Shown here piece after piece: positions 1 to 64,000 of a stretch of 64,000 bases of DNA; positions within the stretch are counted from its first letter, which is position 1; the number at the start of each line of letters is the position of its first letter. The DNA lies in the NCBI GenBank assembly GCA_043808095.1, contig JAZDFF010000001.1, forward strand, positions 94,230 through 158,229. The letters are read 5' to 3'. The DNA comes from Candidatus Omnitrophota bacterium. Lineage in GTDB: Bacteria > Omnitrophota > Gorgyraeia > JAZDFF01. The translations under genes and the position numbers were made by a program. The notes under the pieces are model-generated. The model saw nothing but the letters and a program-made list of their open reading frames with translations. It did no database searches and was not told where the DNA came from.

Positions 1-2
1 AG

Positions 3-803
3 ATTAAAAAAGAGGATTTAGTCTCTCTTGAGGCAAGTTCTTTTCAATTACAAAGGACAAAGAAATTCCATCCCAAGGTAGCCGTAATCCTAAATTTTAC
101 CCCCGACCATTTAAATTACCATAAAGATTTAGAAGAGTATCTTGAGGCGAAAAAAAGGATTTTCTTGAATCAGAAAGAAGACGACTGGGCCATACTGAAT
201 TATCAAGATAAGGTAGTCAGAGATTTGTCCAAAGAGACTAAGGCCAAGGTCCTATTTTTTAATAAGAAATTGTCCCTAAATCCAAATTTTGAGGCAGCCT
301 CTATTACAGGCGAGATATTTGGTGTAAGTAAAAAGGAGTCTAGTGAGATTTTCAGGGATTTTAAGGGGATAGAGCATCGCTTAGAATATATTGGCAGTAT
401 CAAGGATGTAGATTTTATCAATGATTCCAAGGCTACTAATGTAGACTCAACTATCTGGGCCTTAAATAGGATTACAAAACCCATTATCTTGATTGCAGGC
501 GGAAGAGATAAAGGGACGGATTACTCGCCAATTTATGAATTAATCAAGAGCAAGGTGAAACATATGTTTGTAATTGGCGAGGCAAAAGACAAAATCAAAA
601 CCGCTCTAAGTAAAGCGGTAAAAACCGAAGAGGCCGCTTCCCTAAAAGAAGCAATGGAAAAAGGACTGCTTATTGCCCAAAAAGGAGATTCTGTTTTACT
701 TTCTCCGATGTGCGCTAGTTTTGATATGTTTATAAATTACGAAGACAGGGGCGATACCTTTAGAAGAGAATTCTTAGAACTTAAAAAGATTTATGAGGAA
801 TAA
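3..803 (+). CDS. murD: UDP-N-acetylmuramoylalanine--D-glutamate ligase MurD, 5'-truncated at window edge
   Basis: Frame is open from position 3; upstream translation contains VAVILNFTPDHLNYH (Mur ligase motif); C-terminal domain IAGGRDKG; followed by ftsW-murG. Confidence 0.85.
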   Translation: MKKEDLVSLEASSFQLQRTKKFHPKVAVILNFTPDHLNYHKDLEEYLEAKKRIFLNQKEDDWAILNYQDKVVRDLSKETKAKVLFFNKKLSLNPNFEAASITGEIFGVSKKESSEIFRDFKGIEHRLEYIGSIKDVDFINDSKATNVDSTIWALNRITKPIILIAGGRDKGTDYSPIYELIKSKVKHMFVIGEAKDKIKTALSKAVKTEEAASLKEAMEKGLLIAQKGDSVLLSPMCASFDMFINYEDRGDTFRREFLELKKIYEE

Positions 804-837
804 ACTTAGTCATAAAAAATATTTTTGAACACTTAAA

Positions 838-1100
838 CCCTAAACCATACTGGCATCATAACCTTAACCTTTAAACGTTACCATAATTGCGAAGTATTAC
901 ACTACCGGCAGGTAGGTATCGAAACTCGTCTTGAGTTGTTGATGCTGGTATCGTCCTTCGACAGGCTCAGGACGATATCCTGAGTGCAATCGAAGGATAT
1001 CGAAACTGGAAGCTTGATGCTCGTAAAATACATTAAACACGAGCCTCAAAAGACGAGCATCGATACGAGCATCCATACCGTAAACCGAGCTTCGAAACCA
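838..1100. repeat. Intergenic palindromic repeat cluster (family H plus CTAAACCATACTGGCATCATAACC module)
   Basis: 1054-1079 is the exact reverse complement of 22129-22154; 941-1000 matches the reverse complement of 22200-22260 at high identity; CTAAACCATACTGGCATCATAACC recurs at about 22965. Confidence 0.8.
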
Positions 1101-1131
1101 AAAGATAACATTACTCTAAAATAGTGCAATC

Positions 1132-2223
1132 ATGCGTAATACCCGTATAATTTTATTTATGGTTACGGTTATCCTGATCAATATCGGGATAGTGATGATC
1201 TATAGCGCAAGTAGTATCTATGCCCTAGAAAAATTAGGTGATAGTACTTATTTTTTGAGGCGACAACTTTTATTTATCTTTCTGGGTTTTATTCTGGCTA
1301 TTTTGGTTATGTATTGGGATTATTCCGTTTATCGAAAGTTTGCCAAAATTTCTATTCTTATTTCATTATTACTCTTGGTCCTGGTGAATATCCCGGGGAT
1401 AGGCAGGGAGGTAGGAGGCGCCAGGCGTTGGTTTAGATTATTCGGCTTTAGTTTCCAGCCTTCAGAGTTTGTTTTTTTAAGCCTGATCTTATACATGGCT
1501 GATTTTGTCAGCCGAAATAAAGCAAGGCTCCGGGATTTATTTTTCGGGTTTTTCCCTCCCATGTTAATTTTGGGCGCATTTTGCCTTTTAATCTTAATCC
1601 AGCCAGACTTGGGTAGCTCAGTTGCCCTGGGCATTGTGGGAATGATCATCTTATTTATGGCGGGAGTAAACCCAAAACACCTGGGGGCTATATTATTATC
1701 TGCAGTACCATTACTGTATCTGGTTGTTTTTAATGTCCCTTATCGAAGAGCCAGGATAATGACTTTTCTTAACCCTTGGGTTGACCCGCGGGGAAGCGGT
1801 TTTCAGATTATTCAGTCTCAGATTGCCTTAGGCTCAGGCGGATTATTAGGCAAAGGCCTGGGCAAAAGCGTTCAAAAACTATTTTATCTACCGGCAGCAC
1901 ATACGGATTTTATTTTTTCTATTGCAGGAGAGGAACTCGGTTTGATTGGCACGGCCAGCATTGTAATCCTTTTCATTATTTTTCTTTGGCTGGGGTTTAA
2001 GATTGTTACAAATGCCCGAGATAACTTTGGCAGATTCCTGGCCTTAGGGATTGTATCCGGAATCGGTCTTAAAGCGGTGATTAATATCGGGGTCTCCGCA
2101 GGCTTTTTTCCCACCAAAGGACTTCCTCTTCCATTTATAAGTTATGGTGGGTCGTCTTTAATCTTTGATATGCTGGCAGTGGGATTATTGCTTAATATCT
2201 CCCGCTCAAGCTGCCCTGACTAA
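1132..2223 (+). CDS. ftsW: Peptidoglycan glycosyltransferase FtsW (SEDS family)
   Basis: Multi-TM protein with SEDS motifs (GSSVALG, PxxHTDFIFS) between murD and murG. Confidence 0.85.
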   Translation: MRNTRIILFMVTVILINIGIVMIYSASSIYALEKLGDSTYFLRRQLLFIFLGFILAILVMYWDYSVYRKFAKISILISLLLLVLVNIPGIGREVGGARRWFRLFGFSFQPSEFVFLSLILYMADFVSRNKARLRDLFFGFFPPMLILGAFCLLILIQPDLGSSVALGIVGMIILFMAGVNPKHLGAILLSAVPLLYLVVFNVPYRRARIMTFLNPWVDPRGSGFQIIQSQIALGSGGLLGKGLGKSVQKLFYLPAAHTDFIFSIAGEELGLIGTASIVILFIIFLWLGFKIVTNARDNFGRFLALGIVSGIGLKAVINIGVSAGFFPTKGLPLPFISYGGSSLIFDMLAVGLLLNISRSSCPD

Positions 2224-2236
2224 AAATTATAAAGCA

Positions 2237-3340
2237 ATGAAGATAATCATAGCCACAACCGGTTCTGGTGGTCATCTTAGCCCGGCAATTGCCTTGGCTG
2301 AGGAGTTAAAAAGAAGGTCACCAGACCTGGATTTATATTTTATTGCAAGCGGCCAGCCCTTAACGGAAGGACAACTCAAAGGTAAAGCTTTTAAGATAAT
2401 AGTTTTCCCTGCCTTAAGCCCTAAGAAGAGTTTTGCTTTACAAAACATCATCTTAATAATAAAATTAATAGATATAGCCTTAAGGTCTTTATTTATAATA
2501 ATTAAGATTAGGCCGGATTTATCAATTGGATTTGGCGGTTATATTTCGGGCCCAGTAATTTTGTTTTCACATCTTTTGTCAGTCAGGACCGTTATTCATG
2601 AGCAGAACCTTAAACTTGGCCGAGCCAACAGGATATTGAGTAAATTTGTCGATAATGTCGCTTTAAGTTTTGAAGATTCAGTAGAATTTTTACGCCACCA
2701 AGATAAGGCTTTTGTTTGCGGAAATCCTTTAAGAAAAGATCTCATTAGTTCTTTGACTAGACAAGAGGCCTGTCTAGATATCGGCCTTACGCCAAACAGA
2801 TTTACCGTCTTGGTCACTGGCGGGAGTTTAGGCGCCAGGCACATAAATAAAGAGTTTATTAATCTGTTAAGAGACTGGAAAGACCCTGATTCGATACAGG
2901 TAATACATATCTCGGGAGAATTGGACTTTCAAGACGTGGTATCCGACTATGATACAATAAAGATACCGCATAAGGTATTCAGTCATTTTAGCAAGATGCA
3001 ATATGCTTATAGATGTTCAGACCTTGCTGTTTGTCGCGCTGGAGCAACGACCATAGCAGAACTGGCTTTTTTTGGTTTACCTGCAATATTAATCCCGTAT
3101 CCCTATGCCAGGGGAAACCATCAATTAGAAAATGCAGTTTTGTTAAAAAATTATTCTGCGGCGATCTTGATTGAGGATGATAAACTTGAGGCCGGGGTTT
3201 TAGAGAAACATATCTTAGGCCTGATTAGAGAGCCTAAGGAATTAACCCGGATGTCTCAAAATATCAAAAAATTTGCCAGGCCCGAGGCCGCCAAGGAACT
3301 GGCAGATTTGGTATTTTCTTATTCCCCTTCGCTCCGATGA
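2237..3340 (+). CDS. murG: Undecaprenyldiphospho-muramoylpentapeptide beta-N-acetylglucosaminyltransferase MurG
   Basis: N-terminal MKIIIATTGSGGHLSPAIALAEEL (GT28 G-loop); start placed at internal ATG 2237 rather than ORF-track start 2165. Confidence 0.85.
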   Translation: MKIIIATTGSGGHLSPAIALAEELKRRSPDLDLYFIASGQPLTEGQLKGKAFKIIVFPALSPKKSFALQNIILIIKLIDIALRSLFIIIKIRPDLSIGFGGYISGPVILFSHLLSVRTVIHEQNLKLGRANRILSKFVDNVALSFEDSVEFLRHQDKAFVCGNPLRKDLISSLTRQEACLDIGLTPNRFTVLVTGGSLGARHINKEFINLLRDWKDPDSIQVIHISGELDFQDVVSDYDTIKIPHKVFSHFSKMQYAYRCSDLAVCRAGATTIAELAFFGLPAILIPYPYARGNHQLENAVLLKNYSAAILIEDDKLEAGVLEKHILGLIREPKELTRMSQNIKKFARPEAAKELADLVFSYSPSLR

Positions 3341-3400
3341 TACGTCGGGGCTTCGGGGGATGTCACTAAATGCCTGCCTCACCGGCAGGCAGGGGCAAGT
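3341..3400. repeat. Palindromic repeat modules (CGATACGTCGGGGC and CCTGCCTCACCGGCAGGCAGG)
   Basis: CCTGCC-N-GGCAGG palindrome also at about 20622, 22249, 23027, 32573; GATACGTCGGGGC also at about 31285. Confidence 0.7.
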
Positions 3401-3508
3401 TGCTTATGGAGTGGGGTGGGGATAACCCGCCGAAGCTGAAGACGAAAGTTCTTCAGCGAAGGAGGGTAAATTTAGGTTCCAAGGGCTTGAAAGGGAGGTA
3501 TTCCATCT

Positions 3509-4315
3509 ATGATGAAATTTAGGCATACCGTCATATTGGTATTAATTTTTTTAGGCATTTTTTTGGGAGAGGTCAGTTATGCGGTATTAGATGATAATTG
3601 GCGAATCACCAAAGGTAATCACTTTATCATATCTTTTCGCCAGGAGGTTCCCGAGAAATTTGTGCTTAAGACCCTTGAGTATGCTGAGAAATACTACCAG
3701 GAGATAACCGAGAATCTCGGGTTCTCGCGGGAAAATTTCTGGTTAGAAGATAACCGCGCCAGGATTTATATCTACAAGGACAGCCAAGAGTATCTTAAAG
3801 CAACCGGCATGCCGGATTGGTCAGCAGGCACTGCAATCGGAAGACATAAGATTATCGAAACCTACGCCTCATCGATTAATTTTTTTGATAACCTTCTTCC
3901 TCACGAATTAGCCCATATAATCTTCAGGGAATTCATCAACCAAGAGCAGAATGTTCCTCTTTGGCTGGACGAGGGAGTCGCACAATATATGGAGAAAACC
4001 GGACGTAGCCACAGCAAAAAGATCATCAAAGATGCCCTGAACGATAATACCTTTTTCGAACTCACCGACTTGGCCAAGATTGACATCCGAACTGAGAAAG
4101 ATGATGCAAGGGTTCATCTTTTTTATGCGGAATCTTTGAGTGTGGTAGATTTTTTAATAAAGGAATTAGCGCCGTATCGGTTCTGCAATTTTTCTAAGGC
4201 CTTAAGGAGAGGCGCCTCTATTGATGATGCTTTAAAGGCTGCCTACCAAGACGCGAGCATAAATAATTTAGATGACCTTGGTAAGGTTTGGAAAAAGTCG
4301 CTTTTGGTCAAATGA
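3509..4315 (+). CDS. Secreted putative zinc metallopeptidase (HExxH, peptidase MA-like)
   Basis: N-terminal signal/TM segment; HELAH followed by downstream LDEGVAQY (gluzincin-like third ligand); sits inside the dcw cluster. Confidence 0.55.
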   Translation: MMKFRHTVILVLIFLGIFLGEVSYAVLDDNWRITKGNHFIISFRQEVPEKFVLKTLEYAEKYYQEITENLGFSRENFWLEDNRARIYIYKDSQEYLKATGMPDWSAGTAIGRHKIIETYASSINFFDNLLPHELAHIIFREFINQEQNVPLWLDEGVAQYMEKTGRSHSKKIIKDALNDNTFFELTDLAKIDIRTEKDDARVHLFYAESLSVVDFLIKELAPYRFCNFSKALRRGASIDDALKAAYQDASINNLDDLGKVWKKSLLVK

Positions 4316-4446
4316 ATAAGATGAATTCAAAAGATATTTGCCGCAGATGCAAACGGATAAAGAATACGGATGTCGCGGATAAATTATCCGCTGAATCAGT
4401 AACCATCAGTGGCATCCGCGATAAACAAGTAGTTATAATTTAGCCT

Positions 4447-5811
4447 ATGAATAAACACATACATTTTATCGGTATCGGCGGAATTGGGATGAGCGGGATC
4501 GCCCAACTTTATCTTGAGAAAGGAGTTGTTGTTAGCGGCTCTGATTTAAAGATGAGTCCGATTACTGAGAAATTAATCTCTCAAGGAGCTAAGATTTATA
4601 TCGGGCATTCTCCGGCAAATATCAATGGCGCTGATACAGTAATTTATTCCTCGGCAATAAAAGACGATAATCCCGAATTCATCGAGGTAGCTAAGCGCAA
4701 TATCACTGTTTTAAAAAGGGCAGAGGCCCTGGCCGGGCTTATGCAGGAAAAAGTTGCTATTACAATTAGCGGCGCCCATGGCAAGACCACTACCACTTCG
4801 ATGATCTCAAGCCTTCTAGAAGAAGCGGGACTAGCTCCGACAGTAGCCAGTGGCGGGATAGTGCGCAATTTCAAGACGAATGCCTGGTCTGGCAGCGGTA
4901 AATACTTTGTGGCTGAGGCAGATGAAAGCGACGGCAGTTTTCTGTATTATCAGCCGACCTATTCGGTTATTACCAATATCGACCGCGAACACCTTGATTA
5001 TTATCATGAGTTTGATTATATTAAAGAGGCATTTCGTGATTTTATGTTAAAGACCAAAGACAATGGCATAATCTTTTATAACGGCGATGACCATAATTTA
5101 AAGGATATCAAAAGGCAGATAGATAAACGCGGTCTTAGTTTTGGCCTTTCTAAATATAATGATGTTTATCCTCGGGGTGTAAAACTAAAAGGATTTTCTA
5201 GTGAATTTAATTGTATCCATAAAGGAAAAAATCTTGGCCAATTTTGTTTAAATATACCCGGGCTACACAATATCTCGAATTCTTTGGTTGTGATTGCCTT
5301 GGGGCTTGAGTTAGGCCTGGCGCCAGATACGATTAGAAAGAGTCTTGGCTCTTATAGAGGGACGCAGAGGAGATTAGAGGTAAAATTGGATTTTAATGAT
5401 ATTAAAGTCATCGATGACTATGCCCATCATCCTACGGAGATAAAGGCGACCCTGGAGGCAGTGAGAAGCCTAAAGCATAATCGGCTGCTGGTTATATTCC
5501 AGCCCCACCGATATAGCCGGTTGAAATTTCTTTTTGATGAGTTTGTTAAAGTGCTGACAAACAGCGAACATCTTATCTTAAGTGATTTATATCCGGCAAG
5601 CGAACCGCCGATTCCCGGGATTACCAGTGAGAATCTTGCGTTTAAGATAAGAGATTGCGGACACCCCGATGTCCGATTTGTGCCTAAAAGCAATCTTTGC
5701 GATTGCATCTTAAGGCAAGTAGGCGCTGGAGATATAGTCCTTTTTATGGGCGCAGGAGATATTGGCCATACTGCTGATGAGCTGGCAAGAAGGATTAAAA
5801 AGAGTAACTAA
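4447..5811 (+). CDS. murC: UDP-N-acetylmuramate--L-alanine ligase MurC
   Basis: IHFIGIGGIGMSGIA N-terminus, GAHGKTTTT P-loop, Mur ligase C-domain. Confidence 0.9.
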   Translation: MNKHIHFIGIGGIGMSGIAQLYLEKGVVVSGSDLKMSPITEKLISQGAKIYIGHSPANINGADTVIYSSAIKDDNPEFIEVAKRNITVLKRAEALAGLMQEKVAITISGAHGKTTTTSMISSLLEEAGLAPTVASGGIVRNFKTNAWSGSGKYFVAEADESDGSFLYYQPTYSVITNIDREHLDYYHEFDYIKEAFRDFMLKTKDNGIIFYNGDDHNLKDIKRQIDKRGLSFGLSKYNDVYPRGVKLKGFSSEFNCIHKGKNLGQFCLNIPGLHNISNSLVVIALGLELGLAPDTIRKSLGSYRGTQRRLEVKLDFNDIKVIDDYAHHPTEIKATLEAVRSLKHNRLLVIFQPHRYSRLKFLFDEFVKVLTNSEHLILSDLYPASEPPIPGITSENLAFKIRDCGHPDVRFVPKSNLCDCILRQVGAGDIVLFMGAGDIGHTADELARRIKKSN

Positions 5812-6685
5812 AGGCAAAATTAGTTTTGGCGAACCGCTAAAATCAAGATGTACCTTCAAAATCGGCGGAACGGCCAAGGTCTGGGTTGAACCCAAAGACA
5901 AAGAGGACTTAAAGATTATATTAAGGTTTTTCACAAAGATAGGCATGCCTGTCTTTGTAATCGGCGGCGGCAGTAATATTTTATTTAATGACGGACTGAT
6001 TGAGGGTATAATTATACATCTGGGTTCTTGCTACTTTAGGAGGATAATTTTTAAAGGCGATTTAGTTAAGGCGGGCTCGGGTGTGAGCTTGGCTAAATTA
6101 ATCCAGAAAGCCAAAGAGGAGAACCTGGGTGGTTGCGAGCATTTATTTGGGATTCCCGGGACAGTGGGCGGTGCGCTGAGTATGAATGCAGGAATCAGTC
6201 TTAACTCTTGCCAATTGGATATCGGCTCGTTAGTTTCCGAGGTAGAGGTTATGGATTATAACGGAAATATCCACATTTTAGAGAAAGAAGATTTAAAATT
6301 TGATTATCGCAGTTCTAATTTAAACCGTTTTGTTATCGTCTCGGCAACCTTGAGATTGAAAAAATCCAGTCCTTTAGAGATAACAAGCGAGATTAGCCGC
6401 ATCAAAGATATGCGAGCTGCTTCCCATGGCTATCCTAAGGCATCAGCAGGCTGCATCTTTAAGAATCCTAAAAGGGGCTTGTCTGCTGGTTTCTTGATTG
6501 AAAGATGCGGACTAAAAGGGGCGCGTGTTGGCGATGCCCAAATTTCTTCCAGTCATGCAAACTTTATCTTAAATGTAGGTAATGCCCGGGCCTCAAATGT
6601 AATTAATCTTATGGCTTTAACGCGAAGACTAGTAAAAAAGAGGTTTAATTTAGATTTGGAGCAGGAGGTAAGGATTGTTGGTTAA
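5762..6685 (+). CDS. murB: UDP-N-acetylenolpyruvoylglucosamine reductase MurB
   Basis: FAD-binding PCMH motifs (KIGGTAKVWVEP, GGGSNILF); start uncertain because it overlaps the murC 3' end. Confidence 0.8.
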   Translation: MAILLMSWQEGLKRVTKGKISFGEPLKSRCTFKIGGTAKVWVEPKDKEDLKIILRFFTKIGMPVFVIGGGSNILFNDGLIEGIIIHLGSCYFRRIIFKGDLVKAGSGVSLAKLIQKAKEENLGGCEHLFGIPGTVGGALSMNAGISLNSCQLDIGSLVSEVEVMDYNGNIHILEKEDLKFDYRSSNLNRFVIVSATLRLKKSSPLEITSEISRIKDMRAASHGYPKASAGCIFKNPKRGLSAGFLIERCGLKGARVGDAQISSSHANFILNVGNARASNVINLMALTRRLVKKRFNLDLEQEVRIVG

Positions 6686-7673
6686 TAAAGCCTTAGTTAA
6701 AAATTTAAGGATAGCAGTGTTAATGGGAGGCAGGTCCAGCGAAAGGGAGATTTCGCTTAAATCCGGTAGGGCGGTTTATCAGACCTTAAAAGACGCGGAC
6801 TGTAAAGTCTGGCCTTTTGATATTACTGAAGAAGACCCTGACAAAATCATATCCGGCCTAAAAGAGATTGACGCGGACCTTGCTTTTATTGCCATGCACG
6901 GCAGTTTTGGCGAAGATGGTACTTTACAGGAGATCCTTGAAAGTGCCGAAATTCCCTATACCGGTTCAGGCCCCCGGGCAAGTCGTCTGGCCATGGACAA
7001 AATTGCCTCAAGAGGGGTTTTTAAGAGACAGAATATTCCTGTTCCAGGTTGCCTGGTTTTCGAAGATAGTTTATTTTCAAAAATAGATTTAGATGAATTA
7101 GATTTTTTGGGTCTACCCCTTGTGGTCAAGCCAGCAGGAGCAGGTTCGAGTATCGGAGTGAGTTTTGTTATGAGAAAGGAAGAATTGCTTCCTGCGGTTG
7201 AATTGGCCTTCAGTCATGGCCGGCGCATTATTATTGAAGAATGTTTAAAAGGAAGAGAGATTACTGTAGGTATTTTGAGTAATGAACCACTTCCTGTAAT
7301 TGAGGTTGTCCCTAAACTTGAATTCTTCAATTTCCAGGCAAAATATACTCCCGGCTTGACAGACTATATTGTCCCGGCAAAACTCGATCCCCGAATCGCA
7401 AAAAACGCCCAGGACATCGCGCTCTTAGCCCATGAATCTCTGGGGTGCCGGACATTCTCACGCGTAGATATGATCTTAAAGGAAGATACCCCTTATGTGT
7501 TAGAGATAAATACAATACCCGGCTTTACCCAGACGAGTTTACTACCCAAGGCCGCGGCCTTTAAAAATATAAGTTTTTTAGATTTATGCCTTAAGGTTAT
7601 TAGTTTAAGCGTTGTCCCTCATTTTATTAAAAAAAATGAAAAAGAAAGCATTAACCTTAAATCCGGTTTCTAA
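6675..7673 (+). CDS. ddl: D-alanine--D-alanine ligase Ddl
   Basis: ATP-grasp; N-terminal IAVLMGGRSSEREISLKSG; dcw context. Confidence 0.85.
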   Translation: MLVNKALVKNLRIAVLMGGRSSEREISLKSGRAVYQTLKDADCKVWPFDITEEDPDKIISGLKEIDADLAFIAMHGSFGEDGTLQEILESAEIPYTGSGPRASRLAMDKIASRGVFKRQNIPVPGCLVFEDSLFSKIDLDELDFLGLPLVVKPAGAGSSIGVSFVMRKEELLPAVELAFSHGRRIIIEECLKGREITVGILSNEPLPVIEVVPKLEFFNFQAKYTPGLTDYIVPAKLDPRIAKNAQDIALLAHESLGCRTFSRVDMILKEDTPYVLEINTIPGFTQTSLLPKAAAFKNISFLDLCLKVISLSVVPHFIKKNEKESINLKSGF

Positions 7674-8385
7674 AAAAACAGCAATTTTTATTTCCACAAT
7701 TCTTTTATTGGTAATTGTGGCAATTTTCTCTTTCAGGCTGATAAAAGGGCGTCCCTATTTTAGGCTTTCAAGGATTTCCAGTAATTATGATCTGGGATTA
7801 GGCGAATTTAACCAGTTAAAAGGCACAAATATATTCTCCCTTAATTTAAAATGGATGCATGAGAGGATAATCTCTAAGGATTCTTATATCAAGACTGTCA
7901 AAGTAATTAGAAAGCCACCTAATGAGGTTTATATTGAAGTACAAAAAAGGATTCCTCTGGCCAGAACCGATTTAGGGGCCAACTTCTTAGTGGATACTGA
8001 TGGCGCCTTGATTTATGCCAAGAGAAATTTAGAGGAACAAGACCTGCCGTTTTTGGTGGGATTGAAGAATCGCATCCCTTATCCTACTAGAGGCAAGGTC
8101 TATAGTAATGTTGATGAGGTAAAAATAGCCGTAACCTTACTCAATGAATTTAGAAAGAAGCCCATTTTTAAGAAATTTAGAATACAAGAGGTAAATGTTT
8201 TGAATCTTTCTAACACAGTCTTTTTTTTAGAGGGCGGTCCCCAGGTAAAAATCGGGGATAATTCGTTGAAAGAAAGGCTTGCGATGCTGGAAGTATTTCT
8301 TAGGCAATTTAACGAAGACGTCAGTAAGATAAATTACATAGACCTTCGTTTTAAAGAACCAGTAGTTAAACTTAATGAGAGATAA
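7612..8385 (+). CDS. ftsQ: Cell division protein FtsQ/DivIB (POTRA)
   Basis: Single N-terminal TM helix then POTRA-like domain; immediately precedes ftsA. Confidence 0.7.
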   Translation: MSLILLKKMKKKALTLNPVSKKTAIFISTILLLVIVAIFSFRLIKGRPYFRLSRISSNYDLGLGEFNQLKGTNIFSLNLKWMHERIISKDSYIKTVKVIRKPPNEVYIEVQKRIPLARTDLGANFLVDTDGALIYAKRNLEEQDLPFLVGLKNRIPYPTRGKVYSNVDEVKIAVTLLNEFRKKPIFKKFRIQEVNVLNLSNTVFFLEGGPQVKIGDNSLKERLAMLEVFLRQFNEDVSKINYIDLRFKEPVVKLNER

Positions 8386-9580
8386 ATTTATTTGCGGTCT
8401 GGATTTAGGGACTAATAAAATAGCTGCTGCCCTGGCTAAGATAGATAAAACGAAGCGCTTTAGTATAATAGCTCTTGAGGCGCAAAAAATAGACCCGCCT
8501 GGCTCTGATGTCAGCCCAGGTTCTATCCAAAATTTATTAAGTTCGATTAAGCACAAGCATAATGTTGAGATTGAAGACCTGATTGTAAATCTAAGCGGGG
8601 GGTTTATCTCTAGCAAATACAGCCGCGCCGCTATTCCTTTATCGGATAGGGGTGCCAGAATTATCAATAGAAGGATAGTTAACCGTTTGAGTTTTCAGGC
8701 CCGGAATTTATGCCTTGATTTAGAAGAGGGCCTCCTGCATGAATTTCCTCAGGAATACATCATTGATTCTAAGGCCAGACTTGATAATCCCCTGGGTAGG
8801 TGCGCCCGACGCCTTGAGGTTGAAACCCTATTAATCTCAACCCAGCTAAAAGATATGCAAAATACCACCCGACTTGTTAGTCGGGCAGGATATGAGATCA
8901 AGGATTTTGTTTTTTCAGGTCTTGCCTCGGGCTGGGCAGTTTGTGACAAGGAGGATATGGTAGCCGGCTGCGCCATAATCGATATTGGCGCTGGTTTGAC
9001 TGAAATTGCTATTTTTAAAGATTCAATATTGAGAGCCGCGCATATTATTTCTTTCGGCGGAAATGATTTGACCAATGCGCTCGTTGAGGCCTTGAAAATC
9101 CCTTTTAGCGTGGCTGAAGAGATAAAGACTTCCTATGCGCTGGTATTACCTAAGGATGCTGACGAAGAGAAAGAGATTATTATTAAGAAGAATTCTGGCT
9201 TTAATTCGATTAAACACAGTCAAGTGGTGAAGGCCATCGGGCCCAAGATAGATAATTTAGCCAAGAACATAAAAAAGAAGATTGCTAGCTCTAGTTTTAG
9301 AGACAAATTGGAAAAAGGCGTAATCATTACAGGTGGCATGAGCCTTCTGGATGGATTTTTAGAGATGATGGAGTTAAAACTCGAGATGCCGGTTAAACTG
9401 GGAATTCCCAAAGATGTCGAGGTAAGGGAATTTAAGGCGCCTGTATTTTCCACTAGTGTAGGATTGGTGCGCTATGGCAGAGAGAGATATCTGGAGAGGG
9501 TCTCTAAGTTAGAAAACGCAGCGTCATGGATTGACCAAATAATCGCACCGCTTAAATTTGTCTACCAGGAGTATTTTTAG
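8375..9580 (+). CDS. ftsA: Cell division protein FtsA
   Basis: Actin-like ATPase (ICGLDLGTNKIAAALA, DIGAGLTEIAIF, ITGGMSLLDGF). Confidence 0.9.
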   Translation: MRDKFICGLDLGTNKIAAALAKIDKTKRFSIIALEAQKIDPPGSDVSPGSIQNLLSSIKHKHNVEIEDLIVNLSGGFISSKYSRAAIPLSDRGARIINRRIVNRLSFQARNLCLDLEEGLLHEFPQEYIIDSKARLDNPLGRCARRLEVETLLISTQLKDMQNTTRLVSRAGYEIKDFVFSGLASGWAVCDKEDMVAGCAIIDIGAGLTEIAIFKDSILRAAHIISFGGNDLTNALVEALKIPFSVAEEIKTSYALVLPKDADEEKEIIIKKNSGFNSIKHSQVVKAIGPKIDNLAKNIKKKIASSSFRDKLEKGVIITGGMSLLDGFLEMMELKLEMPVKLGIPKDVEVREFKAPVFSTSVGLVRYGRERYLERVSKLENAASWIDQIIAPLKFVYQEYF

Positions 9581-9589
9581 GAAATGATT

Positions 9590-9710
9590 ACAGTGATTTT
9601 GAAAAAAGATTACAGTGATATTATTGCAATGATATTTTAATCTGTGTAATCAATTTTTTCCCGCTTTGCGGGATCCCGCTAGAATATTTTTTATTTGTGC
9701 GGGATAATCA
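9590..9710. repeat. Intergenic repeat modules (GATTACAGTGAT x2; GGGATCCCGC palindrome)
   Basis: GATTACAGTGAT direct repeat at about 9594 and 9613; CCCGCTTTGCGGGATCCCGC resembles 32470-32510 and 41165-41200. Confidence 0.65.
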
Positions 9711-9731
9711 CAGGAATCTTATTTTATTAAA

Positions 9732-10616
9732 ATGATAATTATTCCCGCTATAGATTTAAAAAATGGTAAGGTCGTCAGGCTTTATAAAGGCGACTTCAAT
9801 AAAGTCAGCGAGTATTCCAATGACCCTGTCAGCGTGGCTTTATCCTGGCAAGGGCTTGGCGCCAGCTTAATCCATATTGTCGATTTAGAAGGGGCATTAA
9901 CCGGAGAACCCCAAAATAAAGCCATTATTAAGAAGATAATAAAGAGCCTTAAGATTGAAACTGAAGTAAGCGGCGGTTTTAGGACCAAGGAATTGATTGA
10001 GGAATTTATCCAGGCAGGTGCCACTCGTATCATCCTCGGCTCCAAAGTTCAGGAAGACCTGTCATTTTTAGAAGACATCTCAAAGGTTTATTCAAAAAGA
10101 CTGGCCATTAGCCTGGATGCGAAGTATCTAAAAGAGGATAAAAGCGGTTTAGTTTTAAATCTTTCTATTAAAGGGTGGCTTGAGGATAAAGAGGTTCCTT
10201 TAGAAGCCTTGCTTAAGGAGATTTATTCGCTGGGAATTCGCTTTATCAATTATACGGATGTCTCCCGCGACGGGACATTGGAAGGGATAGATCTTAATTC
10301 CGTAACCAAGATTATAGAAATCGTAAATAAATTTACCCCGTTAGAGAAAACCACTTCGACAATACTTCAAAGCGGACGCAACCCTCTAAGGCCAAAAGTG
10401 GTTAAAAACAAGCGTCAGCAGATACCGTTAGAGATTGAAAAATCTCTAACAGGGTTTAAAGGTTTTAATTTGATTGTTTCGGGAGGAGTTTCATCGATAG
10501 AAGATATTAAGAAAATCGCCAGATTTAAAGATTTCTACGGCCTAATTATAGGTAAGGCCCTCTATGAGGGCAGGGTGGATTTTAAAGAGGCAAATAAGAT
10601 TGCTCTGGGAAAATAA
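9732..10616 (+). CDS. hisA: HisA (ProFAR isomerase) carrying a roughly 45-residue insertion
   Basis: MIIIPAIDLKNGKVVRL and SGG/ALYEG motifs; extra segment NKFTPLEK...FKGF between the DGT motif and the final SGG strand. Confidence 0.8.
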   Translation: MIIIPAIDLKNGKVVRLYKGDFNKVSEYSNDPVSVALSWQGLGASLIHIVDLEGALTGEPQNKAIIKKIIKSLKIETEVSGGFRTKELIEEFIQAGATRIILGSKVQEDLSFLEDISKVYSKRLAISLDAKYLKEDKSGLVLNLSIKGWLEDKEVPLEALLKEIYSLGIRFINYTDVSRDGTLEGIDLNSVTKIIEIVNKFTPLEKTTSTILQSGRNPLRPKVVKNKRQQIPLEIEKSLTGFKGFNLIVSGGVSSIEDIKKIARFKDFYGLIIGKALYEGRVDFKEANKIALGK

Positions 10617-10645
10617 TTCATTCCTTATCATTGAAACTAGTTTTT

Positions 10646-10745
10646 GGGTATGGATGCTAGTATCGATACTCGTCTTGGAAGCTCGTATTTTGTTATCTTG
10701 TATCTAGCATCTAGTATCTAGCATCGATACCAGCATCGATAACTA
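10646..10745. repeat. Palindromic repeat, family H copy
   Basis: GGTATGGATGCTAGTATCGATACTCGTCTTGGAAGCTCGT matches 22129-22170 and the reverse complement of 1040-1080. Confidence 0.75.
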
Positions 10746-10787
10746 GAGACGAATATCAATGATCATGTTTTTAGGAAAGTAATAATT

Positions 10788-11543
10788 ATGTTAACCAAAC
10801 GTATAATCCCATGTCTTGATGTTAAAGACGGCAGGGTGGTCAAAGGCATAAAGTTCCTGAATTTACGCGATGCCGGCGATCCGCCTGTTGTTGCCGCGGT
10901 CTACGATAAACAAGGGGCAGATGAGCTAGTTTTTCTGGATATTACTGCCAGCCTTGAGAAGAGGTCTATTCTTTTAAAGGTAGTTAAAAAAACAGCCCAG
11001 ACGGTGTTCATGCCCCTCACTGTCGGCGGCGGCATAAGGGGTATCTTGGATATACGTACATTATTATCTTCGGGGGCTGACAAGGTCTCCATAAATACTG
11101 CCGCAGTCCTTTGTCCTAAGTTTATTCAAGAGGCAGCAAGAAGGTTCGGTAGTCAATGTATCGTAGTAGCTATTGATGCCAAGAGAAAAAATAAAGGCTG
11201 GCAGGTTTATATTAACGGCGGCCACACCCAAACCAGACTAGATGCCGTAGAATGGGCTAAAAAGGCACAGGCGCTTGGCGCTGGAGAGATTTTGTTGACA
11301 AGCATGGATTATGATGGTACAAAAGATGGTTATGATATCAAGCTTACCAGGCGAGTTACAACGGCGGTAAACATTCCAGTGATCGCCTCCGGAGGTGCAG
11401 GCAAGCCTGAACATTTATACGAGGTATTAACTAAAGGCGGTGCGGATGCGGCATTGGCTGCCTCTATTTTTCACTACGGAGAATATTCGGTAGCCGAGAT
11501 CAAGAGTTATCTTAAGAAAAGAGGTGTTTACGTAAGAGGTTAA
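10788..11543 (+). CDS. hisF: Imidazole glycerol phosphate synthase cyclase subunit HisF
   Basis: [21 protein letters not shown] motifs. Confidence 0.9.
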
Positions 11544-11545
11544 GT

Positions 11546-11887
11546 ATGGCCAAAACGATTAAATTAAAATTTAATAAAGACAGGCTTATCCCGGTGATTA
11601 TCCAGGATTACAAGACCAAAGAGGTATTAATGCTTGCCTATATGAATAGAGAGTCGCTTAAAAGGACCTTGCGGCTTGGCAAGACCTGTTTCTGGTCTCG
11701 TTCCAGGAAGAAATACTGGGTAAAAGGAGAGACCTCCGGACATTTCCAATTTGTTAAAGGTATTTCCTATGACTGCGACCAGGATGCCTTATTGATTAAG
11801 GTAAGACAGGTAGGCGTAGCCTGTCATACAGGTAATAGGTCATGCTTTTATAGGAAATTAAAACTAAGTAACCAGCCCCGAATGTAG
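11546..11887 (+). CDS. hisI: Phosphoribosyl-AMP cyclohydrolase HisI
   Basis: 113 aa; GLIPVIIQD-like N-terminus, CDxDALL and C-terminal Cys cluster. Confidence 0.8.
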
Positions 11888-11889
11888 AA

Positions 11890-12103
11890 ACCCAAGAAGT
11901 TATACATCGGGATCCCGAAGCGATACTTCGGAGAATATCTGCATTCGGGAAAACCAGAGTACAGAAACCAGAAAAAATAAAATCTGGTTACTGTCCCGAA
12001 TGTTGTTACTATGTTAGTTATTCTTCGGGATCCCGAAGCGATACCATAGTAGTTACTACATTCGGGATAAACTGTTAACTGGTTTCTCCCGAGCGAAGCG
12101 AGG
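11890..12103. repeat. Palindromic repeat cluster ending in shared CCGAGCGAAGCGAGG module before the trpE ATG
   Basis: CGGGATCCCGAAGCGATACTTCGG palindromes; ACCAGAGTACAGAAACCAG and CCGAGCGAAGCGAGG shared with 39369-39446; also related to 51410-51470. Confidence 0.8.
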
Positions 12104-12108
12104 GGTTA

Positions 12109-13590
12109 ATGTATCATCCTACTTTTAAAGAATTCAAGAGATTATCCAAAAAAGGCAATCTCGTCCCTGTTTACAAGGAGATTCTGGCGGATCTGGAGAC
12201 GCCGGTGTCTGCCTTTATGAAAATTATGGACGATGATTACGCCTATCTTCTGGAATCAGTAGAGGGTACGCAGAAGATCGCGCGTTATTCTTTTTTAGGG
12301 GCTCATCCCTCATTGATATTTAAGGCAAAGGATAATATTGTTGAGATAACGGCCGAGAGAAAGAAAAAAAAGATTACTTTTAAGACCGATCCTTTGCTTG
12401 AGATTAAAAAAATAATGCAGCAATTTAAATCTGTAGAGGTTAAAGACCTGCCGCGTTTTTACGGCGGGATGGTAGGTTTTATCGGTTATGATATGGTCAA
12501 GTTTTTTGAACCCAAGCTCAAAATCCTAGATTCAAAAAAAAGGGATGTGGATTTTCCTGATGCCGTATTCATGTTAAGCGATAAACTCTTTATCTTTGAC
12601 CACTTTAACCATAAGATAAAGATAGTCGCCTGCGTATTCATCAAGGACAAGAAAAAAATAAAAGGGTATTACCACAAAGGCCTTAAAGATATCGAGGCGA
12701 TGCATAAAAGGCTAAAAGGCCCGCTTAAGAAACAGTTTTTGGAGGAGAGGCCTTGCGCAATAGGTCAAATTTCTTCAAACCTGTCTAAGCCGAGATTTAC
12801 GCGGATTGTGAATGAGGCCAAAAGATATATCCGCCAGGGCGATATTATCCAGGTGGTTTTATCCCAGCGTTTTAAGGTAGGCATTGATTGCAGGCCTTTA
12901 TCCATTTATCGCAGGCTGCGCTCCATCAATCCTTCGCCTTATATGTTTTGTCTTAAATTGCATGACTTAAGTTTAATCGGCTCCTCGCCTGAGATGCTGA
13001 TAAGATGTGAAGGCGGCCTCGTCCAGACTCGGCCTATAGCCGGGACCCGGCCAAGAGGCCGCGACGAAGAAAGTGATAACTTATTGGCCCGGCAGCTGCT
13101 TTTAGATAAGAAAGAAAGGGCAGAGCATATCATGTTAGTGGACCTGGGCAGGAATGATTTAGGAAGAGTCTGCAGGTTCTCTACGGTCAGGGTCAGCGAG
13201 TTTATGTCTATAGAGAGATTTTCCCATGTTATGCATATTACCAGCGAAGTGACGGGCAGGCTAAGGGCGCAAGAGGATATATATAGTTTATTACGCGGCG
13301 CATTTCCTGCCGGCACAGTTACAGGAAGCCCCAAGATCAGGGCCATGGAAATCATCAATGAATTAGAGGATACCCGGCGCGGACCTTATGCCGGCTGCAT
13401 AGGATATTTTAGTTTTTCCGGCAACCTCGATACCTGTATTACTATTCGTACGATATTTTTAAAAGGTAAGACCGCTTATTTCCAGTCTGGCGCAGGAATA
13501 GTTGCTGACTCAAGGCCGGTTAGAGAGTATAATGAGACAATCAACAAGGCTAGGGCATTGGTTGAGGCAATTGTCGGATTGCATAAATAA
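12109..13590 (+). CDS. trpE: Anthranilate synthase component I TrpE
   Basis: Chorismate-binding domain motifs (LLESVEG, IAGTRPRG, GAFPAGTVTGSPK, GPYAGCIGYF). Confidence 0.85.
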   Translation: MYHPTFKEFKRLSKKGNLVPVYKEILADLETPVSAFMKIMDDDYAYLLESVEGTQKIARYSFLGAHPSLIFKAKDNIVEITAERKKKKITFKTDPLLEIKKIMQQFKSVEVKDLPRFYGGMVGFIGYDMVKFFEPKLKILDSKKRDVDFPDAVFMLSDKLFIFDHFNHKIKIVACVFIKDKKKIKGYYHKGLKDIEAMHKRLKGPLKKQFLEERPCAIGQISSNLSKPRFTRIVNEAKRYIRQGDIIQVVLSQRFKVGIDCRPLSIYRRLRSINPSPYMFCLKLHDLSLIGSSPEMLIRCEGGLVQTRPIAGTRPRGRDEESDNLLARQLLLDKKERAEHIMLVDLGRNDLGRVCRFSTVRVSEFMSIERFSHVMHITSEVTGRLRAQEDIYSLLRGAFPAGTVTGSPKIRAMEIINELEDTRRGPYAGCIGYFSFSGNLDTCITIRTIFLKGKTAYFQSGAGIVADSRPVREYNETINKARALVEAIVGLHK

Positions 13591-13804
13591 TAATATTAAT
13601 TAAAATTAAAAAAGACTGTTGATTTAACATGATTTTAAATCCTAAATTCGAAGCACTAAATCCAAAACAAATCCAAAACCCAAAATTAAAAATTCGAAAA
13701 AAAGAATATATTTTGTATTTTGAACATTTGAGTTTGTTTAGAGTTTAGGATTTCGAATTTAGAATTTATCTTGAGTTTTAATAGGGTGTTCAAAAGGAGG
13801 ATTT

Positions 13805-14053
13805 ATGGTAGCAATAAGATTGAGAAAAGTAAGCAAAACCAAAAAGAGGTTTCATTTTAGGATTATTGTTTCTGATTCAAAAAGCGCTCTCTCCAGCCGC
13901 TGTATTGAAGAATTGGGTTATTATAACCCTGCAAAAAATCCGCCCTATCTTAAAATAAACAACGAGAGGATGACCTATTGGATTAAGAGAGGTGCAAGGG
14001 TTTCAGCTACTATCAAAAGATTATATAAAAGAGCCGTTAGCCAAAAAGGCTAA
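13805..14053 (+). CDS. rpsP: 30S ribosomal protein S16
   Basis: MVAIRLRKVSKTKKRFHFRIIV typical S16 N-terminus. Confidence 0.9.
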   Translation: MVAIRLRKVSKTKKRFHFRIIVSDSKSALSSRCIEELGYYNPAKNPPYLKINNERMTYWIKRGARVSATIKRLYKRAVSQKG

Positions 14054-14072
14054 AAACCATAAGGAGTCCTAA

Positions 14073-14357
14073 ATGCCAAATCAAGCCGTTAACCCGATTT
14101 TGAACTTCTTGCCGTTAATTTTTGTCTTATTTATTTTTTATTTTTTGGTTTTTGCGCCGCAGCAGAAACAACAGAAGGAACACCGCCGGATGATAGATGG
14201 CCTTAAAAAAAATGATGAGATTGTTACTGCTGCTGGAATTCACGGCACTATTGTTAATGTAAAAGACAAGACCTTTATTGTGCGGGTTGATGACAACGCT
14301 AAGATTGAGATTGATAAGAGCGCTGTATCTTATCTAATTAAAAAACAGGAGTCATGA
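14073..14357 (+). CDS. yajC: Preprotein translocase subunit YajC
   Basis: 94 aa single-TM protein directly upstream of secDF. Confidence 0.75.
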   Translation: MPNQAVNPILNFLPLIFVLFIFYFLVFAPQQKQQKEHRRMIDGLKKNDEIVTAAGIHGTIVNVKDKTFIVRVDDNAKIEIDKSAVSYLIKKQES

Positions 14358-16519
14358 AATATATTAAATTTAATTTATTATTGATAGTAGTCATAATAGC
14401 TATGTCGTTCTGGTATGCCTTTCCGCTCCAGAAACGGATAAACTTGGGCCTGGATTTACAAGGAGGCATGCACCTGGTTTTAAAGGTGGATACCTCAAAA
14501 TTATCTAAAGAGGCCAAGAAAGACGCCGCTGAAAGGGCGCTTGAAATTATCCGAAACCGTATTGATGAGTTCGGAGTAAAAGAGCCTGCGATCAGCCGCC
14601 AGGGCGAGGATGAGATTGTGGTGCAACTTCCGGGCATTACCGACAGAAAAAGGGCCCTGGATTTGATCGGCCAGACTGCGGTACTTGAATTCAAACTGGT
14701 CAATTCTGATCCTACTGCTTTAAAAGATGCCCTTGAAGGCAAAATCCCCGAGGGTTATGAACTGAAATATCTTGAAAAGGAACCGCTGATTTTAGAAAAA
14801 GAGGCATCCATAACCGGCGAATACCTGGTGGATGCAGGAGTACAGTTTGACCAGGCAGGTTTTGGCGAGCCGATAGTAGCGGTAAAATTTAACGCCGAAG
14901 GCGCCAAGAAATTTGCCGATATTACAGCTTCATATGTTGGCCGGCGACTGGCGATTATTTTAGACGGCCATGTTAAATCCGCGCCCCGTATTAATGAACC
15001 GATACCGTCTGGAGAAGGAGTTATTACCGGAAGGTTCACCATTGAAGAAGCCAATGACCTGGCCATTGCCCTTCGCGTGGGTGCTTTGCCTGCGCCCATA
15101 AACATAGAGGAAGAGCGTACTGTCGGGCCGCTTCTCGGCCAGGACTCGATAAATAGCGGAGTAAAGGCAAGCATAATTGGCTGTGTTGGCGTATTTGGCT
15201 TTATGATTTTATATTATCTTTTTGCCGGGTTTATCGCCTGCATCGCCCTGATGCTTAATTTTCTGATAATATTAGGCGCAATGGGGATGTTCCATGCTAC
15301 CCTGACCTTACCCGGTATTGCCGGTATTGTCCTTACCCTTGGTATGGCGGTTGATGCTAATGTGCTTATCAGCGAGCGTATCCGGGAGGAATTAAGGGCA
15401 GGTAAGTCCCTAAGGATAGCCATTAATAATGGTTATCAAAGGGCCTTTAGTGCGATATTTGATTCAAATGTGACTACGCTCATTGCCGCTGCTTTGTTAT
15501 TTCAATTCGGGACCGGCCCTATCCGGGGATTTGCGCTTACCTTAACCATAGGTTTACTAGCCAGCCTTTATACCGCAGTTATAGTCACCCATCTAATCTT
15601 TGAAGTATTGCTGAACAGCAGGCTCATAAGCGGACTGCCGATGCTACAGATTTTTAAAGAAAAACCCAGCATAGATTTTATCGGGAAAAGAAAAATATTT
15701 TATACCATATCCGTCTTAATAATCTTATTGGGCATGGGCAGTGTTATCCTAAGGGGAAAAAATATGCTGGGCATAGAGCTTTCAGGCGGCCAGCTACAGG
15801 AATATAAGTTTGAACAACCGGTTGCCATTGGAGATATCAGGGCAGGCTTAAAGGGCATTGGTATTGATGAGGCCTCAATCCAGCAATTTAAGGATTTTCC
15901 TAATAATATAAGTATCCGCACCAACCAGGACACCTTTGATAAGGTCTCTGCCAATCTCTCGGCTAATTTTCCCGATAATAAATTCGAGATTTTAAAAATA
16001 GAAAAAATCGGCCCCAGCATAGGTAAACAACTTAGGAAGCGGGCAATACTTGCTATTTTTTGGTCTCTCTTAGGCATACTGATTTATGTCGCCTTTAGGT
16101 TTAAGCACTTTAATTTTGCCATTGCCGGAGTTATCGCCCTCCTTCATGATATCTTTATGGCTGTAGGCTTTATCGCCCTGACCGGAAGGCAGATAGATTT
16201 GTTAATGGTAACTGCCTTCCTGACTATTGCAGGATATTCCATAAATGATACCATTGTTATTTATGACCGCGTCAGGGAAGTGAGTCGAAGCTCCGGAAAA
16301 ATCACCCTTGCACAGGCCATTAATCAGGGAGTAAACCTGACATTAAGCAGGACCATACTGACTTCTTTCGTCACATTGCTCGTAGTATTCTCCCTGTTTT
16401 TTTTCGGGGGAGAGGTCTTAAATGGTTTTGCCTTTTGTTTAATAGTCGGATTTTTCTCTGGAATATATTCTACTATTTTTATCGCCTCGCCACTTGTTTT
16501 AGCCTGGCAGAAGAAATAA
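14354..16519 (+). CDS. secDF: Protein translocase SecDF fusion
   Basis: 721 aa with periplasmic domain plus two RND-like 6-TM bundles; follows yajC. Confidence 0.85.
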   Translation: MKYIKFNLLLIVVIIAMSFWYAFPLQKRINLGLDLQGGMHLVLKVDTSKLSKEAKKDAAERALEIIRNRIDEFGVKEPAISRQGEDEIVVQLPGITDRKRALDLIGQTAVLEFKLVNSDPTALKDALEGKIPEGYELKYLEKEPLILEKEASITGEYLVDAGVQFDQAGFGEPIVAVKFNAEGAKKFADITASYVGRRLAIILDGHVKSAPRINEPIPSGEGVITGRFTIEEANDLAIALRVGALPAPINIEEERTVGPLLGQDSINSGVKASIIGCVGVFGFMILYYLFAGFIACIALMLNFLIILGAMGMFHATLTLPGIAGIVLTLGMAVDANVLISERIREELRAGKSLRIAINNGYQRAFSAIFDSNVTTLIAAALLFQFGTGPIRGFALTLTIGLLASLYTAVIVTHLIFEVLLNSRLISGLPMLQIFKEKPSIDFIGKRKIFYTISVLIILLGMGSVILRGKNMLGIELSGGQLQEYKFEQPVAIGDIRAGLKGIGIDEASIQQFKDFPNNISIRTNQDTFDKVSANLSANFPDNKFEILKIEKIGPSIGKQLRKRAILAIFWSLLGILIYVAFRFKHFNFAIAGVIALLHDIFMAVGFIALTGRQIDLLMVTAFLTIAGYSINDTIVIYDRVREVSRSSGKITLAQAINQGVNLTLSRTILTSFVTLLVVFSLFFFGGEVLNGFAFCLIVGFFSGIYSTIFIASPLVLAWQKK

Positions 16520-16520
16520 G

Positions 16521-16690
16521 TGAGGCCACGACTTACGGAATGGAATGAACGTAAGTCGTCTTGGCCGAACTTATCCCCCACCACTTTTTGGAAAAGCATA
16601 AAATTCTCATTAAAGGTTTTACTCCTAAATTTACCTTTCATACTATCTCGAGTACTCTTTCAAAAAGTGGTGGGGGATTAAATTCGTCCG
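16521..16690. mobile_element. Cargo-free copy of the palindromic element that carries the GIY-YIG gene at 63291-63680
   Basis: Same left arm as 63291-63350 (TGAGGCC..ACTTACGGA..ACGTAAGT..GGCCGAA); perfect 18-bp inverted repeats ATCCCCCACCACTTTTTG (16573-16590) and CAAAAAGTGGTGGGGGAT (16661-16678) flank about 70 bp with no ORF; same TTAAATTCG tail. Confidence 0.7.
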
Positions 16691-16718
16691 CCACTGAATC
16701 AATGGCGGGCTCATTAAA

Positions 16719-18644
16719 ATGTTTAAGTCATTAAAACTCTACCGAAACCAAATAATCGAATTAGAAAGTGTTGTTACACAGCTAGACCAACTCGGCTATA
16801 GGCGCCAAAATCAGACTCAGGAAGAAGGCGACTTTAGCCTGCGCGGGGATGTCCTGGATATATTTCCTGCCACTTTCGAATTTCCTATAAGGATTGACCT
16901 TGACGTTGAAAGTATTAATGCGATTAGAAGTTTTAGCACGAGCGACGCAAAACCAATTTTAGAGCACGAGGCAGTAATAATTTTACCCAAAAAGATTTCA
17001 AGCGGTCTTTCTAAGCTTCATTTGGATTTTAAAGAAGAGGTTCCGATTGACAATTTCCTCGATTTAGCAATCGGCGATTATGTAGTACACGTAAAGCACG
17101 GTATCGGCAGGTTTTTGGGGATGAATAAAATTAATACCAAAGACGGCCCAAAAGACCACTTAATTGTTGAATATGCCGGTAATGACAGGTTATTTGTGCC
17201 GGTAGATTCTATGCACCTGGTGCAGAAGTATATCAGTTTTGAAAGGGGCAGGCCGAAATTATATAAATTAGGCTCCGGAGAGTGGCTCCGGGTCAAGAAC
17301 AGGGCAAGAAAAGGGATCTTTCTTTATGCAGCCGAGCTCCTAAGGATGCAGGCGGCAAGAGAGAGTCTTTCGGGATTTAGTTTCTCCCCCGATACTGACT
17401 GGCAAAAAGAATATGAAAAGAATTTTCCTTACGTTGAGACTCCCGACCAGGCCAAGGCTACTGTTATGGTTAAGCAAGATATGGAGTCGTCTCAACCCAT
17501 GGATAGGCTTCTTTGCGGAGATGTCGGTTACGGAAAGACCGAGGTAGCCATGCGTGCTGCCTTTAAGGCGGTAATGGATAACAAACAAGTGGCAATCCTT
17601 GTTCCCACGACGATCTTGGCTGAGCAGCATTATTATAATTTCTCCAGTCGCCTTAAGGACTTTCCTATTAATGTCGAGATGCTCAGCCGTTTTAAGTCTC
17701 ATGCTGAACAAAAGAATATCATAAAGATGCTGGCAGCGGGGCTCGTTGACATCGTAATCGGAACCCACCGTTTAATTTCAAACGACATCAAATTCAAAGA
17801 CTTAGGGCTAGTAATCATTGATGAGGAGCAGCGTTTTGGGGTAAGGGCAAAAGAAAAACTTAAGAATTTGCGACTCTTAGTGGATGTCCTGACTTTGACT
17901 GCAACGCCAATTCCGCGTACACTTTATATGTCTTTAATGGGCGCTAAAGATATGTCGGTTATAAATACTGCCCCCCAAAACCGCCTGCCCATTGAGACCT
18001 ATGTCGCTGAATATAGCGATGCCCTCGTGCGCCAGGCGATATTGCGGGAACATCGCCGTAGCGGCCAGGTATTTTTTGTGCATAATCGTGTCCAAAGAAT
18101 TGAAAAGATTTTAAAAAGACTATCTAGGCTTTTACCAAGCACTATAAAGATCGGTCTGGCCCATGGGCAAATGGATTCGCGCAGCCTTGAAAAGATAATG
18201 TTTTCTTTTTTAAAAGGAAACCTTGACGTTTTGGTTTCTACTTCTATAATTGAATCAGGGATAGATGTACCTAATGCCAATACCCTTATTGTTGATAATG
18301 CCCAGGATTTTGGTTTGGCGGACTTACATCAGTTGCGGGGCAGGGTGGGCAGGTTCAATGTGAAGGCCTTTGCCTATTTTCTTACGCTTAATATTAGCCT
18401 CTTATCAACCGAGTCCCAAAAACGCCTTGAAGTAATCAAAAAATATTCCCAGTTAGGAGCAGGTTTTAAGATTGCCTTTGAGGATTTAGGAATCCGCGGG
18501 GCAGGAAACCTTTTGGGAGTACAACAGCATGGTTTTATCTCATCGGTAGGTTTTGATCTTTATTGCCGCCTGCTTCGCGAGACCATCAGTAATCTAAAAG
18601 GGCGTCACAAAAGTTCCGCCTTTAGGCTGGAACGATTTTTGTGA
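16719..18644 (+). CDS. mfd: Mfd-like transcription-repair coupling factor, core only (lacks UvrB-homology N-terminus and C-terminal D7)
   Basis: RNAP-interacting motif DYVVHVKHGIGRF, helicase motifs GDVGYGKTEVA, DEEQRFG, QLRGRVGR; 641 aa versus about 1150 aa for canonical Mfd. Confidence 0.8.
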   Translation: MFKSLKLYRNQIIELESVVTQLDQLGYRRQNQTQEEGDFSLRGDVLDIFPATFEFPIRIDLDVESINAIRSFSTSDAKPILEHEAVIILPKKISSGLSKLHLDFKEEVPIDNFLDLAIGDYVVHVKHGIGRFLGMNKINTKDGPKDHLIVEYAGNDRLFVPVDSMHLVQKYISFERGRPKLYKLGSGEWLRVKNRARKGIFLYAAELLRMQAARESLSGFSFSPDTDWQKEYEKNFPYVETPDQAKATVMVKQDMESSQPMDRLLCGDVGYGKTEVAMRAAFKAVMDNKQVAILVPTTILAEQHYYNFSSRLKDFPINVEMLSRFKSHAEQKNIIKMLAAGLVDIVIGTHRLISNDIKFKDLGLVIIDEEQRFGVRAKEKLKNLRLLVDVLTLTATPIPRTLYMSLMGAKDMSVINTAPQNRLPIETYVAEYSDALVRQAILREHRRSGQVFFVHNRVQRIEKILKRLSRLLPSTIKIGLAHGQMDSRSLEKIMFSFLKGNLDVLVSTSIIESGIDVPNANTLIVDNAQDFGLADLHQLRGRVGRFNVKAFAYFLTLNISLLSTESQKRLEVIKKYSQLGAGFKIAFEDLGIRGAGNLLGVQQHGFISSVGFDLYCRLLRETISNLKGRHKSSAFRLERFL

Positions 18645-18677
18645 CAGCCTAAATAATTTTAAAAATGGAGGGCGTCA

Positions 18678-19580
18678 ATGACAAAGGTCTTCTTTATATT
18701 CATGTGCTTAATACTTTCTTTTACTCCATTTGCCCAAGCAAATCAAGATCAGATCATTGCCGCAGTTAATAACGAGGCGATTACCCAGAGCGATTTTAAC
18801 GAATTTTTGAGAGTAATGTATGTTGATTTACGGGCTCAATATTCAGACGACCAGCTAGAGGAAAATAAAGCAGAGATTATCGGTGGTGCTTTAGAGAATC
18901 TTATCAAAGATAAGCTAATATTACAGGAGGCCAAAAAACAGAAACTAGAAGTAAAAGAGAGTGATGTTAAAGAGAAATTTGAGGAGGTCAAATCAAGATT
19001 TCCTTCTGCGGCAGAATTTGAAGAAGACCTGGCCAAAGAAGGTCTTACGCCCGGGATTTTAAAAGAGCGTTTAAGAGACAGGATCCTTATGCAGGAGATC
19101 GTTGACAAAGAGGTGCGTTCAAAAATCAATGTTTCCCCCTCTGAGGTAACTGCCTATTATAACGGCCATAGTAAAGATTTTAGTGTTGCCCAATCCCGAA
19201 AAGTTGATTCTATCTTTGTAAAGACCGAAGGGAAAGCCGATGAGGTCTTAAAATTAATTAAAGCCGGGAAAGATTTTGGCGAACTTATGAAAAATTTCTC
19301 AGAGGCCCAAAACATTGAAGTAGTTTCTAGGGGGGTCTTGCTTAAAAATATTGAGGATGCAATATTCTCTCTTGAGGTAGGCGGGACCACAGGAATTTTA
19401 AAAACCAATGAAGGTTTTTATATCTTTAAATTAATTGAAGAAATACCCGGTCGCGCTAAAGAACTAAAGGAAGTTCAGGATGAGATTTTTAATCAGTTAC
19501 GAGAAGAAAAGTTTCGGCTTCTATTAAATGAGTGGTTAGATAATCTTAAGAAAAATGCCTACATCTACATTAAAAAATAG
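18678..19580 (+). CDS. SurA-like periplasmic chaperone / parvulin-type peptidyl-prolyl isomerase
   Basis: Signal peptide, SurA-N-like region, PpiC rotamase-like domain. Confidence 0.7.
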   Translation: MTKVFFIFMCLILSFTPFAQANQDQIIAAVNNEAITQSDFNEFLRVMYVDLRAQYSDDQLEENKAEIIGGALENLIKDKLILQEAKKQKLEVKESDVKEKFEEVKSRFPSAAEFEEDLAKEGLTPGILKERLRDRILMQEIVDKEVRSKINVSPSEVTAYYNGHSKDFSVAQSRKVDSIFVKTEGKADEVLKLIKAGKDFGELMKNFSEAQNIEVVSRGVLLKNIEDAIFSLEVGGTTGILKTNEGFYIFKLIEEIPGRAKELKEVQDEIFNQLREEKFRLLLNEWLDNLKKNAYIYIKK

Positions 19581-20532
19581 GCTGTTGCCAAAAATCGGAA
19601 TTACTATTGGCGATCCCTCAGGTATCGGGCCGGAAGTTGTTGCCAAGGCCTTAAGCCAAGATTATATCGCAAGGTCAGCGAAGTTTACTGTAATTGGCGA
19701 CAGTTTTGTATTTCGTGAATTAGGCCGATATAAGAACATGCTTTCCCGTTTTGGTTTTATTGACCTTGCCAATATTCAAAGGGAATTTTTTTGTTTCGGT
19801 AAAACCAATGCCAAAAATGGCTTGGCCTCATTGGAATATATAGACGAGTCACTGCTGCTTTTTAAAAAAGGCGCTCTCGATGGTCTCGTCACTGGCCCAG
19901 TCCAGAAAGAGTCCATAATAAAAACCGGACTTCACTTTAGCGGCCATACTGAATACTTGGCACAAAAAACCAAGACTAAAAATTTTGCCATGATGTTTGT
20001 AACCTCCGGCTTAAAGGTAGTTTTACTGACAAGACATTTACCGCTAAAAGAGGTAAGTAAGGCCTTAACGAAACGAAATATTTATAATACCGTTAAATTA
20101 ACAGTTTTAGCCTTAAAAAACAATTTTGGCGTAAGTTTTCCCAGACTTGCAGTCTGCGGTCTTAACCCACATGCCGGCGAGGGCGGATATTTGGGAAGAG
20201 AAGAGATTGATAAAATTATTCCTGCCTTCGAGAAGATAAAAAAGGAATTTGATTGTACAATTTATGGGCCAGCCGCTTCTGATACCTTGTTCTACCTTGC
20301 TAAAAAAAACAAATTTGATGTTGTGATAGCCATGTATCATGACCAGGGGCTTATCCCTTTAAAATTAACTGACCCGAGGCATGCAGTCAATTTAACCCTG
20401 GGGCTACCCTTTATCCGGACTTCGCCTGCCCATGGTACCGGCCTTAATATCGCAGGCAAAAACTGCGCTGATGCAACTTCGATGGTTGAGGCGATAAAAT
20501 TGGCAGTTAGGCTTTGTAGAAAGTCTGGTTAA
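19555..20532 (+). CDS. pdxA: 4-hydroxythreonine-4-phosphate dehydrogenase PdxA
   Basis: IGITIGDPSGIGPEV, GHTEYLA, HGTG motifs. Confidence 0.85.
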   Translation: MPTSTLKNRLLPKIGITIGDPSGIGPEVVAKALSQDYIARSAKFTVIGDSFVFRELGRYKNMLSRFGFIDLANIQREFFCFGKTNAKNGLASLEYIDESLLLFKKGALDGLVTGPVQKESIIKTGLHFSGHTEYLAQKTKTKNFAMMFVTSGLKVVLLTRHLPLKEVSKALTKRNIYNTVKLTVLALKNNFGVSFPRLAVCGLNPHAGEGGYLGREEIDKIIPAFEKIKKEFDCTIYGPAASDTLFYLAKKNKFDVVIAMYHDQGLIPLKLTDPRHAVNLTLGLPFIRTSPAHGTGLNIAGKNCADATSMVEAIKLAVRLCRKSG

Positions 20533-20690
20533 AATAGTAAATATGATTTTAAAAACAAATTTTATATACGAATGCAAACAGATGGTTACTGATGTTGCGG
20601 ATAAAAATAATCCGTTTGAATCCCTGCCTGACGGTGAGGCAGGCGCTAAAATCTGTATGCATCGCAAAATTTTTAATTATTTCAGTTAAT

Positions 20691-21506
20691 ATGAATAAAA
20701 AAGAAGCAAGGTTTTTTAAAGAACGATACGATTTTTACCCTCGCAAGAGACTGGGCCAAAGCTTTTTGGTCGATCAAAATAATATCGAAAGGATAATCGC
20801 CTCTTGTAATTTATCAAATAAGGATATCGTCTTGGAGATCGGCCCAGGATTAGGGGCGCTTACCGAAAGGATAGTCAGGGTCGCCAAGAGATTAATCGCG
20901 GTTGAGATTGACCGCAATTTATGCGACCGCCTAAGAGAGAAATTAGGCCACTACAAAAACCTTACCTTTAAATGCCAAGATTTTCTAAAATTTGATTTTA
21001 AAGGCTTAAAAGGAATTAAGGTTATCGCAAATCTGCCCTTTTATATGTCTACTTCCATAATCTCGAAACTCCTTTATAAAAAGAAATCAATCTCGGAAAT
21101 TTTCATGACCGTACAAAAAGAATTAGCTGAGAGGATTAATGCCTCAGGCGGCAGGAAGGATTACGGCGCATTCAGCCTCTTTGTGCAATACCATACTTTG
21201 CCCCAAACCCTCTTTGATATTAAAAGGACATGCTTCAGGCCCGAGCCGAAAGTAGATGCCAGTTTTATGAATCTTAAAATTAGAAAAGATACGCAATTAA
21301 AACCGAAGGATGAGAAATTGGTTTTTGAGATTATCCGTAAGTCTTTTACCCAGCGGCGTAAAAATATCGTAAATGCCCTAAAAGACCTCATCCCTAAAGA
21401 CGGATTAATAGAGGCGCTTTCAAAAAGCGATATTAGTTTAAACAGACGACCGGACAGCTTAAGATTAGAGGATTTTGCGAAATTGGCCGATGCGTTGTCA
21501 AATTAA
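20691..21506 (+). CDS. rsmA: 16S rRNA (adenine1518/1519-N6)-dimethyltransferase RsmA/KsgA
   Basis: LGQSFLVDQNNIERI, LEIGPGLGALT, IANLPFYMSTSII; start moved to internal ATG because the ORF-track start crosses an intergenic palindrome. Confidence 0.85.
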   Translation: MNKKEARFFKERYDFYPRKRLGQSFLVDQNNIERIIASCNLSNKDIVLEIGPGLGALTERIVRVAKRLIAVEIDRNLCDRLREKLGHYKNLTFKCQDFLKFDFKGLKGIKVIANLPFYMSTSIISKLLYKKKSISEIFMTVQKELAERINASGGRKDYGAFSLFVQYHTLPQTLFDIKRTCFRPEPKVDASFMNLKIRKDTQLKPKDEKLVFEIIRKSFTQRRKNIVNALKDLIPKDGLIEALSKSDISLNRRPDSLRLEDFAKLADALSN

Positions 21507-21518
21507 GCGGGGTATATT

Positions 21519-22067
21519 ATGAAAAAAGAGATTCCTTTATCTAAAGCAAATCGCCTGATTAATAGCGGCCAGGTTATCCTGGTCAGCTCATCCTACAAGG
21601 ATAAGGCTAATATTATAACCCTTGCCTGGAATATGCCTCTAAGTCATAAGCCTGCACTTTTAGGTATAAGCGTGGCCAAGGCACACTTGTCCTGCGAATT
21701 GATAACCAAATCCCGGGAATTTGTAGTTAATATACCCTCGGTTGAGTTGTTCAAACAGGTAATTTACTGCGGCACTCATTCAGGAAGAGAAGTAGATAAG
21801 TTTAAGGAGACCGGTCTTACCCCGGTTAAGGCTAATCGGCTCATAAAAACTCCTTTAATCGGAGAATGCATTGGAAATCTTGAATGTTTGCTTGGGGATA
21901 TTAAAGAGGTAGGCGATCACAATTTATTTATCGGCGAAGCAATTTATGCGCAGGTTGAAAACGATTTATTTCGGGAAGTATGGAATACTGAAAAAGTTAA
22001 ACTTATCTATCATCTGGGAGCAAGTTTTTTTACTGAGTCAGGAAGACTATTGGAAAGTGAGCAATAG
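21519..22067 (+). CDS. Flavin reductase-like domain protein
   Basis: 182 aa with flavin_reduct-like pattern (ITLAWNMPLS, LLGISV). Confidence 0.6.
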   Translation: MKKEIPLSKANRLINSGQVILVSSSYKDKANIITLAWNMPLSHKPALLGISVAKAHLSCELITKSREFVVNIPSVELFKQVIYCGTHSGREVDKFKETGLTPVKANRLIKTPLIGECIGNLECLLGDIKEVGDHNLFIGEAIYAQVENDLFREVWNTEKVKLIYHLGASFFTESGRLLESEQ

Positions 22068-22119
22068 TATGAAAATATTAAATTGTACTATTCAAAAGTC
22101 GAGTTAACAGTTTGAAGCT

Positions 22120-22310
22120 CGGTTTTTCGGTATGGATGCTCGTATCGATGCTCGTCTTGGAAACTCGTCTTATGTTTTATCTAGCTTCGATATCCTTAGA
22201 TTGCACTCAAGATACCGTCCTGAGCCTGTCGAAGGACGATACCAGCATCCCTGCCTCACCGGCAGGCAGGGACGACCTAAGACGAGTATCGATACCTTGG
22301 TTGTTGAGTA
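22120..22310. repeat. Palindromic repeat cluster, family H (inverted relative to copy at 900-1100) plus CCTGCCTCACCGGCAGGCAGG
   Basis: 22129-22154 is the reverse complement of 1054-1079; 22200-22260 matches the reverse complement of 941-1000. Confidence 0.8.
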
Positions 22311-22410
22311 TATAGAGTTGTAAATACATCTATTAAATTATACAATAATTCGAAATTCGTGCTTCGGATTTAACTTAAGTAAGAAACATATTACACATGG
22401 GAGTGATAAA

Positions 22411-22710
22411 ATGAGAAATTTAGCATTCAAGGATTATGTAAAGCTATGCCATAAGATTGCCAAAGAAAAAGGCTTCTGGGATAAAGAAAGAAATATTCCG
22501 GAGATGCTTATGCTTATTGTTTCAGAATTAGGAGAGGCGCTTGAGGCCTATCGCATCAAGGATAAAGAAAATTTTAACGAAGAAATAGCAGATACCTTTA
22601 TCCGCTTGTTTGACCTCTGCGGCGGGTTGAAGATAGATGTTGAGAAATATGTCCTTGAGAAGGCATCTGTCAATAAAAGCCGGCCCTATATGCACGGCAA
22701 GATTTGCTAA
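22411..22710 (+). CDS. Small MazG-like nucleotide pyrophosphohydrolase domain protein
   Basis: 99 aa with EELGEALEA and EEIADTF acidic motifs of the MazG/all-alpha NTP-PPase fold; bounded by repeat clusters. Confidence 0.55.
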   Translation: MRNLAFKDYVKLCHKIAKEKGFWDKERNIPEMLMLIVSELGEALEAYRIKDKENFNEEIADTFIRLFDLCGGLKIDVEKYVLEKASVNKSRPYMHGKIC

Positions 22711-22749
22711 GACTAAGAAAAAATGAATCTTTTAACGCTAATAATCACA

Positions 22750-23060
22750 AATCTTCCGCCACAATTCTTTTGCACCACAAATATTGGCGCATCCGCCAAT
22801 TATTATGGCGGAGGCGGACCCGCCAATCTTTGTGGCGGGAACGCTAATGTTCGCGAATCTTTAAAATTGCCTAATTTTATGGTTAAGTTTTCGGGCTAAG
22901 GTTAAGAAACCAGTATGGAAAATTAGGTTAGGGTTAAGTATTTCTTTACCTAACCTTAACCTCTAAACCATACTGGCATCATAACCCTAACCATAACCTG
23001 AGATTAGCGAGAATTCGCGTTTCCTGCCTGCCGTGAGGCAGGGATTAGCGGAAATTCGCG
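22750..23060. repeat. Palindromic repeat cluster (CCGCCACAA...TTGTGGCGG family; GGTTAAG module; CCTGCC palindrome)
   Basis: GGCGGACCCGCCAATCTTTGTGGCGGG is identical at about 22813 and 59093; related copy at 30001-30060. Confidence 0.8.
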
Positions 23061-23089
23061 TTTGAAGTTTTTGAAATCTTCTAGATAAG

Positions 23090-23509
23090 ATGAAACCCGC
23101 TCAACATATAATTATTACTTTACCGTTTAGTGCGGCAATATATCTCTATTTTAACTCCTTGGGGTCTGCCCTCATATTGTTTTTCTCAGGAATTTTGATT
23201 GATCTCGATCATATCTTGGATTACAGGCTTAATGGCCGCTATCGCGCCAATCTTAAGGAATTTTATTTATTCTGTCTGGAAAAACAATTTGACAGAATTT
23301 TTCTTATTTTTCATTCTCTTGATGTTATATTATTTTTATGGATTTTAATTACCGTATTTAAGTTAAATATCTACTGGATCGCGCTTACCGTGGGCTTAAG
23401 CCTGCACATTATTTTGGATTTATTAACAAATGGAGTTTATCCTCCTGCATATTTTCTCGTCTATAGAATGATTAAAGATTTCAAAAAAGAGTCGATGTTT
23501 AAGGAATAA
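23090..23509 (+). CDS. Small integral membrane protein (putative membrane-bound metal-dependent hydrolase family)
   Basis: 139 aa, 4 predicted TM helices with conserved His/Asp (LIDLDHILDY, HSLD). Confidence 0.45.
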   Translation: MKPAQHIIITLPFSAAIYLYFNSLGSALILFFSGILIDLDHILDYRLNGRYRANLKEFYLFCLEKQFDRIFLIFHSLDVILFLWILITVFKLNIYWIALTVGLSLHIILDLLTNGVYPPAYFLVYRMIKDFKKESMFKE

Positions 23510-23511
23510 AG

Positions 23512-24105
23512 ATGAAAACGGTTTACCAGATAATCTTAAAACGCCGCTCTATTAGGCGGTTTAAACAGAAAAAAATCCCGTATACAATTCTTAAAAAATT
23601 AGTTGATGCGGCAAGACTGGCTCCCTCTGCGGGAAATTTACAGCCTCTCGAGTACATAACCATAAATAAGAAGGAGCAGCTTAAGAAAGTTTTTAGCTGC
23701 CTTAGATGGGCGCTCTATATTCATCCAGACGGCTCACCCAGAGAGGGCAGGCATCCGACAGCCTATATCGTGGTTTTGATAAACACCCGTAAATCCAAAC
23801 TTTCAAACTATTATGGACATGATGTTGGCGCAGCGGTAGAGAATATTATTTTAGCAAGCCAATCTAAAGGCATTGGTTCATGTTGGCTTGGTTCAATTGA
23901 CAGAGACAGGCTGGCTAAATTCTTAAATATTCCCAGTTTTTGCCTTATTGATTCTGTGGTTGCCTTGGGATATCCTGCTGAATCACCAAAACCTGAGGTT
24001 TTGAAGGATTCAGTCAAATATTGGCTAGATACAAAGGGCTGCCTGCACGTACCTAAACGTAAGCTTAAAGACATATTTCATAAGAATATATATACCTTAC
24101 GTTAA
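23512..24105 (+). CDS. Nitroreductase family protein
   Basis: RRSIRRF N-terminal motif and PSAGNLQP typical of the nitroreductase fold. Confidence 0.8.
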   Translation: MKTVYQIILKRRSIRRFKQKKIPYTILKKLVDAARLAPSAGNLQPLEYITINKKEQLKKVFSCLRWALYIHPDGSPREGRHPTAYIVVLINTRKSKLSNYYGHDVGAAVENIILASQSKGIGSCWLGSIDRDRLAKFLNIPSFCLIDSVVALGYPAESPKPEVLKDSVKYWLDTKGCLHVPKRKLKDIFHKNIYTLR

Positions 24106-24182
24106 TTTATCTTTCTAGAGAAAACCTACCTCTATTTTTTCTTCCATTCTCAATAGAAGCCGTTAATTCAAAAGGTTTTTTT

Positions 24183-24365
24183 TGACACATTCGACTTCGT
24201 GGTTCGACAGGCTCACCACTCCTGGACCATCCCGAACGAACCCATTCGACTTCGCTCTGCTTCGGCAAGCTCAGCATTCACCCTGAGCGAGTGAAACGAG
24301 TCGAAGGGCTCAGGGTTTGTACTGAGTTTATCGAAGGACGAAGTTGAAGGGCTCAGTGTCAATTC
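24183..24365. repeat. Palindromic repeat, family D (GGTTCGACAGGCTCACC / CGAAGGGCTCAG)
   Basis: Related copies at 48287-48362, 45763-45880 and 41333-41360. Confidence 0.75.
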
Positions 24366-24407
24366 TAAAAAATCATGACCTCTGGCTTAGCAAGAGACTG
24401 GAAGGAT

Positions 24408-24436
24408 TGACTTTTTGGATAAAAGGTGTTAATATG
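24408..24436 (+). promoter_or_regulatory. Sigma-70-like promoter candidate upstream of gatCAB
   Basis: TTGACT, 17-bp spacer, TAATAT; about 140-nt leader before gatC. Confidence 0.45.
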
Positions 24437-24578
24437 TAATGACTTGCGAGGCTTTATCTCTGCGTCTTCTTTTAGAATGAGTTGGCTTCGGTAAACCCCG
24501 AACAAATGTTCTTTAACCTGGCGTTTACATCCGGGTTTTCTGGTGAAGGGTAAAATTTTTGGTTAAAAGAGTCTCAAG

Positions 24579-24866
24579 ATGGCGATTTCTAAAAAGGATG
24601 TCAAATACGTAGCAGACCTGGCTCGCGTTGAGTTAACTGAGGAAGAATTGAATCAGTTTGCAAAACAATTAGAAAATATTATTGAATACATCGATAAACT
24701 AAAAAAACTTGATATATCGGCAGTAGAGGCAACTACTCATGTCTTGAATATAAAAAATGTCTTCCGGGATGATGTTGTTAAACCGTCGTTAAATATCGTA
24801 GAATTCCTTAAGTCCATTCCCAAAAAAGAAGGCACATTTTTTAAGGTCCCCAAGGTTATTGAGTAA
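24579..24866 (+). CDS. gatC: Asp/Glu-tRNA amidotransferase subunit C
   Basis: 95 aa, ISKKDVKYVADLARVELTEEE GatC N-terminus; precedes gatA-gatB. Confidence 0.85.
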   Translation: MAISKKDVKYVADLARVELTEEELNQFAKQLENIIEYIDKLKKLDISAVEATTHVLNIKNVFRDDVVKPSLNIVEFLKSIPKKEGTFFKVPKVIE

Positions 24867-24879
24867 GCACAAAGATTAA

Positions 24880-25000
24880 ATTCCTAATGACTAAATCCTA
24901 ATGAATAATTAATTCTTAAATTATCCAATGTCTAATTAGAATTTTAGGCATTAAGAAATTTAGAAATTTATTCGTCATTCGTCATTAGAAATTTGGCATT
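24880..25000. repeat. Palindromic repeat, family F (TTATTCGTCATTCGTCATTAGAAATT)
   Basis: Related copies at 55030-55160 and 58960-59035. Confidence 0.75.
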
Positions 25001-25023
25001 AATAAACCGAATAAAATTATAAA

Positions 25024-26463
25024 ATGGAATTATACAGTCTAACTGCCCACCAGTTAAAGGAATTACTCGTTAAAAGAGAAATAGAACCCGTTGATATCAT
25101 AAATTCTTTAAAGAAACACATTGAGACCGTCGACAAAAAGATTAAGGCCTATGTGAGATTACCCGAGATGCCAGATGCTAGATACCAGATACCGGATGAT
25201 TCTAGTCTTGCCGGCATCCCCGTCGCTATCAAAGACAATATCTGCACTCTTGGCGAAGAAACCACTTGCTCTTCGCATATCTTAGACGGTTTTAAGCCGC
25301 CTTATGATGCCACGGTAATAAAAAAATTAAGAGAGGCCGGCGCTATTGTTTTTGGTAAGACCAATATGGATGAATTCGCCTTTGGTTCATCTACTGAAAC
25401 CTCGTATTACGGTCCAACTTATAATCCCTGGGATTTAAAAAGGGTACCTGGCGGTTCAAGCGGTGGTTCAGCTGCAGCGGTGGCAAGTGATGAGGCAATT
25501 CTCGCCCTCGGTTCAGATACCGGCGGTTCGATTAGACAACCCGCATCTTTTTGCGGGACAGTTGGTTTAAAACCTACTTACGGACGGGTTTCTCGTTATG
25601 GACTTATTGCCTTTGCCTCAAGTTTAGACCAGATCGGCCCGATTACCAAGGATGTACGAGACGCCGCTATTTTATTAAATGTTATTGCCGGTCATGACGT
25701 TCTGGATTCAACTTCTTTGGATATTCCCGTTGCCGATTATACGAAGTCCCTGGTTAATGATGTCAAGGGCCTTAAGATAGGAATTCCCAAAGAATATTTT
25801 GTAGAGGGAATTGAGCCGGAGGTTAAAAAGAGTTTGGATGAGGCGATTAAATTATTTCAAGATTCAGGAGCTAAATGCAGCCAGGTATCTTTGCCGCATA
25901 CCGAATATGCCGTGGCTGTTTATTATATTGTAGCAACCGCCGAGGCAAGTTCCAACTTGGCCAGGTTTGACGGGATGCAGTATGGTGTTAGAAAAGAGGC
26001 TAAGACTAAAGATTCGCTGCTTGATACTTATAAGCTAACAAGACGTTATGGTTTTGGCAAAGAGGCAAAACGCAGAATCATTTTAGGCACTTATGTCTTA
26101 TCCAGCGGTTATTACGATGCCTATTATTTGAGGGCACTAAAAGTGCGCACTAAGATTAAGGAAGATTTTGATGAGGTATTTAAAAATTATGATTGTATCA
26201 TTACACCAACGTCGCCCACAGTGGCTTTTAAATTAGGAGAAAAATTAGAAGACCCGCTGGCCATGTATCTGTCGGATATCTTTACAATTTCAGCCAATCT
26301 CGCCGGCATTCCCGGGATATCTATTCCTTGCGGGTTTAGCGAAAAAGGCCTTCCCGTAGGCATGCAGATTTTGGCAAAACCTTTTGCCGAAGAGGCTATT
26401 TTTCGGGTTGCCTATACTTACGAGCAGAATACGAGTTGGCATCTTAAAAAGCCTAAACTATAG
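25024..26463 (+). CDS. gatA: Glutamyl-tRNA(Gln) amidotransferase subunit A
   Basis: Amidase signature [12 protein letters not shown] and catalytic Ser-cisSer-Lys region. Confidence 0.9.
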
Positions 26464-26465
26464 AT

Positions 26466-27896
26466 ATGGAATTTGAAACAGTTATCGGATTAGAAGTTCA
26501 TGTGCATTTATTAACCAAATCCAAGGCATTTTGCGGTTGCTCTACTGATTTTGGCAATAACCCTAATAGCCAGACCTGTCCGGTATGCCTTGGGCTGCCG
26601 GGCTCTTTGCCGGTTTTAAATAAAAGGGCACTGGAGCTTGCGATTAAAACTGCTCTTACCCTGCATTGTAAGATCAGCGGCTATATCAAGTTTGACCGCA
26701 AGAATTATTTTTATCCGGATCTTCCCAAAAACTTTCAGATTTCACAATATGATTTGCCGCTTTCAAGCAAAGGATATCTGGATATTGAAATAGAGGGTAA
26801 ACCCAAACGTATCGGAATCACCAGGGTGCATTTAGAAGAGGATGCGGGTAAATTAATCCATAAGGAAGATTATAGTTTAGTGGATTATAACCGCTCGGGA
26901 ATCCCGCTACTTGAGATTGTCAGCGAGCCGGATATTAATTCTCCTTTTGAGGCCTATGAATATCTAGCAGGGCTGAAGGCCATATTGGAATACCTTGAGG
27001 TCTCTGACTGCGATATGGAAAAAGGAAGCCTGCGTTGTGATGCCAATATTTCTATTCGTGAACCCGGACAAAAATCACTCGGTAAAAAAACCGAGCTTAA
27101 GAATATGAATTCCTTTAAGGCAGTAAAGGCAGCCCTAGAATTTGAGGCTCACCGGCAGGCCAAGATCTTAGAAGAAGGCGGCAAATTGGTTCAGGAGACC
27201 AGGCTTTGGGATGATGAATCCGAGACTACTTTTTGTATGCGCTCGAAAGAAGAGGCGCATGATTATCGTTATTTCCCTGAGCCGGACCTGCCGTATTTTT
27301 CTGTTGATGAAAGGAAAATTGATTCTTTAAAGAAGGAGATTCCGGAATTACCCAAACAAAAAGTCGGTCGTTTTATAAAGGAGTACGGTCTTTCTGATTA
27401 TGATGCTAACACACTCGCAGGCGACAAGGCTATGGCCGATTATTTCGAAGCATGTCTAAAACATCTTAACCGGCCGAAAGAAATAGCCAATTGGATAATC
27501 GGTCCGGTTTCATCGCAGCTTAATAGCCGAAAATTAAATATTAAGAATTTGAATTTAAGGGCCCAGACCCTGGTTAAGATAATCGGGCTCGTTAGTGACG
27601 GACAAATCAGCAATCTGCGCGCCAAGGATCTTTTGACCGAGGTAATCGACACCGGAGGAGATCCCGAAACGATTATGCAGGAAAAAGAGATGTTGCAGTT
27701 GTCCGATAAAGAGAGTCTCGAAAATTTCGTTAATACTGCAATTGAGAAAAATCCCGGCCCGGCAAAAGAGTATCTCGGCGGTAAAGACAATGCCCTTTCG
27801 TTTTTGGTGGGCCAGGCCTTAAAGGCGTCAGGCGGCAAGGCCAATCCTAAGATAATTAAACAGATGTTAGAGGGGAAATTACTAAGGAATCAATAA
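26466..27896 (+). CDS. gatB: Asp/Glu-tRNA amidotransferase subunit B
   Basis: EFETVIGLEVHVHL N-terminus, GatB/YqeY C-terminal domain. Confidence 0.9.
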   Translation: MEFETVIGLEVHVHLLTKSKAFCGCSTDFGNNPNSQTCPVCLGLPGSLPVLNKRALELAIKTALTLHCKISGYIKFDRKNYFYPDLPKNFQISQYDLPLSSKGYLDIEIEGKPKRIGITRVHLEEDAGKLIHKEDYSLVDYNRSGIPLLEIVSEPDINSPFEAYEYLAGLKAILEYLEVSDCDMEKGSLRCDANISIREPGQKSLGKKTELKNMNSFKAVKAALEFEAHRQAKILEEGGKLVQETRLWDDESETTFCMRSKEEAHDYRYFPEPDLPYFSVDERKIDSLKKEIPELPKQKVGRFIKEYGLSDYDANTLAGDKAMADYFEACLKHLNRPKEIANWIIGPVSSQLNSRKLNIKNLNLRAQTLVKIIGLVSDGQISNLRAKDLLTEVIDTGGDPETIMQEKEMLQLSDKESLENFVNTAIEKNPGPAKEYLGGKDNALSFLVGQALKASGGKANPKIIKQMLEGKLLRNQ

Positions 27897-27910
27897 AATG
27901 GAGGGAATTT

Positions 27911-29179
27911 ATGAAACGTTCTAAAAAAGTTGCACTTTCTATTCTATCCGTTGTTTTGAGTCTTGGTTTGGTGAGTATAGCCATTTCTGGTATAGAAAGA
28001 AAAAAGAAGGATGATATATATCCCCAGTTAGAATTATTTACGGATGTCTTGGGTTTAGTCCAAACAGATTATGTTGAAGAGAGCAAACCCAAAGACCTTA
28101 TTTATGGGGCTCTAAAGGGAATGATGGCCTCCCTTGACCCGCACAGTCAATTCCTGGACCCGGATGCCTATAATGAACTTAAGGTTGATACCCAGGGCCA
28201 GTTTGGCGGCATCGGTATTGAGATTACCATTAAAGACGATCTCCTTACCGTTATAACCCCTATTGAAGGAACTCCTGCCTGGAATGCCGGCATAAAGTCC
28301 GGGGACAGGATTATCAAGATTGACGGCGAATTAACCCGAAATATCAGTTTAATGGACGCAGTAAAGAAATTACGCGGCAAGCCTCAGACCGAAGTCGCTT
28401 TAACTATCTGGCGGGAGAATGAAGGCAAACTGTCCGATTATAAAATTACCCGCGATATCATTAAGATAAAGGATATCAGGGATGCCAGGGTTTTAGAAGA
28501 GAATATCGGATATATCCGCTTGGTTGAATTCAGAGAAACCACACAAGGGAATTTTGATAAGGCCTTGGCAGATTTAAAAAAACAGAATATCGATGCCTTA
28601 ATCCTGGATTTACGCAATAACCCCGGCGGACTTTTAGACGCGGCTGTCAGGGTAAGCGAAAAATTTGTGGAAAAAGACAAGATGATTGTTTATACCAAAG
28701 GCCGTGATCCTTCGCAAAATATGGAATTTAAATCCAAAGAAGCTGCCCCTGATCTAAATTTGCCTATGGTGATATTAGTCAATGATGGTAGCGCCTCAGG
28801 CAGTGAGATTGTTGCAGGAGCGCTTCAGGATTATAAGCGGGCAGTCATAGTAGGAATAAAAACATTTGGGAAGGGCTCGGTCCAGACGGTAATTCCGCTT
28901 CGCGACGGTTCGGGGCTGCGGCTGACCACAAGCAAATATTTTACTCCATCGGGGCGCACTATCCATGGAACAGGCATTATGCCGGATGTAGTGGTTGAAC
29001 CCAAAGAACCCGAAGCGGGCCTTGATGAGAAGAAACCTTTGGATATATTTAAGCAGATGGAAAAAGAAGAAGCACAAGTTAAGGAAGAATCTAAAGATTA
29101 TAAGAATGACAACCAGCTTATGCACGCGATTTATATTTTAAAAGGGATAAAAGTTTATCGGGGCATGACAAAGAACTAA
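27911..29179 (+). CDS. ctpA: Carboxy-terminal processing (S41) peptidase
   Basis: PDZ domain plus S41 catalytic region (GSASGSEIVAGALQD), N-terminal signal anchor. Confidence 0.85.
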   Translation: MKRSKKVALSILSVVLSLGLVSIAISGIERKKKDDIYPQLELFTDVLGLVQTDYVEESKPKDLIYGALKGMMASLDPHSQFLDPDAYNELKVDTQGQFGGIGIEITIKDDLLTVITPIEGTPAWNAGIKSGDRIIKIDGELTRNISLMDAVKKLRGKPQTEVALTIWRENEGKLSDYKITRDIIKIKDIRDARVLEENIGYIRLVEFRETTQGNFDKALADLKKQNIDALILDLRNNPGGLLDAAVRVSEKFVEKDKMIVYTKGRDPSQNMEFKSKEAAPDLNLPMVILVNDGSASGSEIVAGALQDYKRAVIVGIKTFGKGSVQTVIPLRDGSGLRLTTSKYFTPSGRTIHGTGIMPDVVVEPKEPEAGLDEKKPLDIFKQMEKEEAQVKEESKDYKNDNQLMHAIYILKGIKVYRGMTKN

Positions 29180-29183
29180 GCCT

Positions 29184-29966
29184 ATGCGCTTGAAAGATAA
29201 GAAAAATATTGCCATTGCGGTTTTAGCCGTAATTGCGCTTTTTCAGTTTGTTTTAATCATCAGCCTTTGGCCCAGGAAGGCAATTATCGTAAAGCCGCCT
29301 CCAAAGCTGCCCAAGGTAGCCATAGTCATCGATGACTGGGGTTATAACCTGACTCATATAGGTTTAATCCGAGGATTAGGCCTGCCTTTAAATCTGGCTA
29401 TATTGCCGAATCTGTCTTATTCCAGGCAGACCGCCCAGATAGCCAGGGACAATGACTGGCAGGTAATTCTCCATCTACCGATGCAGCCGCAAGAGTTGAG
29501 TCTTAGATTGGAAAAAGACACCATTCTTACTAAGATGGATGAGAACAGCATCATCAGAATTTTCCAAAAAGACACGAAGAGCGTTCCTTATATAAGAGGC
29601 GTCTCTAATCACATGGGCTCCCGCGCCACCCAGGATATCTGGGTAATGTCGGTAATCTTTAAGCAGTTGAAGAAATACAATTTTTATTTTTTGGATAGTT
29701 TTGTCACCGTAAATTCCGTATGCTCCCGCTTAGCCAAAAAAGAAGGCGTTCGTTATACTCGAAGAGACGTATTCTTAGACAACAAGGAAGATTCGAAATA
29801 CATCAAAGATATGCTTGAAGAATTAATTGATGTTGCCAAGGAAAATGGGCAGGCCGTAGGCATAGGCCATAATCTAAAGACAACGCTACAGGTGCTTAAA
29901 GAAGAGCTCCCTAAATTTAAAGATAAAGGGATTAACTTGGTTCTGGTTTCAGACCTTTTAAAATAA
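29184..29966 (+). CDS. Divergent polysaccharide deacetylase family protein (YibQ-like)
   Basis: 260 aa with N-terminal TM; VAIVIDDWG and SNHMGS motifs. Confidence 0.7.
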   Translation: MRLKDKKNIAIAVLAVIALFQFVLIISLWPRKAIIVKPPPKLPKVAIVIDDWGYNLTHIGLIRGLGLPLNLAILPNLSYSRQTAQIARDNDWQVILHLPMQPQELSLRLEKDTILTKMDENSIIRIFQKDTKSVPYIRGVSNHMGSRATQDIWVMSVIFKQLKKYNFYFLDSFVTVNSVCSRLAKKEGVRYTRRDVFLDNKEDSKYIKDMLEELIDVAKENGQAVGIGHNLKTTLQVLKEELPKFKDKGINLVLVSDLLK

Positions 29967-29989
29967 TTTTTGCTAAAAAACAATTATTT

Positions 29990-30140
29990 ACACAGATGTG
30001 CACAGATGCCCGCCACAAAAATTGGCTGGTCCGCCAACGTATTATGGCGGAAAATGATACAAGATTAGCACAGATTATCTGCGCTAATCTGTGAAAGACT
30101 TAAATTTTAAGGGTCAATCTGTGCTCATCAGTGAACCTTG
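29990..30140. repeat. Palindromic repeat cluster (CCGCCACAA/TGGCGG family plus ATCTGTGCT modules)
   Basis: Matches 22750-22860 and 59036-59140 families. Confidence 0.75.
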
Positions 30141-30160
30141 ATTTTTTTCGTTAAAAAATA

Positions 30161-31126
30161 ATGCATGTTTTAGGAATAGAGACATCCTGTGATGAGACAG
30201 CAGCTGCCGTGGTAAGAAATGGCAATAAAGTTCTTTCTAATGTGGTTTCCTCTAGCGTAGATTTTCACGCCAAATACGGTGGGGTAATTCCGGAGATTGC
30301 CTCGAGATTCCATGTTGAGACCATTGTCCAGGTAGCTAGAGAGGCTTTAAGGAAGGCCAAGAAAGATATTGCGGATGTAGACTTAATTGCGGTAACTGCT
30401 AACCCCGGTTTAGTGACTTCATTATTAATAGGCATATCTTTTGCCAGGGCATTGAGTTTTGGGCGAGGCGTTCCTATAGTTGAAGTTGATCATACAAAGG
30501 CACATCTCTGGGCGATATATTTAGAACAAAAGGTTAGGCTACCCGTGGTCGGACTGGTGGTTTCCGGCGGCCACACCAATCTTTACTACTTAAAAGACGC
30601 TTTGAATTTTATAAAACTCGGGGCAACCCTTGACGATGCCTGCGGAGAGGCTTTTGATAAGGTAGCTACGATTCTCGGTTTGAGATATCCAGGAGGGCCG
30701 ATAATCGACAAGCTGGCTCAAAAAGGAGACCCAGCCAGATTTAATTTTTCCTGTGCCGAACTGCCCGGGACATTAGACTTTAGTTTTAGCGGGATAAAGA
30801 CAGCGGTTCTTTATTTTGTCAGGAAACAGCCTGCGCTAAAACGAGATTCCAGGCTGATCTCTGATATTGCCGCTTCGTTTCAAAAGTCCGTTGTTGATAT
30901 TTTGGTTAAAAAGGCCTTACTTGCCTGTGGTCTTAAAAAGACAAAGGATATTATTGTCGGCGGCGGAGTTGCGGCTAATAGTTATTTACGAAAGCACCTG
31001 ACTGAAGAGGCTGCCTGCCGCGGCATTAAGGCGCATTTTCCCAGCATCAATTTTTGCCTGGACAATGCTGCGATGATTGCTGGACTAGGGTATCAAATGA
31101 GGCCACAACATACGGAACGTAAGTGA
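30161..31126 (+). CDS. tsaD: tRNA N6-adenosine threonylcarbamoyltransferase TsaD
   Basis: MHVLGIETSCDETAAAVV, VSGGHT, ASKHA fold motifs. Confidence 0.9.
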   Translation: MHVLGIETSCDETAAAVVRNGNKVLSNVVSSSVDFHAKYGGVIPEIASRFHVETIVQVAREALRKAKKDIADVDLIAVTANPGLVTSLLIGISFARALSFGRGVPIVEVDHTKAHLWAIYLEQKVRLPVVGLVVSGGHTNLYYLKDALNFIKLGATLDDACGEAFDKVATILGLRYPGGPIIDKLAQKGDPARFNFSCAELPGTLDFSFSGIKTAVLYFVRKQPALKRDSRLISDIAASFQKSVVDILVKKALLACGLKKTKDIIVGGGVAANSYLRKHLTEEAACRGIKAHFPSINFCLDNAAMIAGLGYQMRPQHTERK

Positions 31127-31314
31127 CGTAAGTTAATCATAGATCCCTCGCTTAAACAAGCAAAAATTCTCCCCCGAGGAATTCAGAGAATTCCCGGGAC
31201 TTTAGTCCTCGGAATTTCACGAAGTGAAATTCCAGAGGGTTCGATAATTTTTGCTTAAGCTTCGGGATTAATTCGCCCCTACGATACGTCGGGGCTAATT
31301 AAGGAGGTCCTAAG
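31127..31314. repeat. Nested palindromic repeats between tsaD and mgtC
   Basis: GCTTAAACAAGCAAAAATT / AATTTTTGCTTAAGC inverted repeat; CGATACGTCGGGGC module shared with 3341-3355. Confidence 0.65.
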
Positions 31315-31746
31315 ATGGCAACTGATAATCAGGTCATTTACAGGCTTATTTTAGCGGTTTTTTTGGGCGGGATTATCGGGTTGGAACGCCAGATTCATCA
31401 TCGGGCTGCAGGATTAAGGACGCACATCTTAGTTTCTTTAGGTTCGGCACTGATTATGTTGACATCGCTTTATATTTTTGGTATATACCAAAATGTAGCT
31501 AATGTCGACCCGGGCCGAATTGCCGCAGGCGTGATTACCGGCATCGGATTCTTGGGAGCTGGTACGATCTTCCGACAACAAGATCAAGTTATGGGCCTGA
31601 CTACCGCAGCAAGCCTATGGGCAGTTGCAGCGATTGGTCTTGCCGTGGGATGCGGTTTCTTATCAGCTGCGCTTGTGGCCACGGCATTAGTTTTAACATG
31701 CCTTTTTATTTTAAGAAGACTCGAAAAATATTTAGGAAAGGGATAA
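31315..31746 (+). CDS. mgtC: MgtC/SapB family membrane protein (membrane domain only)
   Basis: GGIIGLERQ...AGLRTHILVSLGSAL typical of MgtC; 143 aa, lacks the C-terminal soluble domain. Confidence 0.75.
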   Translation: MATDNQVIYRLILAVFLGGIIGLERQIHHRAAGLRTHILVSLGSALIMLTSLYIFGIYQNVANVDPGRIAAGVITGIGFLGAGTIFRQQDQVMGLTTAASLWAVAAIGLAVGCGFLSAALVATALVLTCLFILRRLEKYLGKG

Positions 31747-31749
31747 AAT

Positions 31750-31920
31750 GAGGACATAATTTACGGAATACGGTGACGTAAATTATGTGTCCGAATTTTA
31801 CCCTTGACATTTTCCTTAATGATGAAAATTTTAGGCAGATGTCAAGGGTTTAACTCGCACATATAACTTACATCGCTTTGAGTTAATCACTGGTTCTGTA
31901 AGTTATGTGCACGTAAAAGG
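31750..31920. repeat. Palindromic repeat cluster (ACGGAA...CGTAAGT and CCCTTGACAT/ATGTCAAGGG hairpins)
   Basis: Inverted repeats visible; ACTTACG/CGTAAGT module shared with 16530-16560 and 63300-63340. Confidence 0.65.
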
Positions 31921-31932
31921 AGGTGATTAAAG

Positions 31933-32442
31933 ATGGGTTTACGAGATAAGAGAAAAAACATTGAAGAGAAACTTTTAGATGTAGACGCCTCCATGTCTGG
32001 GACACTTTCTTTTCGGGATCCGGTTAACATGCGCATAAATGGCAAATTTGAAGGCACGCTTGAGGTAAAGGGAAATTTAACTATTGGAGATACTGCTGTG
32101 GTCGAAGCCCATATTGTCGGAGATAATATTACTATTTCCGGAAAAGTAAAAGGGGATATCATTGCCAAACAGAGATTGACTCTTACTTCCACGGCCGTTG
32201 TTAACGGTGATGTTAGGGCCCCAAAATTAAATATTATTGAGGGGGCAATCTTACAGGGTAGATGCATTATGTTGGGCGATGTGCTCGATAGCGAAGAACT
32301 GGCGAGATACCTTGAGATTGATCTCGACTCTATCTTAGATTGGGCAAATTCCGGCAAGGTACCCGCTTTTAAGGACAATAACGAATGGAGGTTTGAGCGC
32401 AAGAAAATAGACGAATGGATATCTAAAGGAGCACTTAAATAA
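31933..32442 (+). CDS. Bactofilin domain protein with C-terminal excisionase-type HTH
   Basis: Beta-helical bactofilin repeats ending GDVRAPKLNIIEGAILQGRCIM; C-terminal LDSEELARYLEIDLDSILDWANSGKVPAFKDNNEWRFERKKIDEWI fits the Xis/HTH_17 pattern. Confidence 0.75.
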   Translation: MGLRDKRKNIEEKLLDVDASMSGTLSFRDPVNMRINGKFEGTLEVKGNLTIGDTAVVEAHIVGDNITISGKVKGDIIAKQRLTLTSTAVVNGDVRAPKLNIIEGAILQGRCIMLGDVLDSEELARYLEIDLDSILDWANSGKVPAFKDNNEWRFERKKIDEWISKGALK

Positions 32443-32444
32443 AA

Positions 32445-32600
32445 TCTAGATTACAATGATTATCCCGCGCAATAATAAATATTCAACGGGATCCCGCAAA
32501 GCGGGGAAAGTTGGATTACACAGATGATGCAGAGAGGCCTTTGCCTTTAATCTGTGAAATCTTTTTTAAAATCCCTGCCTGTCGACAGGCAGGTGCGCAA
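32445..32600. repeat. Palindromic repeat cluster (GGGATCCCGCAAAGCGGG, ATCTGTG and CCTGCC palindrome modules)
   Basis: Modules shared with 9650-9710, 41165-41200, 3371-3396. Confidence 0.7.
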
Positions 32601-32617
32601 TCATTATTTTAAAAAAA

Positions 32618-32935
32618 ATGGCGGAAAAACTATTAACGGTCAGGGAAGCAGCACAATTCTTGGGCATTTCAGAAAAAGAGGTAATAGATCTTTCGCAGGA
32701 AGGAATTATCCCTGCATATAGAATTGCTGGTACCCATTTAAGATTTAGGCAGGATCAATTACAAGATATTCGTTCCAAGATAAAAGACTCTCTTAAAGAG
32801 TCGCACAAAAAGATTATTTTCCAGGATAACAGCTATTCTTCGGGAGAGAGGTTTTTTGACTTCTTCTATTTTAATGATTTTTATATCGTGGCATTAGTAG
32901 TAATTATTACAATCTTATTTTTATTTTTTAGATGA
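32618..32935 (+). CDS. Excisionase-family HTH DNA-binding protein with C-terminal hydrophobic anchor
   Basis: LLTVREAAQFLGISEKEVIDLSQEGIIPAYRIAGTHLRFRQDQL (HTH_17 pattern); C-terminal FYIVALVVIITILFLFF. Confidence 0.65.
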   Translation: MAEKLLTVREAAQFLGISEKEVIDLSQEGIIPAYRIAGTHLRFRQDQLQDIRSKIKDSLKESHKKIIFQDNSYSSGERFFDFFYFNDFYIVALVVIITILFLFFR

Positions 32936-33045
32936 AGGGGTTTGCCCCGTTAGAGATACACAAGAATTTAGACCGTAATTACGGAAATGTTTTGTTACGA
33001 AAAATAAATAAGAGAAAATATTCCCTATCACTAACAGGGTTTGCC
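32928..33045 (+). promoter_or_regulatory. Two 19-bp direct repeats GGGTTTGCCCCGTTAGAGA flanking a CGTAATTACGG palindrome, upstream of larB
   Basis: Identical 19-mers at 32928-32946 and 33027-33045; each contains a GGGG-N4-CCCC mini-hairpin. Confidence 0.5.
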
Positions 33046-33086
33046 CCGTTAGAGAAAAGCATCGTGGGGTAAAAATTTCGAATTTA

Positions 33087-33791
33087 ATGGAATCATCCCA
33101 ACATTCGGTTAGTAAAAAAGGAAGAAATTCTCTCACGGGGTTTGTTGATTTAGGGTTTGCCAAGGTTGATATTACAAGAGCCAGAAGGTGCGGTTTGCCT
33201 GAGGTGATATACTGCCCGGGGAAAGACCTTAATCAGATAAAAAGCATTGCTAGGAAAATCTTAAAATCAAACGATTTACTTATTTTGACTCGCCTTGAAA
33301 ATAATATTTACAAAAAATTAAAAAAGGCATTTATCGGACTTAAGTTCATCCCCGAGGCCAAATTTGCCTACCTGATTAAGAAAAAAATTCCGTTTAAAAA
33401 AGGCAGGGTCTTAGTAATGACAGCAGGGACTTCAGATACGCCGGTTGCCGAGGAGGCAGTCGCCATATTACAGATACTGGGTAATAAAGTTTTAAGACTT
33501 TATGACGTGGGAGTCGCAGGAGTTCACCGGTTGTTCAATCATATTGATGTTATAAGAAAGGCCTCGGTAATCGTGGTGGTTGCCGGGATGGAAGGGGCCT
33601 TGGCAAGTATTGTCTCTGGCCTGGTAAAAACTCCGGTAGTTGCCGTGCCAACGAGCTGCGGTTATGGAGCAAACTTTCGGGGCCTGTCAGCGTTACTGAC
33701 TATGTTAAACTGCTGTGCTCCCGGGGTAGCGGTGGTAAACATTGATAATGGTTTTGGTGCGGGGTATTTTGCTAATCTGATAAATAAGTAA
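33087..33791 (+). CDS. larB: LarB-like (PurE-fold) nickel-pincer cofactor biosynthesis carboxylase/hydrolase
   Basis: DLGFAKVDITRARRCGLPEVIYCPGK N-terminal motif and PurE-like MTAGTSDTPVAEEA...VVAGMEGALAS core. Confidence 0.7.
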   Translation: MESSQHSVSKKGRNSLTGFVDLGFAKVDITRARRCGLPEVIYCPGKDLNQIKSIARKILKSNDLLILTRLENNIYKKLKKAFIGLKFIPEAKFAYLIKKKIPFKKGRVLVMTAGTSDTPVAEEAVAILQILGNKVLRLYDVGVAGVHRLFNHIDVIRKASVIVVVAGMEGALASIVSGLVKTPVVAVPTSCGYGANFRGLSALLTMLNCCAPGVAVVNIDNGFGAGYFANLINK

Positions 33792-33798
33792 TTGAAAA

Positions 33799-34221
33799 AT
33801 GAGTAACAAACGAATTACTTTAAATGAAGCCATAAAATTTCACGGGCATCTGGGTCCATATCTGGTTCTAGGGCTTTTGGCAGGAAACCTGGCGTTTGAA
33901 AAAATAGGCTTTAAGAAATATTTCGGCATTAGAATAAAAGTCTGGGGCGCAAGCAAGAAACCAAAATCCTGCCTTATTGACGGTCTGCAGCTTTCAAGTG
34001 GTGCCACTTACGGCAAAGGCAATATCGAGAAACTAAATAGCTCAAAAATAAAGATTGATTTTATTAATGAAGAGAATAACAAAAAGATTTCCTTTGTATT
34101 CAAAAAACCAATAATCAAATTATTGCAAAAAGTTAAGACACATGCGGAATCTGAAATTTTAGCGAAGGAACTATATAAAACCAATCTTTCTGAAATATTT
34201 AATATAGCATCAATAAACTAA
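33799..34221 (+). CDS. FmdE-like domain protein
   Basis: FHGHLGPYLVLGLLAG resembles the FmdE HGHxCPG core (Cys replaced by Gly); 140 aa. Confidence 0.45.
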   Translation: MSNKRITLNEAIKFHGHLGPYLVLGLLAGNLAFEKIGFKKYFGIRIKVWGASKKPKSCLIDGLQLSSGATYGKGNIEKLNSSKIKIDFINEENNKKISFVFKKPIIKLLQKVKTHAESEILAKELYKTNLSEIFNIASIN

Positions 34222-34223
34222 AA

Positions 34224-35555
34224 ATGGCCCTTTCAGGTCTAGATATCTATAAGGTTTTACCCAAAACAAACTGCAGGGACTGCGGATTTCCGACGTGTCT
34301 TGCCTTTGCCATGCAGCTTGCCAAGAAGGCAGTGAGCCTGGATAAGTGTCCGCATTTAACCGCAGAGGCAAAAGGAAAACTTGAACAAGCAGCGTTACCG
34401 CCAATTCGCTTAGCCAAAATTGGGAAAGATGACCGCGTCCTTGAAATAGGGAACGAATCCGTAATGTTCCGTCATGAGGAAAAATTCCATCATCCCTGCG
34501 GCATAGGATTTATCTTAGAGGATAGTTTATCCGACGCAGAGCTTGATAAGAACATGAATTCCATAAAATCCTTAAGGTTTGAGCGTATAGGCCAGGAGCT
34601 TAAACCGGATCTTGTTGCCATTTCCCAGACCAAATCCGATAAAGAAAGATTCTTAAAAATTCTAAGGGCGGTTCTGGAAAAACTGGATTTAAATCCAGTA
34701 TTAATGAGTAGCGATGAACAGACGTTAAAAGAAGCCTTAGAGCTAAGCAAAGATAAAAAACCATTGATTTATGCAGCGACCAATTCCAATTATAAGATGA
34801 TGACAGGCTTTTCTAAGAATTACGGCTTGCCGCTTGTAGTTAAGTCAGATAATCTTGATGATTTGTCGCAATTAGTCAAGTCCATAAATGATTTGGGCGT
34901 GGAAGATTTAATCCTTGATCCGGGAACAAAGGGCCTGGGTCAGCGGATTTCCGATCTAACTCAGATTCGGCGCCTAGCATTAAAGAAAAGTTTTAGACAA
35001 CTAGGATATCCGACTATTGCGGTCATATCGGAAAGAGACCCCTATAAAGAAGTAATTCAGGTAAGTAGTCTTTTGGCTAAATATGCCAGTATTATTTTAA
35101 TGAAGGGACTAGAACCCTGGCAGGCTTTAAGTATCTTTACGCTAAGACAAAATATTTATTCTGACCCGCAAAAGCCTCTACAAGTTGAACCCAAGGTTTA
35201 TCCCATTGGAAAAGTTAGCGATATTTCGCCGCTTTTAGTGACCACTAATTTCTCCCTGAGTTACTACACGGTGCTTTCAGAGGTTGAGGCAAGCAAGGTT
35301 CCTTCCTATATTATGAGCGTAGATACCGAAGGCATGTCGGTGTTGACCGCCTGGGCAGCAGAGAAATTTACGGCCGATAAGGTTACAGAGGCAATCAATA
35401 AAAATAATCTTGGTTCTTTGGTTTCGCATAAGAAGGTAATCATCCCGGGCTATGTGGCAGTAATGAGTGGGGATCTTGAGGATAAAAGCGGTTGGCAGAT
35501 AGTTGTTGGTCCGCGCGAGGCCTCCGGGATTCCGAGTTTCTTGAAGAAATTATAG
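34224..35555 (+). CDS. acsC: Corrinoid iron-sulfur protein large subunit AcsC
   Basis: N-terminal 4Fe-4S motif CRDCGFPTC...C, TIM-barrel and C-terminal corrinoid-binding region, 443 aa; adjacent to acsD and acsE. Confidence 0.8.
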   Translation: MALSGLDIYKVLPKTNCRDCGFPTCLAFAMQLAKKAVSLDKCPHLTAEAKGKLEQAALPPIRLAKIGKDDRVLEIGNESVMFRHEEKFHHPCGIGFILEDSLSDAELDKNMNSIKSLRFERIGQELKPDLVAISQTKSDKERFLKILRAVLEKLDLNPVLMSSDEQTLKEALELSKDKKPLIYAATNSNYKMMTGFSKNYGLPLVVKSDNLDDLSQLVKSINDLGVEDLILDPGTKGLGQRISDLTQIRRLALKKSFRQLGYPTIAVISERDPYKEVIQVSSLLAKYASIILMKGLEPWQALSIFTLRQNIYSDPQKPLQVEPKVYPIGKVSDISPLLVTTNFSLSYYTVLSEVEASKVPSYIMSVDTEGMSVLTAWAAEKFTADKVTEAINKNNLGSLVSHKKVIIPGYVAVMSGDLEDKSGWQIVVGPREASGIPSFLKKL

Positions 35556-35659
35556 ACCGCTAAAACGCAAAAATTCCGCTAAAGCGCAAAATTTAATTGA
35601 ATAATTTCTTTGCGATTTTGCGCCTGCATGCCGTCAGTTAGGGGTTTTGCGCCTTTGCG

Positions 35660-37621
35660 GTGTTAAATTGTTTAAAAGTTAGAAAAGTGATGGAAAAGTA
35701 TAAGATAACATTTTATCCGGATAATAAGACCATCGAGGTTGAGAAAGGTAAAACCATACTTTCTGCAGCGATCTCTGCCGGGGTTTACATTAACTCAGGT
35801 TGCGGCGGAGACGGTGTCTGCGGAAGGTGTAAAATCATTGTTAAGAAGGGCGAAGTAAGTTCTCAACCGACTGGCAGGCTTAGCCTGGATGAGAGAAGGC
35901 GGCAAGTCTATCTTTCCTGTTTGACTACCGTCCAGAGTGATTTAGAGGTCGAGGTTTTACCCGAATCAAGACTGGATTTTGATAAATTATCCAGCGAAGA
36001 ACTGGATTTAAGATTAAAAGGCCTTTATTCTGCCTCAGAGGCAGTTGAACAAATAAGCACACTTAAAGAACGGGATTTATTTATTCACTCGCCTTTAGCC
36101 ACCAAATTATATTTGGAAATACCCAAACCGACGTTAGACGATAAAATCAGCGATTTGGAAAGAATCTATCGCTCGATTCGCAAGATTCAGGATATCCCCA
36201 TTATGCAGACTGGTCTTTCTAATATCAGGTGCCTGGGTGAATTATTGCGCGCATCTGATTGGAAGGTCACCGTAACCCTGGGAAAAAGAAACGGGACCAC
36301 TGAGATAGTCTTGATTGAGCCACAAGATACCTCGAAAAAGAATTTCGGGGCGTGTTTTGATATCGGCACCACAACTATTTCCGGCCAGCTCGTGGATTTA
36401 AATAGCAAGAAGGTGCTTGGAACCCGGGCCACCTATAACAAGCAAGCCAGTTTTGGTAGCGACGTAATCAGCAGGATAATCTTTGCCCAGAAACAAGATG
36501 GTCTTGAAAAATTACATCATGCAGTTATTGACAGTATGAATCAGATGATTCTAGAGATGATTAGAGAGCATGGCCTTGACCTTAATGATGTAAATTGTGC
36601 TTTATGCGCAGGAAATACCACGATGATTCATCTCTTGTTACGTGTTGACCCGACCTACATTAGAAGAGAGCCCTATATACCGACGGCTAATTTTATCCCG
36701 GTGATTAGGGCGGCTGAGGCCGGCATAAAGATTAATCCCAGAGGTTTGCTTGCCTGCGTCCCGGGGGTTTCTAGTTACGTGGGAGGAGATGTTGTTTCCG
36801 GGGTTTTAGCCTGCAGTCTGGATAGAGAAAAAGACCTTTGTATATTAATTGATATCGGTACTAATGGCGAGATCGTTTTAGGAAACCGGGAATGGCTTAT
36901 ATCCTGCTCTGCCTCGGCAGGCCCGGCCTTTGAAGGAAGCGGCATAACTTCAGGCACCAGGGCTACAAAAGGGGCAATCCAGAAAGTTAAGATAGATTCT
37001 GCTCAAGGCAATGTAAACTTTACGACTATAACTGGTGCTCTGCCTATCGGAATTTGCGGTTCAGGTTATATTGATTTATTGGCAGAATTTTTAAAAGCCG
37101 GCCTTATTGATAGACAAGGCAAATTCATAACCTCTTCTAAATTTAAGGCTATCCGCGACGGCGAATTTGGCAAGGAATTTGTTTTAGTGCCTAAGAATGA
37201 AAGTAATTTAAAGTCTGATATTGTGATTACTGAAGCGGATATTGAAAATTTAAAAAGGGCAAAGGCGGCAATATTTTCCGCTACGAGTAGTTTAGCTAAA
37301 CACATGGGGATCGAGCTTTCTAAGATAAATAAGTTTTTTATTGCCGGCGGGTTCGGCACTTATTTAGATATTGATAATGCGGTAAGAATCGGGCTCCTGC
37401 CGGATCTGCCGCGTGAAAAATTTAGCTTTGTGGGAAATAGCTCGTTGTTCGGCGCAAGAGAAATCCTTTTTTCTTCCCAGGCTTTTAGTAAGGCAAAAGA
37501 GATTGCCGGGAAAATGACCTATTATGAATTATCCGTTGAGCCGGATTATATGGAAGAATATATGGCGGCTTTATTTTTCCCGCATACGAATTTGAGTAAG
37601 TTTCCGAGCGTGAAGGCATAA
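35660..37621 (+). CDS. Reductive activator of CFeSP (RACo-like; 2Fe-2S ferredoxin plus ASKHA ATPase)
   Basis: N-terminal plant-type ferredoxin motif CGGDGVCGRCK; C-terminal ASKHA domain; true start may be internal MEKYKITF at 35690. Confidence 0.75.
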   Translation: MLNCLKVRKVMEKYKITFYPDNKTIEVEKGKTILSAAISAGVYINSGCGGDGVCGRCKIIVKKGEVSSQPTGRLSLDERRRQVYLSCLTTVQSDLEVEVLPESRLDFDKLSSEELDLRLKGLYSASEAVEQISTLKERDLFIHSPLATKLYLEIPKPTLDDKISDLERIYRSIRKIQDIPIMQTGLSNIRCLGELLRASDWKVTVTLGKRNGTTEIVLIEPQDTSKKNFGACFDIGTTTISGQLVDLNSKKVLGTRATYNKQASFGSDVISRIIFAQKQDGLEKLHHAVIDSMNQMILEMIREHGLDLNDVNCALCAGNTTMIHLLLRVDPTYIRREPYIPTANFIPVIRAAEAGIKINPRGLLACVPGVSSYVGGDVVSGVLACSLDREKDLCILIDIGTNGEIVLGNREWLISCSASAGPAFEGSGITSGTRATKGAIQKVKIDSAQGNVNFTTITGALPIGICGSGYIDLLAEFLKAGLIDRQGKFITSSKFKAIRDGEFGKEFVLVPKNESNLKSDIVITEADIENLKRAKAAIFSATSSLAKHMGIELSKINKFFIAGGFGTYLDIDNAVRIGLLPDLPREKFSFVGNSSLFGAREILFSSQAFSKAKEIAGKMTYYELSVEPDYMEEYMAALFFPHTNLSKFPSVKA

Positions 37622-37627
37622 TTAACA

Positions 37628-38389
37628 ATGGGATATATATTTGCAGTCTGCGGCAAAGGCGGCACGGGAAAAACCACCATTACTGCTTTACTTATAAATT
37701 GGCTAAAGGCCAATAGAGAGTGTTCGGTCTTGGCGGTTGATGCTGACCCTAACAGCAATTTGTCAAATTCGCTGGGCGTGGCTAAAAACAAGAGCCTTGC
37801 GGATATTGTGGATAGTATTACCAAAGACCCTAAAGTTGTGCCTAGTAACATGAGTAAGGACCATTATATCGAATATCAGGTTCAGTTGGGGTTATCCGAA
37901 AGTAATGGTTTTGATCTTTTGAGCATGGGGCATCCTGAGGGCCCGGGCTGTTATTGCTATGTTAATAATGTCTTACGAAACATTATGCAAAAATTAATCA
38001 AAAATTACGATTTTGTAGTGATTGACAATGAGGCAGGCATGGAACACCTGTCGCGGCGCACTATGAGGGCTGCGGATTGCCTGCTTTTAGTCAGCGACCA
38101 TTCTGTCGTGGGCTTGCGTTCAGCCAAGAGGATTTTAGACCTGGCCCGAGACATGGGCATAAAGTTTAAGGCCGCAAAACTTATTGTCAATCGCGCTGAT
38201 AAAGACTGCCGTCACTTGGAAGATAAGATAAAAGAGTCGGGATTAGATTGCTTAGGTTGTCTTTCCGAAGATAAAACTTTAGGGAAACTAAGCGTTGAAG
38301 ATAAGCCCGTATCTAAATTGGGTAAGGATGCATTAATATTAGGGCAATTCGATAAAATAGTTAAAAATTTATTCGGTTTGAAAGATTAA
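37628..38389 (+). CDS. cooC: CooC/AcsF-type nickel-insertion ATPase (MinD/ParA fold)
   Basis: Deviant Walker A CGKGGTGKTT and Cys-x-Cys motif GCYCY. Confidence 0.8.
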   Translation: MGYIFAVCGKGGTGKTTITALLINWLKANRECSVLAVDADPNSNLSNSLGVAKNKSLADIVDSITKDPKVVPSNMSKDHYIEYQVQLGLSESNGFDLLSMGHPEGPGCYCYVNNVLRNIMQKLIKNYDFVVIDNEAGMEHLSRRTMRAADCLLLVSDHSVVGLRSAKRILDLARDMGIKFKAAKLIVNRADKDCRHLEDKIKESGLDCLGCLSEDKTLGKLSVEDKPVSKLGKDALILGQFDKIVKNLFGLKD

Positions 38390-38393
38390 AAAA

Positions 38394-39368
38394 ATGGCTA
38401 TAGAATTATATAAAGAAAAGTGGGTCAATAATGTTAATGAGGTGATTTTAGGCGCCACAAAAGAAGAGGGCGGAAGTCGCGCATTTTCTTTGAAGGTGGG
38501 CGGCGAGTCCTGTCTGCCTTATTTATTTGAAGAGGGTTCTATGCCCAATGCGCCCGTGGTTGCCCAGGAGATTTGGGATATCGAGCCTACTGATTGGCCG
38601 GAGATCTTGAGAGAGCCGTTTAAAGATGTCCTGGCAAATCCCCTGGAGTGGGCCGAGAAGGCAGTTAAGGCTTATGGCGCGAATTTATTGTGTCTAAAAT
38701 TACAGGGTGCGCATCCTGATTCAGGAAACCGGCCTAACGATGAATTAGTCAAGATCTTAAAAGATATCTTAAAGACAGTCAATGTGCCTTTGATCGTTTC
38801 AGGATGCGGTGATGACGCCAAAGATAACCTCCTCATGCCTCTTTTAAGCGAGGCGACTAAAGGAGAACGCATCCTTTTTGGCGACGCTGTCCAGGATAAC
38901 TATAAGACGATTACGGCAAGCGTCTTAGCTGACGGACATAATATTATTGCCGAGTCGCCCATTGATATTAATATTGCTAAGCAACTTAATATCCTGATTA
39001 CTGACATGGGGTTGCCTGGGGATAAGATTGTGATTAATCCTACGGTGGGCGCTTTAGGTTATGGCCTTGAGTATGCTTATTCCATAATGGAGAGGGCCAG
39101 GCTTGCGGCATTGGCCGGTGATAAGATGATGAGTATGCCTTTTATATGTTTCATCGGCCAGGAGGCTACCAAGGCCAAAGAGGCTAAGGCCACTATAGAG
39201 GAACATCCCCAATGGGGCAAGGAATTAGAGCGGGGGATTGTTTGGGAGGCGGTTACTGCCTGTGCATTTTTACAGTCCGGAGCAGACATCCTGGTTATGC
39301 GTCATCCCCAGGCGATAAAACTGATTAAAGAGACGATAGAAGAGTTAATGTCTAAGAGTAACCAGTAA
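38394..39368 (+). CDS. acsD: Corrinoid iron-sulfur protein small subunit AcsD
   Basis: 324 aa TIM-barrel-like protein between cooC and acsE; size and context match CFeSP small subunit. Confidence 0.65.
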   Translation: MAIELYKEKWVNNVNEVILGATKEEGGSRAFSLKVGGESCLPYLFEEGSMPNAPVVAQEIWDIEPTDWPEILREPFKDVLANPLEWAEKAVKAYGANLLCLKLQGAHPDSGNRPNDELVKILKDILKTVNVPLIVSGCGDDAKDNLLMPLLSEATKGERILFGDAVQDNYKTITASVLADGHNIIAESPIDINIAKQLNILITDMGLPGDKIVINPTVGALGYGLEYAYSIMERARLAALAGDKMMSMPFICFIGQEATKAKEAKATIEEHPQWGKELERGIVWEAVTACAFLQSGADILVMRHPQAIKLIKETIEELMSKSNQ

Positions 39369-39446
39369 CCAGAGTACAGAAGCCAGGGCTAAGTATTTTT
39401 CTGGTTTCTGTTTACAGGTTTCTGATCTCTACCGAGCGAAGCGAGG
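39369..39446. repeat. Repeat module ending in CCGAGCGAAGCGAGG just before the acsE ATG
   Basis: ACCAGAGTACAGAAGCCAG and CCGAGCGAAGCGAGG shared with 11955-12103. Confidence 0.8.
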
Positions 39447-39451
39447 ATAAA

Positions 39452-40240
39452 ATGATTATAGTCGGCGAACTCATAAATGGGATGTACAAAGAGGTAAGAG
39501 AGGCACTTGCCAAAAAGGATAAAAAGGTTATCCAGGATTTGGCTAAAAGACAGATTGAGGCAGGCGCCTCGATTTTAGATGTTAACTGCGGCCCGGCATC
39601 GCGCGATCCGATAGCCGATATGAAATGGTTAGTCGAGACCATTCAAGAGACAAACAATGTCTCGCTTTCCTTGGATAGCACCAAACCTGATGTGATTGAG
39701 GCAGGGCTAAAACTGGTTAAAAATAAGCCAATGATTAATTCAACCAGCGCAGACCCAGACAGATTAGAGGTATTGGTAGGGCTGGCCATAAAATATAAGG
39801 CCTTTTTAATTGGCCTCGCTTTAGATAAAAGGGGCGTGCCGCAAGATAAGGACAGGCGCCTGGAATTAGCTGCGCAAATTATCGGTTTTTGCCAGGAGAA
39901 AGGCTTTCCTACCGAGGATTTATATCTAGATCCGGTGGTTTTACCGGTCAATGTGGCCCAGACACAGCAGGTTTCTATGCTTGAGGCCTTACGGGAATTT
40001 AAGTTATTGTCTGACCCTGCCCCTAAAACCATTATTGGCTTAAGCAATGTTTCTCAAGGAGCAAAAGACCGCAGTATTATCAATCGTATATTTCTGGTGA
40101 TGTCTTTATCAAATGGCTTAGACGCAGCTATACTAGATCCCCTGGACAAAGCACTTATGGACTCTTTTATAACTGCCGAACTTATTTTAAACAAACAGAT
40201 TTATTGCGATTCTTATCTGGATGCCTATAAAAAGAGATGA
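39452..40240 (+). CDS. acsE: Methyltetrahydrofolate:corrinoid/iron-sulfur protein methyltransferase AcsE
   Basis: Pterin-binding domain, MIIVGELINGMYKEV...LDVNCGP, 262 aa. Confidence 0.8.
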   Translation: MIIVGELINGMYKEVREALAKKDKKVIQDLAKRQIEAGASILDVNCGPASRDPIADMKWLVETIQETNNVSLSLDSTKPDVIEAGLKLVKNKPMINSTSADPDRLEVLVGLAIKYKAFLIGLALDKRGVPQDKDRRLELAAQIIGFCQEKGFPTEDLYLDPVVLPVNVAQTQQVSMLEALREFKLLSDPAPKTIIGLSNVSQGAKDRSIINRIFLVMSLSNGLDAAILDPLDKALMDSFITAELILNKQIYCDSYLDAYKKR

Positions 40241-41111
40241 GGGAAAAATGGAGACAAAAAAAGACCGGTTATTCATAGTAATCTCGCTGCCGAAGCGAAT
40301 CACTTTTAAATTAGCCTCTTTGTTTATTTTATTTATCTTAATTATTATTAAACTGTATGATGTCTTTGCAAAGCCTAATCCGCAGGCAATGTCTAATGAG
40401 ATGTACCTTACTATAAGTATGATTCTTGTGATTTATCTGTGGATTGCTGAGAGCATCGATGTGCAGAAGTATCGCTTGGCTGAAAATGAACTGCTGAATG
40501 TCCAAAGGCGTATAAAAAATGAACATATAAATACCATTGCTTCATTGATTTTAGCCCAGGAAGCCAAAGACCCATATAACCGCGGTCATTCTATCAGGGT
40601 GACTCAATTTGCCATGCTTATGGGCAGGCGTTTAAGTTTATCGAGGGAAGAGTTAGAGGTATTGGAACGTGCAGCAATCTTGCATGATATCGGAAAAGTC
40701 GGTATAAGCGATACGCTCCTTAGCAAGGTAGAGAAGTTAACCAAAGAGGAGATGGATGAGATTAGAAGGCACGTGGTATTAAGCGATACCATACTAAAGC
40801 CCCTGCAATTTTTAAAAAATGAACGCGTACTGATTCGCCAACATCACGAGCACTATGATGGCATGGGTTATCCTGATAAATTAAAAGGCGAAGAGATTCT
40901 TCTTGGGGCGAGGATTTTGGCTGTCGCTGATTTTTACGATGCCGTCAGTTCTGACCGGCCATATCGTAATGCCCTTTCAAAGTTTGAGATTATCGGGGAA
41001 TTAAAGAAAAACAGGGGAAAACAATTCGACTCGAAATTAGCAGATATCCTGCTTGAGTTAATCGAGAGCGATGATGTCGGCCTAAGTCAGATTGTTGAGT
41101 CGGCAAGATAA
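40221..41111 (+). CDS. Membrane-anchored HD-GYP domain phosphodiesterase
   Basis: N-terminal TM segments; HD motif AILHDIGK and HHEHYDGMGYP; start may be internal MET at 40248. Confidence 0.8.
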   Translation: MPIKRDEGKMETKKDRLFIVISLPKRITFKLASLFILFILIIIKLYDVFAKPNPQAMSNEMYLTISMILVIYLWIAESIDVQKYRLAENELLNVQRRIKNEHINTIASLILAQEAKDPYNRGHSIRVTQFAMLMGRRLSLSREELEVLERAAILHDIGKVGISDTLLSKVEKLTKEEMDEIRRHVVLSDTILKPLQFLKNERVLIRQHHEHYDGMGYPDKLKGEEILLGARILAVADFYDAVSSDRPYRNALSKFEIIGELKKNRGKQFDSKLADILLELIESDDVGLSQIVESAR

Positions 41112-41139
41112 GGGTGTTATGAACAAAAGCGATTTTCTC

Positions 41140-41365
41140 GCTCAGGGTCGATTTTTTTCCCGCCGAATCGGGATCCCGCAAAATGCGGGAAACGCCAAAG
41201 TTCTTTCGCATTTTCGGTGGCTGCGGAACTCGCTCGAATAATCGCCAGGTTCATATTTGGAGAAGGAGGTAAAGAGGAGAAAGAGTTTAATGTGGCCTGT
41301 TTCCGCCTTGGGAGGGGGGAGCAATGAAGAATGTGGTTCGACAAGCTCACCACATAGAAGGTCGG
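41140..41365. repeat. Palindromic repeat cluster (GGGATCCCGCAAAATGCGGG; GTGGTTCGACAAGCTCACCAC)
   Basis: Family C and D modules. Confidence 0.65.
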
Positions 41366-41378
41366 CTGGGGTGATAAG

Positions 41379-41678
41379 ATGAAAAAGTGTCCTTATTGTG
41401 CTGAAGAAATACAGGATGATGCGATAAAGTGCAAGCATTGCGGTGAATTCTTAGAGAAAAAGCCGAAAGAGAAGTGGTATTTTAGGACCTCAACGATAAT
41501 AGTCGGTTTTTTATGCGTGGGGCCGTTGGTATTGCCAATGGTCTGGTTTAACCCGCGTTTAAGCAAGAGAAATAAGATAATTGTCAGTATAATTATTATA
41601 ATTTTAAGTTATTATTTAGGTAAGATATTTCTAAATTCTTTACAATCTATAAATAAATATTACCAACAGGTTTTTTAG
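41379..41678 (+). CDS. Zinc-ribbon membrane protein
   Basis: CPYC...CKHC zinc ribbon followed by two hydrophobic helices. Confidence 0.55.
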
Positions 41679-41705
41679 TAATTTTTAGGGGGAAAGTAAA
41701 ATTAC

Positions 41706-41779
41706 GGCGGCGTAGCTCAGCCTGGTAGAGCAAGCGGCTCATACCCGCTCGGCCAGTGGTTCAAATCCACTCGCCGTCA
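41706..41779 (+). tRNA. tRNA with CAT anticodon (elongator Met or Ile2)
   Basis: Cloverleaf GGCGGCG/CGCCGTC acceptor, anticodon loop CTCATAC, T-loop TTCAAAT; G1-C72 pair argues against initiator. Confidence 0.8.
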
Positions 41780-42002
41780 TTCTACTTCGTCAAAGTGTTT
41801 TCACCTTTGACTTCGTAGAAATATTAGGCGATGGTAGGTTCTGCGAAGCCCATACCATAGTTTTTATATTGAAGGGCGAAGCAGACCACTCGCCGTCACT
41901 CTATGATATTGCTCAGGGTGACAATCCTAAGCGACTGGTGACTAGTATTGTCGAATCAAGTCGAAGGGCGCCACCAGTGCCTGTAATTTAAAGGAGGTTT
42001 TT

Positions 42003-42215
42003 GTGGGCAACGGACAGAAAATTACAAAAAAAGGGAAGAACCTCATTTGTCAGTTCTGCGGGAATGATAATTTTCTAATCAGAAAAAGTCTTTTAAATAC
42101 TAGGGCTTTTACATTTTTCGAGTGGGATTGGGCCAATAGGTCAGCAGATAATTATATTTGCGACCGGTGTGGCTATATAATGTGGTTTTTTCCTCAAGAT
42201 AAACAACAAGCATAA
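42003..42215 (+). CDS. Small zinc-ribbon protein (GTG start)
   Basis: CQFCG...CDRCG double CxxC; RBS GGAGG upstream. Confidence 0.45.
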   Translation: MGNGQKITKKGKNLICQFCGNDNFLIRKSLLNTRAFTFFEWDWANRSADNYICDRCGYIMWFFPQDKQQA

Positions 42216-42242
42216 GATATTAATTCTAGGATTAGTTATATT

Positions 42243-42551
42243 ATGATTAATGTTGTTTTTGTCTTTTTAATAACCTTTCTCTTTTTATCAGGCTGTTTTC
42301 CTGCATCTGATAATATGTCCGACAAAGGCACAATAAATAAACAAATAAATATGCGAGAGACATATGATTCAGGAGGAGAACATTTGCAAGGAGAAGCACA
42401 GATCGATTATGCCGGAGACAAGGGAAGTTGGACGATGAATACAACCGCCCAAGATTATCATTATAGAGACGTTACAATTTTTGATGATGGCATGAAGGTT
42501 GATTCAGAAAGCATAGGTCTAGAGGAGATAAGCCGCAACGTCACTCATTAG
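42243..42551 (+). CDS. Small putative lipoprotein
   Basis: Signal peptide with lipobox-like LSGC. Confidence 0.45.
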   Translation: MINVVFVFLITFLFLSGCFPASDNMSDKGTINKQINMRETYDSGGEHLQGEAQIDYAGDKGSWTMNTTAQDYHYRDVTIFDDGMKVDSESIGLEEISRNVTH

Positions 42552-42708
42552 CAAAATAATTAGTTTTTTTACTCTCTTTATGTTAGAAAATTTAAACCAA
42601 TTTTTAGATTTAATAAACAAGGTTTTCAACCGCAGTGAGTCAAATAATCAGTTCCTTTAGATAGAATCCCCGTTCTCCTCGGATTCTTACCCGAAAATAA
42701 AACCACCC

Positions 42709-43749
42709 ATGTTAATCAAAAAGATACGGGAAATCATCAGGCGTTTTAAATTATTCGATTTTGGCGATAAAGTCTTGGTTGGGGTTTCCGGAGGCCCGGA
42801 CTCAGTTGCGCTTCTTTTTGTCCTCTGCCAACTGCGTTACGAATTCGGCCTGAATATCCATGTAGCGCATCTCGATCATGGATTAAGAAAATGCTCGAAA
42901 TTGGACGCAGAATTTGTAAAAAAACTGGCTAAAAAGCTCAATCTACCCATTACGGTCGCCAAGATTAAGGTAAGGAATTTAGCAAAAAATAGGTCTCTTG
43001 AAGAGGTAGCCAGAGAAGCTCGGCTAAATTATTTCTTTAAGGTGGCTAAAAAAATAAAGGCCGATAAAATCGCCCTCGGCCATAACAAAGATGATCAGGC
43101 TGAGACAGTGCTGATGCGTATTATCCGCGGAAGCGGTCTTGAGGGACTACGGGCAATACTTCCTAAAAGAACGATAAATGATTATACGGTTGTCAGGCCG
43201 TTAATTGAGGTATCAAGAAAAGAGATAGAAGGGTTTCTTAAAAAAAATAACCTAAAACCAAGAATAGATAAGACTAATTTTGAGACGGAGTTTTTTAGAA
43301 ATAAAATCAGGCATATCTTGATTCCTTATCTTAAGAGATTTAATCCCAATATCAAAGATGTTTTGTCTGATTTTGCGCAAAATGCAGGGGTTGATTACGA
43401 ATACCTAATTAATGGGGCAAGGGTTGCCTTAGGAAGGTCAAGGGTTCCTGCCTTGCTAGAAAGCAGGAAAGGTCCCCGCCGCAGGCGGGTCCGCCTACGG
43501 CGGAAAAGGTTTGAAGTCAATATAAAGTTAGACAAGTTCTTAAAATATCCCCTGGCGGTTCAGAGAATGGTGGTGCGCCTTGCGATTAGAGAATTAAAAA
43601 AAGATACAAGAAGAATTACCTACCAGCATTGGAGGGAAATAGAAGACTTAGTTTCAAATCGGCCGCTAAATTCAATCGTAAATCTTCCCGGTAAGATTGT
43701 GGTCTCAAAGTCTAAAGGCACCATTTCCGTTTTAGCGAAGCAGGCTTGA
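42709..43749 (+). CDS. tilS: tRNA(Ile)-lysidine synthetase TilS
   Basis: PP-loop VGVSGGPDSVALL; about 340 aa. Confidence 0.85.
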   Translation: MLIKKIREIIRRFKLFDFGDKVLVGVSGGPDSVALLFVLCQLRYEFGLNIHVAHLDHGLRKCSKLDAEFVKKLAKKLNLPITVAKIKVRNLAKNRSLEEVAREARLNYFFKVAKKIKADKIALGHNKDDQAETVLMRIIRGSGLEGLRAILPKRTINDYTVVRPLIEVSRKEIEGFLKKNNLKPRIDKTNFETEFFRNKIRHILIPYLKRFNPNIKDVLSDFAQNAGVDYEYLINGARVALGRSRVPALLESRKGPRRRRVRLRRKRFEVNIKLDKFLKYPLAVQRMVVRLAIRELKKDTRRITYQHWREIEDLVSNRPLNSIVNLPGKIVVSKSKGTISVLAKQA

Positions 43750-43818
43750 TTTTATCTAAAATTAGGATATAATAAAAATTCTAACCAAATTTAACGTATT
43801 CAAAAAAGGAGAGGTTTT

Positions 43819-45708
43819 ATGGCTATGGGTAATTTACCTAAGATGAAGAAACATCCCGGCTCAAAGAAGGCATTTGTTATCTATGCCTTGATTATCTTTG
43901 GGTTGCTGTATCTCGTATCATATTCTGATATGAATATTTCCAATCTTCCTAAAGAGATAACTTATAGTGAATTTTATAATTTACTGAAGGCAAACAAAAA
44001 CTCGCGCAAGATTACCGCAGTTACTTTAACCGAGAACGAAGTAAGGGGAGAATTTACTGACACCTCTAAATTCAGGCTCATTATCCCCAGTAACGACGAG
44101 CAGCTTTTAAGTTTGATGCGTGATAATGTTGCCAAATTTGAGGTTAAACCAGCCAGCACAATGCTTACTCAGGTGATTTCGTTTTTATGGCCGATGATAT
44201 TGTTATTCGGGATTTTTTGGTTTTTTTCATACCGTGGCTCACAGATCGGAGATAAGATCTGGTCTTTTGGTAAGGTCAGGCCTAAAAGTATTATTGAGGG
44301 AGAGAGCCAAAAAGTGACCTTTAATGATGTTGCCGGTGTTGACGAGGCCAAAGAGGAATTAAAAGAGGTTATTGAGTTTTTAAAGGATCCCAAGAAATTC
44401 CAAAAACTGGGCGGGAAAATCCCTAAAGGAGTTTTACTCGTTGGCCCGCCCGGATGCGGCAAGACCCTGATTGCCAAGGCAGTTGCCGGAGAGGCAGGGG
44501 TCCCTTTCTTCAATATCAGCGGTTCGGATTTTGTGGAGATGTTCGTAGGCGTGGGCGCGTCCCGGGTTCGCGATCTCTTTGAACAAGGAAGGCGTGCTGC
44601 CAAGGTTTCAGGAAAGGGCTGTATTATTTTTATTGATGAGATTGACGCGGTAGGGAGGTTACGTTTTTCCGGTATAGGCGGCGGCCATGACGAGCGAGAA
44701 CAGACCTTAAATGCCCTTTTAGTGGAAATGGATGGTTTTGATACCCAGCAGGGCACTATCTTAATTGCTGCCACTAACCGGCCTGATACCCTTGATCCGG
44801 CCTTGCTTCGGCCGGGAAGATTCGACCGTCATATAGTCATTGACCGTCCGGATATAATAGGACGAGAAGGTATCCTTAAAGTGCATACCCGTAAGATAAA
44901 ATTAGCTCCTGAGGTGAATTTAAAGTCTATTGCAAGACAGACGCCGGGATTTTCCGGAGCAGACCTGGCCAATCTTTGTAATGAGGCCGCGCTTTTGGCT
45001 GCCCGATACAATAAAGAAGCGGTAGGAAAGGAAGAATTAGAGGCTTCAATTGAAAGGGTTATCGCCGGACCGGAAAGAAAAAGCCGGGTTATTTCAAAGA
45101 AAGAGAAGGAAATCGTAGCTTATCATGAGTCGGGACATGCGCTTTTGGCTTTATTAAAGCCTGGAGCTGATCCGCTGCATAAGGTTTCGATTATTCCCCG
45201 GGGCGTTGCCGCTCTTGGCTATACCATGCAACTGCCTTTGCAGGATAGATATATTATGACCAAATCGGAGTTATTGGGAAGGCTAGTGGTTTTATTGGGA
45301 GGGCGCGCCTCGGAAGAGATTAATATTGGTGAGGTTACTACTGGCGCAGAAAATGACCTGGAAATGGCCACCATGGCGGCCAGGAGAATGGTATGTGAAT
45401 TCGGGATGAGTGAAAAACTCGGTCATATAACATTGGGAAGGCGGGATGGCCTGGTATTTTTAGGAAAAGACATAACGGAGGAGAGGAATTACAGCGATGC
45501 GACGGCCAAGGTTATTGATGAAGAGATCCGCCGTATTGTGGATAATGCCTATTTTGAGGCAAGAAAGTTATTAGAGGAAAATCAAGATAAAATGAAACTG
45601 CTGGCAGACACCCTTTTAGAAAGAGAAGTCTTAGACGGTGCTGAGGTAAGGCGGATCCTGGGATTTCCAGAACTTTCCAAAGAAGAGGACAAGCCAAAGC
45701 AGGTGTAA
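43819..45708 (+). CDS. ftsH: ATP-dependent zinc metalloprotease FtsH
   Basis: AAA+ Walker [17 protein letters not shown] zinc site, two N-terminal TM helices. Confidence 0.95.
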
Positions 45709-45762
45709 TTATACCATATTGTAAATTCATTAATAATTACATTAATCATACCTATATTTAAT

Positions 45763-45880
45763 TGACACATTCGGCGACAAGCCCCAAGGCTTGACCTTGG
45801 GGACTTAAGAGCCGATGTGCCGAAGGCACAAAAGAAAAGCAAGGGTTTGTCGCTCTCAGTGTCAACACTGAGGATGCCCA
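45763..45880. repeat. Palindromic repeat (TTGACACATTCGGCGACAAGCC ... GTGTCAACACTGAGG)
   Basis: Left end matches 24183-24200; inverted-repeat arms GGCGACAAGCC / GGTTTGTCGC. Confidence 0.65.
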
Positions 45881-45936
45881 AGAAGAACTGAATATTCAGA
45901 AAACAAGCCCCGAGCAAGCCAAACGGGGTATACGAA

Positions 45937-47199
45937 GTGTTGACAGAGGATTATATGAATGTAAGGATGGTTTCTGCCGGAGATTTAGAAGAGGTAAAAA
46001 GACAGATGCGCGCCATTGGAGTCGATAAATACGGCATTCAGATTATGGCGCCTAAGTCGTGCATGCACCTTGTAAAGATAGAAGGCCTCTCTAATATTGC
46101 CGCAAATGTATTAAAACAGGAGATGCTCTCTCTTGGCGGAGATGTGGCGGTTTCTCGGGGGTCCTTAACCGGGGCAACCAAGAAAACAGATTGCCTGGTA
46201 ATCGGAAACGATATCCAGGTTAACCGCCTTAACGAAAAACTACGCATGCAGCCTTTTAAATTAGGAGAATTAGCCTGCCAGATTAAGGATGTATTGCATA
46301 ATTACGGCCGCGATAAATTCGTTGTTAAGACACGAAGGTTCACTTTAGATTTAAAGAAGCGGCCTATGATTATGGGTATTGTCAATTTGACTGATGATTC
46401 CTTTAGTGGTGACGGACTATTAAATAAAATCAAAAATCAAAAATCAAAAATCAAAATTGTTAATGAAGCAATAAGATTTACAGAAAAGATGGTTGAAGAT
46501 GGAGCAGATATCATCGATATTGGAGGAGAGTCAACTCGTCCGGGAGCCCGGCCAGTTCCTTTAAAAGAAGAATTAGCCAGGATTATTCCGGTTATAAAAC
46601 TTTTGGTTAAGCGTATCAAGGTGCCTATATCCGTCGATACTTACAAACCCGAAGTAGCAAAGCAGGCCTTGGATGCAGGCGCGAGTATTGTAAATGATAT
46701 TATGGGTACGGATTTAGACAATCGTATTGCTAAATTAGTAGCCAGCTTTGACGCGGCGCTCATTATTATGCATATCAAGGGCAGGCCACGGACTATGCAG
46801 AATAACCCGAAATATAAATCCTTAATGGCCGAGATAATTTTTGGCCTTAAAGGTTCAATTGATAAAGCCCTTAAGCTGGGAGTGAACTCGTCTAATATTA
46901 TTATTGACCCGGGCATAGGTTTCGGAAAGACCTCAGGGCATAATCTTTTTATCCTAAAACATTTATCGGAATTAAAGAGCCTGGGTTATCCTATATTGGT
47001 CGGCCCGAGCAGAAAGTCATTTATCGGCAAGGTCTTGGGCGGTGTGCCTGCACACAATAGATTAATGGGTACAGCTGCAGCCTGCGCCTTGGCAGTAGCC
47101 AATGGGGCAAATATCCTGCGCGTCCATGATGTCAAAGAGGTCAAACAGGTTATAAAATTAACGCAAGCCATAAGAGGGGCAAAAAATGCAGCTGATTAA
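45937..47199 (+). CDS. folP: Dihydropteroate synthase with N-terminal extension domain
   Basis: Pterin-binding DHPS core (IMGIVNLTDDSFSGDG, GADIIDIGGESTRPG, DPGIGFGK); roughly 140-aa N-terminal extra domain. Confidence 0.85.
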   Translation: MLTEDYMNVRMVSAGDLEEVKRQMRAIGVDKYGIQIMAPKSCMHLVKIEGLSNIAANVLKQEMLSLGGDVAVSRGSLTGATKKTDCLVIGNDIQVNRLNEKLRMQPFKLGELACQIKDVLHNYGRDKFVVKTRRFTLDLKKRPMIMGIVNLTDDSFSGDGLLNKIKNQKSKIKIVNEAIRFTEKMVEDGADIIDIGGESTRPGARPVPLKEELARIIPVIKLLVKRIKVPISVDTYKPEVAKQALDAGASIVNDIMGTDLDNRIAKLVASFDAALIIMHIKGRPRTMQNNPKYKSLMAEIIFGLKGSIDKALKLGVNSSNIIIDPGIGFGKTSGHNLFILKHLSELKSLGYPILVGPSRKSFIGKVLGGVPAHNRLMGTAAACALAVANGANILRVHDVKEVKQVIKLTQAIRGAKNAAD

Positions 47200-47971
47200 T
47201 TTGGCGTTAATTGCCTGGAAACCCATTGTAGAAATTTCTATATTGTGGTTTATTTTTTATCGGATAATGCTCTTCTTTGAAGGCTCGCGCGCTTTTCAGG
47301 TCGTAAAAGGGATCAGCGTTTTAATTATTGCTTTTCTTGTCTTTCGAATCTTTGACCTGTATACCCTTAATTGGTTGCTCGCCAAACTCTTTGGTATTTG
47401 GTTAATCGGTGTTTTGATTATTTTTCAGCCGGAATTAAGACATGGCCTGGCCAGGCTTGGAGAAAGGCATTTATTAAGCAGTACTTACCGCCAGGAAAAT
47501 CTGGATATAGTGTTTAAAGAGATAGCCTCTGCCGCTATTACCTTATCCTACAAAAAAATCGGGGCTTTAATTGCCTTTGAGAGAGAATCGCGCCTTAAGA
47601 GTTTTGTTGAAAGCGGCGTGCTGTTAGATAGCAGGGTTTCGACTGAAATCATTGAGTCAATATTTATTACGACAAGCCCATTACACGACGGAGGAGTAAT
47701 TATTCAGTCTGGCAGGATCGTTGCGGCAAGTTGTCTTTTTCCGCTTTCTCATAAACCAGAATTGCCTTTGCAATATGGAATGCGGCACCGCGCGGCAATT
47801 GGCCTGACCGAGGAGACGGATGCTGCGGTAGTGATAGTTTCTGAAGAGACAGGACGCATCTCTTTGGTTTCTAACGGAGAGTTTACTAATATTACTGACA
47901 AAGAAGAGTTGGTTAAAAGGTTAAAGGCGCTTTTTAAAAAACAAAAAAGCAATGAAGACTCTATCCTCTAA
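47186..47971 (+). CDS. cdaA: Diadenylate cyclase CdaA (c-di-AMP synthase)
   Basis: 3 N-terminal TM helices plus DAC domain (HDGGVII, RHRAAIGLTEETDAAVVIVSEETG). Confidence 0.9.
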   Translation: MQLINLALIAWKPIVEISILWFIFYRIMLFFEGSRAFQVVKGISVLIIAFLVFRIFDLYTLNWLLAKLFGIWLIGVLIIFQPELRHGLARLGERHLLSSTYRQENLDIVFKEIASAAITLSYKKIGALIAFERESRLKSFVESGVLLDSRVSTEIIESIFITTSPLHDGGVIIQSGRIVAASCLFPLSHKPELPLQYGMRHRAAIGLTEETDAAVVIVSEETGRISLVSNGEFTNITDKEELVKRLKALFKKQKSNEDSIL

Positions 47972-48056
47972 TTTTTGGCTTAAGATTATTTCTTTGGTTT
48001 TGGCAATTATTACCTGGCTTTATGTAAACTTCGAATTGATGCATCGCGGGATTTAA
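47952..48056 (+). pseudogene. 34-codon stub resembling the N-terminus of CdaR/YbbR
   Basis: ATG at 47952 gives MKTLSSNFWLKIISLVLAIITWLYVNFELMHRGI then stop; resembles the CdaR N-terminal TM helix; followed directly by repeat modules. Confidence 0.45.
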
Positions 48057-48362
48057 CAATAATCCTCTGTGGAATAAATAATGATTGCATGTTCCACAGA
48101 TGGACACAGAATTACTTAAATAAGGTAATTAGGTGATCGGGGTATTGGTTTTGGATATTGGGGTATTGGGATATCAGGGATTTTGTCACTAATCCCCAAT
48201 TATCCTAATCACCAAATCCTAATCTCCTAATTTCCTATTCTCCATTTTTATCTGTGCTAGTCTTGTATCTTCTAATCTGTGCTAATGGTTCGACTTCGCT
48301 CTGGTTCGACAAACTCACCATTCGCCCTGAGCGAACGAAGTGAGTCGAAGGGCTAATCTGTG
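48057..48362. repeat. Palindromic repeat cluster (GGGTATTGG hairpins, ATCTGTGCTA modules, family D)
   Basis: 48287-48362 GGTTCGACTTCGCTCTGGTTCGACAAACTCACC...CGAAGGGCT matches 24183-24310. Confidence 0.75.
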
Positions 48363-48383
48363 TTTAATAATACCTTTATTTAG

Positions 48384-49118
48384 TTGACAATGCTCAATAA
48401 GATAAAACTAGGTGTAAATATCGACCATGTTGCTACTCTAAGGCAGGCACGTTTGGGAAGCCAGCCAAATTTGATAAAGGCAGCCAAGGTGGCGGAGTCT
48501 TCCGGCGCAGATGGTATTGTTGTGCATCTAAGAGAGGACAGGCGCCATATTCAAGATAGTGATGTTGTAGCACTACGCAGAAAATTGAAGTCAAAATTTA
48601 ATTTAGAGATGTCTGTAAATGCGGATATTGTGGCGGTGGCGCTTTCCGTCAAGCCGGATATGTCAACATTGGTGCCGGAAAAACGTCAGGAATTAACTAC
48701 GGAAGGCGGACTTGACGTTGTAGGAAATTTTGGAAAAATTAAAAGAGTAGTAAAAACCCTTTCTTTAAAAGGCATAGAGGTCAGCTTGTTTATTGACCCC
48801 CAAAAAAATCAAATCGAGGCCGCAAAAAATACGGGCGCCGGTACTATCGAATTGCATACCGGCCGCTATGCTGATGCAAGAAACAAAAAATCAAGAGCCA
48901 GATATCTAGGTCAGCTTAAGGATGCGGCTATTTACGCTCATAATATTGGCCTTCGGGTCAATGCCGGGCATGGCCTGGATTATGAAAATGTGGTTCCTGC
49001 GGCACAGCTTCCATATATCGAGGAGTTAAATATAGGGTATTCTATAATTTGCCGCGCGGTATTCGTAGGATTGGGTGAGGCAGTCAGAGAGATGAAGTCA
49101 TTGATTAATTCTTATTAA
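48384..49118 (+). CDS. pdxJ: Pyridoxine 5'-phosphate synthase PdxJ
   Basis: LGVNIDHVATLRQAR, VHLREDRRHI motifs. Confidence 0.9.
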   Translation: MTMLNKIKLGVNIDHVATLRQARLGSQPNLIKAAKVAESSGADGIVVHLREDRRHIQDSDVVALRRKLKSKFNLEMSVNADIVAVALSVKPDMSTLVPEKRQELTTEGGLDVVGNFGKIKRVVKTLSLKGIEVSLFIDPQKNQIEAAKNTGAGTIELHTGRYADARNKKSRARYLGQLKDAAIYAHNIGLRVNAGHGLDYENVVPAAQLPYIEELNIGYSIICRAVFVGLGEAVREMKSLINSY

Positions 49119-49151
49119 AAATTATTTTTAAATGGTGGAAAGATAATATTA

Positions 49152-49520
49152 TTGGTATTTAAAATGATTATCGGAACAGGGGTAGATATAACTGAGGTAA
49201 AGAGATTGCGCCAGGCAGTAGAAAGATGGGGAAAGAGTTTTTTGCATCGCGTCTTTACCCAAGAGGAATTAGAAAATGCTAAGAGCCGAGGCAGTTTATA
49301 TCAGCACCTGGCTGGGAGATTTGCCGCGAAAGAGGCGGTGTTTAAGGCATTAGGTGATAAGGGATTAAACTGGAAGGATGTCCAGATTTTAAATGATCAA
49401 GAAGGCAAGCCCTGCTGTCAGATTCTAAACGGAAGAAACAAAAAAATAGATATCCATATCTCTATTTCTCATGTAAAAAATTATGCGGTTGCCAGCGCGG
49501 TTATTGAAAAGAAGGCTTAA
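49152..49520 (+). CDS. acpS: Holo-[acyl-carrier-protein] synthase AcpS
   Basis: 122 aa; IIGTGVDITEV, FAAKEAVFKALG, ISISH motifs. Confidence 0.85.
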   Translation: MVFKMIIGTGVDITEVKRLRQAVERWGKSFLHRVFTQEELENAKSRGSLYQHLAGRFAAKEAVFKALGDKGLNWKDVQILNDQEGKPCCQILNGRNKKIDIHISISHVKNYAVASAVIEKKA

Positions 49521-50373
49521 TTCCCATAAAGGCGATTATGGACATATCCTGGTTTTAGCCGGTTCATCAGGATATACGGGTTCAGCGATTCTATGCGCCC
49601 GTACAGTTTTACGCGCAGGCGCAGGCCTAGTTACCTTAGGCGTACCAGAAAGTTTATTAAATATATACCAAAGGCGCGTAGTTGAGGTAATGACATTGGG
49701 GTTGGCTGAAACTCCCAAAAAGACGCTGAGTTTTAAAGCCTATGCGCAAATAAAAAAGATACTTACCAGGATTGAGGTTTTAATAGTCGGGCCGGGGCTA
49801 TCTCAAAATCCATCTACCCAAAAGCTGGTCCGCAAGATTATTAAGACTGTAAATAAACCCATGGTTATTGATGCCGACGGTCTCAATGCCCTGGTCGGAC
49901 ATCTTGATATTTTACGAAAGACGAAGGGCGAGAGACGAGGGACCCTTCGACTACGCTCAGGGCAGGCGAAGATACTTACTCCGCATCCGGGGGAGATGGC
50001 CCGGTTATTAGGGGTTTCTGTAAAGAAGATTCAAGAAAACAGAAAAAACATTGCCAAAAAATTTGCCAGAGATTATAATACTGTGTTAGTTTTAAAAGGC
50101 CATAACACAATAGTGGCCCAGCCTAAGGCAGAGACCTACATAAATAAGACGGGAAATCCCGGTATGGCAACCGCAGGTAGCGGTGATGTCTTGACCGGAA
50201 TGATCGGCGCTTTTTTGGCTCAAGGTTTAGATGGGTTTAGCGCAGCCAAGTACGGGGTTTATTTACACGGTTTAGCCGGTGATTTAGCGGCAAAAGATAA
50301 AACACAGATAGGCTTGATTGCCTCAGATATCATCGAGAGGATTCCCGGGGCAATAAAATTAGCAAGTCGCTAA
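49483..50373 (+). CDS. nnrD: ADP-dependent NAD(P)H-hydrate dehydratase (YjeF C-terminal domain)
   Basis: HKGDYGHILVLAGSSGYTGSA, GSGDVLTG motifs. Confidence 0.85.
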   Translation: MRLPARLLKRRLNSHKGDYGHILVLAGSSGYTGSAILCARTVLRAGAGLVTLGVPESLLNIYQRRVVEVMTLGLAETPKKTLSFKAYAQIKKILTRIEVLIVGPGLSQNPSTQKLVRKIIKTVNKPMVIDADGLNALVGHLDILRKTKGERRGTLRLRSGQAKILTPHPGEMARLLGVSVKKIQENRKNIAKKFARDYNTVLVLKGHNTIVAQPKAETYINKTGNPGMATAGSGDVLTGMIGAFLAQGLDGFSAAKYGVYLHGLAGDLAAKDKTQIGLIASDIIERIPGAIKLASR

Positions 50374-50434
50374 TCGCATATTGCATATCGTAAAATAACG
50401 ATAAGCGATATTGCCATATGCGCTAAGCAAAAAC

Positions 50435-50507
50435 GCCGACGTAGCTCAGTTGGCAGAGCAGCGGTTTTGTAAACCGCGGGTCGGAGGTTCGATTCCTCTC
50501 GTCGGCT
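50435..50507 (+). tRNA. tRNA-Thr(TGT)
   Basis: GCCGACG/CGTCGGC acceptor, anticodon stem GCGGT/ACCGC with loop TTTGTAA, T-loop TTCGATT. Confidence 0.85.
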
Positions 50508-50622
50508 CTTTTCCAAAATTGACTACGTCAATTTTGGAGTAGCGAGTAGAGAATATTTTATTCACTGACTACTATGTACTATTTACTGATTACTAAAGGG
50601 ATGATTTCTTATAGTTTAAAAC

Positions 50623-50982
50623 GGGCAGGTACCCAAGCGGTCAAAGGGGACAGACTGTTTAAAAGCAGCGCCCCGACGAAAGTCGTGGTGGAAAAGTAGG
50701 TGAATTCAGGGAAACCCTCTCGTAACTACGAAAGGTAATCCTGAGCCAATCCTCGCACAAAGCTGGCAGGCAGAAGGCCTGCTTGCTGAAGCTTTAGCGA
50801 AGGCAGGTGCAGAGACTAAGCGCCTACCACCTAAAACTGGATGAAGCCCAGTTTTATCCCAAGCGAAGTTAAGGGATAACTTCTCTGGTTAAGGTGATGA
50901 GATAGTCCAAGCCTTGAGGAAACTCAAGGGATACTTGAAATCTGTTGCACACGCTTCAGAGGTTCGAATCCTCTCCTGCCCA
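50623..50982 (+). tRNA. tRNA-Tyr(GTA) interrupted by a group I intron in the anticodon loop
   Basis: Exons GGGCAGGTACCCAAGCGGTCAAAGGGGACAGACTGT + AAATCTGTTGCACACGCTTCAGAGGTTCGAATCCTCTCCTGCCCA form a class-II Tyr cloverleaf (acceptor GGGCAGG/CCTGCCC, anticodon stem ACAGA/TCTGT, loop CTGT|AAA). Confidence 0.75.
50659..50937 (+). ncRNA. Group I intron (IC3-like, no ORF) within tRNA-Tyr
   Basis: 5' splice site after U with GCAG guide-sequence partner; terminal G; core elements AATCCTGAGCCAA, GGTGCAGAGACTAAGCG and GAGATAGTCC resemble cyanobacterial tRNA-Leu intron P3/P7 elements as recalled from memory. Confidence 0.7.
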
Positions 50983-51084
50983 TTCTACTTCGCTCAAGTG
51001 CTTTCGCCTTGGGCTTCGTAGAAATTATTGGGAAAGGAAGGTTCTGAGTAGCTGAAAGTGAAAACAATTTAGCGAAGGAGAATC

Positions 51085-51357
51085 GTGCTCAGCTTCGAAG
51101 AAATAGGGCTTAACTTAAAAATGGATAAATCAGAATCAGAATTTATTACGGTTTGTTCCACAAATAGCCTGGCAGATTTAGCCTTTATCAAATCATTGTT
51201 AGATAGTGAAGGTATTAAGTATTTTATAAAAAACGAAAACCTGAGGATTCTTTACGGCGCTGCCGATGGTTTTACGCTGATGGATATTCAGGTACTCGCG
51301 GATAAAATAGAAGACGCTAGAGAACTGCTGAAAGATTTTATCGGGCCTAAGAAGTAA
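51085..51357 (+). CDS. Small DUF2007-like protein (GTG start)
   Basis: 90 aa; RBS GAAGGAG upstream. Confidence 0.45.
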   Translation: MLSFEEIGLNLKMDKSESEFITVCSTNSLADLAFIKSLLDSEGIKYFIKNENLRILYGAADGFTLMDIQVLADKIEDARELLKDFIGPKK

Positions 51358-51358
51358 C

Positions 51359-51397
51359 GCGGGCATAGCACAGTGGTAGTGCAGTGGCCTTCTCCCG
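51359..51397 (+). other. tRNA-like 5' half (acceptor and D-arm only)
   Basis: GCGGGCATAGCACAGTGGTAGTGCAGTGGCCTTCTCC resembles the 5' half of a Gly-type tRNA but no T-arm or 3' acceptor follows; a family C palindrome follows. Confidence 0.35.
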
Positions 51398-51475
51398 AAT
51401 GAAGAAACTTCTTTAGAATAGCATCGGGATCCCGAAGTATAACTTCTTGGGTTACTACATTCGGGGCAAGCTATA
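51398..51475. repeat. Palindromic repeat, family C (CGGGATCCCGAAG / CATTCGGG)
   Basis: Reverse-complement match to 11895-11940. Confidence 0.7.
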
Positions 51476-51486
51476 ATAATAATTTT

Positions 51487-51557
51487 GCGGGAGTAGTTCA
51501 GTGGTAGAACAATAGCCTTCCAAGCTATATACGCGGGTTCAATTCCCGTCTCCCGCT
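51487..51557 (+). tRNA. tRNA-Gly(TCC)
   Basis: GCGGGAG/CTCCCGC acceptor, anticodon loop CTTCCAA, T-loop TTCAATT; CCA follows. Confidence 0.85.
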
Positions 51558-51559
51558 CC

Positions 51560-51890
51560 AATAGTTTACACGGGTTTCCGCCACCCGTCATCTTTGATGG
51601 CGAGTGGCGAGATCTCGCCGAAGCTAAAAAAATGGAGTCCACGGCTTTACCCTCTTCGACTCGCGTCGAGCGAGGCGAGCAGCCGTGGTACCTGAAAAAC
51701 CCGCCTACGCTTCGCTTCGGCGAGGTCCGCTCGCCTCGCGGCGAAGCCGCGGGCCTTCAATACGTAATGGCGACATCTCGCCGTAGCGCTAATTGCACGC
51801 ATTCATCCCCAGGTTCACACCTGGGGTTTTCCCGCCAAAGGCGAGGCTCGCCAAAGGCGGCTGCGCGAAGGCGGATAAATATCTAGCTTC
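51560..51890 (+). repeat. GC-rich island with four GGCGAG-N(2-5)-CTCGCC hairpin palindromes
   Basis: Palindromes at 51607-51620 (GGCGAGATCTCGCC), 51719-51735, 51779-51792, 51840-51852; composition clearly more GC-rich than the surroundings; ORFs here are Arg-rich low-complexity and judged spurious. Confidence 0.55.
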
Positions 51891-51891
51891 G

Positions 51892-51920
51892 GCGGGCAAT
51901 TCCCGTTGCCCGCTTTTTTT
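51892..51920 (+). terminator. Intrinsic terminator candidate
   Basis: GCGGGCAA / TTGCCCGC 8-bp stem followed by a run of 7 T. Confidence 0.6.
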
Positions 51921-51927
51921 GTTTAAT

Positions 51928-52911
51928 ATGAATAAGATGTTACGACTTATCATTATTGCCGTTTTTGCTTTTTTAATCTTTAAGAGTTCAACCTTTGGTT
52001 GGAGGCTTTTTGTCAAAGCCAAACCAAAAACAAATGATGCAGATATTTTTTTAAGCCAGAGGTTAAAGCATCATGTCTTATCGCTTTCCGACTACATAGG
52101 AGAGCGCCACGTATTCACAAAATACGAGAATTTAGATAAAGCAGCTAACTACATTACTAGGACTTTCCAGGATCATGGTTATTCGGTCTCGGCTCACACC
52201 TATAAAGCCTATAGTAAAATCTCCCAAAATATAATTGCTACAAAGCTCACCGAAGACAATCCAAAGGAAATTATAGTTATCGGCGCGCATTATGATTCAG
52301 TGCTGGGTTCACCGGGTGCTGATGATAATGCCAGCGGTGTCGCCGTACTATTAGAGACGGCTAAATTCCTAAAAGATAGCGAGACTAAACAAACAATCAA
52401 ATTTATTGCTTTTGTTAATGAGGAACCGCCATTTTTCAAGAGTAAAGATATGGGAAGCTTTGCCTATTTGGAAGAATGTTTAAAAAATAAAGAAAGAATT
52501 AGTAGCGCCATTATCTTGGAGTCGGTTGGTTTTTATTCCCAAAGGCGTTATTCCCAGAGATACCCTCCTTTATTTGGAATATTCTATCCGGATCGGGCAA
52601 ACTTTATTGCCTTGGTGAGTAATTTTAAATCCCGGCATCTTTTAAAAGCCCTAAAGCAATCATTTTCCAAAAATTCAACTCTGAATTTAGAGACCATCTC
52701 AACTTTTGATTTTGTCCCGGGAGTAGATTTCTCTGATAATTGGAGTTTTTGGCAAAAGGGCATTCCGGCAATTATGATTACTGACACTGCCTTTTACCGT
52801 AACCCTTATTATCATACTGCCCAAGATACTGCCGAGAAATTAGATTATGATTTTATGACTCTACTCGCCAAAGATTTAAGTATTTCTATTTTGGAGTTAG
52901 CCAATAAGTGA
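51928..52911 (+). CDS. M28 family zinc aminopeptidase
   Basis: Signal anchor; VIGAHYDSV...ADDNASG...VNEEP metal-ligand pattern; start moved to ATG 51928 (ORF-track start lies inside the GC-rich island). Confidence 0.75.
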   Translation: MNKMLRLIIIAVFAFLIFKSSTFGWRLFVKAKPKTNDADIFLSQRLKHHVLSLSDYIGERHVFTKYENLDKAANYITRTFQDHGYSVSAHTYKAYSKISQNIIATKLTEDNPKEIIVIGAHYDSVLGSPGADDNASGVAVLLETAKFLKDSETKQTIKFIAFVNEEPPFFKSKDMGSFAYLEECLKNKERISSAIILESVGFYSQRRYSQRYPPLFGIFYPDRANFIALVSNFKSRHLLKALKQSFSKNSTLNLETISTFDFVPGVDFSDNWSFWQKGIPAIMITDTAFYRNPYYHTAQDTAEKLDYDFMTLLAKDLSISILELANK

Positions 52912-54188
52912 AAAATTTCCCAAAAAATTTCCTCTGGGGCGCAGCGACCTCAAGCCATCAGGTTGAAGGAGATAATTTTTATAATAACTGGTGGCGCTGG
53001 GAGAATTTTGAAAAGACCGTTGAGCGTTCCGGAAAGGCCTGCGACCATTATCGGCTTTTTGAACAAGACTTCGACCTTGCCCGAGAGCTCAACCACAATG
53101 CCCACCGGTTTTCCGTAGAATGGAGCAGGATTTATCCTAAGGCCGATGAGTTTAAAAGTGATGAAGTCGAGCACTATCTTAAGGTCGTCGCTGCTTTAAG
53201 AAAGAGAAACATTGAGCCCGTCGTAACCTTGCATCATTTCACCAATCCTCATTGGCTACTTGATTTCGGCGGCTGGGCTAATCCTAAGGCTGTGCGTTAT
53301 TTTGTTGAATATGTCGAGCATATTGTAAAGGCGCTTGGTGCGGATGTTAAGTATTGGGTTACTATTAACGAGCCGATGATTTATGTTTATTACTCTTTTA
53401 TCATTGGGATCTGGCCGCCGGGCGTAAAGTCGACAAGAGAAGCATTCAAGGTATTAAATAATCTTATTCTCGCCCATTCAAATGCATATAAAGTTATCCA
53501 CAGGATTTACGAAGAAAATAAATGGCCGCGTCCTTACGTAAGTATCGCCCAGAATATCCTGGCATTTACTCCCTGCAGAAACTTTTTTTTGGACAAAGAG
53601 GCAGCCTATCTGAGGGATCAGGTTTATAATCAGCTTCTGTTAAAAGTATTTACCACAGGACAAATGAAAATCCCGGGATTAATTTACGACCGGCTGTCTT
53701 TTGCCAAAGAGACACTTGATTTTATCGGACTAAATTACTATAGCCGCCATTTCGTCAGATTTGACCTTTTTAAACCTGGTGAATTATTCGGCAGGCAATG
53801 CTCACTGGATCATCACAAGGCAGGTCGTCTGAACGAGATGAATTCTGAGGTCTATCCCGAAGGCCTGTTGAAAGTTCTTCTAAGTTTAAAAAAATACAAC
53901 CTGCCTATAATTATTACGGAAAACGGCACTGCCGAGACTGATGATAATTTCCGCTGGCAGTTTATCAAAGGCCATCTAAAATATTTATCCCGGGCTATAA
54001 ACGCAGGCGTTGATGTAAGAGGTTATTTATATTGGTCATTATTGGATAATTTCGAATGGCACCATGGATTCAAGCCGCGTTTTGGTCTGACTGAGGTAGA
54101 TTATGCCACTCAAGAGAGAAAAATCAGGGAGAGCGCCAGAAAATTTGCCCAGGTATGTAAGAGTAATTCTATTGAAGAATTAACCTAA
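52908..54188 (+). CDS. Glycoside hydrolase family 1 beta-glucosidase
   Basis: FLWGAATSSHQVEG N-terminal signature, TINEP acid/base, IITENG nucleophile. Confidence 0.85.
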   Translation: MKNFPKNFLWGAATSSHQVEGDNFYNNWWRWENFEKTVERSGKACDHYRLFEQDFDLARELNHNAHRFSVEWSRIYPKADEFKSDEVEHYLKVVAALRKRNIEPVVTLHHFTNPHWLLDFGGWANPKAVRYFVEYVEHIVKALGADVKYWVTINEPMIYVYYSFIIGIWPPGVKSTREAFKVLNNLILAHSNAYKVIHRIYEENKWPRPYVSIAQNILAFTPCRNFFLDKEAAYLRDQVYNQLLLKVFTTGQMKIPGLIYDRLSFAKETLDFIGLNYYSRHFVRFDLFKPGELFGRQCSLDHHKAGRLNEMNSEVYPEGLLKVLLSLKKYNLPIIITENGTAETDDNFRWQFIKGHLKYLSRAINAGVDVRGYLYWSLLDNFEWHHGFKPRFGLTEVDYATQERKIRESARKFAQVCKSNSIEELT

Positions 54189-54209
54189 ATTATATACAAT
54201 ATAGAAAGG

Positions 54210-54983
54210 TTGAATAAAATGAGGACAAAAGAAACTTTTGAGAACGAATTAAAGCCGGTGCATATTGAGGCCTTTGACCTTGATGATGCCTGGTTTCAAT
54301 GCTTGAGCCAAATTCTTGAGAAGGGCCATGTCTATATAATCACTAAAGGCAGCTACGAGGGCCAAAGGCGTCTGGAATTCGATTTTGTGACTGTAAGGGT
54401 AAAAAACCCGGCGCATCAGATTATCCCTATAATCCCTGAGGGGATGAGTATCCCGGCCCCTACCGACATGGAATATATCCAGGGTTATCTTTCCTATCTT
54501 TTGACCGGCCAGAAAACCGACACTGAAGATTATACCTATGGCGAGAGGCTTGTCGAGCCGAAGGTAAGGATTTCCAGTGCGGATTCCGCAGATAAACTAT
54601 ATCATGAGATGCCTCTTGGCGTAAATCAGATTCAGGAGGTCATTAATATGTATAAGACTAAAGGCCATGGCACTAACCAGGCAACCATGGAGATAGGCAT
54701 GCCCTCAGATATAAAATTAGTTGATCCTCCGTGCCTGCGCATCATTGATACGCGTATCCGCTATGGAAAACTGCATTTCATTTTGTATTTTCGCTCCTGG
54801 GATCTTTGGGGCGGTTTTCCTTCCAATCTTGGTGGCTTAGAGCTTGTTAAACAATTCATGGCCGAGGAAATCGGTGTAGGGGATGGCGAGATCATTGCCG
54901 TGAGTAAAGGCCTGCATCTCTATGAATATGCCTGGGAGCTGGCCAAGATGCGCACTATGAGGGCCGATAAGGTTATAAAATAA
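54210..54983 (+). CDS. Thymidylate synthase-like protein (ThyA fold, divergent/methanogen-type)
   Basis: DPPCLRIID (candidate catalytic Cys), FRSWDLWGGFPSNLGGL, SKGLHLYEY resemble ThyA core motifs. Confidence 0.55.
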   Translation: MNKMRTKETFENELKPVHIEAFDLDDAWFQCLSQILEKGHVYIITKGSYEGQRRLEFDFVTVRVKNPAHQIIPIIPEGMSIPAPTDMEYIQGYLSYLLTGQKTDTEDYTYGERLVEPKVRISSADSADKLYHEMPLGVNQIQEVINMYKTKGHGTNQATMEIGMPSDIKLVDPPCLRIIDTRIRYGKLHFILYFRSWDLWGGFPSNLGGLELVKQFMAEEIGVGDGEIIAVSKGLHLYEYAWELAKMRTMRADKVIK

Positions 54984-55029
54984 ATCTTTTTATGGCGTAT
55001 GCAGACAGATGAGAAGCGCGGATGTTACA

Positions 55030-55160
55030 GATTAAATGCCTAATGACTAATGAATTCTTAAATGACTTAATGTCCAATGTCAAATTAAACCATTTCATTA
55101 GAAATTTAAAAATTAGGAATTTATTCGTCATTAGTCATTAAAAATTTGACATTAAATCAA
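55030..55160. repeat. Palindromic repeat, family F
   Basis: GAATTTATTCGTCATTAGTCATTAAAAATT matches 24963-24992. Confidence 0.75.
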
Positions 55161-55171
55161 TAAAATAATCT

Positions 55172-57187
55172 ATGAACTTCATGGATCTTTTTGACAAGAG
55201 GCTAATTATAAAACAAATCCCCCTGTTTTCTGCTTTAAAGCCCCGCGAGATAAACTTTATCCTGGATAGATCAGAATTTGTCGAATACAAAAAGTCCGAG
55301 ATTATTTATAAAGAAGGCGACCCCCCGGATGCATTTTACTGCGTAGTAATCGGCAGGGTCCAGCTTTTTACCAGGGACTCTTTGCAAGGAGAGACAATCT
55401 TAGAATATCTGCATCGCGGAAAATATTTCGGCATAATTTCTCTTTTGACCGATGAACCTCATTCCGTAACCGTACGTGCGCTTAATGATACGATATTGCT
55501 TCGTATAAAAAAAGATGATTTTGATTTTATCTTACATAATATTCCCCAGCTTGCCATTGATTTAAGCAGGATGCTTTCACGCCGGCTCAAGCGTAAAGAC
55601 ATCCACCAGAAGACCATCTTTGAGAGTACGATTGTTTCTATATTCAGTTCCCATGGCCAGGCCGAAAAAAACGCCTACAGCATAAACCTGGCCTTAAGCC
55701 TCAAAGAACAGACGCATAAATCCGTAATTTTCCTGGAGTTGTGTCCTCAGGACAAAACCCATAGCTGTCCGGCTAAGTTTGGGGCTTGTTCGGGGCATAA
55801 GACCTTAGACATATCCAAATTGTTTACAGACCTGGAGAAATTGAAAGAACTGATATTGAAAAATACCCTTGACGTGGATTTAATCTGCCTGCATTATCGG
55901 GAAGATCAGCCCGATAATTTAAAAAGGCTTCTGGATTTATTGAGCCTCTTGGTCAATGATTACCACTACATATTTTTAGACCTGCCGACAGCGATGGATG
56001 AATTTATTTTGAATATCCTAAGGCAGTCAGATTCGGTGCATATCTTGAGCGGGTCCGATGAAATAGAGTTAAAAAAGACACGCAGTCTTGTGGAAAGGCT
56101 GAAAACCGACTTTGGTATGCATATGAATAATATAAAAGTGATTATTAATGAATATAAACACTCCAAATTAACGCATGAGGAACAGTTAGAAATCCTGGAA
56201 AATAATATCTTTGCTACTTTGCCCAAGATAGAATTTGAAAGCGCCGACGATAAATTGGTTTTGACTAACAAGGAAAGCGAATACGCCAAGGCCGTAAGAA
56301 GGATTAGCCGCCACGAAGGGGATTGTTTAGTCGGCCTTGCTTTGGGCGTGGGCGTTGCTTATGGCTTTTGCCACATTGGGGTATTAAAGGTAATCGAAGA
56401 GGAAAACATCCCTGTTGATATTATCTCAGGCTCAAGCGTCGGGGCCCTTATTGCTGCCTTATGGGCAGTAGGTAAAAGTTCCTCCGAGATACTAAAGATT
56501 ACCGAAGATTTTAAAGAGCCGAAATTTTTCTGGAGACTGCTGGATTGGACTGTGCCTTTACAGGGTTTTATCAAAGGCAATAAACTTTACGCCTTGTTAA
56601 AAAAATATTTAGGCAATAAAACCTTTCAGGATGTGCGTATTCCCTTAAAGATTGTGGCTTCTGACGTAAAGATGAAAGAGCCGATTGTTTTTGAAAAGGG
56701 CAGCCTCATTGATGCGGTGATGGCCTCTTGTACCATGCCCGGGGTATTTAATCCTTTTAAATTAAGAGAAGGCATACTCTTTGACGGCGGGGTAATCAAT
56801 CCTTTGCCTACCGAGCCGCTTATTAATATGGGCGCAAAAAAGATTATTGCTATTAATGTTACCCCTTCCCGGGAAGATATCGTAAGGCAATACGCCAAGA
56901 TTAAGGAAGGCCAGAAAAAGGTAATAGCTAAACACTCCATTTTTAATATAAAGGCATTTTTCAAGGATTTGTTTAGGACCAATATCCTGGATTATATATT
57001 TAGCAGTATTGAGATACTTCAATCTGAATTGGCGCAGAAAGAGGCACAGTTTGCGGATATTGTTTTACATCCTGATACCTCAGGGATGTACTGGCTGGAA
57101 TTAGGCAGGGCCGAGGAATTTGCGCAAAGAGGGGAAGAAGAGGCGCGGCGCAACTTAGAACGGATAAAACAACTCCTGTATGAGTAG
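55172..57187 (+). CDS. Three-domain protein: cNMP-binding domain, degenerate ParA/receiver-like middle domain, patatin-like phospholipase
   Basis: N-terminal CAP-family cNMP-binding fold (FGIISLLTDEPHSVTVRAL); C-terminal patatin motifs GLALGVGVAYG, GSSVG, DGG. Confidence 0.8.
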   Translation: MNFMDLFDKRLIIKQIPLFSALKPREINFILDRSEFVEYKKSEIIYKEGDPPDAFYCVVIGRVQLFTRDSLQGETILEYLHRGKYFGIISLLTDEPHSVTVRALNDTILLRIKKDDFDFILHNIPQLAIDLSRMLSRRLKRKDIHQKTIFESTIVSIFSSHGQAEKNAYSINLALSLKEQTHKSVIFLELCPQDKTHSCPAKFGACSGHKTLDISKLFTDLEKLKELILKNTLDVDLICLHYREDQPDNLKRLLDLLSLLVNDYHYIFLDLPTAMDEFILNILRQSDSVHILSGSDEIELKKTRSLVERLKTDFGMHMNNIKVIINEYKHSKLTHEEQLEILENNIFATLPKIEFESADDKLVLTNKESEYAKAVRRISRHEGDCLVGLALGVGVAYGFCHIGVLKVIEEENIPVDIISGSSVGALIAALWAVGKSSSEILKITEDFKEPKFFWRLLDWTVPLQGFIKGNKLYALLKKYLGNKTFQDVRIPLKIVASDVKMKEPIVFEKGSLIDAVMASCTMPGVFNPFKLREGILFDGGVINPLPTEPLINMGAKKIIAINVTPSREDIVRQYAKIKEGQKKVIAKHSIFNIKAFFKDLFRTNILDYIFSSIEILQSELAQKEAQFADIVLHPDTSGMYWLELGRAEEFAQRGEEEARRNLERIKQLLYE

Positions 57188-57383
57188 TGCTAAGTAGAGA
57201 GCAGAAAGTAGTCCTTCGATAATTTCTCAGGACAAACAATGCCAAAATCCCTGCACTGCTTCCCGTTAAACAATTGATGCGTTTTAGGAGAAAATCTCCT
57301 TAATTAGGTAGTTCGGACATAAATTTTATACCATTTCTATTGCATTTATTTAACAAATATGTTAACTAAAACGCATTCTGGCC

Positions 57384-57413
57384 TTGACAAAGCAGGCTGA
57401 AGTATGTTATAGT
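57384..57413 (+). promoter_or_regulatory. Sigma-70-like promoter candidate upstream of abiEi
   Basis: TTGACA, 18-bp spacer, TATAGT. Confidence 0.4.
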
Positions 57414-57455
57414 TGTTTCTGTAAATAATCATTTTTGATTATATGAGGAAACATA

Positions 57456-58100
57456 ATGAACTATAACGATTTTCGTAAAAAATTCCAATCTCTGCCTATC
57501 TTTACCAGCAAAGACGTAGTTAGGCTGCAGCCGGACAAACAAGCTGTGCGCAATCAGATTAATCGCTGGCAGGCAAAGGGGCTGCTTATTCAATTAAAGC
57601 GGGGGTTATATGCGTTTGATGAAATCGACCGCAAGGTCGACTTAAACCTTCATTTTATTGCTAATAATCTTTATGCGCCTTCATATATCAGCTTAGAGTC
57701 GGCATTAAATTTTTATGGTTTAATCCCGGAGAAGGCAGTTGATTTAACCTCTGTAACTACTAAAAAAACCGCCATTTTTAAGAATAAATTAGGAGTTTTT
57801 ATCTATCAGCACATTAAGCCAAATGCCCTTAGAGGATTTAGGCAGGTTAAAGATAATTCTGGTTATACCTTTTTTATTGCTGAGCCTGAAAAAGCGATTG
57901 TGGATTTTTTTTATTTGAACTTAAGCAGATTTAAGCCCAAAGACAGGGACATTTTTGAAGTCTCATACCGTTTTCAGAACATTGAAGGACTGAAAGTTTT
58001 AAAGATCTTAGAGTATGCCAATTTGTTTAACAACCTTAAACTTTTGAAGGTCTGCCAGAATTTCTGCAGATTCATCAAGAAAGAGGCAAAAAATGATTGA
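57456..58100 (+). CDS. abiEi: AbiEi-like antitoxin/transcriptional regulator
   Basis: N-terminal wHTH with QINRWQAKGLLIQLKRGLYAF; overlaps the following nucleotidyltransferase gene by 8 nt. Confidence 0.7.
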   Translation: MNYNDFRKKFQSLPIFTSKDVVRLQPDKQAVRNQINRWQAKGLLIQLKRGLYAFDEIDRKVDLNLHFIANNLYAPSYISLESALNFYGLIPEKAVDLTSVTTKKTAIFKNKLGVFIYQHIKPNALRGFRQVKDNSGYTFFIAEPEKAIVDFFYLNLSRFKPKDRDIFEVSYRFQNIEGLKVLKILEYANLFNNLKLLKVCQNFCRFIKKEAKND

Positions 58101-58893
58101 GGTCATCAAGCAACAATTTGTAGAAAATATGTCGACCGGAGAAAAGATTAACAGGGTGCGAGAGTTCTTGCAGACCTTGGTTTTAAAGATTATTTACGAC
58201 AAGGATTATTTCAATAATCTTGCCTTTGTTGGAGGCACGGCCTTAAGGTTTTTATACAGCCTAAGGCGTTTCTCCGAAGACCTTGATTTTTCTCTGGTAA
58301 ATAAGGAAGGTTATAATTTCAGGAAAATTAATGCGGAGGTTATTGAAGGATTTGGTTCTTTTGGCTTTGAAATAGAAAGCAGACCCAAAGATGAAAAGAA
58401 TGTTCACAGCGCAATGCTGAGATTTAAGGGATTGTTAAAGGCGCTTGGGCTTTCTGATATGGATGAGCAGAAACTTTCTGTTAAACTTGAGATAGATACC
58501 AATCCGCCAAAGGGTTGGAATGTTCAAACTAGCGTTGTTAATAAGACCTATCTTTTGAATATCGTCCATTTTGATTTATCTTCTTCGTTTGCCACAAAAT
58601 TACATGCCTGTTTTTACCGCAAATTTGTGAAGGGCCGCGATTTTTATGACCTCATCTGGTATCTTGGCAAGAAAATCGTCCCCAATTTTGTATTATTAAA
58701 CAATGCGATCGCGCAAACCCAGGGGAAAAATCCCGGTATAGATGTAGATAATTTTAAGGAGTTTATTTTAGAAAACCTGAAGAAGATCGATTTTGATAAG
58801 GCAAAAGCAGATGTTGAAAGGTTCTTAGAGGATAAAAACGAACTTAAGCTTTTTGATTTTGCGGTAATTAGGGGCGCAATTGAATTACTCTAG
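58093..58893 (+). CDS. abiEii: AbiEii/AbiGii-family nucleotidyltransferase toxin
   Basis: GGTALRFLYSLRRFSEDLDFS NTase motif (GG...DxD); 266 aa. Confidence 0.75.
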   Translation: MIEVIKQQFVENMSTGEKINRVREFLQTLVLKIIYDKDYFNNLAFVGGTALRFLYSLRRFSEDLDFSLVNKEGYNFRKINAEVIEGFGSFGFEIESRPKDEKNVHSAMLRFKGLLKALGLSDMDEQKLSVKLEIDTNPPKGWNVQTSVVNKTYLLNIVHFDLSSSFATKLHACFYRKFVKGRDFYDLIWYLGKKIVPNFVLLNNAIAQTQGKNPGIDVDNFKEFILENLKKIDFDKAKADVERFLEDKNELKLFDFAVIRGAIELL

Positions 58894-58959
58894 CCCGGCC
58901 CTTTTGACAATATATGACAACTTTATGGCAATGTTTGACTATCCGTTAAATGCGCCAAC

Positions 58960-59140
58960 TCGAAAACTCGTCAACTCGTTGAACTCGAAATTCGTCATTC
59001 CATTAGTCATTCGAAATTAGGAATTTTCGATTCTAGATTAGCGCAGATATTTATCTGTGCTCATCTTGTAGCATTTTCCGCCATAATGCTTTGGCGGACC
59101 CGCCAATCTTTGTGGCGGGCATCTGTGCTAATCTGCGACT
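58960..59140. repeat. Palindromic repeat cluster (families F, B, A)
   Basis: GGCGGACCCGCCAATCTTTGTGGCGGG identical to 22813-22839; CGTCATTCC...CATTAGTCATTCG family F. Confidence 0.8.
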
Positions 59141-59449
59141 CTAGGCTTTGCGTAGATTAGACGGCAAGATTGCCAACGCTTTCCTGTATTTGGTGATGGT
59201 ACGGCGGGCAAGTTTTATACCTTGTTTAGCAAAATAATCTACAATTTCAATATCGCTAAGCGGCTTTGATTTATCTTCTTCTGCGATAAGCATGCGGATG
59301 CACTTTTTTATCTCATTGCCGGATCCAAATAATAAACTTTTTAGAAAAGGCCGCTTATAAAATAATTGCCAGGACATTAAACGGAATATTCTTCGTTGAA
59401 AACTCGCCTGCTTTTGGTGAACATTATCAAGAAAGCGCTTCCTTGACAA
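59141..59449 (-). pseudogene. rpoN: Sigma-54 (RpoN) C-terminal fragment
   Basis: 102 aa ending ...KPLSDIEIVDYFAKQGIKLARRTITKYRKAL (RpoN box ARRTVAKYRE-like); no N-terminal activator-interacting or core-binding domains. Confidence 0.6.
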
Positions 59450-59471
59450 TTAGAATAAAATATGGTATACT
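59443..59471 (+). promoter_or_regulatory. Near-consensus sigma-70 promoter candidate facing the polysaccharide export locus
   Basis: TTGACA, 17-bp spacer, TGGTATACT (extended -10). Confidence 0.5.
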
Positions 59472-59668
59472 CAACAACACTTGTAAAAAGCTTTTTAAAA
59501 GTGTATTCACTATAAATAATTTTATTAGTTATTATAATCTTAGTTTTGTTTCATTTTTATAAGATAAAAAATTTTTTTTATCTTGATAAAACTATTTAGT
59601 TGTGATAGATTAATATCAAACCAAGTCTTGGGATAAATTTAAAAAATTGAAGATTATGGAGGGCGGAT

Positions 59669-60847
59669 ATGGTTAAAAAAATATTGTCAGCGGCCGTTTT
59701 TATTTTTTCATTTTCAATTTTTACAAATCTTGCCTATAGTCAAGAGAGCTGGATACATCCCTTCTTAAAGATCCACGAAGAATATAATGACAATATCTAC
59801 TTGACCGATAGCGACAAAGAGGGGGATTGGATAACCACTGTCAGTCCTGGTTTTGAAATAAAGCCGCACCTGAATAGTGAACATGAGCTTACTTTAGGCT
59901 ATCTCGCTGATTTTGAGTATTTTGCCGATCATGCTGGAGAGAATAGCGAAAATCATAAAACAGATGCGGATCTTAAGCTTACCTTTAATGATTGGCATAT
60001 CAATTTCAACAATATGTTTCATTATTATGTGGATCAGCTCCGCATAGAAGACACAAACAGAATTCCCAGGACTCAGGATCATGCCAGCACAAAAGTCACC
60101 CGTACGTCGACCAACATGGATTTGTCCTTGGGATATACCTACAGGCTTGAAAGATATCGTACCGATGAGGCTATTGGCAGTTATTTCGGGCAGGCCTTGA
60201 ATTATCGCGACCTTGAAAGGGATGAGCACGAAGGAGAACTGGAAGCAGCCCTTAAATTCTGGCCAAAGACATCGCTTCTTTTATCGGGTGTTCTCGGCAC
60301 GCTGGAACATCGCACAGGCAAAAAGCCTGATTCAGATTTTTTTGAAATTTTAACGGGATTGCGCGGAGAACCCACAAAAAAATGCACCGTAGAAGCAAAG
60401 ATTGGTTATCGCGGTTCTGACTATGATGATCCTGCAGATGACTTTGAGGGTTTAGTTTTTCGGGGTAATTTAACCGAAAATTTTACCGAAAGAGATAGCC
60501 TGAGACTTGATTTTGTAAGGACAGTTGAAGATACAAACTATCAAAACAACGCTTTTTATGAGAATTCTTTTATAAATGCCCGGTATAGGCATGGGTTTAC
60601 TGACAGAATTGCCGGATATATAGATGCTTCTTATCAAGTCAATTATTATCCTACCGAAACAACCGAAGGTAGCGAAACCCTAAACCGAGATGATAATTTT
60701 TGGTCAGCAGGGGCTAGTCTATCTTACGACCTGACAAAATGGATTGCCTGTGAAATCAAATATTTATTCAGGACAAGAGATTCCAATATCTCAGGCTACG
60801 ATTATAACAACAACCGCATAAGCATTGGTCTAATTGGTAGTTTCTAA
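59669..60847 (+). CDS. Outer-membrane beta-barrel protein
   Basis: Signal peptide, alternating amphipathic strands, C-terminal aromatic ...IGLIGSF. Confidence 0.6.
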   Translation: MVKKILSAAVFIFSFSIFTNLAYSQESWIHPFLKIHEEYNDNIYLTDSDKEGDWITTVSPGFEIKPHLNSEHELTLGYLADFEYFADHAGENSENHKTDADLKLTFNDWHINFNNMFHYYVDQLRIEDTNRIPRTQDHASTKVTRTSTNMDLSLGYTYRLERYRTDEAIGSYFGQALNYRDLERDEHEGELEAALKFWPKTSLLLSGVLGTLEHRTGKKPDSDFFEILTGLRGEPTKKCTVEAKIGYRGSDYDDPADDFEGLVFRGNLTENFTERDSLRLDFVRTVEDTNYQNNAFYENSFINARYRHGFTDRIAGYIDASYQVNYYPTETTEGSETLNRDDNFWSAGASLSYDLTKWIACEIKYLFRTRDSNISGYDYNNNRISIGLIGSF

Positions 60848-60950
60848 TTATATTTATAGTTAAATCAGGTGTTAAGAAACATAGAGAGGCCACTAGGGGT
60901 CGGACTTTTGGTGGCTTTTTTGTCGATTGTAAAGAGGAGAAGCTTTAACG

Positions 60951-61532
60951 ATGTTTAGAGGAATTTTTAATATAGTTTTTCTGCTTCTAATTGCCTTCGT
61001 AATAGTTATGCCGCTAAAAGCAGTGGAACCGAACTATCTCCTTCAGCCCGAAGATGTTTTACATATTACGGTTTATGAACAGCCTGATCTTGAAACGAAA
61101 GTACGCGTTGCCTCCGAAGGCGAAATAACTTTTCCTTTGCTGGGAAAGATTAAAGCCGCGGGCCTAACTGTTAGCGATTTGAAAGATAAGATACAAGAGC
61201 TTCTTGAAAAAGATTATCTGGTTAATCCTCAGGTGCAGGTTTTTATCGAAGAATACCATGTTAAACAGGTTTCTGTGCTGGGAGAAGTCAAACAACCGGG
61301 CAAATACGATATGTATAAAGAAAAAGAAACAACTGTTCTTGAGGCAATTGCTATGGCAGGAGGCTTTAGTCCAGCGGCTGCAATAAATAGCACATGTATA
61401 ATTCGTAATGAAGGAACTGAAGAAGTAAGAATTCCTATCAGGATCACCGATATTACAAAAAAAGGAAGGAAAGAAAAAGATATTCCTCTCAAGCCCGGCG
61501 ATATTATCTTTGTCCCGGAAAGCTTCTTTTAA
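60951..61532 (+). CDS. wza: Polysaccharide export protein (Wza/GumB-like)
   Basis: Signal anchor plus polysaccharide-export/SLBB-like domain (LQPEDVLHITVYEQPDL, PGDIIFVPESFF). Confidence 0.7.
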   Translation: MFRGIFNIVFLLLIAFVIVMPLKAVEPNYLLQPEDVLHITVYEQPDLETKVRVASEGEITFPLLGKIKAAGLTVSDLKDKIQELLEKDYLVNPQVQVFIEEYHVKQVSVLGEVKQPGKYDMYKEKETTVLEAIAMAGGFSPAAAINSTCIIRNEGTEEVRIPIRITDITKKGRKEKDIPLKPGDIIFVPESFF

Positions 61533-61550
61533 CATAAACGGAGATTTTTA

Positions 61551-63206
61551 ATGCAACAGCCCGAACAAGAAATTCATCTTAGTGATTACTTTAGAGTAAT
61601 CAAAAACAGGAAAAAAATTGTATTAATTTTTTTCTTTACTGTCGTCTTTATTGTAACTTTGGGTAGTTTCCTGATGCAGCCGGTTTACCGCGCCACGGTC
61701 ACCTTATTTGTTGATATAGAAAGCCCTAAACTACTTACGACCAGCGGCTCGATGTCTTTAGACAGCATGAATTACCTTGCTTATAAAGAGTACCTTGAAA
61801 GCCAGAAAGAGATTATCAAAAGCCGCAGCATCATCAATCAGGTATTTAAAGAGTTTAAGTTAGGGGAAAGCCGGGAGTACCTTGCCTCCAAAGACCCGAT
61901 AAAAAAGTTCCTTGGAGATGTAAAAGTTGAAACGGTGCGTGATACACGCCTGATGAACTTATATGTAGATAACAAAGACCCCGAGATGGCCGCTGATATT
62001 GCTAACCGGATTGCTGAAATATTTGTCGCCCACAATCTTACCTACATTACTAAAGGTGAAATAATTAATCTGCATAAAAACGAGTATCTAAAACTAAAGA
62101 CGCAACTTTCCGAGTATAGCAATGTTTATAAAGATAAGCACCCCAAGATGATTCGCCTTAAGGAAGAAATCGCGCAGTTGGTGGTGAATTTGATTCAAGA
62201 AGAAGAGGGGGCAGTAGTGGGCTCAATGTCTTCTCCCGGAGTTTACGTGGAAGTTCCAGGTTCGATTCTTGCGGGTTTGAAGGCAAATAATATTACGATC
62301 CAGGATAAGGCCGAAGTTCCGATGTGGCCGATAAAGCCGAAGAAGCGCCTGAATATTCTTCTGGCGATGATAGTCGGCCTTTCTGGCGGGATAGGGTTGG
62401 TGTTTTTCATTGAATATTTGGATGATACTGTAAAAAATATTGAAGATATAAGGCGGTTGGTTGAATGGCCTTTTTTAGGAAGCGTACCGGACATTGATAG
62501 CGGAACTAAAGAGTTCGATAAAGACCTCCTGACGCACATTAGGCCCAAGGATCCTATAGCAGAATCATACAGGGCTATTCGTACAAGCGTGCTTTTTTCA
62601 TCTACCGAAGAACATCCCTTAAAAAGCATTATTGTTACCAGCCCTGGTCCACAGGAAGGCAAGACTACCACTCTTTGCAATTTAGGTATTACTATGGCCC
62701 AGAATCAGAAACAGGTACTTCTGGTGGATGCAGATATGCGCAAACCCCGCTTACACGATGTATTTAAGACGAATAACGAGATTGGCTTAAGTAATTTTCT
62801 TTCCGGGCAGGCCGTATTTACAGATCTGGCGCAAAAGACCGAAATAGATAATCTATTTTTAGTGCCAGGCGGCCCGTATCCTCCTAATCCATCGGAGCTT
62901 TTAACCAGTAATAAAATGAAGGAATTCATTGAGAAGGCTAAGACAAAGTTTGACATTATTTTATTCGACACCTCACCTATTGCCGTAGTTACTGATGCAG
63001 TTATCCTTTCTCAGGCAGTTGATGGGAGCATTGTAGTGCTGCAAGGCGGCAAGACAAGCAAAAGGGTGCTGCCCAGAATCAGCCAGTTATTAAAGGAGGC
63101 CCGAGCCAGGATAGTCGGCGTTTTGCTTAATAGGGTCTCTTCTGCCCGCAGCGACGACTATAGTTATCACTATTATTACGGAAAGACAAAAAAACAAAAG
63201 ACATAA
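61551..63206 (+). CDS. wzc: Polysaccharide co-polymerase / BY-kinase (Wzc-like)
   Basis: Wzz-type N-terminal domain with 2 TM helices, Walker A SPGPQEGKTTT, C-terminal Tyr cluster YSYHYYYG. Confidence 0.8.
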   Translation: MQQPEQEIHLSDYFRVIKNRKKIVLIFFFTVVFIVTLGSFLMQPVYRATVTLFVDIESPKLLTTSGSMSLDSMNYLAYKEYLESQKEIIKSRSIINQVFKEFKLGESREYLASKDPIKKFLGDVKVETVRDTRLMNLYVDNKDPEMAADIANRIAEIFVAHNLTYITKGEIINLHKNEYLKLKTQLSEYSNVYKDKHPKMIRLKEEIAQLVVNLIQEEEGAVVGSMSSPGVYVEVPGSILAGLKANNITIQDKAEVPMWPIKPKKRLNILLAMIVGLSGGIGLVFFIEYLDDTVKNIEDIRRLVEWPFLGSVPDIDSGTKEFDKDLLTHIRPKDPIAESYRAIRTSVLFSSTEEHPLKSIIVTSPGPQEGKTTTLCNLGITMAQNQKQVLLVDADMRKPRLHDVFKTNNEIGLSNFLSGQAVFTDLAQKTEIDNLFLVPGGPYPPNPSELLTSNKMKEFIEKAKTKFDIILFDTSPIAVVTDAVILSQAVDGSIVVLQGGKTSKRVLPRISQLLKEARARIVGVLLNRVSSARSDDYSYHYYYGKTKKQKT

Positions 63207-63290
63207 GCTAACCGATTGTTTGCAGGCCTTTTAAAAGACCTGCATTTAATTTTCTATAGCATATTGTAATAAACGTTATTAGATTGTAAA

Positions 63291-63680
63291 TGAGGCCCGA
63301 ACTTACGGATCCCAGCGAAATGTTGGTAGAACGTAAGTTTGCTGGCCGAATTTACCCCCACACCAATTATCTATACAACTGAAAGGAAAGGATAAAGGCA
63401 ATGTTTTATGTTTATTTATTAAAAAGTAATAAAGATAGCAATCTTTACATAGGTCTCACACATAACTTAAAACGAAGGGTTCAACAGCATAATAATGGCT
63501 TAGTTGTTTCTACAAAATTAAGAAGACCATTTGAAGTAGTATATTGCGAAGGGTATAAATCAGAGAAAGACGCAAGACTCAGAGAAAAGAACCTTAAATT
63601 AAGATCTCGTGCATTTGCTCAATTAAAGAAACGGATTACAGCAAGTTTATCATAATAATTGGTGTGGGGGTTTAATTCGC
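63291..63680. mobile_element. Palindromic element carrying a GIY-YIG nuclease gene between perfect 17-bp inverted repeats
   Basis: IR-L ACCCCCACACCAATTAT (63354-63370) and IR-R ATAATTGGTGTGGGGGT (63655-63671); left arm TGAGGCC..ACTTACGGA..ACGTAAGT..GGCCGAA and right tail TTAATTCG shared with the cargo-free copy at 16521-16690. Confidence 0.7.
63401..63655 (+). CDS. Small GIY-YIG nuclease (YhbQ/UPF0213-like)
   Basis: MFYVYLLKSNKDSNLYIGLTHNLKRRVQQHNNG with GIY-YIG-type N-terminal motif; 84 aa. Confidence 0.8.
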   Translation: MFYVYLLKSNKDSNLYIGLTHNLKRRVQQHNNGLVVSTKLRRPFEVVYCEGYKSEKDARLREKNLKLRSRAFAQLKKRITASLS

Positions 63681-63752
63681 AGACGGTCTTACGACCTATG
63701 ATTTATGTCGTCATCCTGACTCCATAAATCATCTGCTAATTAAAGGAGAAAA

Positions 63753-63941
63753 ATGGCAGAAAAAAAGTTACTTTTAACCAAAGAAGCTGCGAGTCTCTTA
63801 AGAATAAGCGAGGAGTACCTGCGCTGCCTTATAAGACAGAAAAAGATTTCCGCTTATAAAGAAGGGCGGCGGGGAGGATATAGGATACCCTTGCAGGAGA
63901 TAGATAATTATATCTCCCGGGGCATAAAGAATAATCCTTGA
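63753..63941 (+). CDS. Excisionase-family HTH DNA-binding protein
   Basis: LLLTKEAASLLRISEEYLRCLIRQKKISAYKEGRRGGYRIPLQEIDNYI fits the HTH_17/Xis pattern. Confidence 0.65.
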   Translation: MAEKKLLLTKEAASLLRISEEYLRCLIRQKKISAYKEGRRGGYRIPLQEIDNYISRGIKNNP

Positions 63942-64000
63942 TTTAGATGCGATTATGTGTTATAATTGTATCAGATATTGAAGCGATTAGTAAGGTTAAT

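Follow-up and report, generated by a model that had tools for sequence, protein, structure and literature searches.

The intergenic spacers of the window, the 64,000-nucleotide stretch of Candidatus Omnitrophota DNA that we analyzed, probably contain palindromic DNA elements that are non-autonomous, arrived by insertion, and form a layered population. Its first tier consists of the hairpin modules A, B, C1, and D (21-45 nt), its second of the carrier palindromes C2, E, F, G, and H (70-200 nt), which are built from iterated 7-8-nt oligomers and their complements, and its third of three-hairpin I-elements (145-200 nt); the small modules are placed in or next to carriers, frequently at hairpin tips. 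A sequence-only reading of this DNA had put forward an expansion of small, mobile, palindromic repeats, and in general terms this idea holds in the light of precise indels among carriers, of spacers that are missing in relatives, and of copies residing in RNA genes and, in frame, in coding sequences.

Repeated 14-mers take up 2.7% of the intergenic but only 0.27% of the coding positions of the window. Blastn comparisons between spacers yielded 113 HSPs covering 1776 of 7676 nt (23% of the non-coding DNA), as opposed to 0-12 HSPs and 0-160 covered nt (about 1% coverage) in 20 dinucleotide shuffles. The minimum-free-energy z-score was below -2 in 29 of the 39 non-coding segments (mean -3.8), compared to a mean of +0.1 in 26 coding controls. 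To call the spacers saturated is nevertheless too strong for recurring families of this coverage; all delimitable elements together amount to 49% of the non-coding DNA, and 16 of the 39 segments possess no detectable similarity to other spacers of the window. The repeats are not an assembly artefact: the independent Logan contig L089, which terminates within repeats, matches window positions 29991-31162 in 1172 of 1172 bases. The TsaD protein encoded in the window is identical to NCBI MFH1201376.1 (Candidatus Omnitrophota MAG).

All the recurring palindromic spacer repeats quoted earlier could be located, with coordinate offsets of 0-9 nt. The segments 1054-1079 and 22129-22154 are exact reverse complements of each other, and the 27-mer GGCGGACCCGCCAATCTTTGTGGCGGG has the same letters at 22813 and 59093, with a third copy on the minus strand at 30009. 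Variants of CCTGCC...GGCAGG were found at 3373, 20623, 22250, 23023, and 32574; GGTTCGACA.GCTCACC is present at 24201 and 41335 and, with one mismatch, at 48303; cores of GGGATCCCG lie at 9668, 11907, 12025, 32488, 41170, and 51424; and ATCTGTGCTA occurs at 30066 (minus strand), 48250, 48275, and 59121. For TTATTCGTCATTCGTCATTAG, the match at 24968 is exact and that at 55121 carries 2-3 mismatches, while position 58988 offers weak similarity only. Missing from the original list was the largest family, the I-element.

Full-length module A forms a twin hairpin (TYTCCGCC-loop-GGCGGA CCCGCCA-ATYTTTG-TGGCGGG). At 22757-22839 (+), a diverged copy (22786-22812) and the canonical 27-nt core (22813-22839) make up a tandem cluster with 22-nt direct repeats (AACGCTAAT..AATCTT) on its flanks. 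At 59035-59135 (+), the E carrier (AGATTAGCGCAGAT / ATCTGTGCTNATCT) surrounds module A (59078-59119); an inverted composite of about 90% identity (29993-30090, -) occupies the deacetylase-tsaD junction, where the related locus L090 has a 4-nt overlap. Module A stems exhibit compensatory changes and the loop ATYTTTG is conserved; 12 module A-type hairpins with this loop were counted vs. 0-2 for control loops. Outside the window, we found module A at 10 loci, one of them in a Binatia MAG of 59% GC, and these share the 27-42-nt core alone, since the flanking sequences are unrelated. In other genomes it sits at hairpin tips within RNase P RNA (a 52-nt insert vs. 6 model positions; 164.6 bits), a TPP riboswitch (a 58-nt insert vs. 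9 model positions; E = 1.3e-6), and a c-di-GMP-I riboswitch, and the RNA-gene copies are sense-oriented in four of four cases. It is also found in frame in the aminotransferase gene of L008, whose product has 11 residues more than 6pk1. The strict module A pattern was present in 7 of 185,579 representative genomes with 1-2 copies each, fewer than would be expected if the element were actively spreading, and this counts against the insertional explanation.

Module B (CCTGCCTCACCGGCAGGCAGG at 3373-3393, +) recurs upstream of the probable ksgA start (20623-20643, -), at a hairpin tip with 21-nt direct repeats (GATTAGCG.GAATTCGCGTTT) on its flanks (23023-23042, -), and as the perfect-palindrome variant CCTGCCTGTCGACAGGCAGG (32574-32593, +). 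It was detected at at least 10 other Omnitrophota loci, and in L090 and L053 it lies in frame in the same TsaD loop. A further copy (22250-22270, +) resides in an F carrier, the sole one of three paralogous carriers that possesses it. The first F carrier (914-1093, +), made of CGATAC(C/G)AGCATC oligomers, contains a nested D module (953-998); the second (22114-22297, -) contains both D (22192-22237) and the B copy just mentioned; the third (10633-10760, -) contains neither and displays an array of the heptamer ATCTAGC instead. The 21-nt B module is present in one and the approximately 50-nt D module in two of three carriers, with sharp boundaries and precise presence or absence.

Further D modules are found at 24199-24310 (+), where a short form (GTGGTTCGACAGGCTCACCAC, 24199-24219) accompanies a 66-nt long form (24245-24310), at 41333-41353 (+, short), and at 48289-48354 (+, long, flanked by the E-carrier direct repeats TAATCTGTG). 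A D-like module (49943-49975, +) is inserted in frame in the NnrD gene; it encodes ..GTLRLRSGQAK.. and adds 11-12 residues beyond the solved homologues 2ax3 and 1kyh. The C1 composite (9640-9734, +; core CCCGCTTTGCGGGATCCCGC) has an inverted copy at 32432-32525 (-) and a C1-type twin hairpin, TCCCGCCGAATCGGGATCCCGCAAAATGCGGGA, lies at 41158-41190 (+). The C2 element of about 79 nt has terminal inverted repeats CCCGAATGTAG / CTACATTCGGG and the core CTTCGGGATCCCGAAG at 11875-11953 (+), with AACCAG on both flanks; its second copy (11992-12070, +) has ACTGT on both flanks, and the third (51390-51468, -) is located between a small ORF and tRNA-Gly. The G repeat AACCCTAAACCATACTGGCATCATAACC (828-869, +) occurs a second time (22952-22992) within the long hairpin of a G carrier at 22880-22998 (+), and the H carrier (24889-25020, +), in which AATGACT / ATTCGTC heptamers form a hairpin of 130 nt, has a second copy at 55030-55169 (+). 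The J and K repeats at 39367-39446 (+), AACCAGAGTACAGAA.CCAG and CCGAGCGAAGCGAGG, are shared with 11952-11976 and 12079-12103. A 3' trailer repeat behind tRNA-Met (41780-41849, +) is 75% identical to the trailer 50980-51052 that follows an intron-bearing tRNA. A search of related loci totalling 0.87 Mb did not detect families C to K.

Some long hairpins are restricted to a single spacer: 13625-13785 (+), built like a carrier from AAATCC / GGATTT-type oligomers yet present only once in the window, 48130-48262 (+), composed of the 8-nt iterations GGATATTG / TCCTAATC, and 35556-35659. Together with the many short arrays of 7-8-nt period in the spacers and the strand-symmetric decay of the palindromes, they would fit palindrome growth in situ without movement, through slippage of 7-8-nt oligomers and intrastrand template switching (quasipalindrome correction), the similarity between spacers then stemming from gene conversion among existing palindromes. 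As a full account this is highly improbable, given identical 27-42-nt cores in unrelated contexts, genomes, phyla, coding sequences, and RNA genes, a GIY-YIG/I-element unit that recurs at six different loci, and the sharp indel boundaries among paralogous carriers. Growth in situ probably plays a part in the carriers; the dispersed families cannot be accounted for in this way.

Insertion is also seen at orthologous junctions. L090, whose TsaD is 68% identical, shares the gene order gatB-ctpA-deacetylase-tsaD-mgtC, but its genes overlap by 4 nt in place of the window's spacers of 194 nt and 188 nt; in a set of 55 related loci, the median gap upstream of tsaD is -1 nt, and 40 of these gaps do not exceed 20 nt. 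The elements are shown to have come by DNA-level insertion into originally tight or overlapping gene junctions. They are also present at sites tolerating extra sequence, namely in frame in protein surface loops and in apical loops of structured RNAs. The proposal that the repeats may mediate local rearrangements and truncations has little support: a gene end (tsaD) and an in-frame segment (NnrD) have been remodelled, but no rearrangement breakpoint assignable to a repeat was found.

The IS200/IS605 mechanism inserts DNA without target-site duplication, and no convincing target-site duplication was found for modules A, B, and D. This is compatible with true REP/REPIN-RAYT elements in BIME-like clusters, whose hairpins would be moved in single-stranded form by a tyrosine transposase of the IS200/IS605 type with its gene in another part of the genome. 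As has been reported for some REP families, the modules are short palindromes with imperfect arms that lie mainly outside genes, form clusters, and are nested within larger palindromes, and GTAG repeats have been reported from the PVC superphylum (PMC3733652). We nonetheless regard this origin as very unlikely. REP elements bear a GTAG or CGTC tag, whereas neither tag is found at the ends of modules A, B, C, and D; in the spacers, GTAG is rarer than expected (28 observed vs. 51) and CGTC is at expectation. The suggested BIME architecture is not present, nor are head-to-head doublets of a single REP type the dominant arrangement, and searches together with a reading of the translations, short of a complete profile scan, revealed no transposase or RAYT gene in the window. 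The likeness to MITEs applies to the I-element and the 79-nt C2 alone; the 21-45-nt modules are not classical MITEs, since they lack separate terminal inverted repeats and target-site duplications.

One I-element without an ORF occupies precisely the interval from the stop codon of secDF to the start of mfd (16520-16718, +; P3 hairpin CCGCCACTGAATCAATGGCGG), and another follows mgtC (31747-31916, +); tsaD owes its final 9 codons and its stop codon to a left-arm remnant (31098-31135, +). The full element (63290-63720, +) contains an 84-aa GIY-YIG ORF (63401-63652) between the inverted repeats CCCCCACACCAATTAT and ATAATTGGTGTGGGGG. The nearest solved relatives of its product are UPF0213 BH0048 and SLX1, and the ORF is predicted to be an SLX1/UPF0213-like GIY-YIG nuclease gene. 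I-arms, 14-nt inverted repeats, and GIY-YIG ORF occur together in six of six distinct Omnitrophota contexts, the arms enclosing the ORF and the repeats bounding it, and ORF-less elements retain CCCCCAC(A)CCA at the P2 base; the GIY-YIG-bearing I-element is a candidate autonomous parent. GIY-YIG cassettes without I-arms exist in Endomicrobiia and Portnoybacteria, so the cassette may instead be a guest nested in I-elements. The element flanks (NAA|...|TAA) are ambiguous as a target-site duplication. L090 has an I-element at the equivalent position after mgtC, and the GIY-YIG element lies between wzc and an HTH_17 gene in the window and in L091/L092 alike; such conserved positions speak for long residence or function, not for recent movement.

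A nhmmer search with the I-element gave 31 hits. Of the 36 predicted pairs in its stems, 22 have changed on both sides; this covariation could reflect selection on a structure. It is among the observations that would suit hairpins selected as RNA-level signals in long co-directional operons (intercistronic stabilisers, RNase processing sites, or terminators), which recur since the same protein or RNase recognizes them. The position of I-elements exactly from a stop codon to the following Shine-Dalgarno sequence, the element after mgtC in L090, the sense orientation of module A in RNA genes, the location of the elements between cistrons of genes that all lie on one strand, and a mild enrichment of terminator-like sites (29 vs. 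19 +/- 4.6) point the same way. We consider this explanation unlikely, however. The plus strand is the more stable one in 23 of the 39 spacers (Wilcoxon p = 0.24), and G-U and A-C counts in I-element stems are about equal; the palindromes are strand-symmetric and show no bias that would indicate selection at the RNA level. Relative to transcription, families are found in either orientation, modules lack T-runs, identical modules are placed in frame within coding sequences, most relatives have no spacers at orthologous junctions, the majority of families are lineage-specific, and no Rfam family matched in a search of the spacers.

For the layered insertional population that we favor, the form of about 430 nt with the GIY-YIG ORF may be the autonomous or homing parent, with ORF-less I-elements as its putative internally deleted derivatives. 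A structure-specific nuclease would cleave hairpin or cruciform DNA, host repair would then copy the element into the cut, and intrastrand template switching might maintain the match of the palindrome arms. Hairpins in polycistronic transcripts would be a by-product, possibly with a secondary effect on mRNA stability. The repeats would then represent a familiar kind of selfish DNA in a form not yet described.

The spacers of the window carry nested, dispersed, palindromic DNA elements. Every repeat quoted in the sequence-only reading was found again, at offsets of 0-9 nt, and repeated 14-mers occupy 2.7% of the intergenic positions compared to 0.27% of the coding positions. When different spacers were compared with each other by blastn, we obtained 113 HSPs covering 1776 of the 7676 strictly non-coding bases, whereas 20 dinucleotide shuffles gave 0-12 HSPs and 0-160 bases. 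The folding z-score lay below -2 in 29 of the 39 non-coding segments (mean -3.8, minimum -10.5), while 26 coding controls averaged +0.1. The spacers had been described as saturated with such modules; the excess over chance holds, but the word is too strong, since the recurring families make up 23% of the non-coding DNA and all delimited elements 49%. An assembly artefact, the possibility raised against the repeats, is contradicted by an independent assembly of run SRR27925880: its Logan contig (L089; L-numbers denote comparison loci and contigs from other genomes or assemblies) equals window positions 29991-31162 at 1172 of 1172 bases, includes the composite that contains module A (a small hairpin repeat), and terminates within repeats. 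The repeat sequence is therefore not an artefact of MAG assembly.

All gene-like ORFs of at least 100 aa in the window lie on the plus strand; the G+C content is about 41%, and the GC skew is positive along the whole length. They are housekeeping genes and comprise a dcw cluster (ftsW, murG, murC, murB, ddl, ftsQ, ftsA), hisAFI, trpE, secDF, mfd, gatCAB and tsaD as well as a corrinoid cluster of the Wood-Ljungdahl type with acsV, ftsH, folP and pdxJ; three tRNA genes and capsule export genes complete the set. The TsaD protein is identical to MFH1201376.1 from a Candidatus Omnitrophota MAG; its closest relatives are 59% identical among JGI metagenomes and 68% identical overall in a protein search. 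An AbiEi/AbiEii toxin-antitoxin pair (57456-58893) is situated amid the housekeeping genes. The sole sizeable minus-strand ORF with a domain match (59141-59449) is a fragment that covers only the final 59 positions of the DNA-binding domain of sigma-54 (Pfam E = 1e-17) and is hence a truncated remnant of rpoN. A composite of module A and carrier E directly adjoins its stop codon, and the truncation point is at the opposite end. A group I intron (Rfam RF00028, 86.6 bits) at 50593-50980 splits a class II tRNA gene that ARAGORN did not call; as we read the exons (GGGCAGG...CTGT / intron / AAATCTGT...CCTGCCCA), this would be a tRNA-Tyr(GUA) cut within the anticodon. Two tRNA genes are followed by a common trailer of about 70 nt (41780-41849 and 50980-51052; CATTCTACTTCG..hairpin..CTTCGTAGAAAT..GGTTCTG.G.AGC), with 75% identity over 96 nt, the tRNA 3' end included. 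Downstream of tRNA-Gly, a G+C-rich, strongly structured stretch of 230 nt (51561-51792; z = -6.8) with the hairpins GGCGAG/CTCGCC and CCACGGCT/AGCCGTGG has neither a second copy in the window nor an Rfam match.

Many spacers fold as one long imperfect hairpin from which smaller hairpins branch near the tip. We divide the elements into three tiers, namely small modules (A, B, C1 and D), carriers and the I-element. The larger palindromes act as carriers (C2, E, F, G and H; 70-200 nt); modules A, B and C are hairpins of 20-45 nt with three to seven copies each in the 64 kb, and some modules are perfect 20-nt palindromes. Module A, located at 22786/22813 and 59078 and as reverse complement at 30009, is a twin hairpin (TYTCCGCC-loop-GGCGGA CCCGCCA-ATYTTTG-TGGCGGG). 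Module B (CCTGCC-N-GGCAGG(CAGG), 20-21 nt) is present in five copies in the window, module C1 reads CCCGC-TTTG-GCGGGATCCCGC, and module D, defined by the core TTCGACARGCTCA...GTCGAA, has seven copies comprising short forms and a 66-nt form. Tandem Repeats Finder detected many low-copy arrays of 7- or 8-nt period within the carriers (e.g., ATCTAGC, TTTAGAA, ATTCGTC, AATGACT, TTTCTGG and TCCTAATC), and the modules are often bordered by 9-22-nt direct repeats of carrier sequence (e.g., 22740/22840, 23002/23043 and 48275/48355). Carrier C2 is 79 nt long and possesses 11-nt terminal inverted repeats, with flanking direct repeats of 5-6 nt in two of its three copies. A heptamer-like array (AGATGCC x 4.7) in gatA (25166-25198) is 83-88% complementary to the array at 10694-10725 in an F carrier; we ruled it out as an inserted repeat because there is no insertion relative to solved GatA proteins.

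Comparison with paralogues and orthologues shows the elements to be insertions, and some of them also lie in coding sequences and RNA genes. Three copies of the F carrier (about 190 nt) align along their whole length; one of them carries the 21-nt module B and two carry a module D of about 50 nt, while heptamer repeats occupy that site in the third. A groundwater relative from Hainich (L090; TsaD 68% identical) shares the gene order gatB-ctpA-deacetylase-tsaD-mgtC with the window. Its deacetylase gene and tsaD overlap by 4 nt, as do tsaD and mgtC, whereas the window has spacers of 194 nt and 188 nt at these two junctions. Among 55 related loci, the gap 5' of tsaD has a median of -1 nt, is 20 nt or less in 40, and reaches 100 nt or more in only six. 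Modules are also found in frame: in the NnrD gene of the window, a D-like module at 49943-49975 adds 11-12 residues that solved homologues lack, module B occupies one common loop of TsaD in L090 and L053, module A forms an 11-residue insert in an aminotransferase gene (L008), and tandem A copies lie within an open frame of 350 aa (L002). For MnmE in L003 such an in-frame insertion is not proven, as the locus is cut and the alignment begins just past the module. At 31098-31126, a remnant of the left arm of the I-element, a three-hairpin repeat, supplies the final nine codons of tsaD (MRPQHTERK) together with the stop codon; the relatives end differently (..YKGRSG in L090).

A search of 185,579 representative genomes with a 24-base pattern of module A returned eight loci in seven MAGs, five of them Omnitrophota, one Binatia and one Planctomycetia, and these eight loci have just a core of 27-42 nt in common. 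The RNase P RNA of L001 (164.6 bits) contains module A within a peripheral hairpin, as an insert of 52 nt where the model has 6 positions. In L004 it resides in the variable hairpin of a TPP riboswitch as a 58-nt insert, compared to 9 positions in the model, and because of this insert the riboswitch reaches only 46.9 bits, while the gathering score is 54.3. The MAG labelled Planctomycetia (L007) has it in a hairpin loop of a c-di-GMP-I riboswitch (3456-3644; 36.5 bits, barely over the gathering threshold of 35). The other hairpin loop of this riboswitch holds an oligomer-iterated, carrier-type hairpin insert of about 75 nt, and the function of the doubly interrupted RNA may be compromised. Altogether, module A was found at ten loci beyond the window, one of them upstream of rplP on a Binatia contig with 59% G+C; viral contigs, scanned as well, gave no match. 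Twelve hairpins combine the A loop (A/T)TNTTTG with a perfect stem of 6 bp or more, compared to 0-2 for control loops, and in the stem variants TTTGCCA/TGGCAAA and ATCCGCCA/TGGCGGAT both arms are altered together. A palindromic consensus search recovered module B as the perfect palindrome CCTGCCTGCCGGCAGGCAGG at no fewer than ten other loci, with four copies in open frames. Families C to K had no match in 0.87 Mb of related loci, as was also the case for shuffled sequences; they look lineage-specific. Other Omnitrophota loci have a comparable or higher density of repeated 13-mers, with families of their own. At least modules A and B and the I-element with its GIY-YIG form are common to several genomes.

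The repeat families lie in both orientations although the region is transcribed in one direction, and across 39 spacers the two strands fold about equally well (plus strand better in 23 of 39, Wilcoxon p = 0.24; 238 versus 191 G-U pairs). T-runs are absent from the modules, and Rfam 15, consulted at gathering thresholds and at E <= 1, yielded no spacer match, only the three tRNAs and the group I intron. We therefore regard the palindromy as a feature of the DNA itself, with RNA hairpins that would be a by-product. We rejected a terminator role, since terminator-like sites between 20 and 40 kb are only mildly enriched (29 versus 19 +/- 4.6) and the modules lack T-runs.

The most informative family, the I-element, had been overlooked in the earlier list of families. 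It consists of three hairpins (P1, P2 and P3) and is present in the window at 16520-16718, 31747-31916 and 63290-63720, with a remnant at 31098-31135. We aligned twelve full-length copies without an ORF, taken from the window and seven other loci. The 5' part reads (T)AA / (A/G)TGA(G/A)GNC - P1 hairpin - GNCC GAAYTTA, the middle YCCCC - variable P2 hairpin - GGGGR TTAAYTCG, and the 3' part P3 hairpin - GCTCAT / TAAA. RNAalifold predicts 36 pairs, of which 22 are altered on both sides. The 5' A(G/A)T covaries perfectly with the A(C/T)T of GAAYTTA (eight G-C and three A-U pairs, none broken; the column is missing in one sequence), and across the stems G-U and A-C exceptions are similarly frequent. 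The element extends exactly from the stop codon of one gene to the Shine-Dalgarno sequence of the next, and most copies are flanked by NAA/.../TAA, bases that possibly belong to the palindrome itself. Locus L039 contains eight or more copies in 19 kb. Directly 3' of the copy ending at 16718, the Mfd homologue (16719-18644) starts; it is just 641 aa long and covers positions 299-826 of the 907-position mfd model. Small HTH_17 (excisionase-type) genes directly follow I-elements in about 8 of the 17 cases read (window 31933-32442, 32618-32935 and 63747-63935; L010, L037, L039, L069 and L091), and one of the window's three is a fusion with a bactofilin domain.

Hairpin P2 of the 63290-63720 copy encloses an ORF of 84 aa (63401-63652), flanked by CCCCCACACCAATTAT and ATAATTGGTGTGGGGG, that encodes a GIY-YIG domain (Pfam E = 4e-17). 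Among solved structures, the protein comes closest to UPF0213 BH0048 (E = 1e-4) and to SLX1, a structure-specific endonuclease. In the window and in loci L091-L106, the gene is bounded by the 14-nt inverted repeats CCCCACACCAATTA / TAATTGGTGTGGGG, within unrelated neighbourhoods. MAGs labelled Omnitrophota, Portnoybacteria, Endomicrobiia and Cloacimonetes contain homologues with 70-82% identity, as expected of a horizontally moving gene, and together with its repeats the gene looks like a compact mobile cassette. We read the gene contexts of ten homologues. Six distinct contexts are of the Omnitrophota type, and in every one of them the same inverted repeats and I-element arms accompany the ORF: between wzc and HTH_17 (window, L091/L092), upstream of recA, purH and spoVG, after gltB, and in an interval between T2SS-F and pilin genes. 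The Endomicrobiia and Portnoybacteria genes have the inverted repeats only, and the Cloacimonetes gene has a partial repeat plus an adjoining repeat pair without an ORF. The sequence CCCCCAC(A)CCA is kept at the base of P2 in I-elements devoid of the ORF (window 16520, L057 and L036). No further GIY-YIG gene was detected by tblastn in the 0.94 Mb of TsaD-centred loci. The hairpins of the I-element themselves host small modules: the hairpin CCGCCA-CTGAATCAA-TGGCGG constitutes P3 at window position 16688 and recurs in L095, and L093 has a B-like palindrome in P3.

The general class proposed at the outset, mobile palindromic repeats, was broadly right; the specific likenesses fared differently. 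REP and BIME sequences are short imperfect palindromes, mostly between co-directional genes, clustered and at times intragenic or nested in larger palindromes (PMC3733652, PMC3116915). The modules of the window are likewise short imperfect palindromes, clustered and mostly intergenic, with some intragenic or nested, and A, B and C have the length and copy number of REPs within 64 kb (stem-loops of 20-40 nt, mostly extragenic, in many copies). However, the REP tag, an unpaired GTAG or CGTC at the palindrome end (PMC3733652), is present at no end of A, B, C or D; GTAG occurs 28 times in the spacers versus 51 +/- 7 expected, and CGTC 34 times versus 34. No gene for a RAYT (an IS200/IS605-type Y1 transposase) was seen in the window. 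While BIMEs of Escherichia coli alternate Y and Z palindromic units with fixed linkers, the clusters studied here are unrelated families nested in carriers, and the sole A-A pair in the window is a direct tandem. The elements behave like REPs, yet they lack the tag and the BIME arrangement, and a REP/BIME assignment in the strict sense was not borne out.

The Rickettsia palindromic elements (RPEs) are repeats located in intergenic regions and, in frame, in protein-coding genes; their families are lineage-specific, and old inserts are clade-wide (PMC1779305). Modules of the window type also occur in frame in protein genes as well as in spacers, but RPEs (RPE-1 to RPE-8) measure 100-150 bp and reside in Rickettsiales, whereas A, B and D measure 21-45 nt (66 nt for the long D) and reside in Omnitrophota, so that size and host set them apart. 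The small dispersed repeats (SDRs) of cyanobacteria are reportedly hairpin repeats of about 21-27 nt that are nested in carrier repeats and heptamer arrays and whose mobility was recognized from indels (Elhai et al. in 2008), and STRR heptamer arrays are said to lie within cyanobacterial RNase P RNA (Vioque in 1997). Compared to these descriptions, three features look similar, which may serve as a lead: module B of about 21 nt as a carrier indel, the presence of heptamer arrays, and the tolerance of an insert by a peripheral RNase P RNA helix. The SDRs differ by their phylum, and module A forms a twin hairpin whose conserved loop is common to several phyla.

The likeness to MITEs such as Correia/NEMIS and ERIC holds for the I-element and C2, which end in inverted repeats, lack an ORF, are strongly structured and occur in many copies dispersed over gene junctions, but not for A, B and D: the small modules possess no terminal inverted repeats apart from their own stem. 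In size and ends, the I-element corresponds to a MITE (arms (A/G)TGAGGNCAYAAGTTAYGG..., 145-200 nt, no ORF), and the GIY-YIG ORF within its arms provides a putative mobilising relative. This candidate parent, however, codes for a GIY-YIG nuclease and not for a DDE transposase or another known transposase type. Its catalytic domain is that of the free-standing homing GIY-YIG genes (I-TevI, T4 Seg) and of the stand-alone proteins SLX1 and UPF0213, from which it differs by its length of 84 aa, the missing DNA-binding domain, the 14-nt inverted repeats, the structured arms in Omnitrophota and the companions without an ORF. Our literature search found no report of intergenic repeats in Omnitrophota or of a GIY-YIG cassette or element with inverted repeats, and recent Omnitrophota genome surveys do not mention intergenic repeats. 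The I-element may be a GIY-YIG-based mobile element with miniature derivatives, and possibly a new one.

We infer that the ORF-bearing I-element is the parent of the copies without an ORF, that its protein is a structure-specific or homing nuclease acting on hairpin or cruciform DNA, and that intrastrand template switching helps to maintain the complementarity of the arms. Several points speak against recent activity: some elements occupy equivalent sites in different species (the I-element 3' of mgtC and the GIY-YIG element in the wzc/HTH_17 interval), the copy numbers of strictly defined module A in other genomes are low, and clear target-site duplications are lacking. As a tentative proposal that we consider possible rather than probable, the I-element family could be a new type of bacterial mobile element whose sole gene encodes an 84-aa SLX1-like GIY-YIG nuclease with 14-nt inverted repeats (CCCCACACCAATTA). 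The cassette is present in at least four phyla at 70-82% protein identity. In Omnitrophota it possesses structured arms and would have given rise to MITE-like offspring devoid of the ORF, which settle exactly between stop codons and ribosome-binding sites; modules A and B would be smaller riders on the same structure-specific cut-and-repair route. Some of these modules have CCGCCA/TGGCGG stems resembling those of I-element hairpins.

Omnitrophota are widespread, uncultured, ultra-small bacteria, and the repeats represent a neglected layer of their genome architecture. They break short-read assemblies, as seen from the Logan contig that ends within them, and enlarge the spacers of otherwise compact operons. 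They put extra peptides into conserved enzymes (TsaD, NnrD and an aminotransferase) and add arms to RNase P RNA and riboswitches, so that covariance-model scores drop below the curated threshold in the case of the TPP riboswitch. How RPEs and cyanobacterial SDRs move is the same question as that posed by other tiny palindromic repeats without an evident transposase. This long-standing question was raised for the CGTC REPs (PMC3733652). The combination of a structured palindrome with a minimal GIY-YIG nuclease gene offers a directly testable hypothesis of mobilisation, for which a single small protein and one defined substrate would suffice. If our proposal is true, modules A and B would be among the smallest mobile DNAs known, entering RNA genes and proteins and crossing phyla.

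Follow-up and report, generated by a model that had tools for sequence, protein, structure and literature searches.

The 64-kb stretch of DNA analysed here (the window) contains a division and cell-wall cluster in which murD, ftsW, murG, murC, murB, ddl, ftsQ and ftsA are collinear and, according to the open reading frame (ORF) listing and Pfam searches, all co-directional (Table 1). The preliminary description of this DNA called the order canonical, which is correct from murD to ftsA, except that it did not list one extra gene between murG and murC, identified by Pfam as Peptidase_MA_2. It also stated that the cluster stops at ftsA, with no ftsZ downstream, and on this point Pfam, tblastn and HMM searches agree; the first gene 3′ of ftsA is HisA-like, as seen from both Pfam and the ORF listing. 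Compared with the canonical cluster of E. coli, B. subtilis or the metagenome contig L087, which ends in ftsQ-ftsA-ftsZ, the window shares the murD-to-ftsA order and the ftsQ/ftsA overlap, but it has no ftsZ directly after ftsA and carries an MA-clan peptidase gene inserted between murG and murC. Beyond hisI, the ORF listing and Pfam place trpE, rpsP, yajC, secDF and more housekeeping genes.

Table 1. Features of the division and cell-wall cluster and its 3′ flank, in window coordinates.
Feature	Position	Strand	Match or remark
murD, 3′ part	1..803	+	Mur_ligase_C match; frame 3 open 3-803, running off the left window edge
ftsW (SEDS family)	1132..2223	+	PF01098, E 1.9e-111
murG	2165..3340	+	PF03033 + PF04101
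Peptidase_MA_2 gene, MA-clan metallopeptidase	3509..4315	+	PF13485, E 8.5e-21
murC	4447..5811	+	Mur_ligase N, M and C domains
murB	5762..6685	+	PF01565 + PF02873
ddl	6675..7673	+	PF07478 + PF01820
ftsQ	7612..8385	+	PF03799 + PF08478; 11-bp overlap with ftsA start
ftsA, 401 aa, MFH1201353.1	8375..9580	+	PF14450, 97 bits; PF02491, 45.7 bits
Spacer, 151 bp, in the usual place of ftsZ	9581..9731	.	Carries one copy of the dispersed repeat element
HisA-like TIM-barrel gene, 294 aa, MFH1201354.1	9732..10616	+	PF00977, E 7e-61
hisF	10788..11543	+	PF00977, E 1.4e-84
hisI (PRA-CH)	11546..11887	+	PF01502

The region between ftsA and the HisA-like gene had been described as a 150-bp spacer filled with repeats and followed by hisA. 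The length (151 bp), the presence of repeats and the HisA-like neighbour hold, but what was described as repeats is a single copy of a small intergenic repeat element with a dispersed distribution, and not a remnant of ftsZ. Within the spacer, GATTACAGTGAT occurs in two direct copies (at 9586 and 9608) and one inverted copy (9640-9651), together with a partial copy (9706-9718), and these are accompanied by two hairpins, CCCGC(9660)-GCGGG(9672) and CCCGC(9675)-GCGGG(9703). The motif GATTACASWGAT has six matches in the window, grouped in two clusters (9586-9651 and 32449-32561), a number reached in none of 100 shuffles; the second cluster carries the same CCCGC hairpins as the spacer, and a related element follows ftsA in another Omnitrophota contig (L086). 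An Rfam search of the spacer returned no family at gathering score, a search for intrinsic or canonical terminators gave no match, and promoter-like matches did not exceed chance; a known RNA or terminator was therefore rejected as the identity of the spacer. Hairpin-based termination or stabilisation of transcripts would be our guess at what the element does.

The FtsA encoded in the window is identical to the NCBI protein annotated as 'MAG: cell division protein FtsA [Candidatus Omnitrophota bacterium]', which comes from a contig of 159,674 bp. In a protein search, matches 3 to 37 share 30-37% identity with it and belong to Omnitrophota (or Omnitrophica) wherever their source names them. A neighbour-joining tree, built from the single gene FtsA, places the window protein and its 57% relative inside a clade formed by the FtsAs of 80 Omnitrophota species representatives. 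Two further characters are common to the window and the phylum: the Peptidase_MA_2 gene between murG and murC, which is found in 41 of the 63 Omnitrophota loci holding both of these genes, and the C-terminal ...K(E/D)xYQEYF motif of FtsA. On the basis of the NCBI label, the FtsA tree and these two shared derived characters, the organism belongs to Candidatus Omnitrophota, a third PVC phylum in addition to Planctomycetes and Chlamydiae.

Searches of the whole 64 kb revealed no FtsZ: tblastn with the E. coli and B. subtilis proteins gave chance matches only (E>=2), a small FtsZ HMM run unfiltered (--max) gave no match, and the tubulin/FtsZ Pfam families had no match among window ORFs of at least 110 aa. 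The original remark that ftsZ is missing here is thus correct. The search was extended to related contig stretches that carry an ftsA homologue, of which 88 were fetched and approximately 85 are of the Omnitrophota type. Scanning one representative genome for each GTDB species with an Omnitrophota FtsA alignment gave 80 loci, labelled Omnitrophota, Omnitrophica or with generic PVC names, and four fetched earlier brought the set to 84 loci, or 1.37 Mb with the window included. Neither tblastn (E<=1e-5) nor hmmsearch --max (E<=10) found FtsZ in this material, and tblastn found none in L086, which was added later; overall, ftsZ lies within approximately 10 kb of ftsA in none of the roughly 85 Omnitrophota-type loci. 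The same queries detected ftsZ directly after ftsA in L087, a contig from outside the Omnitrophota (E 1e-70 to 1e-76), which indicates that the search method works.

What follows ftsA differs within the phylum. In 47 Omnitrophota loci, ftsA is followed by yggS/ylmE-proC-PNP-ileS, often after a gap of just 41-80 bp. Since ylmE and ileS lie downstream of ftsZ in Firmicutes, the abutment of yggS/ylmE...ileS on ftsA gives the impression that ftsZ was cleanly excised. The remaining loci have mixed neighbours at this position, such as response regulators or kinases. Whether the ftsA-hisA junction is conserved in related genomes had been proposed as a check, and the answer is affirmative for a narrow lineage only: a HisA-like gene follows ftsA in the window, in L001/L085 (57% FtsA identity) and in L086 (59%, with hisF next). 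As a phylum-wide feature the junction was rejected, because it is confined to the window lineage and because L005 and L006, the closest relatives at the genome level, carry a radical-SAM gene in its place.

The absence of FtsZ from Omnitrophota is already published, although mostly in supplements and not prominently. Seymour et al. 2023 (PMC10066038) cover 421 Omnitrophota genomes from 276 species, and according to their Supplementary Note 1, the phylum lacks ftsZ, apart from one archaeal-like occurrence, and likewise lacks ftsY and L30; in their table, at least one entry has MreBCD KEGG entries. Pende et al. 2021 (PMC8178401) count Omnitrophica among the FtsZ-less PVC phyla, and their table records FtsA without FtsZ in three of the four genomes that are still classed as Omnitrophota. 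The sole FtsZ-positive entry there, 'Omnitrophica bacterium OLB16', is now assigned to Candidatus Hinthialibacterota in the NCBI taxonomy, which also settles a doubt raised by Rivas-Marin et al. 2016. In a 2025 survey, the division-cluster genes of Omnitrophota are called 'highly conserved' and the phylum is grouped with those that retain them, without ftsZ being singled out; Omnitrophota rows are absent from the supplements accompanying the iScience paper of 2025.

In the preliminary description, division without FtsZ was likened to that reported for some Planctomycetes and Chlamydiae. The comparison is apt insofar as the window also belongs to an FtsZ-less PVC lineage, but only in part, because those two phyla have lost ftsA as well, whereas in Omnitrophota ftsA is present and conserved. 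Planctomycetota have lost ftsA and ftsB and, in many orders, mur genes and ftsW (2025 survey); like the window, they lack ftsZ and have a division cluster eroded at its 3′ end, but, this end aside, the window cluster is complete, from murD to ftsA. Chlamydiota, in which FtsA is lost too (Pende 2021, PMC8178401; 2025 survey) and septal peptidoglycan synthesis is organised by MreB/RodZ, resemble Omnitrophota in having no FtsZ while keeping peptidoglycan precursor genes and FtsQ/FtsW/FtsI-type proteins. They differ in that FtsA is kept here, as a conserved protein whose gene is still translationally coupled to ftsQ.

The protein retained at the end of the cluster is a recognisable FtsA, whose FtsA and SHS2_FTSA Pfam domains both score above gathering level. 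By sequence, it matches FtsA in the PDB with E 2.6e-41, and its AlphaFold model (pLDDT 85.4, pTM 0.85) resembles solved FtsA structures (TM 0.80-0.87) more closely than PilM (0.55-0.65) or MreB (approximately 0.5). The 1C (SHS2) and 2B subdomains are present according to both Pfam and the model, in which a C-terminal helix (385-400), a candidate for the membrane-targeting amphipathic helix of FtsA, is predicted with low pLDDT after a flexible linker. Throughout the phylum the tail itself (...KFVYQEYF) is conserved, and in the alignment it resembles the ...WLRKEF of E. coli; the Omnitrophota FtsA alignment contains 24 invariant columns, including those of a phylum-specific C-terminal motif. The window model matches the solved FtsAs of E. 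coli (7q6d), Vibrio maritimus (7q6f/7q6i, with FtsN) and T. maritima (4a2a, with an FtsZ peptide) in its full-length fold (TM 0.76-0.87) and its SHS2 1C subdomain, and it has a predicted C-terminal helix behind a linker; it differs from these structures in the pocket for the FtsZ tail.

In E. coli, the FtsZ tail binds FtsA within subdomain 2B, at residues 234-245 and 294-304. Within this site, D242, R300 and E303 are reported to contact FtsZ directly, with roles in salt bridges (Pichoff and Lutkenhaus 2007; Szwedziak 2012); a literature search confirmed the two residue ranges and returned nothing relevant on the individual residues. An alignment of 80 ordinary and 80 Omnitrophota FtsAs, read in E. 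coli numbering, was used to compare constraint at these positions; the ordinary set was picked by protein-search rank, and one of its members (P0064) grouped with Omnitrophota in the tree. In ordinary FtsA, conservation reaches at least 90% in approximately 49 columns, 25 of which are kept in at least 80% of Omnitrophota. The three pocket residues take ranks 1, 3 and 4 for loss of constraint among these strongly conserved columns: D242 is found in 99% of ordinary but 4% of Omnitrophota FtsAs (entropy 3.1 bits), R300 in 99% versus 7% (2.9 bits) and E303 in 96% versus 19% (2.9 bits). Several other residues that are conserved in Omnitrophota FtsA differ from those of ordinary FtsA.

The FtsZ-peptide pocket is accordingly not conserved in the window FtsA, whose A235, K291 and N294 stand at the positions of D242, R300 and E303, and the phylum as a whole shows no constraint there. 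The 57% relative has S, R and R at the same positions, and because even these two proteins differ, the pocket is relaxed and not re-fixed, as would be expected if its ligand had been lost. As judged from sequences, the residues of the FtsZ-tail pocket are decayed or unconstrained in Omnitrophota FtsA, while the fold, the 1C domain and the YQEYF tail are kept. This decay is a modest new observation.

It had been left open whether ftsZ is encoded elsewhere or the lineage divides without FtsZ, and the evidence favours the latter, namely the published absence from the phylum, the ftsZ-free Omnitrophota ftsA loci and the decay of the FtsA pocket. A simple split of the cluster, with a canonical ftsZ elsewhere in the genome, outside the window, and ordinary division, is unlikely. 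It would be compatible with the fact that approximately 64 kb of a genome likely larger than 1 Mb was examined, with the canonical ATP-binding glycines and intact fold of the window FtsA, and with the grouping of Omnitrophota among retaining phyla in one 2025 paper. Against it stand the two independent surveys mentioned above (Seymour 2023; Pende 2021), the count of zero among the approximately 85 loci and the pocket residues, for which no constraint is seen even when the window FtsA is compared with its 57% relative (A/S, K/R and N/R). Only 64 kb of the genome is visible, so that genome-wide absence of ftsZ in this organism is drawn from the phylum-level literature and indirect evidence, and absences based on MAGs can reflect incompleteness. 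An artefact of assembly or binning, by which ftsA and hisA would have been joined chimerically at a repeat and ftsZ lost in assembly, was suggested by the dispersed repeat element in the spacer. It is extremely improbable and effectively refuted, since L001/L085 and L086, two independent metagenome contigs that come from other samples, show the same step from ftsA to a HisA-like gene.

FtsZ might also have been replaced by a highly divergent tubulin-like polymer or an unrelated one, encoded elsewhere in the genome, which FtsA would tether through a remodelled 2B pocket or the invariant YQEYF tail. FtsA is clearly under constraint, as its invariant columns and phylum-specific C-terminal motif indicate, and the residues in which Omnitrophota agree among themselves but depart from ordinary FtsA would fit such a partner. 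Nonetheless, this reading is quite improbable: no candidate for the polymer was found near ftsA by HMM in the 1.37 Mb or by Pfam in the window, and the pocket positions are variable and not re-fixed, which points to relaxation and not to a new specific ligand.

Taken together, it is quite probable that ftsZ has truly been lost in Omnitrophota, leaving ftsA as the last gene of the division cluster, and that FtsA persists with an FtsZ-independent function. Under this scenario, the ancestral division and cell-wall cluster would have lost ftsZ at its 3′ end, the gene probably disappearing from the genome as well, and the cluster would end at ftsA as a result of this loss. The new end may then have become a rearrangement breakpoint, with yggS/ylmE-proC-PNP-ileS coming next in most Omnitrophota, whereas in the window lineage the his operon (hisA-like, hisF and hisI) would have been joined to ftsA across the repeat-bearing spacer. 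Division would be FtsZ-independent, and membrane-bound FtsA, possibly with MreB, could serve as a cytoplasmic scaffold or activator for the septal peptidoglycan machinery of FtsQ/FtsW/FtsI. A more specific proposal, which we put forward tentatively, is that FtsA itself may be the primary cytoplasmic organiser in Omnitrophota, that is, that its membrane-anchored filaments position and activate FtsQ/FtsW/FtsI in an FtsA-only, FtsZ-independent, peptidoglycan-based divisome.

Nearly all bacteria have FtsZ, and FtsA is known mainly as the protein that tethers it to the membrane. Within this context, an entire phylum of very small bacteria from the PVC group that keeps peptidoglycan synthesis, FtsQ, FtsW and FtsA without FtsZ deserves attention, particularly as FtsA is lost along with FtsZ in the two textbook FtsZ-less phyla. 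The decay of the pocket against the conserved remainder of FtsA leads to a testable hypothesis on FtsZ-independent roles of this protein and provides a sequence signature for spotting FtsA proteins that have no FtsZ partner. FtsA-only division, if confirmed, would make Omnitrophota the first example in nature of an FtsA that works without FtsZ. It would also amount to a natural experiment on those functions of FtsA that lie downstream of Z-ring tethering.

Because the absence of FtsZ is already on record, the window represents a divergent new example of it and not its discovery. FtsA identity between its lineage and the GTDB species representatives reaches 39% at most. The FtsA of this lineage keeps canonical ATP-site glycines, in contrast to most Omnitrophota, and the lineage might on this basis be less derived than most of the phylum.

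In most Omnitrophota FtsAs, the nucleotide-binding motifs are altered: in an alignment of 80 sequences (one genome per GTDB species; L005-L084), the position of E. coli G214 is occupied by D in 76% and that of G337 by R in 60%. These changes suggest that ATP binding has been changed or lost in most FtsAs of the phylum; the FtsA of the window, which does not share the altered motifs, is an exception.

The division cluster also contains a gene for an MA-clan metallopeptidase, which is an unusual addition to such a cluster and typical of the phylum Omnitrophota, as the arrangement murG-peptidase-murC was found in 41 of 63 Omnitrophota loci, including the related contig stretch L002. The peptidase may play a role at the cell wall. 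According to Supplementary Note 1 of the 2023 genome survey (PMC10066038), ftsY (SRP receptor) and the gene for ribosomal protein L30 are also missing from Omnitrophota, and the lack of ftsY is described as peculiar to Omnitrophota.

Features of the window and of L086, an independent contig of the same lineage
Feature	Location	Details
MA-clan metallopeptidase gene	window 3509-4315	PF13485; between murG and murC
HisA-like protein	window 9732-10616	294 aa; NCBI name only 'HisA/HisF-related TIM barrel protein'
Mfd-like ORF	window 16719-18644	641 aa; UvrB_inter, CarD_TRCF_RID, DEAD, Helicase_C
Intergenic repeat element	window 9586-9718; window 32449-32561; L086 810-915
Wood-Ljungdahl set, patatin phospholipase and AbiEi/AbiEii pair	window 33799-40240; 55172-57187; 57456-58893

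Compared with its 253-aa orthologue in L086, the HisA-like protein carries an insertion of approx. 41 residues (roughly 200-245). By the standards of transcription-repair coupling factors, the Mfd-like ORF is a short one.

The dispersed intergenic repeat, for which no matching family was found in Rfam, consists of direct and inverted copies of GATTACA(C/G)(A/T)GAT with paired CCCGC...GCGGG hairpins and resembles REP or MITE elements. In the window, its second cluster follows an ORF (31933-32442) that combines a bactofilin polymer-forming domain with an HTH_17 DNA-binding domain in one fusion; beyond the cluster lies a small HTH-like ORF (approx. 32620-32935).

Over the whole window (1-64000), GC skew stays positive and all ORFs with a Pfam match are in + orientation; such gene co-orientation across 64 kb is extreme. 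The window additionally encodes a Wood-Ljungdahl/acetyl-CoA synthase set (FmdE, two CdhD, RACo, a CooC-like ATPase, and a pterin-binding protein), a patatin phospholipase with a cNMP-binding domain, and an AbiEi/AbiEii toxin-antitoxin pair.

What the first reader, a model, noticed from the sequence alone, without database searches (positions are those of the whole stretch)
11890..12111. Repeat element supplies an identical ribosome-binding region to trpE and acsE
The spacers before trpE (ATG 12109) and acsE (ATG 39452) both end with ACCAGAGTACAGAA(A/G)CCAG ... TCTGGTT ... CCGAGCGAAGCGAGG followed by 5-6 nt and the ATG. The GAGG of the shared module is positioned as the Shine-Dalgarno sequence. 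Two unrelated operons therefore share a repeat-derived translation initiation region, suggesting the mobile palindromes are co-opted as expression signals.
Basis: seen in the sequence. Interest (0 to 1): 0.5.

Follow-up and report, generated by a model that had tools for sequence, protein, structure and literature searches.

The report
Repeat hairpin carrying a ribosome-binding site
The shared sequence in front of trpE and acsE belongs to a large, apparently undescribed family of hairpin repeats in Omnitrophota bacteria that fill the gap between neighbouring genes and always end 4-5 bases before the next gene's start codon, so the repeat brings its own ribosome-binding signal.

Summary
CCGAGCGAAGCGAGG lies exactly 5 nt before the ATG of trpE and of acsE. 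The similarity covers the whole acsD-acsE spacer (83 nt) and the whole hisI-trpE spacer, once two nested copies of a second palindrome are removed.

The source is a Candidatus Omnitrophota MAG. Scans found 46 distinct copies of the same architecture. It is a long hairpin built of 7-nt units (P1), then a mini-hairpin CC-GA-GC-GAA-GC-GA-GG (P2), whose 3' strand is GAGG. In 42 of the 46, an ATG opening a long ORF follows 3-5 nt later (null 0.8%, P ~1e-83).

The genes served are unrelated housekeeping genes, including several ribosomal protein genes, secA, dnaJ and rpoD. The upstream gene stops a median 6 nt before the hairpin foot.

Relatives have empty sites: acsD-acsE 1-3 nt apart, hisI-trpE 4 or 32 nt apart with no GAGG. 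A 74%-identical TrpE lineage keeps the same element, 84% identical while 4-fold sites are 44% identical, with a compensatory G-C to A-U change in P2.

Best reading: an inserted, selectively maintained "portable operon junction" that supplies the downstream Shine-Dalgarno sequence and sometimes the upstream stop codon. SD use and the role of the hairpin are inferred, not shown. There is no Rfam match and no literature match.

The parts
11866..11875 (+). trpE copy, left end (AAGTAACCAG). It lies inside the last codons of hisI, which are read as ...K-L-S-N-Q.
   Evidence: It aligns with the left end of the acsE copy and of the orthologous L178 copy. The native HisI C-terminus in relatives ends at ...[10 protein letters not shown].
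11876..11949 (+). Nested copy 1 of a second palindromic repeat family (CCCGAATG...CGGGATCCCGAAG...CATTCGGG). It carries the actual hisI stop codon (TAG, 11885-11887).
   Evidence: It is absent from the orthologous element in L178.
11950..11971 (+). trpE copy, P1 5' arm (AAAACCAGAGTACAGAAACCAG), made of 7-nt units of the form CAGNNNN.
11972..11983 (+). trpE copy, P1 apical loop (AAAAAATAAAAT).
11984..11994 (+). trpE copy, P1 3' arm, first part (CTGGTTACTGT).
11995..12066 (+). Nested copy 2 of the second palindromic repeat family, inserted into the P1 3' arm.
   Evidence: It is absent from L178.
12067..12087 (+). trpE copy, P1 3' arm, second part (ATAAACTGTTAACTGGTTTCT). Its last bases, TCT, close the foot of P1.
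12088..12104 (+). trpE copy, P2 mini-hairpin (CCC-GA-GC-GAA-GC-GA-GGG), which is the constant module.
   Evidence: Exact 15-mer. Predicted fold -7.1 kcal/mol. A compensatory change is seen in L178.
12100..12103 (+). GAGG, the presumed Shine-Dalgarno core for trpE, 5 nt before the ATG at 12109.
   Evidence: GAGG is invariant in all variant copies.
12109..13590 (+). trpE (anthranilate synthase component I), the gene served by the element.
39351..39386 (+). acsE copy, left end and P1 5' arm (TCTAAGAGTAACCAGTAACCAGAGTACAGAAGCCAG). It encodes the last five residues of AcsD (S-K-S-N-Q) and its TAA stop (39366-39368).
   Evidence: AcsD in relatives ends two residues after the conserved ELM/ILM.
39387..39400 (+). 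acsE copy, P1 loop (GGCTAAGTATTTTT).
39401..39430 (+). acsE copy, P1 3' arm (CTGGTTTCTGTTTACAGGTTTCTGATCTCT), made of 7-nt units of the form CTGNNNN.
39431..39447 (+). acsE copy, P2 mini-hairpin module (ACCGAGCGAAGCGAGGA).
39443..39446 (+). GAGG, the presumed Shine-Dalgarno core for acsE, 5 nt before the ATG at 39452.
39452..40240 (+). acsE (methyl-THF:corrinoid/Fe-S protein methyltransferase), the gene served by the element.

Best explanation
The two sites are copies of an Omnitrophota-specific intercistronic repeat element of about 85-100 nt. It acts as a self-contained 'operon junction'.

Anatomy, 5' to 3' on the coding strand:
(1) A left end, which often contains stop codons (GTAACCAG or TGA-AGATTACAG units).
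(2) P1, a long imperfect hairpin whose arms are arrays of 7-nt units (AGNACAG/AACCAG pairing with CTGTNNT/CTGGTNT).
(3) P2, directly abutting the P1 foot: a constant mini-hairpin TCTN-CC-GA-GC-GAA-GC-GA-GG.
(4) 4-5 A-rich nucleotides.
(5) The resident ATG.

Shown:
- The element was inserted into gene junctions that are tight in relatives.
- It is always co-oriented with both flanking genes.
- Its 3' end is anchored 3-5 nt before the start codon.
- The upstream ORF ends at or inside the P1 foot.
- The element persists at orthologous junctions long after synonymous sites have saturated.

Inferred:
- The GAGG in the 3' strand of P2 pairs with the CCUC of the 16S anti-SD and is the ribosome-binding site of the downstream gene. 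It replaces the stop/start coupling, or the SD embedded in the upstream gene, that the insertion disrupted.
- Folding of P1 brings the upstream stop codon and the downstream SD/start close together. A ribosome terminating at the P1 foot would melt the lower stem and free the pyrimidine-rich 3' arm next to P2. Translational coupling would then survive the insertion.

The way the element is copied is unknown. It behaves like a non-autonomous, MITE/REP-like repeat that can colonise operon junctions because it carries the signals it destroys.
For: Repeat status. The motifs occur 2 versus 0.09 and 2 versus 0.01 expected. The full spacers align.

Family. Seven copies in 6 Omnitrophota genomes and about 40 in metagenome contigs share the P1-P2 architecture.

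Start anchoring. Of 46 distinct copies, 33 have an ATG at +4, 8 at +5 and 1 at +3 opening an ORF of at least 80 aa. The null is 0.8% and the binomial probability is 3e-83.

Generic use. By my reading of the N-terminal sequences, the downstream genes are S12, S7, S4, S10, S3, L14, L16, L9, L25, SecA, DnaJ, RpoD, GyrB, MurA, RNase E/G, ProS, ArgB, TrkA, FolE, AccD, GspE and IscU, plus TrpE and AcsE.

Intercistronic position. A same-strand upstream ORF ends 55-150 nt before the ATG. Its stop lies a median 6 nt from the P1 foot.

Insertion. acsD-acsE are 1-3 nt apart in relatives at 71-72% identity, with GAGGAGG inside acsD. hisI-trpE are 4 nt (L179) and 32 nt (L180) apart, AT-rich and without GAGG.

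Constraint. L178 (TrpE 74% identical) keeps the element at the same junction, 84% identical, against 44% at 4-fold sites. Its P2 has G5-C11 changed to A5-U11. Two changes in the apical stem keep pairing only as G-U. All four variant modules keep GAGG.

SD plausibility. Other genes of the window use canonical GGAGG-type SDs 4-9 nt from the start.

Not a promoter or terminator. Not a known RNA family.
Against: - No expression data exist, so use of GAGG as an SD is inferred.
- About 40% of the window's genes have no SD-like motif at all. trpE in relatives does without one. Translation may therefore not need GAGG.
- GAGG is only a 4-nt SD, and it lies in the 3' strand of a hairpin. That hairpin is predicted at -3 to -7 kcal/mol and is not significantly more stable than shuffles.
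- P1 is as stable on the antisense strand as on the sense strand. An arm pairs with its own partner only slightly better than with partners from other copies (19.2 vs 18.4 of 24). Evidence for an RNA-level rather than DNA-level structure therefore rests on a few substitutions.
- No target-site duplication, transposase or donor element was found. Nothing explains how insertion achieves a fixed 4-5 nt distance to the ATG.
- Copies were ascertained by an exact 21-specified-base pattern, and many are orthologues, so they are not independent.
Confidence: 0.6

Rival explanations
1. The constant module is only the recognition end of a mobile element: a single-strand DNA hairpin used by a transposase or recombinase. 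Under this view its closeness to ATG reflects target-site choice, for example insertion at stop/start junctions. GAGG would not be used by ribosomes, and downstream genes would be translated SD-independently, as many genes in this genome appear to be.
For: - P1 folds equally well on both strands, so it is a DNA-level palindrome.
- The GAGCGAAGCGA cap contains GCGAAGC. From my own knowledge, this is an exceptionally stable DNA mini-hairpin.
- The same 15-mer caps unrelated stems in many phyla and in viral contigs, where it is not near start codons.
- About 40% of the window's genes lack an SD.
- Some right flanks contain what may be the old stop codon: ATAAA-ATG at acsE and GTTA-ATG at trpE.
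Against: - No transposase was found in the window, and no target duplication.
- Strict co-orientation with the genes and a 4-5 nt spacing tighter than natural SD spacing are what selection for translation would give.
- GAGG is kept in every variant while other module positions change.
- The wobble-only and compensatory changes in L178 favour RNA pairing.
- The element is conserved far above neutral expectation.
Confidence: 0.2
2. The element is a dedicated cis-acting RNA signal rather than a selfish repeat. It could be an intercistronic processing or stability element (for example an RNase III/E substrate that defines mRNA ends). It could also be an operator for a lineage-specific RNA-binding protein that co-regulates many housekeeping genes. 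In either case the SD is embedded in it.
For: - The element is long-lived at orthologous junctions of ArgB, TrkA, RpoD and TrpE although 4-fold sites are saturated.
- It is enriched at ribosomal-protein and other core genes.
- P1 is 58-137 nt from foot to foot, i.e. a stem of roughly 20-30 pairs, long enough for a double-strand RNase.
- The constant 19-nt module would suit a sequence-specific binder.
Against: - The downstream genes have no common function (TrpE, AcsE, MurA, TrkA and others).
- The arms differ in sequence type and in unit number even between near-identical genomes (L148/L151, L124/L153).
- There is little copy-specific covariation.
- Empty sites in relatives show that the junctions work without it.
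- The host genome is full of other heptad palindromes that lack the module.
Confidence: 0.15
3. The element acts as a portable promoter or terminator, or the resemblance between the two spacers is chance similarity of low-complexity sequence.
For: Some family members contain TGTAAT, which resembles a -10 hexamer, in the 3' arm.
Against: - No promoter-like or terminator-like site is found in either window copy.
- No U-run follows P1.
- Chance is excluded.
Confidence: 0.03

Closest known systems
REP/BIME elements and REPINs of enterobacteria and pseudomonads (mobilised by RAYT transposases)
   Same: They are short extragenic palindromes present in many copies. They are often co-transcribed between genes of an operon and sit just after stop codons. 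From my own knowledge, they affect mRNA stability and upstream translation.
   Different: REPs are not anchored to the next start codon and do not carry an SD. They occur in both orientations and have a conserved GTAG-type head. The element here is strictly oriented, ends 4-5 nt before ATG, has 7-nt periodic arms, and no RAYT was seen.
Correia/NEMIS elements of Neisseria and other bacterial MITEs (ERIC/IRU, YPAL, RUP, RPE)
   Same: They are non-autonomous repeats of about 100-150 nt with inverted-repeat ends that fold into long hairpins in the mRNA. They change expression of adjacent genes (promoters, RNase III processing, fusions to ORFs) (PMC2649163, PMC2229807, PMC10969869).
   Different: Neither of the two reviews searched (PMC10969869, PMC2229807) contains the terms Shine-Dalgarno, ribosome-binding site or start codon. 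Correia elements have TA duplications and promoter hexamers. Here no duplication and no promoter-like site was found, and the position relative to the start codon is fixed.
Structures that mediate translational coupling or mask an SD (phage MS2-type coupling hairpins, ROSE/fourU RNA thermometers)
   Same: The SD lies in the 3' strand of a small hairpin next to a larger helix that a ribosome terminating upstream must open.
   Different: Those structures are single-gene and locus-specific. This one is a copied module present at dozens of unrelated genes. P2 is weak (-3 to -7 kcal/mol), and no temperature or coupling data exist.
d(GCGAAGC)-type mini-hairpin with flanking tandem G-A pairs
   Same: The core of P2 (GA-GCGAAGC-GA) is this motif. 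It caps unrelated stems in Acidobacteriota, Patescibacteria, haloarchaea and viral contigs.
   Different: Elsewhere it is a generic hairpin cap with no relation to start codons. Only in Omnitrophota is it fused to the heptad hairpin and placed so that its 3' strand is the SD.
RNase III processing hairpins between phage T7 early genes
   Same: Long intercistronic hairpins lie immediately upstream of ribosome-binding sites in polycistronic mRNAs.
   Different: The T7 sites are unique sequences of one phage and do not contain the SD. No cleavage evidence exists here.

Membership tests
Shine-Dalgarno ribosome-binding site | Complementarity to the 3' end of 16S rRNA (CCUCC) | tested here: met
   GAGG gives 4 nt of complementarity. 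The anti-SD is taken as canonical because other genes of the window have TAAGGAGGT-type SDs. The 16S 3' end itself was not in any sequence held.
Shine-Dalgarno ribosome-binding site | Spacing of about 4-9 nt to an authentic start codon | tested here: met
   Spacing is 5 nt in both window copies and 3-5 nt in 42 of 46 family members. The start codons are confirmed by orthologue N-termini.
Shine-Dalgarno ribosome-binding site | Ribosome binding or translation depends on it | not testable with these tools
   This needs reporter fusions, toeprinting or ribosome profiling.
MITE (miniature inverted-repeat transposable element) | Many dispersed copies with inverted-repeat arms | tested here: met
   There are 2 copies in 64 kb, 2 copies on each of three other contigs, and 46 distinct copies overall. 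The arms form P1. The element is asymmetric, however, because P2 is at one end only.
MITE (miniature inverted-repeat transposable element) | Presence/absence at orthologous sites | tested here: met
   The acsD-acsE and hisI-trpE junctions are empty in relatives.
MITE (miniature inverted-repeat transposable element) | Target-site duplication | tested here: inconclusive
   No consistent duplication is seen at the flanks. The available empty sites are too diverged (about 60-72% protein identity) to define the breakpoints.
MITE (miniature inverted-repeat transposable element) | A related autonomous element with the same ends and a transposase | not tested
   No transposase domain was found in the window ORFs examined. 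The rest of the genome was not available.
REP/REPIN-RAYT system | Conserved GTAG-type tetranucleotide head; both orientations; extragenic after 3' ends | tested here: not met
   There is no such head. All copies are co-oriented with the flanking genes and anchored to the downstream start.
Correia/NEMIS element | 26-bp terminal repeats that create -35/-10 hexamers, with TA duplication | tested here: not met
   No promoter-like site, no TA flanks, and different sequence.
Any Rfam family (cis-regulatory RNA, riboswitch, leader) | Covariance-model match | tested here: not met
   At gathering threshold, only a group I intron and tRNAs are found in the window. Permissive scans of both sites give only sub-threshold microRNA-hairpin noise.
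Intrinsic terminator | GC-rich hairpin followed by a U-run | tested here: not met
   No site is found. P1 is followed by CCGAGCG.
Integron attC site | Imperfect palindrome with RYYYAAC/GTTRRRY core sites between mobile cassettes | tested here: not met
   The flanking genes are housekeeping genes in conserved synteny (hisF-hisI-trpE-rpsP-yajC-secD). I saw no core sites when reading the sequence.

The most novel reading that the evidence does not exclude
Omnitrophota harbour a repeat element that has evolved into, or been domesticated as, a complete portable operon junction. It supplies stop codons at its 5' foot and a Shine-Dalgarno sequence at its 3' foot. Its hairpin physically bridges the two, so that terminating ribosomes re-initiate across about 90 inserted nucleotides. 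This would let the element sit inside even ribosomal-protein operons and be kept by selection for very long periods.
Probability: 0.3. Interest if true: 0.8.

Novelty: new variant of a known kind. Interest (0 to 1): 0.68.

Why it matters
Bacterial intergenic repeats are known to supply promoters, terminators, RNase sites and even protein segments. A repeat family whose invariant end is the ribosome-binding site of the next gene is not in the reviews or databases I could search. Nor is one fixed at 4-5 nt from dozens of unrelated start codons, including those inside ribosomal-protein operons.

If GAGG is used, translation initiation regions can be copied around a genome as a module. It would also explain how selfish palindromes can invade tightly coupled operons without polar damage. 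The element would give a ready-made, testable case for hairpin-bridged translational coupling.

For genome annotation of this uncultivated phylum, it would also serve as a precise marker of true start codons.

Tried and rejected
- MAFFT of the raw spacers misaligned them because of the nested insertions. This was solved by excising the nested elements.
- The exact-protein look-up of TrpE failed, so the source genome outside the window was never obtained.
The source genome was not among the hits.
- RNAalifold on a MAFFT alignment of 32 copies recovered P2 and only part of P1, because the 7-nt units slip out of register.
- A gapless own-arm versus other-arm complementarity test gave only a small excess.
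- A sense versus antisense folding comparison gave no difference. I therefore do not claim RNA-level covariation for P1 beyond the L178 comparison.
- The idea that GAGG is the pre-existing SD and the element merely targets it was considered. At acsE the right flank could be read as an old ...CGA GGA TAA A ATG. I rejected the idea as a general explanation because the empty hisI-trpE sites have no GAGG and the 15-mer is a self-contained hairpin elsewhere.
- Promoter and terminator readings were rejected.
- Rfam gave nothing.
- Literature searches by sequence and by topic gave nothing relevant.
- No 16S 3' end was present in any fetched locus.
- A scan of viral contigs found the cap motif but no family member.
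Full report
**1. The observation**

CCGAGCGAAGCGAGG occurs exactly twice in the 64-kb window, at 12089-12103 and 39432-39446, both on the + strand. With 2 mismatches allowed, shuffles give 0.09 matches. ACCAGAGTACAGAARCCAG occurs at 11953 and 39368 and nowhere else, against 0.01 expected.

In both places GAGG ends exactly 5 nt before an ATG. Those ATGs open TrpE (TIGR00564, 8.5e-164) and AcsE (NF005719, 3.9e-89). The genes just upstream are HisI and AcsD/CdhD.

The source is a Candidatus Omnitrophota MAG. Identical AcsE and TrpE proteins are on record from one NCBI contig of 159,674 bp. The window has 41% G+C, and every gene I called in it is on the + strand.

**2. The real extent of the similarity**

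The whole 83-nt acsD-acsE spacer is the repeat. The hisI-trpE spacer (221 nt) is the same repeat interrupted twice by a different ~72-nt palindrome, CCCGAATG...CGGGATCCCGAAG...CATTCGGG, at 11876-11949 and 11995-12066. A third copy of that palindrome is at 51394-51466. With the two insertions excised, the trpE copy aligns end to end with the acsE copy.

The similarity starts inside the upstream genes. Both HisI and AcsD end in S-N-Q, encoded by AGTAACCAG. AcsD's stop codon is the TAA of the next GTAACCAG unit. HisI reads on into the nested palindrome before it stops.

**3. Anatomy**

Folding gives the same picture in every copy.
- **P1** is a long imperfect hairpin whose arms are arrays of 7-nt units. 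The 5' arm is built of CAGNNNN-type units (AGNACAG or AACCAG). The 3' arm is built of CTGNNNN-type units, with anchored consensus ...CTGTAATCTGTTCTCTGTAATCTGTTTTCT.
- **P2** starts at the very next base. It is CC-GA-GC-GAA-GC-GA-GG: two G-C pairs closing a GAA loop, then tandem G-A mismatches, then two or three C-G pairs. Its 3' strand is GCGAGG.
- **The tail** is 4-5 mostly A-rich bases followed by ATG.

The acsE element folds at -30.4 kcal/mol (z = -2.9). The whole trpE spacer folds at -89.5 kcal/mol (z = -7.3), and P1 survives there as the outer helix around the nested palindrome. P2 alone is weak, at -7.1 and -3.1 kcal/mol, and is not distinguishable from shuffles.

**4. It is a family, and it is anchored to start codons**

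Most hits were unrelated repeats of Acidobacteriota, Patescibacteria, haloarchaea and others, in which the same 15-mer caps other stems. Seven hits in six Omnitrophota genomes had the P1-P2 architecture, and all seven were followed by an ATG 3-4 nt later.

A metagenome scan with CTGNNNTCTNCCGAGCGAAGCGAGG gave 51 loci. The pattern says nothing about what follows the module.

After removing duplicates and a separate haloarchaeal family, 46 distinct copies remain. The outcome downstream of GAGG was:

| Outcome | Copies |
|---|---|
| ATG at +4, opening an ORF of at least 80 aa or one running off the contig | 33 |
| ATG at +5, same | 8 |
| ATG at +3, same | 1 |
| TTG or GTG at +6 | 2 |
| No start (neither belongs to the family: L123 lacks the P1-P2 architecture; L146 is a short contig of the haloarchaeal family) | 2 |

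Only 0.8% of positions in the same loci satisfy the ATG criterion, which gives a binomial P of 3e-83. Many copies are orthologues of each other, so the effective number is smaller. About 25 different genes are still involved.

**5. Which genes, and what lies upstream**

I identified the downstream proteins by reading their N-terminal sequences; they were not run through a family search. They are ribosomal proteins S12, S7, S4, S10, S3, L14, L16, L9 and L25, plus SecA, DnaJ, an RpoD-type sigma factor, GyrB, MurA, RNase E/G, ProS, ArgB, TrkA, FolE, AccD, GspE-type ATPases, IscU, CoaE and others. TrpE and AcsE add to the list. There is no common pathway, so this is not a regulon-specific leader.

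In nearly every case a sizeable ORF on the same strand ends 55-150 nt before the ATG. Its stop codon lies a median of 6 nt from the first paired base of P1, sometimes inside the arm. The element therefore is the intercistronic spacer. The distance to the downstream start is fixed, while the distance to the upstream stop varies. The anchoring is to the start.

**6. It was inserted**

*acsD-acsE.* Gene order around acsE is conserved in relatives with 71-72% identical AcsE. There acsD and acsE are 1-3 nt apart. In one relative the SD GAGGAGG lies in the last codons of acsD (...GAACTGATGAGGAGGTAGgATG). AcsD ends two residues after a conserved ELM/ILM in the relatives. In the window it continues S-K-S-N-Q-stop, encoded by the element.

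*hisI-trpE.* The synteny hisF-hisI-trpE-rpsP-yajC-secD is also conserved. The junctions compare as follows.

| Locus | hisI-trpE junction |
|---|---|
| L179 | 4 nt, AT-rich, no GAGG |
| L180 | 32 nt, AT-rich, no GAGG |
| L177 | short run of TTAACCAN units and a TTG start |
| L178 | the same element, without the two nested palindromes; hisI's stop is the TAA of GTAACCAG |

At this junction the GAGG therefore arrived with the element. The nested palindromes are later, lineage-specific insertions.

**7. It is maintained**

The window and L178 TrpE proteins are 74% identical. Their genes are 44% identical at 4-fold degenerate sites, which is saturation. The two elements are 84% identical counting gaps, the level of first and second codon positions.

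The differences are informative.
- In P2, GAGC...GCGA has become GAAC...GTGA. The G5-C11 pair is replaced by A5-U11.
- In the apical stem, CCAG became CTGG opposite an unchanged CTGG. This keeps pairing only through two G-U pairs on the sense strand.

Across other orthologous pairs (ArgB, TrkA, RpoD, S7, RNase G) the element is present although 4-fold sites are saturated. The arms can differ in unit type. In nearly identical genomes the arms differ by whole 7-nt units. The junction element is long-lived, its arms are indel-prone, and its module is fixed.

In the four variant modules found without requiring an exact match, GAGG is always intact. The variants are CCGAGCGGAGCGAGG before rpsL with quite different arms, CTTAACGAAGCGAGG, an expanded version in L085/L165, and the L178 form.

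**8. What it most likely does**

Other genes in the window have canonical SDs (TAAGGAGGT, AAGGAGG, GGAGG) 4-9 nt from the start. About 27 of 62 have none. GAGG at 4-5 nt is therefore a plausible, moderate SD for a canonical anti-SD.

My preferred reading is that the element is a portable operon junction. It can occupy tight, translationally coupled junctions because it brings a stop-rich 5' foot and an SD at its 3' foot.

Two further steps are inference.
- Folded P1 places the upstream stop within roughly 25-30 nt of the downstream start.
- A ribosome terminating at the P1 foot must open the lower stem. This frees the pyrimidine-rich 3' arm beside P2, so coupling could be preserved.

**9. What weakens this reading**

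- P1 is as stable on the antisense strand as on the sense strand (-30.6 vs -31.6 kcal/mol, p = 0.23).
- An arm pairs with its own partner only slightly better than with partners from other copies.
- P2 is weak.
- trpE in relatives needs no SD.
- I cannot explain how insertion reaches a fixed distance from the ATG. No target duplication was seen, and no transposase was seen in the window.

**10. Rivals**

Three rivals remain.
1. The module is a DNA-level recognition hairpin, and start proximity reflects target choice.
2. The element is a processing or operator RNA.
3. It is a promoter or terminator, or the resemblance is chance.

The third is excluded. The first two are not excluded. They fit less well with the strict orientation, the invariant GAGG, the tight spacing and the wobble and compensatory changes.

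**11. Comparison with known things**

Rfam has nothing. At gathering threshold only a group I intron and three tRNAs appear in the window, and permissive scans give only microRNA-hairpin noise. Sequence and topic searches of the literature found nothing. Two reviews of bacterial MITEs do not contain the terms Shine-Dalgarno, ribosome-binding site or start codon.

The closest known kinds are REP/BIME/REPIN elements and Correia/ERIC-type MITEs. These are co-transcribed palindromic repeats that alter expression of neighbours (PMC2649163, PMC2229807, PMC10969869). The present family differs in three ways: it is strictly oriented, it is fixed 4-5 nt before the start codon, and it carries the SD itself. 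I therefore class it as a new variant of a known kind.

The P2 core is the GCGAAGC mini-hairpin flanked by tandem G-A pairs. Its stability is from my own knowledge. It recurs as a cap on arbitrary stems in many phyla and in viral contigs. That explains the cross-phylum hits and is not evidence of homology.

**12. Limits**

- Copies were found with an exact pattern, so diverged members are under-sampled.
- The source genome beyond the window, and any 16S 3' end, were not available.
- All functional statements are inferences from sequence.

Noticed in passing
window 11876-11949, 11995-12066, 51394-51466: A second palindromic repeat family of about 72 nt (CCCGAATG...CGGGATCCCGAAG...CATTCGGG). Two copies are nested inside the trpE copy of the main element and are absent from the orthologous element in L178. 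hisI's stop codon lies inside the first.
   Followed up: partly
window 51359-51393, next to 51394-51466 and 51487-51560: A truncated tRNA-Gly-like 5' half ends where the third copy of the CCCGAATG palindrome begins. It lies just upstream of an intact tRNA-Gly(TCC). It looks like a tRNA gene copy disrupted in the anticodon loop, or an integration-site remnant.
   Followed up: partly
window 50593-50982: A group I intron (RF00028, 86.6 bits, 50593-50929) in a split tRNA-like gene with a long variable arm. The 5' part starts at 50623 and the 3' part ends at 50982. ARAGORN does not call this tRNA.
   Followed up: no
window 63327-63698; also about 16540-16690 and 31775-31874: An 84-aa stand-alone GIY-YIG nuclease ORF (63401-63655) is flanked by 44-nt inverted repeats. 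Palindromes with the same GGCCGAAYTTAYCCCC motif occur twice more in the window without a gene. It is a possible small autonomous element with derivatives.
   Followed up: no
window, most spacers longer than 100 nt (e.g. 804-1131, 10617-10787, 13591-13804, 22068-22410, 22711-23089, 24867-25023, 54984-55171): The long intergenic spacers are filled with several other palindromic repeat families, many also with 7-nt periodic arms. Relatives have compact junctions: trpE-rpsP is 214 nt here against 18 nt in L179 and L180. This lineage seems to have undergone a general expansion of intergenic palindromes.
   Followed up: partly
L035, L071, L091, L119, L126, L127, L129, L132, L134, L143, L154, L161, L169, L171: A conserved haloarchaeal two-hairpin motif (GGCGCGCCGAGTCAGGCGCGCC ... 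CTGCTGGAATCTGCCGAGCGAAGCGAGGCAGTGGTTT) recurs in several haloarchaeal genomes and in metagenome contigs. It is not next to start codons and may be an uncharacterised small RNA or repeat.
   Followed up: no
e.g. L007, L010, L022, L025, L053, L070, L108 (Acidobacteriota/Thermoanaerobaculia); L095, L077, L061 (Nealsonbacteria): Other lineage-specific repeat families use the same GAGCGAAGCGA cap. About 30 copies of TCGCGGCGCGAATAGTCTCCCGAGCGAAGCGAGGGAGGAGGTTCGCGCCGCG occur in Acidobacteriota MAGs. Tandem units of about 66 nt occur in a Nealsonbacteria MAG.
   Followed up: no
window 59141-59449 (- strand): A 102-aa ORF matches only the C-terminal DNA-binding domain of sigma-54 (PF04552). It is on the opposite strand to all other genes, inside a 775-nt spacer, and is probably a gene fragment.
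   Followed up: no
L166 near 7042 (- strand); L150/L157 near 799-806; L085 near 6901 (= L165 near 1765): The SD module, or its 3' half AAGCGAGG, also occurs 3-5 nt before the ATG of rpsL and two other genes, behind hairpins built from quite different repeat units (CTTAAACAC..., TTAGTAAC..., TAATTACTAATC...). The module therefore combines with different arm families.
   Followed up: partly
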